In this document: piece by piece, positions 1-34,582 of the stretch | Numbering within the stretch: the stretch's first letter is position 1 | Layout of the letters: the number at the start of each line of letters is the position of its first letter | Translations under genes and position numbers: made by a program | NCBI RefSeq assembly: GCF_006345805.1 | Contig: NW_021831696.1 | Location: 1 to 34,582, forward strand | Direction of reading: 5' to 3' | DNA from: Octopus sinensis | Taxonomy: Eukaryota | DNA length: 34,582 nucleotides | Notes under the pieces: generated by a model | Told to the model about the DNA's origin: nothing | Seen by the model: the letters and a program-made list of their open reading frames with translations, nothing else | Databases searched by the model: none

Positions 1-222
1 TACCCACAAGGGGCTAAACGTAGAGGGGACAAACAAGGACAGACATAGGTATTAAGTCGATTACATCGACCCCAGTGCGTAACTGGTACTTAATTTATCG
101 ACCCCGAAAGGATGAAAGGCAAAGTCGACCTCGGCGGAATTTGAACTCAGAACGGAAAGACGGACGAAATACCGCTAAGCATTTCGCCCTGTGCGCTAAC
201 GTTTCTGCCAGCTCGCCGCCTT
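1..222 (-). mobile_element. tRNA-derived SINE, family B (head GGCGGCGAGCTGGCAGAA)
   Basis: The minus strand shows A-box-like TGGCAGAAACGTTA and B-box-like GAGTTCAAATTCC. Further copies occur at 12045-12267, 14243-14782 and elsewhere. Confidence 0.8.
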
Positions 223-402
223 AGTAGACGACATAGTATATCCTCACAACTCACACCTTCGTTCGTGACATAGATAACGAAGCTAGGCCGGAACAGAGGG
301 CGAACGATCTCTTCTCACACCGATACTCTGAATCCGAATATCGAAGGATCGCCCTTATTTTGATGCAATATTTCTGTGAATAGTTCTGTCGGCAATTTTT
401 TT

Positions 403-716
403 TTTTTATTTTACTTTTTTTACTTGTTTCAGTCATTTGACTGCGGCCATGCTGGAGCACCGCCTTTAGTCGAGCAAATCGACCCCGGGACTTATTCTTT
501 GTAAGCCCAGTACTTATTCTATCGGTGTCTTTTGCCGAACCGCTAAGTGACGGCGACGTAAACATACCAGCATCGGTTGTCAAGCAATCCTAGGGAGACA
601 AACACTGACACACAAACACACACACATACATACATATATATATATATATACGACAGGCTTCTTTCAGTTTCCGTCTACCAAATCCACTCACAAGGCATTG
701 GTCGGCCCGGGGCTAT
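403..716 (-). mobile_element. tRNA-derived SINE, family A, 5'-truncated
   Basis: Reverse complement of the 12332-13021 and 26344-26760 type, with internal (AT)n(CA)n and an AGAGTAAA-type tail. Confidence 0.85.
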
Positions 717-1114
717 TTTTTCTCAGACTTGGGCGCGCAAACGAAGGATCGTTGCAAATCGACATCGAATATATATACATAACTTACGCAGTCTTCATTA
801 CGAAATATAGCAAATAATTCCATAGTAACACTATATGAAAATAGATTGTGGCATAGCATTAAAATTGAAATAGATAGGGGTTAGGTTGAGATTTAGAGGG
901 GGGGCGGGGGGAATCGTTAAGCCACGGAAAAAAATATTTCCGCAGACACTCAGCTGTTATTTCTAGCATATTGGGTTATCAGGTGATGGCTTGAAAGCGG
1001 GAAGAAGTGGGAAAAAGAAACACGGGAGGTTTTTGGAAGAAAATCCATAATTAGAAATCCCCCCCTTCCCCCCAGATTTGTTATCTGTATTTTTCCAACG
1101 TAGATTTAAAAAAA

Positions 1115-1584
1115 GGCAATCTTTCGTCTTTGGTAGACCTTTCCGTCGATTTCCGTAAAAAAAATTTTTTTTTTTTTTTTTTACATATGGGCTTGCGGGA
1201 ACTTTTGAAGTAATGAGAGCGAAAGAGACTAAGAGAAAGCGATTGTATGACGAGGGAAGTTCTTTTGAAGTTACCGTCCAGGGGAAGCATTGATGTACAT
1301 GTGTGTGTGTGTGTGTTTGATGGGGTGTGGGAGACAGACAGTATGTTGTGTAAGTGAAGTGCTTCTGTTAGTGTGTGTGAAGAGACAGAGTAATGTGTGA
1401 AAGAGAAAGAGATAACTGAAATTTTTTACTCGGTGTATGTGTATATGTATGTATGCATGTATGTGTGTGTGTGTATGTATGTATGTGTATGTAGATTACT
1501 TCAAAAGTTCCCGCAAGCCCATATGTAAAAAAAAATTTTTTTCACGGAAATCGACGGAAAGGTCTACTAGAGACGAAAGATCGC
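1115..1584. mobile_element. MITE-like element with ~95-bp terminal inverted repeats
   Basis: Left ggcaatctttcgtc...cttgcgggaacttttgaagtaat matches the reverse complement of the right attacttcaaaagttcccgcaag...gacgaaagatcgc. No coding capacity. Confidence 0.7.
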
Positions 1585-1647
1585 AAAAAAAAAAGTTTGA
1601 AGGAAGTGAAAAATGGGGCGGGGAGAAGAAATAAACTTTTGAAAACT

Positions 1648-1838
1648 GGCGCAGGAGTGGCTTTGTGGTAAGAAGCTTGCTTCTCAACCACATGTTTCTG
1701 GGTTCAGTCCCACTGCGTGGTATCTTGGGCAAGTGTCTTCTACTATAGCCTCGGGCCGACCAAAGCCTTGTGAGTGGATTTGGTAGACGGAAACTGAAAG
1801 AAACCCGCCGTATGTATATATATATATATGTATGTATG

Positions 1839-1897
<59 letters not shown>

Positions 1898-1898
1898 G

Positions 1899-1935
<37 letters not shown>

Positions 1936-2137
1936 TGTGTGTGTACGTGTTTATTGTTTGGTCTGTGTTTGTCTCACCCACCATCACTTGAAAACTGATG
2001 TTGGTGTGTTTACATCCCAGTCACTTTGCGGCTCGGCAAGGAGAGACCGGTAGAATAATGGAATGGATTATTCGACGAAAGGTGGTGCTCCAGCATGGCG
2101 GAGTCAAATGACTGAAACAAGTAAAAGAGTAAAGAGA
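1648..2137 (+). mobile_element. SINE family A
   Basis: Head GGCGCAGGAGTGGCTTTGTGG with B-box-like GGTTCAGTCCC, internal microsatellite and GAGTAAAGAG tail. Confidence 0.85.
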
Positions 2138-2323
2138 GGTGGGTTTTTTTGTTTTTTTTTTTAGCCAAATCGTAATCTCCTCCATCGGAAATATAGACAC
2201 CCGAATAAATTTTGGGAAAGAAAGATACCCCCGACCCCCAAAAAGACAGAAGATGAGATATATTTACACCTAACCTCCGCCGCTTTCAGGTGGTGTATAT
2301 TACGGTCATATCATTGCCAATTT

Positions 2324-2719
2324 GGCGATCTAGTAGACCTTTCCGTCGATTTCCGTAAAAAAATTTTTTTTACATATGGGCTTGCGGGAACTTTTGAAGT
2401 AATATACATACATATACACATACACCGAGTAAAAAATTCAGTTATCTCTTTCTTTCACACATTACTCTGTCTCTTCACACACACTAACAGAAGCACTTCA
2501 CTTACACAACATACTGTCTGTCTCCACACCCCATCAAACACACACATGTACATCAATGCTTTGATAACTTCAAAAGAAATTCCCTCGTCATACAATCGCA
2601 TTCTCTTAGTCTCTTTCGCTCTCATTACTTCAAAAGTTCCCGCAAGCCCATATGAAAATAAAAAAAAAAATTTTTTTACGGAAATCGACGGAAAGGTCTA
2701 CTAGAGACGAAAGATTGCC
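2324..2719. mobile_element. Second, inverted copy of the 1115-1584 MITE
   Basis: Its interior (cacacattactctgtctc, catcaaacacacacatgtacatcaatgc) is the reverse complement of 1200-1440, with the same TIRs. Confidence 0.7.
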
Positions 2720-2833
2720 GTTTTATAAACACATTCTACCAGTATACGAAGTTTAAAAGTGTTTAGTTACGTGGAAATTATTTTTAAAAAACTGCCGGTC
2801 AAACGGAAAAGATCCGAAAGTTATCTAAGTAAA

Positions 2834-3219
2834 TCTCTCTCTATATAAACGGAAGTTTGTCTGTGCGTGTTTCTGTGTGTCTGTTTTCTCGTACCCTCAC
2901 TCTGACCACGGCTTTCAACCGATTCTGATGAAACTTGACACACACATAGCCCAATGTCATAATTCAAAACTAACGCAGCGAAAATTTTGAAAAGTTCCCC
3001 CAGTTCTGAAAAAAATCGATAAATTCGACATGGGGTCGAGAATCAAAAAAAATAAACCACAGACTGTCTAGGGGACGCAACTCAACCTTTTTTTACTCTC
3101 AAAAAAAAATTTACCATAATTTTTTTCTATTTTTTTGCTATTTTTTGGCTATAACTCTCTAAAAAATGCTTTATAGTTATTTCCCTTACAAACCTGAGCA
3201 CGCCGGGCGATACTGCTAG
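2834..3219 (+). mobile_element. Non-autonomous Helitron
   Basis: 5' A|TCTCTCTCTATATAAAC start, internal AACCGATTCTGATGAAACTT, GC-rich subterminal gagcacgccgggcg and 3' CTAG|T end. The TC...CTAG termini between A and T are diagnostic of Helitrons. Confidence 0.75.
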
Positions 3220-3497
3220 TTCGTTATAACCGCAATTTACACGCTCTGAAGGGATTTTGTGAAGAACTTCATTAAAAAAATGTCCGGATAAAATTCTGGT
3301 TTAAACATTCCATATAACCACTCAAAACTTTTTACGTTTTATCATCCATTCATTCACAAAGAATTTCACAATTTTATAGTCACTTGCCTTAGTCAATACC
3401 ATATTAATTCCACGGATTAGTAGTCCAGGTAATATAGTCCGTAAGATCTAAAAGTAAGGCCAGAATGTAGGCAAGTAGGCAAAGTATCAAGCCTCCG

Positions 3498-3507
3498 TTT
3501 TTATATA
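3498..3507 (-). promoter_or_regulatory. Candidate divergent TATA box (TATATAAAAA on minus strand)
   Basis: Plus-strand tttttatata lies about 65 nt from the first GC/ETS motif. AT-rich matches can arise by chance. Confidence 0.25.
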
Positions 3508-3572
3508 CAGCAGCAAACATCAAGTCAAGAGATGGAAGCCTGCCTCTTTCCATCTGCAAGATGCCACGTATC

Positions 3573-3725
3573 ATGGGCGTGGCCAAGTTCCTGTTATGTG
3601 ACACTAAGTCATCATAATTTACGGGCGTGGCCACTTCCTGTTACGGGATGCTAAGTTGTACAAGGGAGATAACCTCCACTTGAATTCAAGGAATCATAAT
3701 TTATGGGCGTGGCCAGTTCCTGTTG
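3573..3725. promoter_or_regulatory. Triplicated GC-box (GGGCGTGGC) plus ETS-like (TTCCTGT) composite motif; candidate promoter or enhancer
   Basis: GGGCGTGGCCA(A/C/-)(G)TTCCTGTT occurs at 3573-3596, 3621-3643 and 3703-3725. Copies 2 and 3 share an upstream ATCATAATTTA. Confidence 0.5.
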
Positions 3726-3896
3726 CGCAGTTAACAAAACCTTGCTTTGGCCTCGTGTTGTTCCCTCTACGTTAGCCATATGTTACACACACACGCACAC
3801 ACACACGCACACACACACACACATGCTCTCTCCTCATCCATCACCCTCTTGTACTGTCTTATATTCCCCCCCCCACCACTACAAACTCAATACCAC

Positions 3897-3903
3897 TATA
3901 AAA
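3897..3903 (+). promoter_or_regulatory. Candidate TATA box (TATAAAA), with Inr-like TTAGTT at 3931-3936
   Basis: Consensus match about 170 nt downstream of the GC/ETS cluster. Spacing to the Inr-like A is 36 nt, longer than the usual ~30. Confidence 0.3.
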
Positions 3904-4068
3904 TGGTCAAAAACCCTTTCACACAGGAACTTAGTTTGATTTGAAAACCGCACTAGAATGGGAGAAAGCGCTAATACATGGTCTAAGTTATATGATGTAT
4001 AAAAACATGTAATATACAAATAAATATCTGTAAATATAAACCATCCGATCTTCTGATTACCTCATTTC

Positions 4069-4115
<47 letters not shown>

Positions 4116-4338
4116 ATATACATATATATATGTGTGTGTGTGTGTGTATACATATATATATATATGTGTGTGTGTGTGTATACATATATATATGTGTGTG
4201 TGTGTGCGTGTGTGTATATACATATATATATATGTGTGTATACATATATATATGTGTGTGTGTGTGTGTCTGTGCGTGTGTGTATATACATATATATATA
4301 TGTATACATATATATATATATACATATATATACATATA
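4069..4338. repeat. Compound (AT)n/(GT)n microsatellite
   Basis: Visible directly; it explains the HT/YI/CV ORFs in the track. Confidence 0.95.
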
Positions 4339-4444
4339 TTCAATATGCAATAAAGGGTGGAATATAATTAATTTAATAAAATTAATCAATTTCACCTAGT
4401 AGATTTATCGGTATGGAAAAGACCATATTTGGTAAGGGTTATAA

Positions 4445-4769
4445 TAATTATAATTAAGGGTTAATTGCAACAAGTTGCTCAAAACCACGTACCGAAAATA
4501 TTAGAAACAGCAGCCAAAATTGATCACTATTTCCTCTACTAATAAAAAGTCTCCACAAACAAATAGAATTTGTAAGCTGTATATGGCAAAAAAGGCAGAA
4601 AATAACGAAATCCCATCTGCCTTTTGCCATATACAGCTTACAAATTCTATTTGTTTGTGGAGACTTTTTATTAGTAGAGGAAATAGTGATCAATTTTGGC
4701 TGCTGTTTCTAATATTTTCGGTATGTGGTTTTGAGCAACTTGTTGCAATTAACCCTTAATTATAATTAT
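4445..4769. mobile_element. Fold-back / MITE-like near-perfect palindrome (~155-bp arms, 16-nt loop)
   Basis: Arms 4445-4599 and 4616-4769 are reverse complements apart from one substitution and a 2-nt indel. The ends contain TTAA|GGG...CCC|TTAA. Confidence 0.85.
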
Positions 4770-4789
4770 ATATACATATATCATCATCA

Positions 4790-5291
4790 CATCATCATCA
4801 TCATCATCATCATCATCATTTAGCGTCCGCTTTCCATGCTAGCATGGGTTGGACGGTTCAACTGGGGTCTGTGAAGCTGGAAGGCTTCGTCAGGCCCAGT
4901 CTAATCTGGCAGTGTTTCTACGGCTGGATGCCCTTCCTAACGCCAACCACTCCGTGAGTGTAGTGGGTGCTTTTACGTGCCACCTGCACAGGTGCTAGAC
5001 AGAGCTGGTAAACGGCCATGAACGGATGGTGCTTTTACATGTCACCGGCACGGGGCCAGGTAATGCTGGCAACGGACACGAACGGATGGTGCTTTTACGG
5101 GGCCAGACAGAGCTGGCAAACGGCCACGAACGAATGGTGCTTTTACGTGTCACCGGCACGGGGGCTAGGCGAGGCTGGCAACGGACCGATGCTGGCAACG
5201 GACACGAACGGATGGTGCTTTTACGTGCCACCGACACGGGGGCCAGGCGAGGCTGGCAACAGACACGAACGGATGGTGCTTTTACGTGCCA
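4790..5291 (-). mobile_element. RTE-LINE 3' UTR fragment (or RTE-partner SINE tail) with (GAT)n tail and internal tandem repeats
   Basis: Shares catgctagcatgggttggacgg...gcacctgcac with the 3' end of the RTE LINE at 27620-29240. Confidence 0.75.
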
Positions 5292-5390
5292 TATATATAT
5301 ATATACATATATATATATACATATATATATATATAAGCAATAATAAATCTCAGAACGAGATGTAAACAGTAACTGCATGACAATGTAAGG

Positions 5391-5516
5391 TATACTAGCC
5401 ATCTCAATAGGCACAGAAAGCGTGCCTAAAGCCAGCTGGAGACGATGTTCTCCTGGGGCTACAAGCTACAGTAACACCCACCCTTAGTGGTTAGCCATAT
5501 TGAGATGGCTAGTATA
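5391..5516. mobile_element. 126-bp MITE-like element with perfect 19-bp inverted termini
   Basis: TATACTAGCCATCTCAATA (5391-5409) and TATTGAGATGGCTAGTATA (5498-5516). The outer TA could be a Tc1/mariner-type TSD. Confidence 0.6.
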
Positions 5517-5522
5517 ACTTAC

Positions 5523-5575
<53 letters not shown>

Positions 5576-5973
5576 CACATACACACACACACACACACAC
5601 ATATATGCACTGAAGGACATTGTCACCAAATATGTGTAACATCTGATAGCCTGGTTGGTCATGTAATTGTGTGTGTGTGTGTGTGTGCATTGGTTGTGAT
5701 AAGAAATTCGCTTTCCAACTACCAGGGTCCAGGTTCAATCCCACTGTATCGCTCATGGGACAAATGCCTTCTTTTTATTCCTGGTGCTTTGGCAACAAAA
5801 AGTAGCTTTAGCTTTTGCTTCTTCAGGTCCCATTGCGATGCCAATGCCATTAAGAAGAACTGCTAACTCTACCTTCAGATTGCCCTTAAATTTAGAGAAC
5901 AACTAAATTTGTAATATTGGTTCCAAACAGCAATTTGGGGAAGGGGTTAAGTTGATTACATCAACCCCAGCAC

Positions 5974-6607
5974 CTGCAATCCCTGTTGAAACTGAGCTTT
6001 TACTCTCTTTTTACTCTTATACATGTTTCAGTCATTTGACTGTGGCCATGCTGGAGCACCGCCTTTAGTCGTGCAAATCGACCCCGGGACTTATTCTTTG
6101 TAAGCCCAGTACTTATTCTATCGGTCTCTTTTGCTGAACTGCTAAGTGACGGGGACGTAAACACACCAGCATCGGTTGTCAAGCAATGCTAGAGGGACAA
6201 ACACAGACACACAAACACACACACACACACATACATATACATGCACATACATACATACATATATATACATATATACGACAGGCTTCTTTCAGTTTCTGTC
6301 TACCAAATCCACTCACAAGGCATTGGTCGGCCCGAGGCTATAGCAGAAGACACTTGCCCAAGATGCCACGCAGTGGGACTGAACCCAGAACCATGTGGTT
6401 GGTAGGCAAGCTACTTACCACACAGCCACTCCTGCAATGAGCATTAACAAGGCCCAGGGGCAGTTCTTGGATGTGGTAGGCCTGAACCTTACGGAACCAG
6501 TTTTTCCCCATGGCCAACTTTATGTAGGATGTTCAAGAGTCAGAAATCCTAATCATTTGTTTATTTATGCCCTTCATGAAAAGACCAAAAATGTCTATCA
6601 AGAAGCT
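5974..6607 (+). pseudogene. Helitron RepHel PIF1-like helicase C-terminal fragment, split by a SINE
   Basis: LQSLLKLSF (5974-6000) plus [36 protein letters not shown]...TKNVYQEA (6434-6607) matches the PIF1/Helitron motifs (A)MTINKSQGQ and HGQLYVAxSRV. Confidence 0.85.
6001..6433 (-). mobile_element. SINE family A, full length
   Basis: Head to tail reverse complement of family A, inserted in the helicase fragment. Confidence 0.88.
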
Positions 6608-6654
6608 CAACTGGTACTTATTTTATCGACCCCAGGAGGATTAAAGTCAGTGGC

Positions 6655-6940
6655 CGATGACAGCTCCGCCTCGACTGGCTTCCGTGCTGGTGGCACATAA
6701 AATACACCAATCCGACCGTGGCCGTTGCCAGCCTCGCCTGGCACTGAGCAGGTGGTACGTAAAAAGCACCCACTACACTCACGGAGTGGTTGGTGTTAGG
6801 AAGGGCATCCAGCTGTAGAAACATTGCCAGATCAGACTGGAGCCTGGTGCAGCTTCTGGCTTCCCAGATCCCTGGTCGAACCGTCCAACCCATGCTAGCA
6901 TGGAGAACGGACGTTAACGATGATGATGATGATGATGATG
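6655..6940 (+). mobile_element. RTE-type 3' fragment with (GAT)n tail
   Basis: Ends catgctagcatggagaacggacgttaacgatgatgat. A family B SINE remnant resumes at 6941. Confidence 0.75.
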
Positions 6941-7138
6941 TTAGCCTCGGTGGAATTTGAACTAAGAACATACAGATGGTCAAAATGCCATTTTCACCAT
7001 CAGCATGTTCATTTCATTTGGCATGCTAACGATTATTCTCCAAGTAAATATTAATAACTAGCATTATGACCCGGCATTGCCAGTTTGGTATAAATGTGTT
7101 AAATTAAAATTTGGGGTAATAAAACATACAATGACGTA

Positions 7139-7878
7139 TAGGCGCAGGAGTGGCTGTGTGGTAAGTAGCTTGTTTACCAACCACATGGTTCTGGGTTCAG
7201 TCCCACTGCATGGCACCTTGGGCAAGTGTCTTCTACTATAGCCTCGGGCCGACCAAAGCCTTATGAGTGGATTTGGTAGACGGAAACTGAAAGAAGCCCG
7301 TCGTATATATGTATATATATATATAGGCGCAGGAGTGGCTGTGTGGTAAGTAGCTTGTTTACCAACCACATGGTTCTGGGTTCAGTCCCACTGCGTGGCA
7401 CCTTGGGCAAGTGTCTTCTACTATAGCCTCGGGCTGACCAAAGCCTTATGAGTGGATTTGGTAGACGGAAACTGAAAGAAGCCCGTCGTATATATGTATA
7501 TATATATATATAGGCGCAGGAGTGGCTGTGTGGTAAGTAGCTTGTTTACCAACCACATGGTTCTGGGTTCAGTCCCACTGCGTGGCACCTTGGGCAAGTG
7601 TCTTCTACTATAGCCTCGGGCTGACCAAAGCCTTATGAGTGGATTTGGTAGACGGAAACTGAAAGAAGCCCGTCGTATATATGTATATATATGTGTGTGT
7701 GCATGTATGTTTGTGCGTCTGTGTTTGTCCCCCTAGCATTGCTTGACAACCGATGCTGGTGTCTTTATGTCCCCGTTACTTAGCAGTTCGGCAAAAGAGA
7801 CCGATAGAATAAGTACTGGGCTTACAAAGAATAAAGGTGGTGCTCCAGCATGGCTGCAAAGAGTAAAAAGAGTAAAGA
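7139..7878 (+). mobile_element. SINE family A with three tandem heads and one tail
   Basis: The head unit repeats at ~7139, ~7323 and ~7511 (about 186-bp period), separated by (AT)n. Confidence 0.88.
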
Positions 7879-8143
7879 GCATATTAAAAAGACGAATTAA
7901 AATTCTAGAGAAAAATACATAGAAGATAAATATACAAATTTACAAAAATACATAAAAGTTCATCTAGGGGCTGTCTCGGAGATGCGCCAATTAATATGAA
8001 ACATATCATATATTTAATATTGACATTCCCCTCGTCAGGATGTTTTTTACACACAACACACAGTACATAGAAACAAATGCACAATTACATACCTGCTACA
8101 TGCGAAAGACCAGACATTACGTACTCCCCAAAATTCTCATAGA

Positions 8144-8479
8144 CGCCAGCCTCGTCTGGCACCTGTGTCGGTGGCACATAAAAAACACCATCCGAGCGTG
8201 GCCGTCTGCCAGCCTCGTCTGGCACCTGTGTCGGTGGCACATAAAAAACACCATCCGAGCGTGGCCGTCTGCCAGCCTCGTCTGGCACCTGTGTCGGTGG
8301 CACATAAAATCACCCACTACACTCTCGGAGTGGTTGGCATTAGGAAGGGCATCCAGCTGTAGAAACACTGCCAGATCTGACTGGCCTGGTGCAGCCTTTG
8401 GGCTTGCCAGACCCCAGTTGAACCGTCCAAACCATGCTAGCATGGAAAGCGGACGTTAAACGATGATGATGATGATGAT
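8144..8479 (+). mobile_element. RTE-type 3' fragment with ~60-bp internal triplication and (GAT)n tail
   Basis: gccagcctcgtctggcacctgtgtcggtggcacataaaa occurs three times, followed by the shared 3' end. Confidence 0.75.
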
Positions 8480-8512
8480 ACTGAATGCTACTTTATAAGC
8501 ATATAATTCAAT

Positions 8513-8795
8513 CTAGCAGCTATGGTAAATGGTATGTGCACAGCTCCATCTGGACTAATTCACTTCTGCACTCAATAAAATTTTTCATCTTTTAATTTCT
8601 CCCATTCATGCAAAGCCACATATTCGAGTTCAAGTCCTGGATACATTTTATACTAATTTTTTTGCCGATGACACTCCCCGGACCCTAAGTAAGGCATGTG
8701 TAAAATTTGGATGAAATTGGTTGTGTAGTTCTCAAGTTTTAGGGAAACACACAGACAGACAGACACACATTCTCAGTTTTATATATATATAGAGA
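8513..8795 (-). mobile_element. Non-autonomous Helitron-like element
   Basis: The minus strand starts A|TCTCTATATATATATAAAAC, has aaccaatttcatccaaatttt (similar to the 2834 element) and ends ...gctgCTAG. The 3' flank is A rather than T. Confidence 0.5.
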
Positions 8796-8857
8796 TTTCT
8801 CATATCTGTCATGCTCTGGTAGTCATCTCTTAATTTGTAAATTTTTTTTTACAGATC

Positions 8858-8897
8858 ATGGACATTCTACAGTTCTGTGTGTTTGCATTGTGTTTTT
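8858..8897 (+). CDS. Exon 1: start codon and signal peptide (MDILQFCVFALCF)
   Basis: Acceptor ttttttttacag ends at 8854, ATG at 8858, donor T|gtaagt at 8898. The leftover T plus GT of the next exon gives Cys and continues the hydrophobic stretch to ...CLMKA, a plausible cleavage site. Confidence 0.8.
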
Positions 8898-10220
8898 GTA
8901 AGTTTACTTTCATTTTTGTTTTTAAATTTTTTTTCATTAACAACAAATCAAAATCAAAATCAAAATCGATCAACATCAATGGAATTTGTAGTTGTGAATC
9001 CAGTGCCGGTGGCACGTAAGAGAACCGTCCAAACGTGGCCGTTGCCAGCGCTGCCCCGACTGGCCTATGTGCCGGTGGCACGTAAAAAGCACCATCTGAT
9101 CATGGCAGTTGCCAGCCTCACCTGGCCTCCGTGCCGGTGGCATGTAAAAAGCACCATCCGATCGTGGCTGTTTGCCAGCCTCACCTGGCCTCCGTGCCGG
9201 TGGCACGTAAAAAGTACCATCTGATCGTGGCCGTTTGCCAGCCTCGTGTGGCACCTGTGCCAGTGTCACCTAATAAGCACCCACAACACTCACGAAGTGG
9301 TTGGCGTTAGGAAGGGCATCCAGCCGTAGAAACACTGCCAGATCAGACTGGGGCCTGGTGCAGCCTTCTGGCTTCCCAGACCCCAGTTGAACCGTCCAAC
9401 CCATGCTGGCATGGAAAGTGGACGCTAAATAATGATGATGATGATGATGCTGATGAACCAAATTCGATGATTGGCACCCGGGCCAGTGGAGCGCTAACAG
9501 CTCCATCCGAGCGGGACCACTGCCAGAGCAGCTGTCTGGCTTCCGTGCCGGTGGGCACGAAAAATAGCACCATTTGAGCGTGATCGTTACCAGCGTCACC
9601 TTACTGGCACATGAACAAAACATTTGAGTGAGGTCGTTGCCAGTGCCGCTGGACTGACTCCTGTGCAGGTGGCACATAAAAAAGCACCATTTCGAGCGTG
9701 GCCGTTGTCAGTACCGCCAGACTGGCCCTCGTGCCGGTGGCATGTAAAAGCACCCACTACACTCTCGGAGTGGTTGGCGTTTGGAAGGGCATCCAGCTGT
9801 AGAAACTCTGCCAGATCAGATTTATGTTTTAAAGGGAAACAAACTTTTTGTTGTTAAATGTTTAAAAAAAAAGAAAACTTTGTAACGTTAAATGTTTGAA
9901 AAGAAAGAAGAAAAAGAAAAAGAACTTTGCTGTTAAATGTGTTTCTTTAAAAGAAAGGAAAAGAAAAAAGAAAAGAAAGAAGAAAAGGGACTGTGTTACT
10001 ATTTAAAAAAAATTTTACTTGTTTCAGTGATTTGACTGTGGCCATGCTGGAGCACCGCCTTTCGTCAAGCAAATTGACCCCAGGACTTATTCTTTGTAAG
10101 CCTAGTACTTATTCTATCGGTCTCTTTTGCTGAACCGCTAAGTTATGGGGATGTAAACACACCAGCATTGGTTGTCAAGCGATGTTGGGTGGGGGGACAA
10201 ACTCAGACACACAAACATAT

Positions 10221-10255
<35 letters not shown>

Positions 10256-12495
10256 CATATATACGACGGGCTTCTTTCAGTTTCCGTCTACCAAATCCAC
10301 TCACAAGGCTTTGGTCGGCCCGAGGCTATAGTAGAAGACACTTGCCCAAGGTGCCATGCAGTGGGACTGAACCCGGAACCATGTGGTTCGTAAGCAAGTT
10401 ACTTACCACACAGCCACTCCAACACCTATAATATATATGACGGGCTTCTTTCAGTTTCCGTCTACCAAATCCACTCACAAGGCATTGGTCGGCCTGGGGC
10501 TATAGCAGAAGACACTTGCCCAAGATGCCACGCACTGGGACTGAACCTGCAACCATGTGGTTGGTTAGCAAGCTACTTACCATACAGCCACTCCTGCTTT
10601 GTTAACAAAAAAAAAATTACTTTGACTAAGCAACGTTTTGTGTGTGTTATTTTCGTTGTTGTTGTTGGCCCTACTGGCTACATCATATATATTATAGGTG
10701 TTGGAGTGGCTGTGTGGTAAGTAGCTTGCTTACCAACCACATGGTTCCGGGTTCAGTCCCACTGCGTGGCATCTTGGGCAAGTGTCTTCTACTATAGCCT
10801 GGACATGTTCTCTTGTGATTGATTCAGCCTTGGGACAAACCTTTGTGGTGCCCAATGTGTTGCGGCATCTAGACCTGCCAGAGTCATTGCAGCAGTTGTG
10901 TAGTGTTACCGGGCATTGTACTGAGCTGTGAGGACCGGTTAATCTCTGGATTGATGTTGCCGGACTAGAAGTCATGCTTCCTGTCTATGTGGTGGAGATG
11001 GAAGATCAGTGTATTTTGCGATTGGATTATTCAGCGTCGATGGCTTGTCAGCTGGACTTGTGCTCCATGAAGCTTTCGGTGCAGGGAAGACCAGTCCCCG
11101 TTAAGGTATTAAAGTGCACCACCCTTTAGAACACAGTTTAAGCTATCTTTTCGTGGAAGAAGGTTTTTGTTCCTATAACCTGTGTTAATTCTGTAACCCT
11201 TTAAAATGGAAGATAAGAAACTTCATTTTCGGCACTTGATGCTCTGGGAACCAGACAAAAATTGCTGCAGCTCGGCCGATTTATAGTAGCTTACCTTTCG
11301 ACTTATTTTAGAACATGGTTGAGTCCATAAAATAGGATTTGACTACACCTCCATTTAGAGCACAGTTTAAGCTATCTTTTCGTGAAGAAGGTTTATGTTC
11401 CTATAACCTGTGTTAATTCTGTAACCCTTTAAAATGGAAGATTAGAAAGTTCTTTTTCGGCACTTGATGCTTTGGGAACCAGACAAAAATTGCTGCAGCT
11501 CGGCCGATTTATAGTAGTTTACCTTTCGACTTATTTTAGAACATGGTTGAGTCCATAAAATAGGATTTGACTACACCTCCATTTAGAGCACAGTTTAAGC
11601 TATCTTTTCATGGAAGAAGGTTTATGTTCCTATAACCTGTGTTAATTCTGTAACCCTTTTAAAATGGAAGATAAGAAAAGTTCATTTTCAACACAATGCT
11701 TTGGGAACCAGACAAAAATTGCTGCAGCTTGGCTGTGATGTGTTACCCCACCCTCCATATTCACCAGATATTGCTCCTTCGGACTTCCACTTATTCAAGT
11801 CTCTGCAGAATAGTCTTAATGGTAAAAATTTCAATTCCTTGGATGACGTAAAAAGATACCTTTATGAATTGGTTGCCATGAAACCCCACCAATTCTGGGA
11901 AGAGGGTATTTTCAAGTTAAAGGTAAGATAGAGATGCATTGTGCAACAAAATGGTTCATATTTGGTTGATTAAAAATATAATAGCAAATATTTATTTCCT
12001 TTAAAAATCGGCACGAACTTTCCGGACAACCCAATATATATTTCTTTACTGCCCAGAAGGGGCTAAACATAGAGGGGACAAACAAGGACAGACGAAGGGA
12101 TTGAGTCAATTATATCGACCCAGTGCGAAACTGGTACTTTATTTATCGACCCCGAAAGGATGAAAGGCAAAGTTGACTTCAGCGGAATTTGAACTCAGAA
12201 TGTAACGGCAGACGAAATACCGCTAAGCATTTCGCCAGGCGCGCTAACGTGTTTGCCAGCTCGCCAGAGTAATTATATCTACAGGTGTTAATTATTATAT
12301 AATTATTGTAACATAAATAATAAACAATCCTAGGCGCAGGAGTGGCTGTGTGGTAAGTAGCTTGTTTACCAACCACATGGTTCCGGGTTCAGTCCCACTG
12401 CGTGGCATCTTGGGCAAGTGTCTTCTACTATAGCCTCGGGTCGACCAAAGCCTTGTGAGTGGATTTGGTAGACGGAAACTGAAAGAAGCCCATCG

Positions 12496-12526
<31 letters not shown>

Positions 12527-15147
12527 ATATGTTTGTGTGTCTGTGTTTGTCCCCCTAGCATTGCTTGACAACCGATGCTGGTGTGTTTATGTCCCCGTTA
12601 CTTAGCGGTTCGGCAAAAGAGACTGATAGAATAAGTACCGGGCTTACAAAAGAATAAGTTCCGGGGTCGATTATCTTGACTAAAAGGCGGTGCTCCAGCA
12701 TGGCCGCAGTCAAATGACTGAAACAAGTAAAAGAGTAAACTTAGTGGTTCGGCAAAAGAGACCGATAGAATAAGTACTGGGCTTACAAAAGAATAAGTCC
12801 CGGGGTCGAGTTGCTCGGTTAAAGGCGGTGCTCCAGCATGGCCGCAGTCAAATGACTGAAACAAGTAAAAGAGTAAACTTAGCGGTTCGGCAAAAGAGAC
12901 CGATAGAATAAGTACCGGGCTTACAAAAGAATAAGTCCCGGGGGTCGAGTTGCTCGATTAAAGGTGGTGCTCCAGCATGGCCGCAGTCAAATGACTGAAA
13001 CAAGTAAAAGAGTAAAAGAGTAATCCTGTTGATCAAATGTAAAATGTGAAACTCAAATATTTTCATTTTCGTCTTTTACAGGTTTGATGAAAGCACGACT
13101 TTACAAAATTTTCCAAACTGGTAAATGGATTAACAAATATTTTTTCTGCTTTTAACCCTTTAGTGTTCGCATTATTCTGCCAAAATTAATCCTTTTTTAT
13201 CAACATTACCAAGCAATGCTAGGGGGACAAACACAGACATACAAACACACACACACATATATATATATATATACACATACACGACAGGCTTCTTTCAGTT
13301 TCTGTCTACCAAATCCACTCACAAGGCATTGGTCGGCCCGAGGCTATAGTAGAAGACACTTGCCCAAGGTGCCACGCAGTGGGACTGAACCCGAAACCAT
13401 GTGGTTGGTAAACAAGCTACTTACCACACAGCCATCATGCACATATATATATATATATACATATATACGACGGACTTCTTTCAGTTTCCGTCTACCAAAT
13501 CCACTCACAAGGCTTTGGTCGGCCCGAGGCTATAGTAGAAGACACTTGCCCAAGGTGCCACGCAGTGGGACTGAACCCGAAACCATGTGGTTGTAAACAA
13601 GCTACTTACCACACAGCCACTCATGCATATATATATATATACATATATACGACGGGCTTCTTTCAGTTTCCGTTACCAAATCCACTTACAAGGCTTTGGT
13701 CGGCCTGAGGCTATAGCAGAAGACACTTACCCAAGGTGCCACGCAGTGGGACTGAATCCGAAACCATGTGTTTGGTAAACAGCTACTTACCACACAGCCA
13801 CTCATGCATATATATATATATACATATATATACGACGGGCTTCTTTCAGTTTCCGTCTACCAAATCCACTCACAAGGCTTGGTCGGCCCGAGGCTATAGT
13901 AGAAGACACTCGCCCAAGGTGCCACGCAGTGGGACTGACCCGAAACCATGTGGTTGGTAAACAAGCTACTTACCACACAGCCACTCCTGCATATATATAT
14001 ATATATATATACATATATACGACGGGCTTCTTTCAGTTTCCGTCTACCAAATCCACTCACAATGCTTTGGTCGGCCCGAGGCTATAGTAGAAGACACTCG
14101 CCCAAGGTGCCACGCAGTGGGACTGAACCCGAAGCCATGTGGTTGGTAAACAAGCTACTTACCACACAGCCACTCATGCATATATATATATATATACATA
14201 TATACGACGGGCTTCTTTCAGTTTCTGTCTACCAAATCCACTCTGCCGTTACGTTCAGAGTTCAAATTCAGCCGAGGTCGACTTTGCCTTTCATACTTTC
14301 GGGGTCGATAAATAAAGTACCAGTTTCACACTGGGGTCGATGTAATCGACTTAATCCGTTTGTCTGTCCTTGTTTGTCCCCTCTATGTTTAGCCACTTGT
14401 GGGTAATAAAGAAATAGGTATTTCGTCTGCCGCTACGTTCTGAGTTCAAATTCCACCGAGGTCGACTTTGCCTTTCATCCTTCGGGGTCGATAAATAAAG
14501 TACCACTTTCGCACTGGGGTCGATGTAATCGACTTAATCCGTTTGTCTGTTCTTGTTTGTCCCCTCTATGTTTAGCCACTTGTGGGTAATAAAGAAATAG
14601 GTATTTCGTCTGCCGCTACGTTCTGAGTTCAAATTCCACCGAGGTCGACTTTGCCTTTCATCCTTCGGGGTCGATAAATAAAGTACCACTTTCGCACTGG
14701 GGTCGATGTAATCGACTTAATCCGTTTGTCTGTCCTTGTTTGTCCCCTCTATGTTTAGCCCCTTGTTAGCAATAAAGAAATATATTGTAGAACACACTTG
14801 CCCAAGGTCTCACACAGTGGGACTGAACCCAGAACCATGTGGTTGGAAAGCAAACTTCTTACCTGATTTCTTTATTTCAGAAAATGTTGTCCTCAATGGA
14901 AATACTACTCTCCACATTGAGGTACCAAATATGGAGAGACCAGTCACGTGGAGGTGTGGGACTCGGAAGTATGAGTGTGACAACGTATGCTATAAAGGGG
15001 CTGAATTTAGAGTGACACAGAGTGGAAATTCTTCTTCTCTCTGGATCCGAAAGGTAACTAAGGACCTTTTGGATTGGACATTTCATGACAACAACTACAA
15101 CATTGGAAAATTTGATTTGAAGGCAAACGGTAAGGAAATGATTTATA

Positions 15148-15232
<85 letters not shown>

Positions 15233-18200
15233 TAATAACAATAATAACAATAATAACAATAACAATAATAACAATAATAATAATAATAATAATAATATTA
15301 ATAATAATAATAATAATAATATTAATAATAATAATAACAATAATAATAATAACAATAATAATAATAATAACTATAATAATAATAATAATATAATAATAAT
15401 AATACTAATAATGTGATAGCGAAAGGGGCTGATTGCTACCTAACTCAGATACCAGGAAACCCAAAGGTGGCAGAAATTCAAAAGATAGTGCTCATGGGAA
15501 CTGCTCATATCCTACGCAAAATACTTTCTATGTAATCGCAAGTTTTAAAACAAACATAATTTTCTTATGGTTTCTTAAACATTCTCTAGAACAACACTAA
15601 GTACAAAACCAAATATATGACACCCTAGGCATAACACCAATATGAACTTCCAACCTGTTGTCTCTTGAGGTCTCTGGGTGAGACTTGGAGCCAACTTGTA
15701 CAAATGTAAAGCAAAAGTCAAACATAGAATAATAATAATATATAATAATAATATAATATAATAATAATATAATAATAATAATAATAATGATGATAATAAT
15801 AATAATTAATAATGATAATAATAATTAATAATGATGATAATAATAATTAATAATAATGATAATAATAACAATAATAATAATAATAACAATAATAATAATA
15901 ACAATAATAACAATAACAATAATAATAATAATATTAATAATAATAATAATAATAATCCTTTCTACTGGAGGCACAAGGTCTCAAATTTGTGGGAGGGGAC
16001 TGGTTGATTACATTGACCCTAGTGCATAACTGGTACTGTGGAGTTGGAGTCATGGAGTTGGAGTCGGAGTCATGGAGTCGGAGTCGTAGAGTCGGAGTCG
16101 CGGGGTCGGAGTCTCGGAGTCGTGGAGTCAGAGTCGTGGAGTCGGAGTTGGTAAAATAAACCACCGTCGCTTATTTAAATAGAGGAGTCAGAATCAATGT
16201 TTTTTTTGTTTCGACTCCACAGCCCTGCATAATACAGGTGAAACATTTTGGCCAGATATGGCCAGTTTAAATGCTACATGGTTGATGTTTGAACAGAGAA
16301 CCACATGCTCAATGACTTCTAAAACTACCACTGTATGTAATGCATAATTGTATCTACAGGTCTTAATTATTATTTAATTATTATAACATAAATAATAAAC
16401 AATCCTGTTGATCAAATATTAAATCTGAAAATCAACGTTTTTTTTTTTCATCTTTTACAGGTCCGACGAAAGTGGAAGCTTATGAAATTATCCAAAATGG
16501 TAAATGAATTAAGAAGCCTTTTTCTCCTTTTAAACTGAATATTACTGGCTCAGTGGTTAGAGCGTCGAGCTTACGATCGTGAGGTTGTGAGCTCGAATCC
16601 CGGACCGGGCTGCGTGTTGTGTTCTTGAGCAAGACACTTTATCTCACGTTGCTCCAGTTCACTCAGCTGTAGAAATGAGTTGCGACGTCACAGGTGCCAA
16701 GCTGTATCGGCCCTTGCCTTTCCCTTGGATAACATCGGTGATGTGGAGAGGGGAGGCCGGTATGTATGGGCGACTGCCGGTCTTCCATAAAAAACAACCT
16801 TGCCCAGACTTGTGCCTCAGAGGGTAACTCACTAGGTGCAAACCCATGGTCAGTGTCTGACCGAAGGGGGTCACCATATCACTGTGTTATATAAGGGTGG
16901 ATGGGAGTAACTAGAAAGGGAGAGATGATATAATCAGACATACACCCATGTATGATGATGTCATGCCTCAGTAAACATAAATCTCATTAAATTAAATCTA
17001 ATTAGGTTAAGTGTAATAAGGTGTCTAGTGGAGGCGCAATGGCCCAGTGGTTAGGGCAGCGGACTCGCGGTCATAAGATCGCGGTTTCCATTCCCAGACC
17101 GGGCGTTGTGCGTGTTTATTGAGCGAAAACACCTAAAAGCTCCACGAGGCTCCGGCAAGGGATGGTGGTGATCCCTGCTGTACTCTTTCACCACAACTTT
17201 CTCTCACTCTTACTTCCTGTTTCTGTTGTACCTGTATTTCAAGGGGCCGGCCTTGTCACTCTCTGTGTCACGCTGAATATCCCGGAGAACTACGTTAAGG
17301 GTACACGTGTCTGTGGAGTGCTCAGCCACTTGCACGTTAATTTCACGAGCAGGCTGTTCTGTTGATTCGGATCAACCGGAACCCTCATCGTCGTAACCGA
17401 CGGAATGCTTCCATCCAACAAATAAGGTGTCTAATTTCTTTTGATAATCTCTATTGCACATTTTCCCTTTTAATTTCCATGGCAAAAATATTAATCCTTC
17501 AGCATTCAGATTATTGTCAAATGGAATCCTTATTTATCCACATTGTTTTGGATTAATCATGGATTATCTCATAGCTTTGAGATTTCAATGATGTGATTGT
17601 TTATTGTTAGAATGACATTGCAGAGTAGGTGTGAGAGGCCAGATATGGCCAGTTTAATCCTTTAGCATTCAGATTATCTGTCAACTGTAATCCTTATTTA
17701 TTCACATTGTTTTGGATTAATCATGGATTATCTTGTAGTTTTGAGATTCAATGATGTGATTGTTTATTTTTAGAATGACATTGCAGAGTAGGTGTGAGAG
17801 GCCAGTTTAATCCTTTAGCATTCAGATTACTCTATCAAATGTCATCCTTATTTATCCACATTGTTTTGGATTAATCATGGATTATATCATAGCTTGAGAT
17901 TTCAATGATGTGATTGTTTATTTTTAGAATGACATTGCAGAGTAGGGTGAGAGGCCAGTTTAATCTTTAGCATTCAGATTATCTCCCAAATGTAATCCTT
18001 ATTTATTCACATTGTTTTTTGAATTAATCAGAAATTCAGAAATTATCTCATAGCTTTGTGATGTGACTGTTTCTGTTGAGAATGGCATGGTAGGTACGGT
18101 GGGAGAGGTCAGATGCGGGTATTTTGAACCTAAAGCAAATAGAATATTTGGGCATTGATTTACCAGTTTAAATGCTAAAGGGTTAAAATTGGGTGCAAGA

Positions 18201-19182
18201 TGAAAGCATGGCTTTGGTTAGGAACCATTCCCTAGGCCAACCAAAGCACGCGGAATTCTGTTCTTGATTCGACGGTCATTCGGAATGCTCACAGCAGCCA
18301 TATTCCGACCGCTCTATGTCACGCTGGTGAGACCCATATTGGAGTACGGGATTCAAGCCTCTTCTCCTTATCTCCTCAAAGACATACAGCATCTCGAAAG
18401 AGTCCAGAAGCTGGCTACCGCATGGTCATAGTCTCAAAAATTGTCCTATACGAAGAAAGGTGAGGACGCTTGACCTTTATTCTCTAGAAAAACGCCGCCG
18501 CCGTGGTGATCTCATTCTCGCCCACAACATCACAAGCGGAAAGTGTAACTCTCAAAAGAGCTGTTCTTCACTCCTGCTCCAGAGCATCGGCTGCGGGGTC
18601 ATTCCGAAAACCTCTACCAGCGACGATTTCATCTCAACCGAAGGAGAGGAGCTTTCTCCGTCCGGGTTGCGGATCCGTGGAACAAGCTGCCAGACGAGAT
18701 GGTGAAGATGCCGACGACCGCTTTGTTCAAAGCCTCCCTTGACCTCAAGTGTCCTGAACTCTTTATATGAACACCACCCTGTACTTAACTCCATGTCCCC
18801 CTACATGGCCTTGCTATTGCTTTTGAGCCAATTAACTAACAAAACTAATAACTAAAGCTTTGTGAATGGATTAGGTAGACAAAAGCTGAAATGAGCCTGA
18901 TATGTGTGTGTACATATATATAATAATAATAATTATTATTATTATAATGTTTTATTACATATATACTCTTTACTCTTTACTCTTTTACTTGTTTCAGTCA
19001 TTTGACTGCAGCCATGCTGGAGCACCGCCTTTAGTCGAGCAAATCGACCCCCGGGACTTATTCTTTGTAAGCCCAGTACTTATTCTATCGGTATCTTTTG
19101 CCGAACCGCTAAGTGACGGGGACGTTAAACACACCAGCATCGGTTGTCAAGCAATGCTAGGGGGACAAACACAGACACACAA

Positions 19183-19221
<39 letters not shown>

Positions 19222-22119
19222 TACGACAGGCTTCTTTCAGTTTCTGTCTACCAATCCACTCACAAGGCAATTGGTCGGCCCGGGGCTATAGATGAAGACA
19301 CTTGCCCAAGATGCCACGCAGTGGGACTGAACCCGGAACCATGTGGATGGTAAGCAGACTACTTATCACACTGCCACTCCTGTGTACCGCGACATCCTTT
19401 GTGTTCTGTTTTTTATTTATTTGATATATATATCCTCTCACCCTGACTTTATTGTACCTACCTATATATATATATATATATATATATACCGTAAATCTTG
19501 AGTATAATCCGTATTTTTTCCCAAATTTTAAAGATCAAAATCCCTAGTGCGTAAAATGAAAATTATTTCCTAAGCAATGTCCGAGTTCCTATTTGCTGTC
19601 CGGCAATGTTTATTCAGACGCATTTTGTGATGTCGGGTGCGAAAATACCTTAAGCTAAGCCTGAAAGCAATGAAGTCAAAAGAATCATCCATAACTTGCA
19701 TAAGCAACATTTATTAAACGTTATTACTGTTATTCTTTATTTTCTGCAAACAAAATGCACAAAAAAGCTACACGTTTGCATTATGTTATATATACAATAA
19801 TAATAAAGGACGTTACCGTATACAGTTTTACAAACCAAGGACGTGATATAGACCTCCTTGACTCAAGTTAGAGAAGGGGTGCGTATTATACACAAGGTTT
19901 AGGTTTTTCAGAGGTACAGACCCCTAAAAATCTCCTGCGTATAGTCCTCGAGGGCGGACTATTTGTAGTTGAATGAATCAACCCCAGTGCTTATTTATTT
20001 TAAACCAAATATTTATTTTATCGGTCTCTTTTGCCAAACCACTAAGTTATAGGTATGTAAATACAGCAAAACTGATTGTCAAGCAGTGGTGGGGGAAAAC
20101 ACAGACACACATGCACACACATGCACACAGACACACACATATACGATGGGCTTCTTTCAGTTTCCATCTACGAAATCTCACAAGGCTTTGGTCAGTCTGA
20201 GGCTATAGTAAAAGACGTGGAGGCGCAATGGCCCAGTGGTTAGGGCAGCGGACTCGCGGTCATAGGATCGCGGTTTCGATTCCCAGACCGGGCGTTATGA
20301 GTGTTTATTGAGCGAAAACACCTAAAAGCTCCACGAGCCTCCGGCAGGGGATGGTGGTGATCCCTGCTGTACTCTTTCACCACAACTTTCTCTCACTCTT
20401 ACTTCCTGTTTCTGTTGTACCTGTATTTCAAAGGGCCGGCCTTGTCACTCTCTGTGTCACGCTGAATATCCCCGAGAACTACGTTAAGGGTACACGTGTC
20501 TGTGGAGTGCTCAGCCACTTACACGTTTATTGAGCGAAAACACCTAAAAGCTCCACGAGGCTCCGGCAGGGGATGGTGGTGATCCCTGCTGTACTCTTTC
20601 ACCACAACTTTCTCTCACTCTTACTTCCTGTTTCTGTTGCACCTGTATTTCAAAGGGCCGGCCTTGTCACTCTCTGTGTCACACTGAATATCCCCGAGAA
20701 CTACGTTACGGGTACACGTGTCTGTGGAGTGCTCAGCCACTTACACGTTAATTTCACGAGCAGGCTGTTCCGTTGATTCGGATCAACTGGAACCCTCGTC
20801 GTCATAACCGACAGAGTGCTTCCATCCATTTCAAGGGGCCGGCCTTGTCACTCTCTGTGTCACGCTGAATATCCCCGAAACTACGTTAAGGGTGCACGTG
20901 TCTGTGGAGTGCTCAGCCACTTACACGTTAATTTCACGAGCGGGCTGTTCCGTTGATTCGGATCAACTGGAACCCTCGTCGTCATAACCGACAGAGTGCT
21001 TCCATCCATTTCAAGGGGCCAGCCTTGTCACTCTCTGTGTCACGCTGAATATCCCCGAGAACTATGTTAAGGGTGCACGTGTCTGTGGAGTGCTCAGCCA
21101 CTTACACGTTAATTTCACGAGCGGGCTGTTCCGTTGATTCGGATCAACCGGAACCCTCGTCGTCATAACCGACAGAGTGCTTCCATCCATTTCAAGGGGC
21201 CGGCCTTGTCACTCTCTGTGTCACGCTGAATATCCCCGAGAACTACGTTAAGGGTGCACGTGTCTGTGGAGTGCTCAGCCACTTACACGTTAATTTCACG
21301 AGCGGGCTGTTCCGTTGATTCGGATCAACCGGAACCCTCGTCGTTGTAACCGACAGAGTGCTTCCATAGTAAAAGACACTTGCCCAAGGTGCTGTGCAAT
21401 GTACAATGGTGGAGCATATTTCTCCTCGTGCATTTTGAGTATAGAAAGTGAAGCAGATTCAGAACATTGTCTGAGAATATACACTTTCAAGTCTTCTTCA
21501 AAATTGCAGCCGTTTTTAAACAAAATGTTCTGCAAATTCTGTTGAACTACTATTCTGAGGTTCCAAATTTCGCTGAGGTCAACTTTGCCGTTCATCCTTC
21601 TGGGGTCAATTAATTAAGTACCAGTTGAGTACTGTGGTTGATATAATCGACTGTGCCCCCTCCCTCCATTTCGGGCCTTGTGCCTATAACAGAAAGGTTT
21701 ATCATTATTATTATTATTATCATTAATATTATATTATTATTATTATTATATTATTATTAATTATTATTATTATTTTATTATTATTATTATTATTATTATT
21801 ATATTATTATTATTTTATTATTATTATCATTATTTTATTAATATTATTATTATTATTATGATTATTATTATTATCATTATCATTAATTATTATGAATTAT
21901 TATTATTATTATTATTATTATTAGGATTATTATTATTATCATCATTATTATTATGATTATTATTATTATTATTATTATTATTATCATTAATTATTAGTAT
22001 TATTATTATCATTATTATTATGAATTATATTATTATTATTATTATTATTATTTTATTATTATTATTATTATATTATTATTATTATTATATTATTATTATT
22101 ATCATTAATTATTATGAAA

Positions 22120-22166
<47 letters not shown>

Positions 22167-22235
22167 ATGAATTATTATGAATTATTATTATTATTATTAA
22201 TTATTATCATTAATTATTATCATTAATTATTATGA

Positions 22236-22276
<41 letters not shown>

Positions 22277-22644
22277 CATTAATTATTATGAATTACTGTG
22301 CCTGACGTCAAATCTGCGCCCATTAAACCTGGATCCATGTGGTAGAAAAGTAAACATTTTACCTGGTTTCTTTATTTCAGATATTGGTGATCTCAGTGTA
22401 AGCGCTACTCTACAGGTTGAAATACCAAACATGAAAAGACCGACCGTTTGGAAATACAACAATTATAAATACGAATGTGATCGGACATGCGCTAACAGCG
22501 CCGAATACAGAGTGACGCAGAAGGGAGATATATCGACTCTTTGGATCCGAAACGTAACAAAGGAACGATTGACTTGGAAATTTGAAGAAGACAACCTCAA
22601 CTATGAAAAATTTGATTTGAAGATACACAGTAAGGAAATGATTT

Positions 22645-22683
<39 letters not shown>

Positions 22684-22686
22684 GTG

Positions 22687-22722
<36 letters not shown>

Positions 22723-22736
22723 TTAATAATAATGAT

Positions 22737-22768
<32 letters not shown>

Positions 22769-22797
22769 GATAATGATAATAATTAATAATGATAATG

Positions 22798-22829
<32 letters not shown>

Positions 22830-22950
22830 AATAATTAATAATGATAATAATTAATAATAATAATAATAATGATAATGATGATAATTGATGATAATAATAA
22901 TAATAATAATAATTCATCATAATGATAATAATAATTCATAATAATTAATG

Positions 22951-23008
<58 letters not shown>

Positions 23009-23104
23009 TAATAAAATAATAATAATAATAATAATAATATAATAATGATAATAATAATTAATAATAATGATAATAATAATAATTAATAATTAATAATAAT
23101 GATA

Positions 23105-23153
<49 letters not shown>

Positions 23154-23201
23154 TGATAATAATAATAATAATAATAATAATTATGATAATAATAATTAAT
23201 G

Positions 23202-23248
<47 letters not shown>

Positions 23249-25768
23249 AATGATAAACCTTTCTGTTATAGGCACAAGGCCTGAAATTGAAGGGAGGGGG
23301 CATAGTCGATTATATCAACCACAGTACTCAACTGGTACTTAATTAATTGACCCCAGAAGGATGAACGGTAAAGTTGACCTCAGCGAAATATGGAACTCAG
23401 AATGTAGCGACAGGCAAAATACCGCTAAGCATTTCGTCCAGCATGCTAACAATCCTGATGGTGGTGGTGGTGGTGGCAGTGGAGGTGGCAGCAGCGGTGG
23501 TGGTTTTAGTGATGGTTGTGGCAGTGGAGGTGATGGTTTTAGTGGTGGTGGTGGTGGTGGTGGTTTTGGTAGTGGTGGTGGTGGTGGTTTTAGTGGTGGT
23601 GGTGGTGGTGGTGGTTTTAGAGGTGGTGATGGTTTTAGTGGTGGTGGTGGTGGTGGTGGTTTTAGTGGTGGTAATGGTTTTAGTGGTGGTGGTGGTTTTA
23701 GTGGTGGTGATGGCTTTAGCGGTGGTGGTTTTGGTGGTGGTGGTGGTGGTTTTAGTGGTGGTGATGGTTTTAGTGGTGGTGGTTTTGGTGGTGGTGGTGG
23801 TGGTGGTTTTAGTGGTGGTGGTTTTGGTGGTGGTGGTGATGGCTTTAGTGGTGGTGGTTTTGGTGGTGGTGGTGGTTTTGATGGTGGTGATGGTTTTAGT
23901 GGTGGTGGTGGTGGTGGTGGCTTTAGTGGTGGTGATGGCTTTAGTGGTGGTGGTTTTGGTGGTGGTGATGGTTTTAGTGGTGGTGGTTTTGGTGGTGGTG
24001 ATGGTTTTAGTGGTGGTGGTTTTGGTGGTGGTGATGGTTTTAGTGGTGGTGGTTTTGGTGGTGGTGATGGTTTTAGTGGTGGTAGTTTTGGTGGTGGTGG
24101 TGGTGTTGGTTTTGGTAGTAGTGGTGGTGTTGATGGTTGTGGCAGTGGAGGTGGCGGCGGTGTTGGTAGTTGTGGTGGTGGTTTTGGTGGTGGTGGTGAT
24201 GGTGGTGGTGGTTCAATGCCTTCACTCTAACTGCCACTATATACATATAATTATGCAATCATTGTAACATAAACTGCAATCAATCCTGATGATCAAATGT
24301 AAAATCTGAAAATGAAAAATTTTTGTTTTCTTCTTTTTCAGGTTCAACAAGAACAGAAATATACAAAATTACTCAAAATGGTAAATAGATTGACAACCTT
24401 TTTTCCCTCTTTTATACTAGACCCTATCTTTTCAATTCTGCCTTCTATTTCATTCTCTTAAATCATAGTTTTTAACCATTTTTTAAAACCTTTCTCTGAT
24501 CAGCTCAAGTTAAGTTAAGTTAAGTTAAGTTAATTATTTGGCTCAAAAAGCAAAAAGCAAGACCATGTAGGGGGACATGGAGTTAAGTACAGGGAGGGTG
24601 TTCATGCAAAGAGTTCAGGCCATTTCTGGTCAAGGGAGACTTTGAACCGAGCAGTCGTCGGCATCTTCACTATCTCGTCCGGCAGCTTATTCCACGGATC
24701 CGCAACCCGGACGGAGAAAGCCCCTCTATAGAGAATAATGGTCAAGCGTCTTACCACACAGCCACCCCTATGCCTATATTTATATTTAGAAGGTCATTTG
24801 TTATGGTCATTTACCATCAGTCTTGCATTTATAAAGCGCTTAGCTGTACAGGTTAGTTAAGTTAAGTTGAGTTAATTTTTTGGCTCAAAAAGCAAAAAGC
24901 AAGGCCATGTAGAGGGACATGGAGTTATGTACAGGGAGGGTGTTCATGCAAAGAGTTCAGGCCATTTGTGGTCAAGAGAGACTTTGAACCGAGCGGTCGT
25001 CGGCATCTTCACTATCTCGTCCGGCAGCTTATTCCACGGATCCGCAACCCGGACAGAGAAAGCCCCTCTCTTTCGATTGAGATGAAATCGTTGTAGATAG
25101 AGCTTTATATATATATATATATATTCAATTCAATTCAATTCAATTTTTATTGGCTCAAAAAGCAAAAGCAAGGCCATGTAGGGGGACATGGAGTTATGTA
25201 CAGGAAGAGTGTTCATGCAAAGAGTTCAGGCCATTTCTGGTCCAGAGAGACCTTGAACTGAGCGGTTGTCGGCATCTTCACTATCTCGTCCAGCAGCTTA
25301 TTCCACGGATCCGCAATCCAGACGGAGAAAGCCCCTCTCCTTCGATTGAGATGAAATCGTCACACATAGAGCTTTTCAGAATGACCCCGCAGCCTACGCT
25401 CTGGAACAGGAGTGAAGAACAGCTCTTTTGAGAGGTTACACTTTCTGCTTATGATGTTTCCTTTGGAGATCATAAAAAATAACCATCACCATTTAATGGC
25501 CTCGATGCCAGCGCCGCCTTGACTGGCTTTTGTGCCGGTGGCATGTAAAAAGCACCAATCTGATCATGGCCATTGCCAGCCTCACCTTGCACCTGTGCCG
25601 GTGGCACGTAAAAAGCACCCACTACACTCTCGGAGTGGTTGGCATTAGGAAGGGCATCCAGCTGTAGAAACACTGCCTGATCAGACTGGAGTGTGGTGCA
25701 GCCTCCTGGCTTCCCAGATCCCCGTCGACCCGTCCAACCCATGCTAGCATGGAGAACGGACGTTAAAC

Positions 25769-25826
<58 letters not shown>

Positions 25827-26308
25827 CTGGCATCAGTTGGATAATTATTAAGGATCCATCTAATTCTGTTTTTAATTAATTGGGCTTTAACTCTCTCTGT
25901 AACTTTCTTGACCTGTTCCACTGGGTTGAAGGCATCTCCTTTACACTTGTAACATCTGACTACAATGCTGCTACACCAGTTGTTAATGTGACACCTTTCT
26001 GTTCAGCTTGGTTTACAGTGACGAGGTTGTATCTTACTTGGCAAAATCCTAGTAAACAAAAGGCCCATTTATATGGTGTCCTTTATTTCCAGTTCACTTG
26101 GTAAAACATGTCTAGGCACCTTGTTACTCAATAGACTGACATATTAGGTGCAGAAGTGGCTGTGTGGTAAGTAGCTTGCTAACCAACCTCATGGTTCTGG
26201 GTTCAGTCCCACTGCGTGGCATCTTGGGCAAGTGTCTTCTGCTATAGCCCCGGGCCAACCAATGCCTTGTGAGTGGATTTGGTAGATGGAAACTGAAAGA
26301 AGCCTGTC

Positions 26309-26343
<35 letters not shown>

Positions 26344-27331
26344 GGCATAGGAGTGGCTGTGTGGTAAGTAGCTTGCTAACCAACCTCATGGTTCCGGGTT
26401 CAGTCCCACTGTGTGGCATCTTGGGCAAGTGTCTTCTGCTATAGCCTCGGGCCGACCAAAGCCTTGTAAGTGGATTTGGTAGACGGAAACTGAAAGAAGC
26501 CTGTCGTATATATGTGTATATATATATATATATGTATGTGTGTGTTTGTGTGTCTGTGTTTGTCCCCCTAGCATTGCTTGACAACCGATGCTGGTGTGTT
26601 TATGTCCCCGTTACTTAGCGGTTTGGCAAAGGAGACCGATAGAATAAGTACTGGGCTTACAAAAGAATAAGTCCCGGGGTTGAGTTGCTCGATTAAAGGC
26701 GGTGCTCCAGCATGGCCGCAGTCAAAATGACTGAAACAAGTAAAAGAGTACAAAGAGTATTAGGACCAGAAGAGTGTCCAGTTATGCACAAAGAAAACTC
26801 TGCTCCCAAGCAAGGAAAAGTAGGTGTTAAAATGGCAATGATGATGAAATCTTTCATATGGAAAACCAATCAATAATATTGATTTGTCTTTTTATTTCAG
26901 GACCAGTTGCATTAGGGGGCAGTGTTACACTTCATATTGAAGTAGCCGGGATGAAAAGAATTGTTGGCTGGAAAAACGACTATGGAAGATATGAATGTGA
27001 TATGACTTGTTATAATCGTAGTAACCATGAAGTTACACAAAATGGTAACTCATCGAAGCTTTTGATCCGAAATGTCACCAAACAAGATTTGACTTGGTAT
27101 TTTTGTGACTTGAATCTCTGCTCTGGAAATTATTCCTTAAAGATAAAAGGTAAGTGAATTACTTTTGCTAATAATAATAATAATAATAACGATAATGATA
27201 ATAATAATAATAATGATAATGATGATAATAATGATAATGATAATGATGATAATAATAATAATAATGATAATAATAATAATATAATAATAATAATAATGAT
27301 GATAATAATAATGATAATGATAATAATAATG

Positions 27332-27379
<48 letters not shown>

Positions 27380-27413
27380 TAATAATAATATAATAATGAT
27401 GATGATGATGATG

Positions 27414-27445
<32 letters not shown>

Positions 27446-27464
27446 GATAATGATAATAATAATA

Positions 27465-27555
<91 letters not shown>

Positions 27556-29237
27556 TAATAATAATAATAATAATAATGATGATAATGATGATAATAATAA
27601 TGATGATGATAATAATGATAATCATCATCATCATCATCGTCGTTTAACGTCCGTTCTCCATGCTAGCATGGGTTGGACGGTTCGACCGGGGTTCTGGGAA
27701 GCCAGAAGGCTGCACCAGGCTCCAGTCTAATTTGGCAATGTTTCTACAGCTGGATGCCCTTCCTAACGCCAACCACTCCGTGAGTGTAGTGGGTGCTTTT
27801 TACGTGCCACCTGCACAGGTGCCAGGCGGGGCTGGCAACGGCCACGGTCAGATTGGTGTATTTTATGTCCCACTGGCACGGAAGCCAGTCGAGGCGGTGC
27901 TGGCATCGGCCACGAGTCGGATAGTGCTTTTTACGTACCACCAGACCAGGGATCCTGGCTGGTTCAATTCGATTTCGATTTCGCTTGCCCCAACATGTCT
28001 TCACAAGCAAAGGGGGTTGGCAAGGGTGCCTGTCGTACGGTCGCATTGGAGTATTTTACGTGCCACGGCCACGAGTCGGATAGTGCTTTACGTACCACCA
28101 GACCAGGGATCCTGGCTGGTTCAATTCGATTTCGATTTCGCTTGCCCCAAATGTCTTCACAAGCAAAGGGGGTTGGCATGGGTGCCTGTCGTACGGTCGC
28201 ATTGGAGTATTTTACGTGCCACGGCCCCGAGTCGGATAGTGCTTTTTACGTACCACCAGGCCAGGGATCCTGGCTGGTTCAATTCGGTTTCGATTTCGCT
28301 TGCCCCAACATGTCTTCGCAAGCATGGGGGGTTGGGATGGGTGTCTGTCGTCGGATGAGGTTCTATATCGACTTCGCTTGCCTCAACCGGTCTTTGTGTC
28401 CAAGGGAGGAAAGGCATTCATAAGTGGGCTGGGCTCACTTGTCCTGCCTGGTCTTCTCACGTACAGAATATTTCCAAAGGTCTCGGTCTCTGGTCATTTC
28501 CTCAGTGAGGCCTAAAGTTCGAAGGTCGTGCTTCACCACCTCGTCCCAGGTTTTCCTGGGTCTACCTCTTCCACGGGTTCCCTCAACTGCTAGGGATTGG
28601 CACTTTCTCACACACCTATCTTCATCCATTCTCGCCACATGACCATACCAGCGCAATCGTCTCTCTTGCACACCACAACTGATGCTTCTTAGGTACAACA
28701 TTTCTCTCAAGGTGCTAACGCTCTGTCGAGTATGTACACTGACATTACACATCCATCGGAGCATACTGGCTTCATTCCTCACGAGCTTACGCATGTCCTC
28801 AGCAGTCACAGCCCATGTTTCGCTACCATGTAGCATGGCTGTTCGTACACACGCATCATACAGTCTGCCTTTTACTCTGAGCGAGAGGCCTAGTCACCAG
28901 CAGCAGAGGTAAGAGCTCCCTAAACTTTGCCCAGGCTATTCTATTCTAGCAGTTACACTTTCAGCGCACCACCCCCATACTGACTTGGTCACCTAGATAA
29001 CGGAAGCTATCAACTACTTCTAGTTTTTCCCCCTGGAAAGTGACGGAAGTTGTTTTCTGCAGATTTTCGGAGGTTAATGCTCCCGAGCATCTGCCACATA
29101 CAAAAACTATCTTCCCAGTTAGCCTACTTTGACTTGGCTGCCCTCTTATGTGTCCATAGCTTACACTGGGTACATCTTATAGAGTTTCTACCTACACCTT
29201 TTACAGATCGAGCAGGGCCATAGAAAAGGTGTAGGTA

Positions 29238-29268
<31 letters not shown>

Positions 29269-30006
29269 TAACAATAATAATGATATAATATAATAATAAT
29301 TATATAATAATAATAATATAATTAATAATAATAATAATAATGATATTAATAATATTTAATGGTTGAATGATATTCCGACAGCAAGCCTCTCTTTGTCAAG
29401 TTCAAAGTAAAAGTGATAGAAATTCATATCTAAAGTATGAAAAAGCTCAAGCAGTGTCCATATGTTGATGGAATGACAGCATGAGTCTTTAAGTTCCGAT
29501 TTTATAATTGGTGAAGAGAAAAAGACAGTAAAATAGAGAGTAAAAAAGAGGAAAGAAAAAAGGAAAAGGTAAAAGGAAAATGATATTTAACCAAATAGTT
29601 TTGTGTAAATTTAATGACATTCTCCTATTATTTTATTCAATCCTCCAGGGCATGTTGTTAATTATTTCTCCTCGTGCATTTTGAGTATAGAAAGTGAAGC
29701 AGATTCTGAACATTGTCTGAGGGTATGCACTTTCAAGTCTTCTTCAAAATTGCAGCCGTTTTTAAACAAAATGTTCTGCAAATTCTGTTGAACTACTATT
29801 CTGAGTTCCAAATTTCGCTGAGGTCAACTTTGCCGTTCATCTTTCTGGGGTCAATGAATTAAGTACCAGTTGAGTACTGTGTTTGATATAATCGACTGTG
29901 CCCCCTCCCTCCAATTTCAGGCCTTGTGCCTATAACAGAAAGGTTTATCATTATTATTATTATTATCATTAATATTATATTATTATTATTATTTTATTAT
30001 TATTAT

Positions 30007-30055
<49 letters not shown>

Positions 30056-30194
30056 TATTTTTATTATTATTTTATTATATAATTATTATCATTATTATAT
30101 TATTATTATCATCATTAATTATTATGAATTATATTATTATTATTATTATATTATCATGAATATTAGAATTATTATTATTATTATATTATTATTA

Positions 30195-30227
<33 letters not shown>

Positions 30228-33200
30228 TATTATCATTAATTATTATGAATTATTATTATTATTATTAGTTTATTATTATTATTATCATTAAATTATGAAT
30301 TATTATTATATATTATTATATTATTATTATTATTATTATTATTATCATTAATTATTATGAATTATTATTATTATTATTGTTATTATCATTATTATTATTA
30401 TTATTATTATCATTAATTATTATGAATTATTATTATTATTATTATATTATTATTATTATTATTATTATTATTATCATTAATTATTTGAATTACTGTGCCT
30501 GACGTCAAATCTGCGCCCATTAAACCTTTTGTTTAATTGTTCTGTTGGACAACCAACATAAATCAAGCATGTTTCATACATTCTGCTGCATACACCAAAT
30601 GGGAATCTCTCCATGTCCCACTTATATTATATTCGTAACACTAGCTAAATTAAGTTAAGTTAATTTTTGGGCTCAAAAAGCAAAAAGCAAGGTCATGTAG
30701 GGGGACATGGAGTTATGTACAGGGAGGGTGTTCATGCAAAGAGTTCAGGCCATTTCTGGTCAAGAGAGACTTTGAACCGAGCGGTCATCAGCATCTTCAC
30801 TATCTCGTCCGGCAGCTTATGCCATGGATCCGCAACCCGGACGGAGAAAGCCCCTCTCCTTTGATTGAGATGAAATCGTTGCAGATAGAGCTTTATATAA
30901 ATATATATTCTATTCAATTCAATTTTTATTGGCTCAATAAGCAAAAGCAAGGCCATGTAAGGGGACATGGAGTTATGTACAGGGAGGGTGTTCATGCAAA
31001 GAGTTCAGACCATTTCTGGTCAAGAGAGACTTTGAACTGAGCGGTCGTCGGCATCTTCACTATCTCGTCCGGCAGCTTATTCCACGGATCCGCAACCCGG
31101 ACGGAGAAAGCCCCTCTCCTTCGATTGAGATGAAATCGTCGTAGATAGAGCTTTTCGGAGTGACCCCGCAGCCGACGATCTGAATGATAACTAAGTTATT
31201 TTACTAATTCTTTGTTATATTTAAAGTAATTGAAAGAAACAACAGAGCATCTCAACAGAAATATGGTAACGAAAGGGTTAAATTATATAATAGAGAAACA
31301 ATTCTTAACCCTTTTGATACCAACCCGGCTGAAACCACCTTTGGCTCTGTGGTACAAATGTCTTGTTTTCATAAGTTCTGAATTAAAATCTTCCACCAAA
31401 CCTTAGTCACAATTTATGTTCCTAACACTAGCTTAATGATAACCAAGTTATTTTTCTAAATTCTTTGTTATATTTAAAGTAATTGAAAGAAACACAGAGC
31501 ATCTCAACAGAAATATGGCAACGAAAGGGTTAAAATATATAATAGAGAAACAATTCTTAACCCTTTCATTACCAACCCGGCTGAAACCACCTTTGGCTCT
31601 GTGGTACAAATGTCTTGTTTTCATAAGTTCTGAATTAAAATCTTCCACCAAACCTTAGTCACATTTTATGTTCCTAAAACTAGCTTAATGGTAACTAAGT
31701 TATTTTACTAAATTCTTTGTTATATTTATAATTAATTGAAAGAAACACAGAGCATCTCAACAGAAATATGGTAACAAAAGGGTTAAAATATATAATAGAG
31801 AAACAATTCTTAACCCTTTCATTACCAACCCGGCTGAAACCACCTCTGGCTCTGAGTACAAATGTCTTGTTTTCATAAGTTCTGAATTAAAATCTTCCAC
31901 CAAACCTTAGTCACAATTTATGTTCCTAACACTAGCTTAATGATAACTAAGTTATTTTACTAAATTCTTTGTTATATTTAAAGTAATTGAAAGAAACACA
32001 GAGCATCTCAACAGAAATATGGTAACAAAAGGGTTAAATTATATAATAGAGAAACAATTCTTAACCCTTTTGATACCAACCCGGCTGAAACCACCTCTGG
32101 CTCTGAGTACAAATGTCTTGTTTTCATAAGTTCTGAATTAAAATCTTCCACCAAACCTTAGTCACAATTTATGTTCCTAACACTAGCTGAATGATAACCA
32201 AGTTATTTTACTAAATTCTTTGTTATATTTAAAGTAATTGAAAGAAACACAGAGCGTCTCAAAATAAATACAGTAACGAAAGGGTTAATAAAGAAATCTG
32301 TCTTTTATTAAAAAAACGAAAGGTACATGTTTCATTGTTTATCTTTTGCAGATCAAACAACTAATGGACCAAGACCCCGCATACCAGTCTATGCTGTTGT
32401 TATCCTTTCCCTACTTGGATTTGTAGTCATCCTTCTCATAATCTGCTTCTTCATATACAGATACAACCCTTGCAACATGAGGGAAACTTTTGTCACCTAC
32501 TACACATCTTGTATAGAACACCGGAGACATAGGAATGTTATATATAGACCACCAAAGACATAAGAATGTTATATATATATATATAGTGGAGGCGCAATGG
32601 CCCAGTGGTTAGGGCAGCGGACTCGCGGTCGTAGGATCGCGGTTTCGATTCCCAGACCGGGCGTTGTGAGTGTTTATTGAGCGAAAACACCTAAAAGCTC
32701 CACGAGGCTCCGGCAGGGGATGGTGGTGATCCCTGCTGTACTCTTTCACCACAAACTTTCTCTCACTCTTACTTCCTGTTTCTGTTGTACCTGTATTTCA
32801 AGGGGCCAGCCTTGTCACTCTCTGTGTCACGCTGAATATCCCCGAGAACTACGTTAAGGGTACACGTGTCTGTGGAGTGCTCAGCCACTTGCAGGTTAAT
32901 TCCACGAGCAAGCTGTTCCGTTGATCGTATCAGCTGGGACCCTCATCATCGTAACCGATGGATTACAGAGAAAAAAATGAGCGATAACATCTAAAAGCTC
33001 CACGAGGCTCCGGCAGGGGATGGTGGTGATCCCTGCTGTACTCTTTCACCACAAACTTCTCTCACTCTTACTTCCTGTTTCTGTTGTACCTGTATTTCAA
33101 GGGGCCAGCCTTGTCACTCTCTGTGTCACGCTGAATATCCCCGAGAACTACGTTAAGGTACACGTGTCTGTGGAGTGCTCAGCCACTTGCAGGTTAATTC

Positions 33201-33713
33201 CACGAGCAAGCTGTTCCGTTGATCGTATCAGCTGGGACCCTCATCATCGTAACCGATGGATTACAGAGAAAAAATTGAGCGATAACATCTAAAAGCTCCA
33301 CGAGGCTCCGGCAGGGGATGGTGGTGATCCCTGCTGTACTCTTTCACCACAAACTTTCTCTCACTCTTACTTCCTGTTTCTGTTGTACCTGTATTTCAAG
33401 GGGCCGGCCTTGTCACTCTCTGTGTCACGCTGAATATCCCCGAGAACTACGTTAAGGGTACACGTGTCTGTGGAGTGCTCAGCCACTGACATGTTAATTT
33501 CACAAGCAGGCTGTTCCGTTGATTCGGATCAACCGGAACCCTCGTCGTCGTAACCGACAGTGTGCTTCCAATACAATCCATATATAGAACACCGGAGACA
33601 TAAAAATGTTATATTTTGTGATTTCTTCAGTGGCAGCTTGTGTAGAGGCACTGAGGAACTGCAGCACCACCCCGGCCATCTCCACTCGATATTATCAAAA
33701 ACATTCAATATAA
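8858..33713 (+). CDS. Spliced gene (9 coding exons, 381 aa): type I membrane protein with signal peptide, three tandem Ig-like domains, TM helix and short cytoplasmic tail
   Basis: join(8858-8897,13082-13120,14881-15129,16461-16499,22381-22629,24342-24380,26901-27149,32352-32510,33631-33713) = 1146 nt, open from ATG to TAA. All introns are GT-AG and phase 1. Protein begins MDILQFCVFALCFCLMKARLYKIFQTENVVLNG. Seven N-x-S/T sequons lie in the predicted ectodomain. The last junction is the least certain. Confidence 0.85.
9000..9832 (+). mobile_element. Two adjacent RTE-type 3' UTR fragments
   Basis: Repeated gtgccggtggcacgtaaaaagcacc units. The first copy ends in (GAT)n at ~9450 and the second is truncated at ~9830. 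Confidence 0.7.
10013..10597 (-). mobile_element. SINE family A with duplicated head
   Basis: One tail and two heads (10262-10420 and 10438-10597). Confidence 0.85.
10812..11118 (+). pseudogene. Gypsy-like LTR retrotransposon aspartic protease fragment
   Basis: Translates LVIDSALGQTFVVPNVL...*GPVNLWIDVAGLEVMLPVYVVEMEDQCILRLDY...QLDLCSMKLSVQG. This fits retropepsin hallmarks: hydrophobic-D-S-(G>A) active site and IL(G>R)LD motif. One internal stop. Confidence 0.7.
11119..12037 (+). mobile_element. Internally deleted mariner transposon with triplicated ~229-bp 5' segment
   Basis: MEDKKLHFRHLML N-terminus is fused to QKLLQLG.DVLPHPPYSPDIAPSDFHLFKSLQNSL (mariner YSPDLAPSD motif). The right end ...cggacaacccaata|TA is present; a left TIR was not found. 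Confidence 0.88.
12045..12267 (-). mobile_element. SINE family B
   Basis: Near-identical to 1-222. Confidence 0.8.
12332..13021 (+). mobile_element. SINE family A with one head and three tandem tails; AATCCT target-site duplication
   Basis: AATCCT at 12326-12331 and 13022-13027. The paralogous empty site is at 16401-16406. Confidence 0.92.
13082..13120 (+). CDS. 39-nt micro-exon M1 ((C)LMKARLYKIFQT)
   Basis: cgtcttttacag|...ACTG|gtaaat. Its length, phase and flanking intron sequence are homologous to 16461-16499 and 24342-24380. Confidence 0.85.
13205..14242 (-). mobile_element. Tandem array of 5-6 SINE family A heads
   Basis: ~185-bp unit (cgggcttctttcagtttcc...ccacacagccactc) separated by (AT)n. 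Confidence 0.88.
14243..14782 (+). mobile_element. Tandem trimer of SINE family B body
   Basis: gccg(t/c)tacgttc(a/t)gag recurs at ~14246, ~14430 and ~14611. Confidence 0.85.
14881..15129 (+). CDS. 249-nt exon, Ig-like domain 1 (ENVVLNGNTTLHIEVP...KFDLKAN)
   Basis: tttctttatttcag| acceptor and G|gtaagg donor. Open frame with VTW, YECDNVC and SLWIRKVT motifs. 41/83 residues are identical to domain 2 by my count. Confidence 0.92.
15145..15957. repeat. (AAT)n tracts following Ig-like exon 1
   Basis: Two tracts (15145-15415 and 15727-15957). The intervening sequence is not assigned. Confidence 0.95.
16036..16228. mobile_element. (GGAGTC)n-containing MITE-like element
   Basis: The left end ctgtggagttggagtc and the right end cgactccacagccctg are inverted, with internal GGAGTC repeats. 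Confidence 0.55.
16461..16499 (+). CDS. 39-nt micro-exon M2 ((G)PTKVEAYEIIQN)
   Basis: catcttttacag|...AATG|gtaaat; paralogue of M1 and M3. Confidence 0.85.
16543..16875 (+). mobile_element. tRNA-derived SINE, family D
   Basis: A box TGGCTCAGTGG and B box GCTCGAATCCC, followed by ttgagcaagacacttt and a non-tRNA body. Confidence 0.75.
17028..17415 (+). mobile_element. tRNA-derived SINE, family C (possibly tRNA-Arg related)
   Basis: A box TGGCCCAGTGG, TCG at the anticodon-like position and a degenerate B box. Homologous copies at 20217 and 32586. Confidence 0.8.
17491..18186. mobile_element. piggyBac-like MITE with four tandem ~155-bp 5' units
   Basis: Units start ttaatcctttagcattcag at ~17491, 17654, 17807 and 17960. 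The element ends aatgctaaaggg|TTAA. Confidence 0.65.
18190..18840 (+). mobile_element. CR1-clade LINE 3' fragment (ORF2 C-terminus and 3' UTR)
   Basis: KARGILFLIRRSF...LYVTLVRPILEYGIQASSPYLLKDIQHLERVQKLAT...LDLYSLEKRRRRGDLI is a typical CR1 ORF2 C-terminus, with frameshifts and a (TAAC)-type tail. Confidence 0.88.
18965..19383 (-). mobile_element. SINE family A, full length
   Basis: Direct similarity to the other copies. Confidence 0.88.
19486..19960. mobile_element. Probable non-autonomous Tc1/mariner-superfamily (pogo/Tc2-like) remnant
   Basis: Starts TA|CCGTAAATCTTGAGTATAATCCG and has the complementary gcgtattatacacaagg motif near the end. No complete right TIR. Confidence 0.35.
20217..21365 (+). 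mobile_element. SINE family C with internal tandem amplifications; 12-bp TSD
   Basis: ATAGTAAAAGAC at 20205-20216 and 21366-21377. It is inserted in an older minus-strand family A SINE. Confidence 0.92.
21418..22330 (+). repeat. Duplicated block A: ~130-nt unassigned segment, SINE B 3' part, (TTA)n and unique end
   Basis: Collinear with 29665-30527. The SINE and TTA part is the reverse complement of 22645-23405. Confidence 0.88.
22381..22629 (+). CDS. 249-nt exon, Ig-like domain 2 (DIGDLSVSATLQVEIP...KFDLKIH)
   Basis: tttctttatttcag| acceptor and A|gtaagg donor. Gap-free alignment to domains 1 and 3. Confidence 0.92.
22645..23457 (-). repeat. Block B: (AAT)n tract plus minus-strand SINE B remnant
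   Basis: Shares diagnostic variants (tatatcaaccacagtactc, aattaattgaccccagaagg, gatgaacgg) with blocks A and C that the 1-222 copy lacks. Confidence 0.88.
23458..24212. repeat. (GGT)n-based minisatellite (GGTGGTGATGGTTTTAGT-like units)
   Basis: Visible directly; it produces the Gly-rich and Val-rich ORFs. Confidence 0.9.
24342..24380 (+). CDS. 39-nt micro-exon M3 ((S)STRTEIYKITQN)
   Basis: ttctttttcag|...AATG|gtaaat; paralogue of M1 and M2. Confidence 0.85.
24505..25467 (-). mobile_element. Three truncated CR1 3' fragments
   Basis: Reverse complements of the 3' part of 18190-18840, at ~24505-24735, 24853-25110 and 25126-25467. Confidence 0.82.
25490..25826 (+). mobile_element. RTE-type 3' fragment with long (GAT)n tail
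   Basis: Shares the 3' end catgctagcatggagaacggacgttaaacgatgatg. Confidence 0.78.
26147..26760 (+). mobile_element. SINE family A with two heads
   Basis: Heads at ~26147 and ~26344, with a single tail. Confidence 0.86.
26901..27149 (+). CDS. 249-nt exon, Ig-like domain 3 (GPVALGGSVTLHIEVA...NYSLKIK)
   Basis: tctttttatttcag| acceptor and G|gtaagt donor. GGSVTL, VGW, LLIRNVTKQD and WYFC resemble the B, C, E and F strands of a V-type Ig fold. Confidence 0.92.
27170..27620. repeat. (AAT/GAT)n tract following Ig-like exon 3
   Basis: Visible directly. It continues at 29240-29350 on the far side of the RTE insertion. Confidence 0.95.
27620..29239 (-). mobile_element. 5'-truncated RTE-clade LINE
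   Basis: Minus-strand LEVVDSFRYLG...LYDACVRTAMLHGSETW...RRLRWYGHVARM...RGRGRPRKTW is an RTE ORF C-terminus. The 3' UTR has a ~159-bp triplication and ends in (GAT)n. Confidence 0.92.
29665..30527 (+). repeat. Duplicated block C (second copy of block A)
   Basis: Runs atttctcctcgtgc ... ttactgtgcctgacgtcaaatctgcgcccattaaacct. It is not followed by an Ig-like exon. Confidence 0.88.
30650..31183 (-). mobile_element. Two tandem CR1 3' fragments
   Basis: ggctcaa...gcaaggccatgtagggggacatgg occurs at ~30669 and ~30930. Confidence 0.82.
31184..32288. mobile_element. Tandem array (~4.4 copies, ~252-bp period) of a piggyBac-like MITE plus spacer
   Basis: TTAA|CCCTTT...AAAGGG|TTAA units start at 31305, 31557, 31810 and 32061, separated by atataatagagaaacaattc. 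Confidence 0.8.
32352..32510 (+). CDS. Transmembrane exon (DQTTNGPRPR-IPVYAVVILSLLGFVVILLIICFFIY-RYNPCNMRETFVTYYTS)
   Basis: atcttttgcag| acceptor, in frame at phase 1. A 26-residue hydrophobic segment is followed by Arg. The 3' end is uncertain: weak donor T|gtatag at 32511, otherwise read-through to TAA at 32561-32563. Confidence 0.85.
32586..33570 (+). mobile_element. SINE family C with three ~300-bp internal repeats
   Basis: One tRNA-like head, then aaagctccacgaggctccggcagggg at ~32693, 32993 and 33293. Confidence 0.88.
33631..33713 (+). CDS. Probable terminal exon, cytoplasmic tail ((L)AACVEALRNCSTTPAISTRYYQKHSI*)
   Basis: ttttgtgatttcttcag| acceptor at 33630. The phase-1 frame is open to TAA at 33711-33713. 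It is a short unique-sequence island between repeats. Confidence 0.55.
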
Positions 33714-33759
33714 TGAGTCCTTTGTTTTTAATTCTTTCTTTATACTTGCACATTATAAT

Positions 33760-34582
33760 CTAAGTTAATCAAAGATAAGATTAACTTCTTTATTATCATC
33801 AAACCAATCTTGGTGTTTTTTTACAGCAAATCCAAAAAATCCAAGATTAATTTAATCTAGGATAATCTAAGAAAAGATAAACTTAATCTAAGATAATCTA
33901 AGATAAGATTAACTTCTTCATCATTATCATCAAACCAATCTTGGTGTTTTTTTTACAACAAATCCAAGAATGTTACTACAAATCTAAGATAATCTAAGTT
34001 AATCTAAGATAAGATTAACTTCTTCATCATTATCATCAAACAAATCTTGGTGTTTTTCTTTTACAACAAATCCAAGAATGTTACTACAAATCTAAGATAA
34101 TCTAAGTTAATCTAAGATAAGATTAACTTCTTCATCATTATCATCAAACCAATCTTGGTGTTTTTTTTACAACAAATCCAAGAATGTTACTACAAATCTA
34201 AGATAATCTAAGTTAATCTAAGATAAGATTAACTTCTTCATCATTATCATCAAACCAATCTTGGTGTTTTTTTTACAACAAATCCAAGAATGTACTACAA
34301 ATCTAAGATAATCTAAGGTAATCTAAGTAATCTAAGTTAAGATTAACTTCATCATCATTATCATCAAACCAATCTGGTGTTTTTTTTTACACAACAAATC
34401 CAAGAATGTTACTACAAATCTAAGATAATCTAAGTTAATCTAAGATAAGATTAACTTCTTCATCATTATCATCAAAACAATCTTGGTGTTTTTTTTACAA
34501 CAAATCCAAGAATGTTACTACAAATCTAAGATAATCTAAGTTAATCTAAGATAAGATTAACTTCTTCATCATTATCATCAAA
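33760..34582. repeat. ~107-bp tandem satellite, running off the window end
   Basis: aagataagattaacttcttcatcattatcatcaaaccaatcttggtg... repeats about 8 times. Confidence 0.92.

Follow-up and report, generated by a model that had tools for sequence, protein, structure and literature searches.

The locus analysed here raises the question whether a set of short open segments, lying far apart in the DNA of Octopus sinensis, constitutes a single gene, and what kind of protein such a gene would encode. An initial annotation had described the window, i.e., the whole stretch of 34,582 nt under study, as harbouring a hidden nine-exon gene for a cell-surface receptor with three Ig-like repeats.

Gene model

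The span very probably represents an intact protein-coding gene of O. sinensis. It is not hidden, since the RefSeq annotation of NCBI already includes a model of it, LOC115228031. The eight-exon structure listed in Table 1 yields a product identical in 371 of 371 residues to XP_029654562.1 ("uncharacterized protein LOC115228031", Octopus sinensis), a computational Gnomon model to which no function is assigned; that no named gene had been recognised is in good agreement with this entry, which carries no functional name. Two isoforms that diverge at the N-terminus are listed in RefSeq, X1 with 371 aa and X2 with 328 aa.

Seven exons (1-7) and the start of exon 8 at 32352 had been placed exactly in the initial annotation, while the donor at 32510 and exon 9 could not be retained. 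The coding length thus amounts to 1116 nt across 23.7 kb instead of 1146 nt across 24.9 kb. The open joined frame, originally proposed for nine exons, holds for the eight-exon model; all splice sites are intact and every internal exon border falls in phase 1. The three-fold 39/249 exon repeat is real as well. Each 39-nt exon (3/3) has a pyrimidine tract and AG upstream and the donor GTAAAT downstream, the borders of exon 2 being TTTTACAG and GTAAAT, and exons 2, 4 and 6 have 25-26 of 39 nt in common pairwise. The 249-nt exons are bordered by TTTCAG and GTAAG in all three cases.

The N-terminus encoded by exon 1 agrees with XP_029654562.1. Just 5' of this exon lies an acceptor-like tract, T9 ACAG, with its AG at 8853-8854. 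In LOC115231260, a close copy on contig C11942, isoform X1 carries 28 additional residues joined exactly before the I of ATC 8855-8857, for which no counterpart was found in the window. A non-coding 5' exon may precede exon 1. At the other end of the gene, the C-terminal 166 aa were used to query the word index, and no transcript-derived fragment across the last junction was found. The Logan-derived family fragment P0047 was considered as a cDNA and rejected as genomic, since it reads through intron sequence.

Table 1. Coordinates of coding exons and 3' features in the window; signal-peptide, Ig-domain and transmembrane (TM) assignments are predictions.
Feature	Position	Strand	Description
Coding exon 1	8858..8897	+	40 nt; ATG at 8858; first 13 signal-peptide residues (MDILQFCVFALCF); T followed by donor GTAAGT
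Coding exon 2	13082..13120	+	39 nt, phase 1-1; last signal-peptide residues and Ig domain 1 strand A (CLMKARLYKIFQT)
Coding exon 3	14881..15129	+	249 nt, phase 1-1; Ig domain 1 strands B-G
Coding exon 4	16461..16499	+	39 nt; linker plus Ig domain 2 strand A (GPTKVEAYEIIQN)
Coding exon 5	22381..22629	+	249 nt; Ig domain 2 strands B-G
Coding exon 6	24342..24380	+	39 nt; linker plus Ig domain 3 strand A (SSTRTEIYKITQN)
Coding exon 7	26901..27149	+	249 nt; Ig domain 3 strands B-G
Coding exon 8 (last)	32352..32563	+	212 nt including TAA 32561-32563; stalk, TM helix, 33-residue cytoplasmic tail
Overlapping ~30-nt segment copies	32512-32543 and 32540-32574	+	recur at 33583-33614; encode the last 17 residues
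tRNA-like SINE and derived 299-nt tandem array	32584..33560	+	non-coding; directly after the stop, between direct repeats
Exon 9 of the initial annotation (rejected)	33631..33713	+	3' flank; enclosed entirely by dispersed repeat 33628-33757

The 3' end of the gene

The TAA in exon 8 aligns with the annotated stop of a paralogue, LOC115227428 on contig C2722, in which TM helix, tail and stop lie together in a single exon. The RefSeq protein and the O. vulgaris protein both terminate in ...RPPKT. The two overlapping ~30-nt copies at this end show 93.8% and 88.6% identity to 33583-33614, and the 28-nt offset between them shifts the frame, so that the TAG of the first copy is read through and the TAA of the second ends the protein. 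The C2722 paralogue is without this 28-nt duplication; it has one copy of the segment and no SINE directly past its stop. Other copies of the SINE, at 17026 and 20217, match the one after the stop at 96.6-98.3% identity, and the tandem array has a period of 299 with 2.9 copies (32676-33557). The sequence past the downstream repeat (TTTTGTGATTTCTT, 33611-33624) resumes the post-stop sequence of the paralogue. ARAGORN and Rfam scans of the window found nothing, and Pfam gave no significant match on the transposon-like ORFs.

The nine-exon alternative, in which exon 8 ends at 32510 and is spliced to 33631-33713 to give 381 aa, appears hardly credible to us. The frame does remain open in this arrangement, and the AG at 33629-33630 is preceded by a short pyrimidine run. 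However, it depends on a weak donor, GTATAG at 32510, whereas the other seven donors read GTAAG or GTAAA, and it places exon 9 within a repeat of hundreds of candidate copies: repeat 33628-33757 has 679 candidate genomic places, 40 of which were scored, namely the window, the C11942 copy (97%) and 38 dispersed copies of 81-89% identity on many contigs. Exon 9 would furthermore lie beyond the SINE array with its bounding direct repeats, and the in-frame TAA at 32561, homologous to the stop of the paralogue, as well as the shared protein end speak for termination in exon 8. The true product has 371 aa, and the C-terminus of the 381-aa version is a repeat artefact.

Predicted protein architecture

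Hydropathy, Pfam, AlphaFold2 and Foldseek together support a predicted type I membrane glycoprotein of 371 residues, in which a putative signal peptide is followed by three I-set-like Ig domains of divergent sequence, a stalk, a TM helix and a short tail. The layout proposed earlier, including the three repeats of ~96 aa, is thereby upheld. Two hydrophobic segments are present, residues 3-24 and 309-344. The N-terminal one reaches Kyte-Doolittle values of 1.6-1.7, and in paralogues the putative cleavage context shows small residues at -3/-1, e.g., LTKA/Q and LTSA/K. The hydropathy peak of 3.36 at residues 318-336 marks the only strong TM segment, and AlphaFold2 predicts the helix at about residues 314-338. 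All seven N-x-S/T sequons (residues 34-295) lie N-terminal of it. In the 35 residues past the hydrophobic core, a regex search for tail motifs found no ITIM, ITSM, YxxL/I, YxxPhi, NPxY, dileucine or PDZ end.

The AlphaFold2 model of the whole protein comprises three beta sandwiches, one of them formed by domain 1. Domain 2, modelled singly, has eight strands (pLDDT 82.8, pTM 0.76), and domain 3 reaches a pLDDT of 81-92 across most of its length. Foldseek matches the Ig domains with a probability of 1.00, the top matches being I-set domains of titin, obscurin and MyBP-C, IgLON and NCAM. Pfam recognises domain 3 alone (I-set, E 9.8e-10, 38.8 bits at a cut-off of 23.7, residues 214-290); domains 1 and 2 match none of its Ig models, and across the family just 2 of 43 domain units reach E <= 0.01. 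Apart from Ig models nothing was hit on the product, i.e., no Fn3, lectin, fibrinogen, TIR or death domain.

The domains share the family motif P-N-M-K/R-R-P-x-x-W ... Y-E-C-D-x-T-C ... S-T-L-W-I-R-x-V-T ... W-x-F-x-D, which is found in domains 1 and 2 and can still be recognised in domain 3. All 43 domain units keep the strand-C Trp, which lies in the predicted strand C. The canonical B-F Cys pair, frequent in Ig domains though not required, is absent, as the B strands of domains 1-3 are all free of Cys; the F-strand sequences are TWTF, TWKF and TWYFC, so that only domain 3 retains the F-strand Cys. Conserved instead is a C-x3-C pair at the end of strand C', with C46 invariant and C50 found in at least 90% of units. 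Domain 1 holds three cysteines, an odd count.

An octopod gene family

The gene belongs to an unnamed, octopod-restricted family, LOC115228031/LOC115225115. Family matches were seen in Octopus and Argonauta only, apart from a single candidate for a distant relative, in Haliotis, which bears out the suggestion of a lineage-specific gene. Paralogues were counted and their clustering was examined, as had been recommended: the genome holds at least 78 domain-exon matches at E < 1e-3, and contig C27 holds 37 of 85 matches, 20 of them within 16.11-16.94 Mb. AG and GT occupy the same alignment columns in all 26 paralogous domain exons, of which 25 measure 249 nt and one 246 nt. The 39/249-nt exon pattern is thus a family hallmark, and some family gene models omit a 39-nt exon. 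RefSeq isoforms of neighbouring family genes employ different subsets of domain exons.

Identities of 0.83, 0.85 and 0.74 at codon positions 1, 2 and 3 indicate coding constraint. The domain exons are under net purifying selection, with a median pairwise dN/dS of 0.30 (288 pairs). The label "fast-evolving" given earlier is therefore only partly adequate; among the closest paralogues dN/dS is 0.5-0.75. No paper describing the family turned up in the literature searched, whether the query was a topic or the identifier of a gene or protein.

Close copies and the haplotype question

LOC115231260 has the same exon plan and the same three domains as the window gene and differs in 6 of 371 residues. 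We consider it rather likely that the window represents the other haplotype of this locus, or repeats it redundantly in the assembly, a reading that is compatible with the overall explanation preferred below. Exon spacing is colinear between window and C11942, exons 1-4 and 6 are identical (exon 3 at 100% identity, against 4 nt changes to C2722), and 739 nt around exon 4 agree save for two 1-nt indels. The 28-nt duplication and the post-stop SINE are common to both copies, and the window makes up an entire unplaced 34.6-kb contig. On the other hand, NCBI keeps separate gene identifiers for the two copies, and their tandem-repeat copy numbers are unequal.

LOC115227428 likewise shares exon plan and domains, with 80% identity globally and 84% over the locally aligned 90%. 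Its similarity to the window gene is unevenly distributed: identical residues amount to 80 of 83 in domain 1, 69 of 83 in domain 2 and 81 of 83 in domain 3, and the TM/tail region differs, with 20 of 70 residues identical.

Comparison with known systems

The octopus domains have the same fold as the I-set domains (PF07679) of titin (I10/I27/I81), obscurin (Ig1), MyBP-C and twitchin (Ig26); the domain 2 model superimposes on such structures with TM 0.54-0.66 and an rmsd of 2.2-3.6 A over about 77-100 columns. Sequence identity, however, is 12-26%, the octopus domains have a nearly invariant C-x3-C pair in place of a B-F disulfide, and the I-set proteins compared are sarcomeric, whereas the octopus protein is predicted to be extracellular and glycosylated.

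Three tandem surface Ig domains are also found in IgLON proteins (OPCML, NEGR1, IgLON5), NCAM Ig1-3 and nectin-like 4, which score near the top when the whole model is compared with known structures (E 1e-7 to 4e-5); the low whole-model TM scores of 0.17-0.25 reflect differing domain orientations. The family profile, compared with all PDB chains, reached a best E of 0.18 (CD79b) and revealed no sequence relationship to IgLON or NCAM. IgLONs are GPI-anchored; the octopus protein has a TM helix in place of such an anchor, and Pfam finds no Fn3 domain of the NCAM type.

Dscam, chelicerate sDscam and clustered protocadherins employ variable ectodomain exons set in arrays, and the octopus family resembles them in its tandem Ig-exon arrays and in annotated isoforms that draw on different domain exons. 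The octopus isoforms are computational models, and the window gene has only two of them, distinguished by their N-termini. Among the structural matches, sDscam Ig1-2 appears at rank 33. Molluscan FREPs, immune lectins that combine Ig and fibrinogen parts, carry a C-terminal fibrinogen-related domain where the octopus protein has its TM helix and short tail, and the tyrosine motif of ITIM/ITAM immune receptors has no match in the octopus tail.

The possible Haliotis relative, LOC124119024 of H. rufescens (562 aa), has the same layout, with five ~96-aa repeats and a TM helix, and its repeats show the same W ... C-x3-C ... STL-I--V ... W-I-D spacing. Hmmsearch gives E 8e-16 for the whole protein, while a single-domain hhalign comparison reaches 41% probability at 25% identity (E 2.8e-4); judging by these single-domain scores, homology past the general Ig fold is not established.

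Possible functions

From the architecture we infer that the protein most likely works by binding at the cell surface, in adhesion or recognition; its location there, its role in binding, its ligand and the tissue in which it acts we likewise infer. For each Ig domain, a 39-nt exon supplies the linker and strand A, a 249-nt exon strands B-G, and the family probably grew by tandem duplication of this unit. Since all these exons are phase 1-1, units can be added, lost or skipped without a frame break. Contact with a ligand, or with a molecule of its own kind, would be made by the glycosylated Ig ectodomain, and any signal would presumably pass via an associated partner, because known motifs are missing from the short, unconserved tail. 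We counted against this explanation that the last 17 residues stem from a 28-nt tandem duplication beside a SINE insertion, that the tail is not conserved among paralogues, that domains 1 and 2 are missed by Pfam and have no canonical Cys pair, that the cysteines of domain 1 are odd in number, that the RefSeq entry is a computational model, and that the window may be a second haplotype of LOC115231260 instead of a separate locus.

The initial annotation had suggested an immune or allorecognition receptor from a diversified repertoire, which we regard as unlikely. The family is indeed large and clustered, its isoforms use different domain exons, the similarity to LOC115227428 is mosaic across domains 1-3 and TM/tail, and exon 5 carries four substitutions within 26 nt relative to the otherwise identical haplotype. 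Against this stand the net purifying selection, the absence of lectin, fibrinogen, TIR and death domains by Pfam, a tail without ITIM, ITSM, YxxL/I or YxxPhi match and therefore without ITIM or ITAM, and a literature search in which no mention of these genes was found. The exon 5 changes, approximately three non-synonymous to one synonymous, could also be taken as a sign of a recent duplicate that is silent or decaying into a pseudogene. The remaining three protein differences from C11942, located in exons 7 and 8, the odd Cys count in domain 1 and the tail reshaped by duplication and SINE insertion point the same way. Yet all eight exons are open with intact splice sites, C11942 and the O. 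vulgaris protein retain the identical tail, and the coding sequence is constrained across the family, so that such decay seems very improbable. A wider reading, to which we give quite a small chance, sees the family as an octopod-specific cell-surface diversity system with the window gene as one unit. Dozens of phase-1 Ig cassettes, arrayed in tandem on C27, would then be varied by duplication, alternative exons and segment exchange between copies, the last being suggested by the mosaic domain 2 and tail, and would provide distinct surface codes per cell or individual, comparable to Dscam, sDscam and clustered protocadherins.

Significance

For the gene itself, the practical outcome is a correction: its model is already public, and its product has 371 aa. 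The family is of greater interest than the gene. It comprises a large, clustered and octopod-restricted group of membrane proteins whose Ig-like domain is so divergent that Pfam overlooks most copies. Cephalopods are known for their expanded protocadherins. A second expanded surface family of the recognition type, with freely shuffled phase-1 cassettes, would be a reasonable candidate for a part in neural wiring, in contact sensing by suckers or skin, or in innate immunity.

Exon Structure of the Gene

The window is AT-rich and densely filled with SINE copies, microsatellites and tandem arrays. It contains three long repeat-bearing open frames, which are all exactly 249 nt in length and share the same bounding motifs. 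Each intervening stretch was scanned for stop-free mini-exons of the type AG-39 nt-GT in the right phase, which yielded 6 to 13 candidates per stretch. A single candidate in each stretch combines a long pyrimidine tract with a GTAAAT donor, and the three mini-exons selected in this way are pairwise alike at 25-26 of their 39 nt. When the first seven exons are joined, one open frame results, and all internal exon boundaries are in phase 1.

Exons of the gene, in window positions
Exon	Position	Strand	Borders and features
1	8858-8897	+	ATG at 8858; donor after 8897
2 (39 nt)	13082-13120	+	pyrimidine tract, GTAAAT
3 (249 nt)	14881-15129	+	TTTCAG...GTAAG
4 (39 nt)	16461-16499	+	pyrimidine tract, GTAAAT
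5 (249 nt)	22381-22629	+	TTTCAG...GTAAG
6 (39 nt)	24342-24380	+	pyrimidine tract, GTAAAT
7 (249 nt)	26901-27149	+	TTTCAG...GTAAG
8	32352-32563	+	in-frame TAA at 32561-32563

The initial annotation had described a hidden gene of nine exons and 381 residues. Seven of these exons are exact and the start of exon 8 was also placed correctly, but exon 9 (33631-33713, joined to a donor GTATAG at 32510) was rejected on account of a dispersed repeat, a SINE insert and the stop codon of a paralogue. The segment 33628-33757, which holds the entire proposed exon, has 679 candidate places genome-wide; the 40 that were scored comprise the window itself, the copy on contig C11942 (97%) and 38 dispersed copies (81-89%) on many contigs. 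Directly 3' of the in-frame TAA, from about 32584 on, lies a tRNA-like SINE, which is continued by a 299-nt tandem array to about 33560. Copies of a segment of approximately 30 nt (32512-32543, 32540-32574 and 33583-33614) flank this insert, an arrangement that suggests insertion with target duplication. The downstream copy is followed by TTTTGTGATTTCTT, the sequence found after the stop codon in LOC115227428, a paralogue on contig C2722. This paralogue carries TM segment, tail and stop within a single exon, and its TAA is aligned with that of the window. Exon 8 read through to its TAA gives a product of 371 aa, which agrees in every letter with XP_029654562.1 ("uncharacterized protein LOC115228031 isoform X1"). 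The gene is thus already present in RefSeq, which also holds an isoform X2 of 328 aa starting at Met44.

Several features of the non-coding sequence were recorded. A T9-ACAG acceptor-like site is located at 8841-8857, three bases upstream of the start codon. In isoform X1 of the C11942 gene, 28 additional N-terminal residues are spliced on exactly at this site; an exon matching them was not found in the window. Long (AAT/ATA)n microsatellites start within about 15-20 nt past the donor of every 249-nt exon (15145-15412, 22645-23256 and 27169-27622), and the conserved GTAAGGAAATGATTTATAATAAT flank is common to most family members. Intron 5 carries a G-rich (TGG)n-like array of 750 nt (23459-24212), with a GC skew of about +0.5 in its 2-kb windows (+0.55, +0.48) and spurious long open frames on both strands (poly-Gly/Phe, poly-Pro/Lys). 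A tandem array with a unit of 106 nt (6.5 copies, 93% matches) occupies 33884-34582, reaches the contig end and may be the reason why the assembly stopped there.

Protein Topology and Predicted Fold

Hydropathy analysis of the product gives a hydrophobic N-terminus (residues 3-24) and a single strong segment peaking at residues 318-336, upstream of which all seven N-x-S/T sequons are located. Domain 3 is the sole domain recognised by Pfam (I-set, E 9.8e-10, over the gathering score), and Ig models reach E <= 0.01 in just 2 of 43 non-redundant family domain units. The predicted structure of the whole protein (12-sequence alignment, mean pLDDT 65.9) combines three beta sandwiches with two helices, one N-terminal and the other a TM helix (314-338). 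Domain 2 alone, predicted from a 43-sequence alignment, has eight strands (pLDDT 82.8, pTM 0.76); according to the models, the 39-nt exon contributes the linker and strand A, and the 249-nt exon strands B to G. Open frame, hydropathy, the Pfam match of domain 3 and the structure models bear out the earlier proposal of a spliced gene whose product is a membrane protein with three Ig domains. The gene is intact, and its product has a secretory-type N-terminus, an ectodomain of three Ig domains that can be glycosylated, one TM segment and a short tail. Paralogues differ most in the tail, and a motif scan of the 35 residues after the hydrophobic core gave no ITIM, ITSM, YxxL/I, YxxPhi, NPxY, dileucine or PDZ-type match.

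The best PDB matches of the whole-protein model are titin Ig tandems, IgLON proteins and NCAM Ig1-3 (E 2e-10 to 1e-5), and the domain 2 model resembles I-set domains of obscurin, MyBP-C, titin and twitchin with TM 0.54-0.66. Compared to a typical Ig domain, the octopus domain retains the strand-C Trp but lacks the strand-B Cys; the strand-F Cys is retained in domain 3 only. In place of the typical cysteines, the family has an almost invariant C-x3-C pair where strand C' ends, and this pair may form a disulfide. Family variability peaks in the linker and strand A, the C-C' turn and strand G, with minima in the B-C loop (IPNMKRP), strand C' (YKYEC) and strand E. Since the B-C loop is among the least variable parts, it does not represent a hypervariable "CDR1".

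An Expanded Family in Octopods

Paralogues, whose number and clustering had been named as a check of the gene, are abundant. A six-frame search with domain 2 in the window's own genome (2.72-Gb assembly, 13,516 contigs) gave 85 matches; 78 have E < 1e-3, and almost all are free of stops. Contig C27 holds 37 of the 85, and 20 of those 37 fall within 16.11-16.94 Mb. We aligned 26 of the matched exons with 40-nt flanks: AG and GT stand in identical columns in all 26, and the length is 249 nt in 25 exons and 246 nt in one, which upholds the initial view that the 39/249 pattern is beyond chance. Column identities of 0.83, 0.85 and 0.74 at codon positions 1, 2 and 3, together with a median pairwise dN/dS of 0.30 (288 pairs), form a signature of protein-coding constraint.

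A profile built from twelve family proteins was searched against 1.84 billion cluster representatives and matched 45 proteins at E <= 1e-3. Octopus sinensis, O. vulgaris, O. bimaculoides and Argonauta hians are the species of the named members; outside them, the profile matched one protein of Haliotis rufescens and giant Ig-repeat proteins, e.g., obscurin. Decapodiform proteins were absent from the profile matches to this database, whose coverage of decapodiform proteomes may be incomplete. The Haliotis protein has five similar repeats and a TM segment, and its repeat shows the same W ... C-x3-C ... STL-I--V ... W-I-D spacing as the family, but hhalign relates one of its domains to the octopus family with a probability of just 41%. 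A literature search that used topics as well as the identifiers of genes and proteins did not find a description of the family. It is an undescribed, octopod-restricted and expanded family on a very divergent Ig-like domain.

Cassettes and Possible Exchange between Copies

The number of domains per family gene ranges from one to five. This range, as well as the skipping of mini-exons in gene models, is accounted for by the fact that every cassette, i.e., every 39+249-nt unit, is of phase 1-1. RefSeq isoforms of LOC115225115 and LOC115225116 on C27 (16.296-16.358 Mb, minus strand; 16.417-16.483 Mb, plus strand) use differing sets of domain exons, e.g., the 16358k, 16340k, 16334k and 16296k exons in X4, and a 16148k-type exon with 16340k, 16334k and 16328k in X16. 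This suggests cassette-type alternative splicing in the family, a lead rather than a result because the RefSeq isoforms are computational.

Similarity among the closest copies is a mosaic. Window and LOC115227428 share 80/83 identical residues in domain 1, 69/83 in domain 2 and 81/83 in domain 3, and 20/70 in TM segment and tail. In O. vulgaris, domain 2 is mixed, with a first half as in the window and a second half with the substitutions of LOC115227428. Such patterns suggest that segments may have been exchanged between family copies. The O. vulgaris protein is likewise 371 aa long, with 18 differing residues and the same C-terminus as the window product; since the name of its record bears an O. 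sinensis accession, the record was possibly transferred from the O. sinensis annotation and does not count as independent evidence.

The LOC115231260 product of C11942 differs from that of the window in 6 residues. Exons 1 and 3 and the three mini-exons are identical, exon spacing is colinear, and an intron stretch of 739 nt around exon 4 deviates by two 1-nt indels; the differences are grouped in small patches. The window is a whole contig of 34,582 bp and is unplaced. On balance, it and C11942 probably belong to a single locus, present as two haplotypes or assembled redundantly. Exon 5 has four substitutions, all within its first 26 nt (22381-22406), which cause three amino-acid changes (IGDLSVSA vs NGALSVSS); its other 223 nt are identical. 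A conversion patch could explain this cluster, as could a local hot spot. Elsewhere, on C27, family exon matches at 16.11-16.17 Mb and 16.585-16.624 Mb occur in mirrored pairs with equal scores on opposite strands (16117258/16617002, 16132940/16601734, 16148575/16585622, 16110156/16624112; coordinate sum about 32.734 Mb), either an inverted duplication of about 0.5 Mb or an assembly artefact.

The SINE that is commonest in the window contributes an 81-nt piece (14783-14863) that ends 17 nt upstream of the exon 3 acceptor, and at least 17 further window copies match this piece at 80-89%. Exon 5 is preceded by a diverged copy (22326-22380), as are most paralogous domain exons genome-wide; the piece is absent before the domain-3-type exon (26901) and the copy on contig C30. 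Given these positions, it is part of the duplication unit.

Other Open Reading Frames

The ORF at 6383-6700 (+) has a weak likeness to the C-terminal part of a helicase (Pfam Herpes_Helicase, under the cut-off with E 2.4e-4) and may be a Helitron/Pif1-type remnant. The fragments at 11599-11931 (+), 18222-18742 (+) and 28435-28893 (-) presumably resemble the C-terminus of a mariner-type transposase and LINE reverse-transcriptase tails; none of the three has a significant match in Pfam.

Proposed Role

The window protein belongs to a known kind, the single-pass surface proteins of the IgSF. It would act as a surface binding protein in adhesion or recognition, and signalling, if any, would proceed via a partner. 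The immune or allorecognition role suggested in the initial annotation is a candidate of low probability. The interest of the window gene itself is modest. The family is of somewhat greater interest, and the SINE piece could date its expansion.

Follow-up and report, generated by a model that had tools for sequence, protein, structure and literature searches.

One octopus gene accounts for all three repeats in this stretch, as its exons 3, 5 and 7; its coding exons run from position 8858 to 32563 on the + strand of the window (the whole 34,582-nucleotide stretch of DNA that was analysed). The sequence-only reading had placed them at 14881-27149, and both ends are exact exon boundaries: Ig exon 1 opens at 14881 and Ig exon 3 closes at 27149. 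The exons, with the evidence used to place each of them, are as follows.

8858..8897, + strand: coding exon 1, ATG and signal peptide (tblastn with the N-termini of relatives; frames read)
13082..13120, + strand: microexon M1, 39 nt, phase 1-1 (tblastn to residues 22-33 of P0001; AG/GT)
14881..15129, + strand: Ig exon 1, 249 nt, phase 1-1 (tblastn, AG/GT boundaries, frame)
16461..16499, + strand: microexon M2, 39 nt, phase 1-1 (tblastn; AG/GT, frame)
22381..22629, + strand: Ig exon 2, encoding domain 2, 249 nt, phase 1-1 (tblastn, AG/GT, frame, AF2)
24342..24380, + strand: microexon M3, 39 nt, phase 1-1 (tblastn; AG/GT, frame)
26901..27149, + strand: Ig exon 3, encoding domain 3, 249 nt, phase 1-1 (tblastn, AG/GT, frame, Pfam, BLASTP)
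32352..32563, + strand: last coding exon (tblastn to the transmembrane (TM) regions of P0003, P0004, P0006 and P0007; acceptor, frame)

Coding exon 1 encodes MDILQFCVFALCF and the first base of the next codon, and ends at a GTAAGT donor. M1 codes for the end of the signal peptide and the A strand of domain 1 (LMKARLYKIFQT); the full-length AF2 model has a strand at residues 20-22 within it, at low confidence. Ig exon 1 spans strands A'/B to G of the same domain. M2 (PTKVEAYEIIQN) supplies the linker between domains and the A strand for domain 2; M3 (STRTEIYKITQN) does the same for domain 3, and inside it the full-length model places a strand at residues 213-217 (YKITQ). In the alignment of relatives, the segment equivalent to M2 is missing from the protein models P0003, P0005 and P0006. 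Each Ig-like domain, of about 92 amino acids and probably of I-set type, is encoded by a 39-nt microexon (linker and A strand) and the 249-nt exon behind it. The last exon encodes a short stalk, the transmembrane helix IPVYAVVILSLLGFVVILLIICFFIY (helix 314-339 in the full-length model), a 32-amino-acid cytoplasmic tail and the stop codon. The spliced coding sequence of 1,116 nt is open up to the stop, its eight exons have AG/GT boundaries and compatible phase 1 junctions, and the predicted product is a type I membrane protein of 371 amino acids. The surroundings are rich in SINE arrays and microsatellites, which dominate the region.

The three Ig exons are 45-49% identical to each other in amino acid sequence (pairwise tblastn E values of 1e-20 to 1e-27, far above chance). 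Three copies in a repeat-rich region could also represent three single-domain genes or a decaying pseudogene, and both the dominance of mobile and simple repeats and the tail of the last exon, which is out of frame relative to the O. sinensis ortholog, point that way. We consider this very improbable, as all eight exons are open and join in compatible phase, Ig exons 1 and 3 are 98% conserved with a pN/pS below 1, and a tblastn search with the N-termini of relatives found no signal-peptide exon between the Ig exons. The closest protein, Octopus sinensis LOC115227428, is 83% identical over the three exons; the window and the locus encoding this protein are colinear, and the same exons are joined in the RefSeq model of O. 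sinensis.

The exons differ strongly in how far they have diverged from the O. sinensis locus. Nucleotide identity is 98% for Ig exons 1 and 3 (98.4% for Ig exon 1) and 89% for Ig exon 2. For the TM exon it drops to about 65-70% and the alignment contains indels, although the flanks of this exon are at 92-99%; by position it is the ortholog of the last O. sinensis exon, but is much more diverged and differs in the frame of its tail. Overall pN/pS was 0.56, a value below 1 that derives from few substitutions and does not demonstrate diversifying selection. Among the three intragenic copies, exons are 55-67% identical and 40-nt intron flanks 55-95%, with the higher flank values around the microexons and for Ig1 against Ig2.

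The following motifs, picked out from the letters, are present in the exons. The B strands of domains 1, 2 and 3 read TLHIEV, TLQVEI and TLHIEV, the C-strand Trp occurs as VTW, VW and GW, and the E strands are LWIRKVTK, LWIRNVTK and LLIRNVTK. The C-x3-C motifs are ECDNVC, ECDRTC and ECDMTC, and domain 3 also carries FCDLNLC. Extending the comparison to 35 domains of the family, we found Ile, Val, Thr or Phe at the B-strand position and Cys in none (0/35), so the loss of this residue, and hence of the canonical B-F disulfide, holds for every one of them. The C-x3-C is equally constant (35/35, one or two with C-x4-C), as is the C-strand Trp (35/35), which aligns with that of obscurin; a second, near-invariant Trp lies in the F strand. 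The proposed alteration of the DxGxYxC motif to LxWxF held less well. BLASTP aligned GGSVTLHIEV of domain 3 with GGSVTLHCEL of obscurin-like canonical Ig domains, and DLTWYFC with DAGQYSC and DSGDYSC, so that in this domain the F-strand motif persists as D-x-x-x-Y-x-C. By the same alignment, the first Cys of FCDLNLC, read earlier as part of an added pair, is the canonical F-strand Cys, here with no partner on the B strand.

The remaining cysteines differ between domains. Domain 1 has C52 at position W+2 in addition to its C-x3-C pair (C59, C63), whereas C155 and C159 are the only cysteines in domain 2; domain 3 contains C251 and C255, followed by C287 in the F-strand Y-x-C and C292 in the FG loop. 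An F-strand Cys was found only in domains of the domain 3 type (12/35). Across the family there are two subfamily-specific extra pairs, C-strand W+2 with a pre-F Cys and F-strand Cys with FG-loop Cys, and their co-occurrence tables for the 35 domains, which ignore kinship, read 12/4/0/19 and 10/2/0/23. In the window protein the W+2 Cys of domain 1 lacks its partner, and domain 3 has the F/FG pair.

Structure prediction supports an Ig-like beta-sandwich, a very well known fold rather than a new one. The confident AF2 model is that of exon 2 alone (pLDDT 85.1, pTM 0.76), which excludes the microexon-encoded A strand; it has seven strands (B, C, C', D, E, F and G) with no C'', in line with the I-set Greek-key sandwich (sheets A B E D and A' G F C C'), and an A strand appears in the full-length model. 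When the exon 2 model was compared with the PDB by Foldseek, the best 50 matches were all Ig domains, with no FN3 or cadherin domain among them. The leading ones were I-set domains (titin M1, I10, I21 and I27, obscurin, MyBP-C and twitchin Ig26), with TM scores up to 0.72 and rmsd of 2.2-2.7 Å; antibody VL domains were also matched (TM 0.6-0.72). The model of the whole protein, of poor quality at a mean pLDDT of 53, matches tandem-Ig proteins at E 7.8e-11. Neurotrimin, IgLON5 and NCAM also occur among the Foldseek matches.

The sequence-only reading had raised the possibility of convergence, which in its strongest form would make this a non-Ig sandwich (FN3-, cadherin- or other Greek-key-like) with Ig motifs by chance. 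Pfam scores of single domains are sub-threshold and most family members lack a precomputed Pfam domain, as such an origin would allow. However, we reject convergence because homology to canonical Ig domains is detectable. Searches with the family profile reach numerous Ig repeats of obscurin (E 1e-28, 18 stretches), in obscurin-type giant proteins to which Pfam assigns 10-36 I-set domains, and BLASTP aligns domain 3 with obscurin-like Ig domains from B to F at 32-33% identity, keeping G-x-x-V-T-L, W, L-x-I-x-N-V and D-x-x-x-Y-x-C in register. Together with the all-Ig structural matches, this leaves chance resemblance a next to negligible probability.

Within the Ig fold, profile scores and the model favour an I-set-like rather than a V-set domain. 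The three concatenated exons score 40.1 bits (E 3.9e-10) against Pfam I-set (PF07679; gathering cut-off 23.7 bits). Singly they fall below that cut-off (domain 3 at 23.0 bits, domain 2 at 15 bits, domain 1 with no match), and only 4 of 33 single family domains reach I-set at E<0.1. Pfam V-set (PF07686; threshold 26 bits) gives 14.3 bits at best in the window exons and 14-19 bits at most, over the E-F strands only.

The V-type assignment made from the letters is not supported by these scores. V-set domains have C' and C'' strands and about 110 amino acids. In CD2, CD58 and SLAM, and in the CEACAM N-domains, they fold at the cell surface without a B-F disulfide, within fast-evolving, tandemly duplicated receptor families; in the CD2/SLAM layout the N-terminal V domain has no disulfide, and the C2 domain behind it has two. 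A domain functionally and evolutionarily allied to these would account for the missing disulfide on a type I membrane protein and for the antibody VL matches. Human CD2 was the third match in a profile search of PDB sequences, at a non-significant E of 2.8, in a search with nothing significant (best E 0.42). In addition, in some family members (P0015, P0017, P0034, P0036, P0049 and P0051) the N-terminal domain is followed by another that is rich in Cys, a layout that by eye resembles V+C2. Against this, the complete octopus domain is about 92 residues with no predicted C'', its nearest structures are I-set, the three domains of the window protein are alike and none is a C2, and CD2, SLAM and CEACAM lack the C-x3-C. 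We regard a V-set alliance as improbable. As for a new Ig subtype, the family lends the idea a little weight in being unannotated, very divergent, lineage-restricted and unusual in its disulfide pattern; it nonetheless appears to lie within the known Ig/I-set clan, as a very divergent, lineage-restricted subfamily.

The octopus domains share with the I-set (PF07679; obscurin, titin, MyBP-C and twitchin) strands A, B, C, C', D, E, F and G, a length of about 90 amino acids, a C-strand Trp and, in domain 3, a recognisable L-x-I-x-N-V...D-x-x-x-Y-x-C E-F motif, and I-set is their best match in Pfam, HMMER and Foldseek. The B/F Cys pair is typical of extracellular Ig domains but not obligatory for I-set, and titin-type I-set domains work without it. 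Whereas those repeats are cytoskeletal, the octopus domain is predicted to be extracellular and glycosylated. It also has an insertion of about six residues between C and C' that bears the invariant C-x3-C, a conserved F-strand Trp in place of the Tyr corner in domains 1 and 2, and an A strand on a separate 39-nt microexon.

The missing core disulfide may be replaced by aliphatic and aromatic packing among the B-position residue (Ile or Val), the C-strand Trp and the second Trp of the F strand. The C-x3-C would sit at the end of strand C' and the start of the C'-D crossover, where the pair most likely forms a local disulfide that could stiffen the C' edge. Alternatively, the cysteines could form a metal-binding or redox-active site, or bond between chains in covalent dimers: cysteines at i and i+4 can chelate metals, and domain 2, with no other Cys, is compatible with inter-chain pairing. 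We think this unlikely. The motif lies in a domain predicted to be extracellular and N-glycosylated, its two cysteines always occur together (35/35 octopod and 9/9 abalone domains), conserved His, Asp or further Cys suited to a metal site are absent, and the AF2 model puts the first Cys at the C' end and the second four residues on, in the next turn.

The gene belongs to an unstudied, octopus-expanded branch of the Ig fold. Aligned over the full length, the window protein and P0001 share 80% identity, and the family comprises about 30 clusters at 50% identity; its named members are all from Octopus or Argonauta and all labelled 'uncharacterized'. Many share one scaffold per species (21.3 Mb in O. 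sinensis, 34.6 Mb in O. vulgaris and 12 Mb in O. bimaculoides). The proteins have one to four domains and C-termini that vary from a TM helix with a tail, through a hydrophobic end without one (GPI-signal-like, by eye), to possibly secreted forms. An HMM built from the three window domains scores these at 166-171 bits and the domains of relatives at 74-163 bits. The window protein carries the family hallmarks: W, Y-x-C-x3-C, S-T-L-W-I-R-N-V-T and T-W-x-F-x-D, the unit of microexon and 249-nt exon, a signal peptide and an anchor. In the literature searched, we found no description of an extracellular Ig family with universal loss of the B-strand Cys and a C-x3-C.

Two further comparisons place this branch. 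IgLON/neurotrimin and NCAM Ig1-3 likewise present three tandem I-set-like domains in the ectodomain, and IgLON/NCAM and lineage-specific IgSF clusters share with it GPI-signal-like as well as TM members and clustering on scaffolds; their domains have canonical disulfides, unlike the octopus ones, and there is no orthology. The second comparison is with abalone, which have uncharacterized multi-domain membrane proteins (LOC124119024 and LOC124122840 in Haliotis rufescens; XP_071095869 and XP_071094808 in H. cracherodii) in which repeated domains of about 90 amino acids without B- or F-strand Cys precede a TM segment. These have the C-strand Trp, S-T-L-x-I, T-W-x-I-x-D and, in matching columns, the C-x3-C; they differ in keeping D-x-G before the F strand and in an extra N-/C-terminal Cys pair (CPGG...VCQL). 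Alignment of the two sets by hhalign gave a probability of 87.8% (E 3e-6) at only 15-20% identity, and the abalone proteins are probable distant relatives of the octopus family.

Taken together, the evidence makes it very probable that the locus is one + strand gene for a type I membrane protein with three I-set-type Ig-like domains, a member of an octopod family with a putative part in surface recognition. The product would be N-glycosylated and would run from a signal peptide through the three domains and a short stalk to one TM helix, with a tail that is short and unconserved; binding would fall to the ectodomain, the tail having no recognisable signalling motif. Such an architecture suggests that the protein is likely to serve recognition or adhesion at the cell surface, as a receptor from a family that diversifies fast.

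Ig domains without a core disulfide are already known. What appears new against the literature searched, at the level of annotation at which this result stands, is a whole extracellular family that Pfam barely detects, with a B-strand Cys in no examined domain and an invariant C-x3-C at the C' edge. Its large size in octopods, scaffold clustering, variable domain number and anchor, and uneven exon divergence are traits of lineage-specific recognition receptors. To our knowledge an antibody system is absent from octopuses, in which neuronal recognition has so far been tied mainly to protocadherins; a new receptor family is therefore a reasonable candidate for a part in immunity or cell-cell recognition. 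We also entertain, tentatively and with more doubt than belief, that the C-x3-C domain is an old, hitherto undescribed molluscan Ig subtype, common to cephalopods and gastropods, in which a local disulfide at the C' edge would substitute for that of the B-F core. Octopods would have expanded it into clustered, rapidly diversifying receptors, to whose variety mosaic exons and optional microexons, through gain and loss of the A strand and linker, would add. If this is true, the family would be an invertebrate counterpart of the multigene recognition receptors of vertebrates, immune or neuronal.

The three Ig-like repeats between 14881 and 27149 are real, and the limits placed on them by the sequence-only reading are exact: each is an open 249-nt exon in phase 1-1, the classic arrangement of Ig-domain exons, with a polypyrimidine tract and AG ahead and GTAAG behind. 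At the protein level the three share 45-49% identity (tblastn E values of 1e-20 to 1e-27 among them), and no fourth copy was found within the window. We located the other coding exons by mapping homologous octopus proteins back with tblastn, which revealed five more on the same strand.

Coding exons of the gene model (Ig exons open; all other exons located by tblastn of octopus homologues)
8858-8897, + strand, start and signal-peptide exon
13082-13120, + strand, microexon M1, 39 nt, phase 1-1
14881-15129, + strand, Ig exon 1, 249 nt, phase 1-1
16461-16499, + strand, microexon M2, 39 nt, phase 1-1
22381-22629, + strand, Ig exon 2, 249 nt, phase 1-1
24342-24380, + strand, microexon M3, 39 nt, phase 1-1
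26901-27149, + strand, Ig exon 3, 249 nt, phase 1-1
32352-32563, + strand, last exon

All junctions of this model are AG/GT, and the spliced coding sequence of 1116 nt encodes 371 aa. A signal peptide comes first; each Ig exon, with the microexon before it, then supplies one of three modules, and these lead through a short stalk to a single hydrophobic helix (residues 314-339 in the full-length AlphaFold2 (AF2) model) and a tail of 32 residues. Seven N-x-S/T sequons lie in the ectodomain. We rejected the alternatives of a pseudogene and of three separate genes. The microexons lie 1.8-5.9 kb ahead of their Ig exons and supply the A strand together with the linker between domains (LYKIFQT, AYEIIQN and IYKITQN); strands 20-22 and 213-217 of the full-length model fall within these segments. 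Each unit of microexon and Ig exon, the 'M+Ig module' named earlier, is thus one complete domain of ~92 aa. The segment equivalent to M2 is precisely missing from three relatives' protein models (P0003, which is O. sinensis LOC115230628 isoform X2, P0005 and P0006), so the microexon may be optional.

Predicted structure and sequence comparison together support the Ig fold well. The full-length AF2 model, built from an 8-sequence alignment, is all-beta but of low confidence (mean pLDDT 53), and we used it for secondary structure and its tandem-Ig Foldseek result alone. It shows eight strands in the first domain (d1) and resolves five to seven in d2 and d3, where confidence is lower, and its PDB matches are tandem-Ig proteins, led by titin I9-I11 (E 7.8e-11) and followed by myomesin, DSCAM, NCAM and CD22. 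A second model, of the exon-2 translation alone with 33 aligned family domains, reached a pLDDT of 85.1 and a pTM of 0.76 and shows strands B, C, C', D, E, F and G. Its best 50 Foldseek matches in the PDB are all Ig domains, foremost titin M1/I10/I21/I27, obscurin, MyBP-C and twitchin Ig26, with TM-scores up to 0.72 and an rmsd of 2.2-2.7 A across 76-79 residues. The predicted structure is therefore a beta-sandwich, and a non-Ig sandwich was considered and rejected. A profile search with the domain alignment across all PDB sequences gave no significant match (titin E 0.42, CD2 E 2.8).

The type of domain differs from the V-type label given earlier. Pfam I-set (PF07679) scores 40.1 bits on the joined Ig exons against a cut-off of 23.7; singly, d3 scores 23.0 bits, d2 15 bits, and d1 has no match. 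V-set reaches only 14 bits, confined to the E-F region. Since the domains are ~92 aa long, lack a C'' strand and find their nearest matches among I-set domains, we rejected V-set, and model and sequence alike indicate an I-set-like domain. We also searched 1.84 billion representative proteins with an HMM of the family's domains. Its matches were small family members and also giant proteins built of repeats, with E values as low as 1e-28 and as many as 18 matching stretches; these giants are obscurin and obscurin-like proteins in which Pfam counts 10-36 I-set domains. BLASTP aligns d3 with a fish obscurin-like fragment from strand B to strand F at 32-33% identity. The Pfam match is real yet weak, which, with the beta-sandwich, makes these domains a divergent, unannotated subfamily within the Ig clan; they are not a new fold, nor the convergent one that had been entertained.

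The d3 alignment also bears on the cysteines. It places GGSVTLHIEV opposite GGSVTLHCEL, so that Ile stands where the B-strand Cys would be, as claimed. Our alignment joined the window's domains with complete domains of 17 relatives (35 in total); its B-strand column holds I, V, T or F and Cys in none, while the C-x3-C is indeed invariant (35/35). The DxGxYxC motif, described as altered, keeps its Asp, Tyr and F-strand Cys in d3 (DLTWYFC opposite DAGQYSC), the sole correction needed there; the first Cys of the 'C-x4-C' in d3 is this canonical residue. A Cys two residues past the C-strand Trp (W+2) occurs in 16 of the 35 domains, 12 of which also have a Cys just ahead of strand F; the pre-F Cys never occurs without it (0/35). 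An F-strand Cys is present in 12/35, with an FG-loop Cys five residues on in ten of these. The co-occurrence of these extra pairs has a Fisher p of ~1e-6, a statistic that ignores shared ancestry. One pair is thus universal and two others are specific to subtypes; the canonical pair is not among them. In the window, d2 has the C-x3-C only and d3 adds the F/FG pair; in d1 the W+2 Cys (C52) is there, but its usual partner site is Leu, as it is in the O. sinensis orthologue. The C-x3-C sits in a six-residue insertion relative to the obscurin domains in the BLASTP alignment. In the exon-2 model its first Cys closes strand C', and four residues further on the other Cys forms an isolated bridge. We infer a local disulfide that would stiffen the start of the C'-D crossover.

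The closest protein is O. sinensis LOC115227428 (83% identity over the three exons; d1 93%, d2 82%, d3 95%), whose 36.5-kb contig is colinear with the window. The family comprises ~30 clusters at 50% identity, and its range was judged from an exhaustive representative search and the names of these clusters. Named members, all 'uncharacterized' or 'hypothetical', come from O. sinensis, O. bimaculoides, O. vulgaris and Argonauta hians and have one to four domains. In each of three species many of them share a single scaffold (O. sinensis, 21.3 Mb; O. vulgaris, 34.6 Mb; O. bimaculoides, 12.0 Mb), which indicates genomic clustering. Searchable papers do not mention the family, whether looked up by gene identifier or through Ig-like expansions in octopuses and cephalopods. 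P0043 (O. sinensis 'zinc finger protein 239-like') is a C2H2 zinc-finger model whose C-terminus holds a C-x3-C domain (85 bits against the family HMM); this gene model is most likely a fusion. In a branch from Octopus and Argonauta (P0015, P0017, P0034, P0036, P0049 and P0051), a second Cys-rich domain of ~90 aa (…KPKIE…C…C…C…C…C…) follows the N-terminal C-x3-C domain; it has no Pfam match and by eye is reminiscent of the C2-type, as in CD2/SLAM.

Outside octopods, family-like matches were limited to membrane proteins with several domains from two abalones, Haliotis rufescens and H. cracherodii. Their ~90-aa repeats, two to five in the likewise unannotated P0045, P0061, P0069 and P0072, lack the B and F Cys; in common with the octopus domains they have the Trp, a C-x3-C placed in matching columns, S-T-L-x-I and T-W-x-I-x-D. 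An additional CPGG...VCQL Cys pair brackets them. Abalone and octopus domains align in hhalign with a probability of 87.8% (E 3e-6), and the Haliotis domain is probably related to the octopus family. A word-indexed homologue search with a combined octopus and abalone profile returned no match at E<=0.001.

Members end in a TM helix and tail, in a hydrophobic tail judged by eye to be GPI-signal-like, or in read-through of an (AAT)n intron. Long (AAT/ATA)n microsatellites start within ~20 nt of every Ig exon donor in the window (15145-15412, 22645-23256 and 27169-27622), and relatives' predicted isoforms P0002, P0010, P0037 and P0050 run past the donor into such tracts to end ...GKEITSANNNNNNSF. 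These isoforms are either secreted forms or annotation artefacts. The window is AT-rich animal DNA laden with repeats, its introns full of transposon debris and tandem arrays, among them many SINE copies laid out as 180-300-bp arrays.

Transposon fragments and arrays
6395-6700, + strand, helicase C-terminal fragment (weak Pfam helicase match, 19.7 bits), which we take to be Helitron/Pif1-like
11701-11931, + strand, fragment presumably resembling a mariner-type transposase C-terminus (no Pfam match)
28435-28836, - strand, fragment presumably resembling a retroelement ORF (no Pfam match)
7137-7692, 13256-14243, 14242-14782, 26155-26539, 31183-32288 and 32676-33557, arrays

A 289-aa Gly-rich ORF (GGDGFSGGGFGGG...) at 23361-24230, between Ig exon 2 and M3 (GC skew 0.73), was dismissed as an exon, being a minisatellite of the (TGG)n type that has degenerated (TRF periods 15-51, 23459-24212). 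A SINE-like segment (…GAACCCAGAACCATGTGGTTGGAAAGCAAACTTCTTACC…) lies directly upstream of the acceptors of Ig exons 1 and 2 (14800-14880 and 22300-22380). Its two copies are 85% identical over the last 40 nt, so it was either in place before the unit was duplicated or makes a contribution to the splice region.

Divergence along the gene is uneven. Relative to the LOC115227428 locus, whose own coordinates are given for the counterparts, Ig exons 1 and 3 are 98% identical in nucleotides and Ig exon 2 (counterpart 24512-24760) 89%, with a pooled pN/pS of 0.56 from few changes. The last exon (counterpart 35147-35595) is only ~65-70% identical, with indels that shift the reading frame of the tail, and lies within intron and 3' sequence that is 92-99% identical. 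Within the window the Ig exons are 55-67% identical and their 40-nt intron flanks 55-95%. Between Ig exons 1 and 2 the flanks exceed the exons (85% and 95%, the downstream identities being inflated by the (AAT)n tract), and the three microexons, themselves 64-67% identical, are each preceded by 40 nt that show 80-82% identity; flanks upstream of Ig exon 3 (55-60%) do not exceed exon identity. This mosaic suggests that paralogues have exchanged exons or undergone gene conversion, and it also fits coding sequence that changes faster than the sequence flanking its splice sites. It falls short of proving positive selection.

The comparison with CD2/SLAM and CEACAM, cited earlier as examples, holds for the way such a protein works, with surface Ig domains that lack the core disulfide in a growing family, and not as a statement of membership. 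The role may be immune, neuronal or of another kind. No ITIM/ITAM-type motif was found by eye in the tail (YRYNPCNMRETFVTYYTSCIEHRRHRNVIYRPPKT), and a tail that is unconserved and motif-free suggests that any signalling would pass through partners, or that the protein would act as an adhesion or decoy molecule. Surface recognition or adhesion through the three I-set-like domains is the best-supported reading: the product would be a type I membrane glycoprotein whose divergent domains mediate these contacts, and it would belong to a multigene family that diversifies fast and has only octopods among its named members.

Follow-up and report, generated by a model that had tools for sequence, protein, structure and literature searches.

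The window analysed here is the whole of a 34,582-nt stretch of Octopus sinensis DNA (scaffold NW_021831696.1, positions 1-34,582), and all coordinates are given within it. It carries LOC115228031, an immunoglobulin-like receptor gene in which a transmembrane exon accompanies three Ig modules in tandem. The relevant exons are:

14881-15129, plus strand: Ig1 exon, 249 nt, phase 1-1, placed by its splice sites and translation and identical to XP_029654562.1
16461-16499, plus strand: mini-exon M2, 39 nt
22381-22629, plus strand: Ig2 exon, 249 nt, phase 1-1
24342-24380, plus strand: mini-exon M3, 39 nt
26901-27149, plus strand: Ig3 exon, 249 nt
32352-32563, plus strand: transmembrane and cytoplasmic exon, extending to the stop codon

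Skipping of Ig2 would keep the reading frame, as would skipping of M3 together with Ig3, and the splice sites of Ig2 look strong. The following repeat blocks lie between these exons:

15146-16037, plus strand: B1, an AAT tract in two parts and then an antisense SINE 3'-end remnant, starting 17 nt past the Ig1 donor
15146-15420 and 15711-15957, plus strand: the two parts of the B1 tract, separated by a ~300-nt insert (15421-15710)
15957-16037, plus strand: SINE remnant of B1, an antisense SINE 3' end, 74% identical to B
21417-22330, plus strand: block A, one copy of a ~0.9-kb A/C unit, delimited by self-BLAST
21417-21546, 21547-21698, 21699-22289 and 22290-22330, plus strand: left flank, SINE 3' piece, TTA tract and right flank of A
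22293-22314, plus strand: part of the A right flank that complements the Ig2 exon end and donor
22645-23470, plus strand: block B (B2), an AAT tract (22645-23256) and then an antisense SINE-like repeat (23257-23470), of which only 23257-23407 is common to A and C
27169-27622, plus strand: B3, an AAT tract starting 20 nt past the Ig3 donor, lacking a SINE body in O. sinensis
29663-30527, plus strand: block C, oriented as A, the other copy of this A/C unit
29663-29792, 29793-29944, 29945-30485 and 30487-30527, plus strand: left flank, SINE piece, TTA tract and right flank of C

The ends of C may form an imperfect direct repeat of 8-9 nt, TTGTTAAT / TTGTTTAAT.

An initial annotation had described A and B as inverted relative to each other, with C in the orientation of A, and window self-BLAST confirmed this geometry. 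The direct alignment of A (21417-22330) with C (29663-30527) ran to 918 columns at 88.7% identity (40 gap openings). In inverted orientation, A (21547-22289) aligned with B (23407-22663) across 765 columns (87.8%; 35 gap openings) and B (22698-23407) with C (29793-30485) across 721 columns (85.9%). Every E-value was effectively 0. The exon coordinates likewise agreed with what had been proposed: the gap between A and B holds Ig2 and its two splice sites and nothing else, and that between B and C holds M3 and Ig3. Reverse-complementary intronic sequences surround Ig2 (A/B) and M3+Ig3 (B/C), the arrangement of inverted-repeat-flanked exons. The blocks had been read as a SINE piece plus a tract, which captures that content but falls short of the extent of A and C, as these also have in common a left flank of 130 nt (97% identical) and a right flank of 41 nt (100% identical). 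Roughly 80% of each ~750-nt arm (~590-610 nt) is an imperfect trinucleotide microsatellite (TTA/AAT; 81-86% matches), and the complex SINE-like part amounts to ~150 nt, over which A or C is 94.7-94.8% identical to B, compared with 74-83% for copies elsewhere in the window. As the tracts of A and B on their own are ~86% identical, no better than A against the third AAT tract (27169-27622), only the ~150-nt SINE piece is specific.

An antisense SINE-like repeat, its (ATT)n tail starting 15-20 nt past the donor, follows every Ig exon (B1, B2, B3) and was copied together with the exon module. In O. bimaculoides, the orthologue of B also follows Ig2 and has a tail of ~45 nt, and a short tract and SINE piece are kept after Ig3. 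Divergence from this orthologue is even: identity is 82% over the part of B common with A and C and 85% both over the rest of B and over the exon (a separate figure for B is 80%). The layout common to all three Ig exons, the occupied orthologous site and this even divergence show B to be ancestral, older than the split from O. bimaculoides. Its tails have since lengthened to 0.45-1.1 kb in the lineage of O. sinensis and O. vulgaris.

Searches for the origin of A and C spanned ~200 kb of non-redundant octopus DNA. When derived states of O. sinensis B were defined against its own O. bimaculoides orthologue, 17 of the 19 were present in all six A/C copies and one was present in none. The 17-mer TCATTAATTATTATGAA, an interruption specific to module 2, occurred only in A, C and B2-type tracts. 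Both observations bear out the suggestion that the variants common to the blocks are of local origin. A and C are also present in a second O. sinensis scaffold and in O. vulgaris (L001, L003), among the loci fetched only at this locus, and were absent from the O. bimaculoides orthologue and two paralogues (L002, L004 and L005 compared). Across all loci fetched, the B-type SINE 3' end was found only beside Ig exons of this gene family. The insertion point of A is 50 nt upstream of Ig2, where it interrupts a copy of a different SINE; upstream of Ig1 and of the paralogous Ig2, this SINE has an intact 3' end. C lies between Ig3 and the transmembrane exon. The best matches of the A/C right flank are the ends of Ig2-type exons, by a short match only (shuffle p ~0.03-0.06), and protein-level searches for an exon origin of this flank were negative. 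On these comparisons, we conclude that A and C derive from B2 by local copying of a core made of the inverted SINE 3' half and the module-2 tract, probably extending into the final ~20 nt of Ig2 with its donor. The 97-100% identical flanks, the lineage-limited presence and the interruption by A of a SINE that is intact at paralogous positions indicate that A and C are young and specific to the O. sinensis / O. vulgaris lineage. B-locus derived states and tract interruptions in common, with outgroup and paralogous loci lacking the copies, are the pattern of local (inverted) segmental duplication or gene conversion. Candidate copying mechanisms are template switching, RNA-mediated copying or conversion.

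The A:B2 duplex is predicted at -757 kcal/mol and B2:C at -662 kcal/mol, with -269 to -274 kcal/mol for the SINE pieces alone, and the minimum free energy (MFE) structure of 21500-23450 retains 699 A:B pairs. A ~750-bp A:B stem had been proposed, with a ~350-nt loop holding Ig2 and its splice sites. The predicted stem is of that order, with arms that are mostly microsatellite; its loop, ~300 nt long, would take in the acceptor and the greater part of Ig2, and the donor is placed within the stem. In the MFE structure, 22295-22300 pairs with 22626-22631 (Ig2 donor, -4 to +2) and 22308-22314 with 22614-22620, reflecting complementarity of UUACUGUG (22293-22300) to CACA/GUAA (22626-22633, the slash marking the exon end) and of UCAAAUC (22308-22314) to GAUUUGA (22614-22620). 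Sequestration of a splice donor in a local stem is known from the tau exon 10 stem-loop and SMN2 TSL2. The predicted pairing of the Ig2 donor resembles these cases, but its masking strand lies ~330 nt upstream and the helix is the apical part of a ~700-bp predicted hairpin.

Further predicted partners compete with A, B and C and had not been counted in the initial annotation. The AAT tracts B1 and B3 are predicted to pair with A (-422 and -400 kcal/mol, respectively) and with C (-342 and -351 kcal/mol), meaning that the TTA blocks A and C could each pair with B1, B2 or B3, elements duplicated with the modules. A further 47 inverted pairs of at least 100 nt lie within the pre-mRNA, and GC-richer SINE pairs around other exon sets have predicted energies of -490 to -734 kcal/mol. 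A and B are separated by only ~300-370 nt and are transcribed ~6.4 kb ahead of C. We infer that the A:B2 hairpin would be the favoured pairing in the pre-mRNA, as it is the longest, its arms are the closest and both are made minutes before C.

Neither an Ig2 skip nor an M3+Ig3 skip is among the annotated isoforms of LOC115228031, of its near-identical counterpart on the second scaffold (LOC115231260) or of the O. vulgaris orthologue, as read from annotation rather than from individual reads. The isoforms of these three genes differ at the N-terminus and, in O. vulgaris, by one alternative C-terminus. A paralogue without A and C, LOC115227428, has an isoform set of like kind, and single Ig exons or mini-exons set annotated isoforms of paralogues apart; those gene models of paralogues in which Ig exons differ extend over ~380 kb and cannot be relied on. 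LOC115228031 is not named in those parts of the supplements of an octopus circRNA study (PMC9699675) that were available to us. Tract lengths vary about twofold across three assemblies (B ~610, 1100 and 500 nt; C ~540, 970 and 1230 nt), the few O. vulgaris substitutions in B are uncompensated in A or C, and comparison with O. bimaculoides, the paralogues L002 and L005 and O. vulgaris revealed neither conservation nor covariation of the pairing elements. A, B and C, with the flank complementary to the donor, have been kept intact in the two O. sinensis scaffolds and in O. vulgaris, but divergence among these is only about 1-2%, which leaves their intactness with little weight.

The account we consider probable is that the blocks are a recent, likely neutral outcome of repeat turnover in a tandemly triplicated exon module and not an evolved switch. 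The structure is real and of local origin, and its splicing potential is plausible; a regulated switch is unsupported. If the A:B2 hairpin forms, leaving the acceptor and the greater part of Ig2 in its ~300-nt loop while the stem holds the donor (-4 to +2), Ig2 would be expected to be skipped in frame or back-spliced to some extent, and the AU-rich stem to be heavily edited by ADAR and melted in turn by that editing. On this model, we judge that any such effect on splicing or editing would be minor and unregulated. A counterweight is how unusually favourable the hairpin is: 699 pairs are predicted, the loop would be ~300 nt long and the donor would be masked. Reads from the microsatellite would be unmappable, and editing would be informative only in the two ~150-nt SINE pieces.

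A less likely account, which we nonetheless take seriously, gives the A:B2 hairpin a constitutive effect in cis, with no switch: the hairpin would form during transcription, the donor would be masked, Ig2 inclusion lowered or a 249-nt circle made, and the stem hyper-edited by ADAR, with C and the other tracts as bystanders. The strength of the predicted duplex, the donor pairing (22626-22631 with 22295-22300) and the short distance between arms made 6.4 kb ahead of C are in keeping with it, and the predicted long intramolecular intronic dsRNA is of the kind that ADAR hyper-edits; octopus editing occurs mostly in intronic and 3'UTR hairpins (PMC9699675). It is established (PMC13019944), as had been invoked for this locus, that skipping of an exon is promoted by inverted repeats on either side of it: inverted Alu pairs near splice sites go with skipping, deletion of one arm lowers skipping in minigenes and, in mammals, the effect is larger nearer to splice sites. 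Such repeats promote back-splicing as well as skipping, and competition between their pairs is termed 'alternative circularisation'. The octopus blocks share with inverted Alu pairs the reverse-complementary copies near splice sites, a very stable predicted duplex and competing candidate partners (PMC13019944). However, the octopus arms differ in being mostly A-U-only microsatellite, for which no register of pairing is fixed and each of three tracts is a possible partner, in stemming from local inverted duplication instead of independent retroposition, and in a predicted stem that reaches into the exon and covers the donor. Against a constitutive effect, an Ig2-skipping isoform appears in none of the three annotations, the Ig2 splice sites look strong, ~80% of the stem is A-U only and editing would destabilise it, and B1 is transcribed before A and could occupy A first. 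In addition, octopus circRNAs are few and low, for which the authors' explanation is ADAR (PMC9699675).

Very unlikely, in our view, is the two-state switch put forward in the initial annotation, in which A:B and B:C pairings would be mutually exclusive and tune Ig domain number by skipping either Ig2 or M3+Ig3. Its geometry is as claimed, both skips are in frame, both stems are predicted to be stable, and competing structures have been proposed to arise where exons are duplicated in tandem and intronic arms are copied with them (Ivanov and Pervouchine 2018, PMC6071210). The paralogue isoforms differing by single Ig exons or mini-exons might also point this way, but such isoforms are not annotated at LOC115228031 and the ~380-kb models are unreliable. 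Several other points speak against the idea: there are five tracts instead of three, alongside many other inverted pairs; the order of transcription strongly favours A:B; and O. bimaculoides and the paralogues lack A and C, while tract lengths are unstable. Moreover, A and C have identical right flanks, so pairing of B with C would cover the very Ig2 donor that the 22629->32352 junction of the M3+Ig3 skip requires.

Competing docking-site/selector structures control the mutually exclusive clusters of Dscam1 exon 6, 14-3-3 zeta and srp, and a duplication model has been proposed for their origin (PMC6071210). The octopus locus is like these in that its Ig exons are tandemly duplicated with an adjacent intronic element (B1, B2, B3), and these elements are complementary to common partners, A and C, with one pairing per arm at a time. 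In contrast to a one-of-N cluster, Ig1, Ig2 and Ig3 are included together in every annotated product. The octopus arms also consist of hundreds of nucleotides of repeat, with no conservation or covariation found in the loci compared, whereas docking and selector elements are short conserved boxes, and pairing would hide an exon and not free one from repression. It is accordingly a long shot that the five tracts and the donor-masking flank constitute a newborn system of this type, setting three, two or one Ig domains in an octopus-specific receptor and born, within the lineage of O. sinensis and O. vulgaris, when an intron block containing a splice site was duplicated in inverted orientation. 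If true, it would be a live example of the duplication route in a lophotrochozoan, possibly modulated by ADAR.

We give little credence to a scenario in which a single young SINE subfamily, spread genome-wide, inserted independently at A, B and C, with the variants they share marking subfamily membership. The search covered only ~200 kb of non-redundant octopus DNA and C may have a short target-site-like duplication; yet B is old and 17 changes specific to its lineage recur in A and C, A and C have 171 nt of non-SINE flanks in common (130 + 41 nt), the B-type 3' end was found only beside Ig exons of the family in the loci fetched, and the 17-mer interruption is peculiar to module 2. That the blocks are an assembly artefact, arising from low-complexity sequence that was collapsed or wrongly joined, is a negligible prospect: microsatellites of such length are difficult to assemble and the tracts vary in length by assembly, but order, orientation and unique flanks are alike in two O. 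sinensis scaffolds and a chromosome-level O. vulgaris assembly.

Under the preferred reading of neutral repeat turnover, the locus illustrates how, in a repeat-rich cephalopod genome, SINE tails grown to microsatellites and local duplications readily yield very long intronic inverted repeats; given this ease of emergence, a regulatory reading is unwarranted without RNA evidence. Should the A:B hairpin affect Ig2 inclusion, the locus would match the proposed start of competing-structure control of splicing (PMC6071210). It would then also be a datable natural experiment, as O. bimaculoides and the sister paralogues lack the inverted copy, the source of the copy is identifiable and the complement of the regulated donor is included in it.

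The coding exons in the window belong to LOC115228031, whose isoforms X1 and X2 are XP_029654562.1 and XP_029654563.1 (Octopus sinensis). A protein search with the spliced exons gave matches in Octopus proteins only, and Pfam recognised an I-set immunoglobulin domain. The locus was unnamed in a literature search that included paper supplements, and an Rfam scan of the whole window returned zero families at threshold. The exons (M1-M3, mini-exons) are as follows.

From 8858, + strand, signal-peptide exon, coding
13082-13120, + strand, M1, coding exon
14881-15129, + strand, Ig1, coding exon
16461-16499, + strand, M2, coding exon
22381-22629, + strand, Ig2, coding exon
24342-24380, + strand, M3, coding exon
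26901-27149, + strand, Ig3, coding exon
From 32352, + strand, transmembrane/cytoplasmic exon, coding

Once joined, Ig1 through the transmembrane exon form a single open frame with phase-1 boundaries, so that loss of Ig2, or of M3 and Ig3, would be frame-preserving. DNA identity among the three modules is ~72-78%, and they are similar from ~50 nt 5' of each Ig exon to within the intron that follows it. An abundant SINE terminates ~20 nt before the Ig1 and Ig2 acceptors (3' end ...gaaccatgtggttggaaagcaaacttcttacc; window 14800-14880 and 22331-22380; also 20630-20710 in the paralogue LOC115227428 and 37990-38066 in the paralogue LOC115230628), so that in several members of the family SINE-derived sequence directly borders the polypyrimidine tract and acceptor.

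Self-BLAST confirmed the layout proposed in the initial annotation. Blocks A (21417-22330) and C (29663-30527) are in direct orientation (88.7% identity over 918 columns), whereas B is inverted relative to both (A 21547-22289 versus B 23407-22663, 87.8% over 765 columns; B versus C, 85.9% over 721 columns). The interval between A and B holds Ig2 with its splice sites and nothing else exonic, and that between B and C holds M3 and Ig3. Tandem Repeats Finder placed period-3 arrays at 21699-22289, 22645-23256 and 29945-30485 (81-83% matches), so about four-fifths of each arm is imperfect TTA/AAT microsatellite. Identity of A and B over the tract only is ~86%, not above that of A with a further AAT tract at 27169-27622. 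The specific portion of the arms is a ~150-nt SINE-like piece, in which B matches A or C at 94.7-94.8% and other copies in the window at 74-83%. Both parts of the original description of A, a SINE piece plus a tract, are present, but A and C also carry common non-SINE flanks of 130 nt on the left (97% identical) and 41 nt on the right (100%).

The three blocks are real, but counting them alone omits the AAT tracts after Ig1 and Ig3. Each Ig exon is followed by an AAT tract starting 16-20 nt past the donor, and the inventory comprises five tracts, two TTA blocks (A and C) and three AAT blocks.

15146-15957, B1, AAT tract after Ig1, split by an insert, with a SINE remnant (15957-16037) at its end
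22645-23470, B2 (block B), AAT tract (22645-23256) after Ig2, continued by an antisense SINE-like repeat
27169-27622, B3, AAT tract after Ig3

The insert that divides B1 in two is a unique sequence of ~300 nt (15421-15710). A short AAT-rich tract (~130 nt; 29238-29372) lies ~290 nt 5' of C and is a potential additional partner for the TTA tracts. Directly 3' of B is an intronic G-rich minisatellite, (GGT)n with TTT/AGT interruptions (23459-24212; best periods 15-51, GC skew +0.73), which could allow G-quadruplexes in the pre-mRNA beside the B arm; an open + strand frame across it (23361-24230) would encode poly-Gly/Phe/Ser. Two tandem arrays are also present, one of 181-bp units (20647-21367; 4 copies, 97% matches) ending 50 nt 5' of A and one of 252-bp units (31183-32288; 4.4 copies, 95% matches) ending ~60 nt 5' of the transmembrane exon; related units of 180-222 bp recur at ~17030-17470 and 32590-33620.

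We compared the window with five related loci: LOC115231260 of O. sinensis (L001), the paralogue LOC115227428 (L002), the O. vulgaris orthologue (L003), the O. bimaculoides orthologue (L004) and the paralogue LOC115230628 (L005). A, B and C are all present in L001 and L003, with order and flanks as in the window, and no A, C or TTA tract was found in L002, L004 or L005. In O. bimaculoides, the M2-Ig2 intron measures ~150 nt, and the same site after Ig2 is occupied by B, an almost complete antisense SINE whose tail is just ~45 nt long. B was thus in place early, and the tracts grew long specifically in the O. sinensis/O. vulgaris lineage. With regard to L001, an 85-kb scaffold (VCDQ01005279.1), its exons are 98-100% identical to those of the window, and the same gene is annotated as two loci. 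As the chromosome-level O. vulgaris assembly has one gene copy within the 68 kb fetched, the window may represent another haplotype and not a gene of its own.

Local copying of A, B and C, as initially proposed, was borne out and sharpened by shared derived sites, shared flanks and a shared interruption. Substitutions were polarised against outgroups consisting of the O. bimaculoides orthologue plus four further module-linked copies; 17 of the 19 derived sites in O. sinensis B recurred in all six A/C copies, one in some and one in none. Compared with its O. bimaculoides orthologue, B is 82% identical in the part shared with A/C, 85% in the unshared part and 85% in the exon. This even divergence indicates that B was the source and not the recipient; overwriting of B by A/C was dropped, as the shared part is no more diverged than the unshared part or the exon. 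Several copies of the 17-mer interruption TCATTAATTATTATGAA are present in A and C, and the tract after Ig2, that of L002 included, contains it in the opposite orientation; B1, B3, L004 and L005 lack it altogether. Read in reverse, the 41-nt right flank of A/C aligned best to Ig2-type exon ends (GATTTGA...CACAGTAA), a short match that alone is only marginally significant. The distribution of TCATTAATTATTATGAA and the right-flank match point to module 2 as the source of A/C.

We rejected the idea that the right flank is what remains of an entire Ig pseudo-exon in antisense: local alignment at the nucleotide level was marginal (shuffle p ~0.03-0.1), and at 22290-22462 and 30477-30614 there was no match either by tblastn with the three Ig peptides or with an HMM of 48 family modules run against the six-frame translation. 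The reading retained, itself marginal, is that of ~20 nt of exon end plus donor, with Ig2-type ends fitting best. A splits a SINE of another kind, and copies 5' of Ig1 and of the paralogous Ig2 retain the 3' end of this SINE intact; for the sequence surrounding C, neither the paralogues nor O. bimaculoides have a counterpart, and an imperfect 8-9-nt direct repeat may surround C. These observations indicate that a young unit of ~0.9 kb is present twice, as A and C, and that its core is an inverted copy of part of B2 and, probably, of the end of Ig2. Template switching, an RNA intermediate and conversion of an older element are candidate routes to this unit. The likeliest reading, which we consider probable, is that the arrangement of A, B and C is recent and neutral, a side effect of SINE-tail expansion combined with inverted duplication within the locus.

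Pairing energies of the arms were calculated with RNAduplex.

Predicted pairing energies of inverted arms (kcal/mol)
A:B2, -757, 699 pairs
B2:C, -662
B1:A, -422
A:B3, -400
B3:C, -351
B1:C, -342
18971-19384 with 26346-26759, -734, brackets Ig2 and M3
25503-25825 with 27585-27908, -551, brackets Ig3 alone
12337-12739 with 18971-19384, -708, brackets Ig1 and M2

GC-richer SINE pairs of half the length thus reach comparable duplex energies, and the SINE pieces of the arms by themselves give -269 to -274 kcal/mol. Inverted pairs of 100 nt or more number 49 in the pre-mRNA, A:B and B:C included, and bracket many exon combinations. In the minimum free energy (MFE) structure of 21500-23450, the A:B stem is kept and extended past the tract: 22295-22300 is predicted to pair with the Ig2 donor (22626-22631, positions -4 to +2), and 22308-22314 with 22614-22620 inside the Ig2 exon. 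The effective predicted loop is ~300 nt and encloses the acceptor and most of Ig2. This predicted extension of the stem over the donor was absent from the initial annotation, and no other mechanistic argument for lower Ig2 use through A:B is as strong.

Ig2 between A and B belongs to an already known kind of feature, exons with inverted repeats on either side. Skipped exons are enriched for flanking inverted Alu pairs, more so where the pairs lie near splice sites; such pairs have been captured as duplexes in cells, and deletion of one arm lowers skipping in minigenes (PMC13019944). The one systematic study in octopus found unremarkable rates of alternative splicing and just 296 circRNAs, of low expression, that passed its filters, a scarcity its authors put down to ADAR melting intronic duplexes (PMC9699675). 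On the predicted fold, a structural effect of A:B on Ig2 is plausible, although we would lean against it.

A mutually exclusive choice between A:B and B:C, skipping Ig2 or M3 and Ig3, had been proposed as a splicing switch. Tandem duplication of an exon with an intronic stem arm is the proposed origin of competing docking/selector structures (PMC6071210), and the window locus has this topology, but the defining one-of-N exon inclusion and conservation are both missing. Transcription passes through B1, A, B2, B3 and C in turn; both A and B2 are finished 6.4 kb before C is reached, giving kinetic priority to A:B2, or even B1:A. Since A and C have identical right flanks, B2:C pairing would also cover the Ig2 donor and mask the very site that the proposed 22629->32352 junction requires. 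Furthermore, the microsatellite parts can pair in any register with any partner, which implies many states, not two. There is no sign of constraint: the A/B/C layout is missing one species away and in paralogues, tract lengths vary about twofold across assemblies (window, ~610 nt for B and ~540 nt for C; L001, ~1100 and ~970 nt; L003, ~500 and ~1230 nt), and the few O. vulgaris substitutions in B showed no compensatory changes.

Annotated products of LOC115228031, L001 and the O. vulgaris orthologue all contain Ig1, Ig2 and Ig3, and their isoforms differ at the N-terminus and, additionally, by one alternative C-terminus in O. vulgaris. A set of isoforms of the same kind is annotated for LOC115227428, which is without A and C. 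Some paralogue isoforms are without one Ig exon or mini-exon; the models differing in Ig exons (LOC115225115, LOC115225116) span ~380 kb and are unreliable, and LOC115230628, a single case, has an isoform skipping M2 and is without a TTA tract. With five tracts, this transcription order, donor masking, no constraint and no such annotated isoforms, a regulated, mutually exclusive switch is very improbable.

Both annotated O. bimaculoides isoforms (proteins P0003 and P0027) run past the Ig3 donor into a short AAT tract (NNNNNN; L004 18861 onward) and on into an antisense SINE piece (...SFQFWHKVSNF...), without the transmembrane exon; either the gene model is incomplete or the protein is soluble, with a C-terminus derived from the SINE. 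Directly downstream in L004 is an inverted, tail-to-tail paralogous gene with Ig3-, Ig2- and Ig1-like exons (22907-28290, minus strand). In the window, an ORF at 11701-11931 (+) resembles, by eye, a mariner-type transposase C-terminus (...PYSPDIAPSDFHLF...), and ORFs at 18264-18431 (+) and 28435-28836 (-) likewise resemble LINE reverse-transcriptase fragments, that is, intronic transposon debris.
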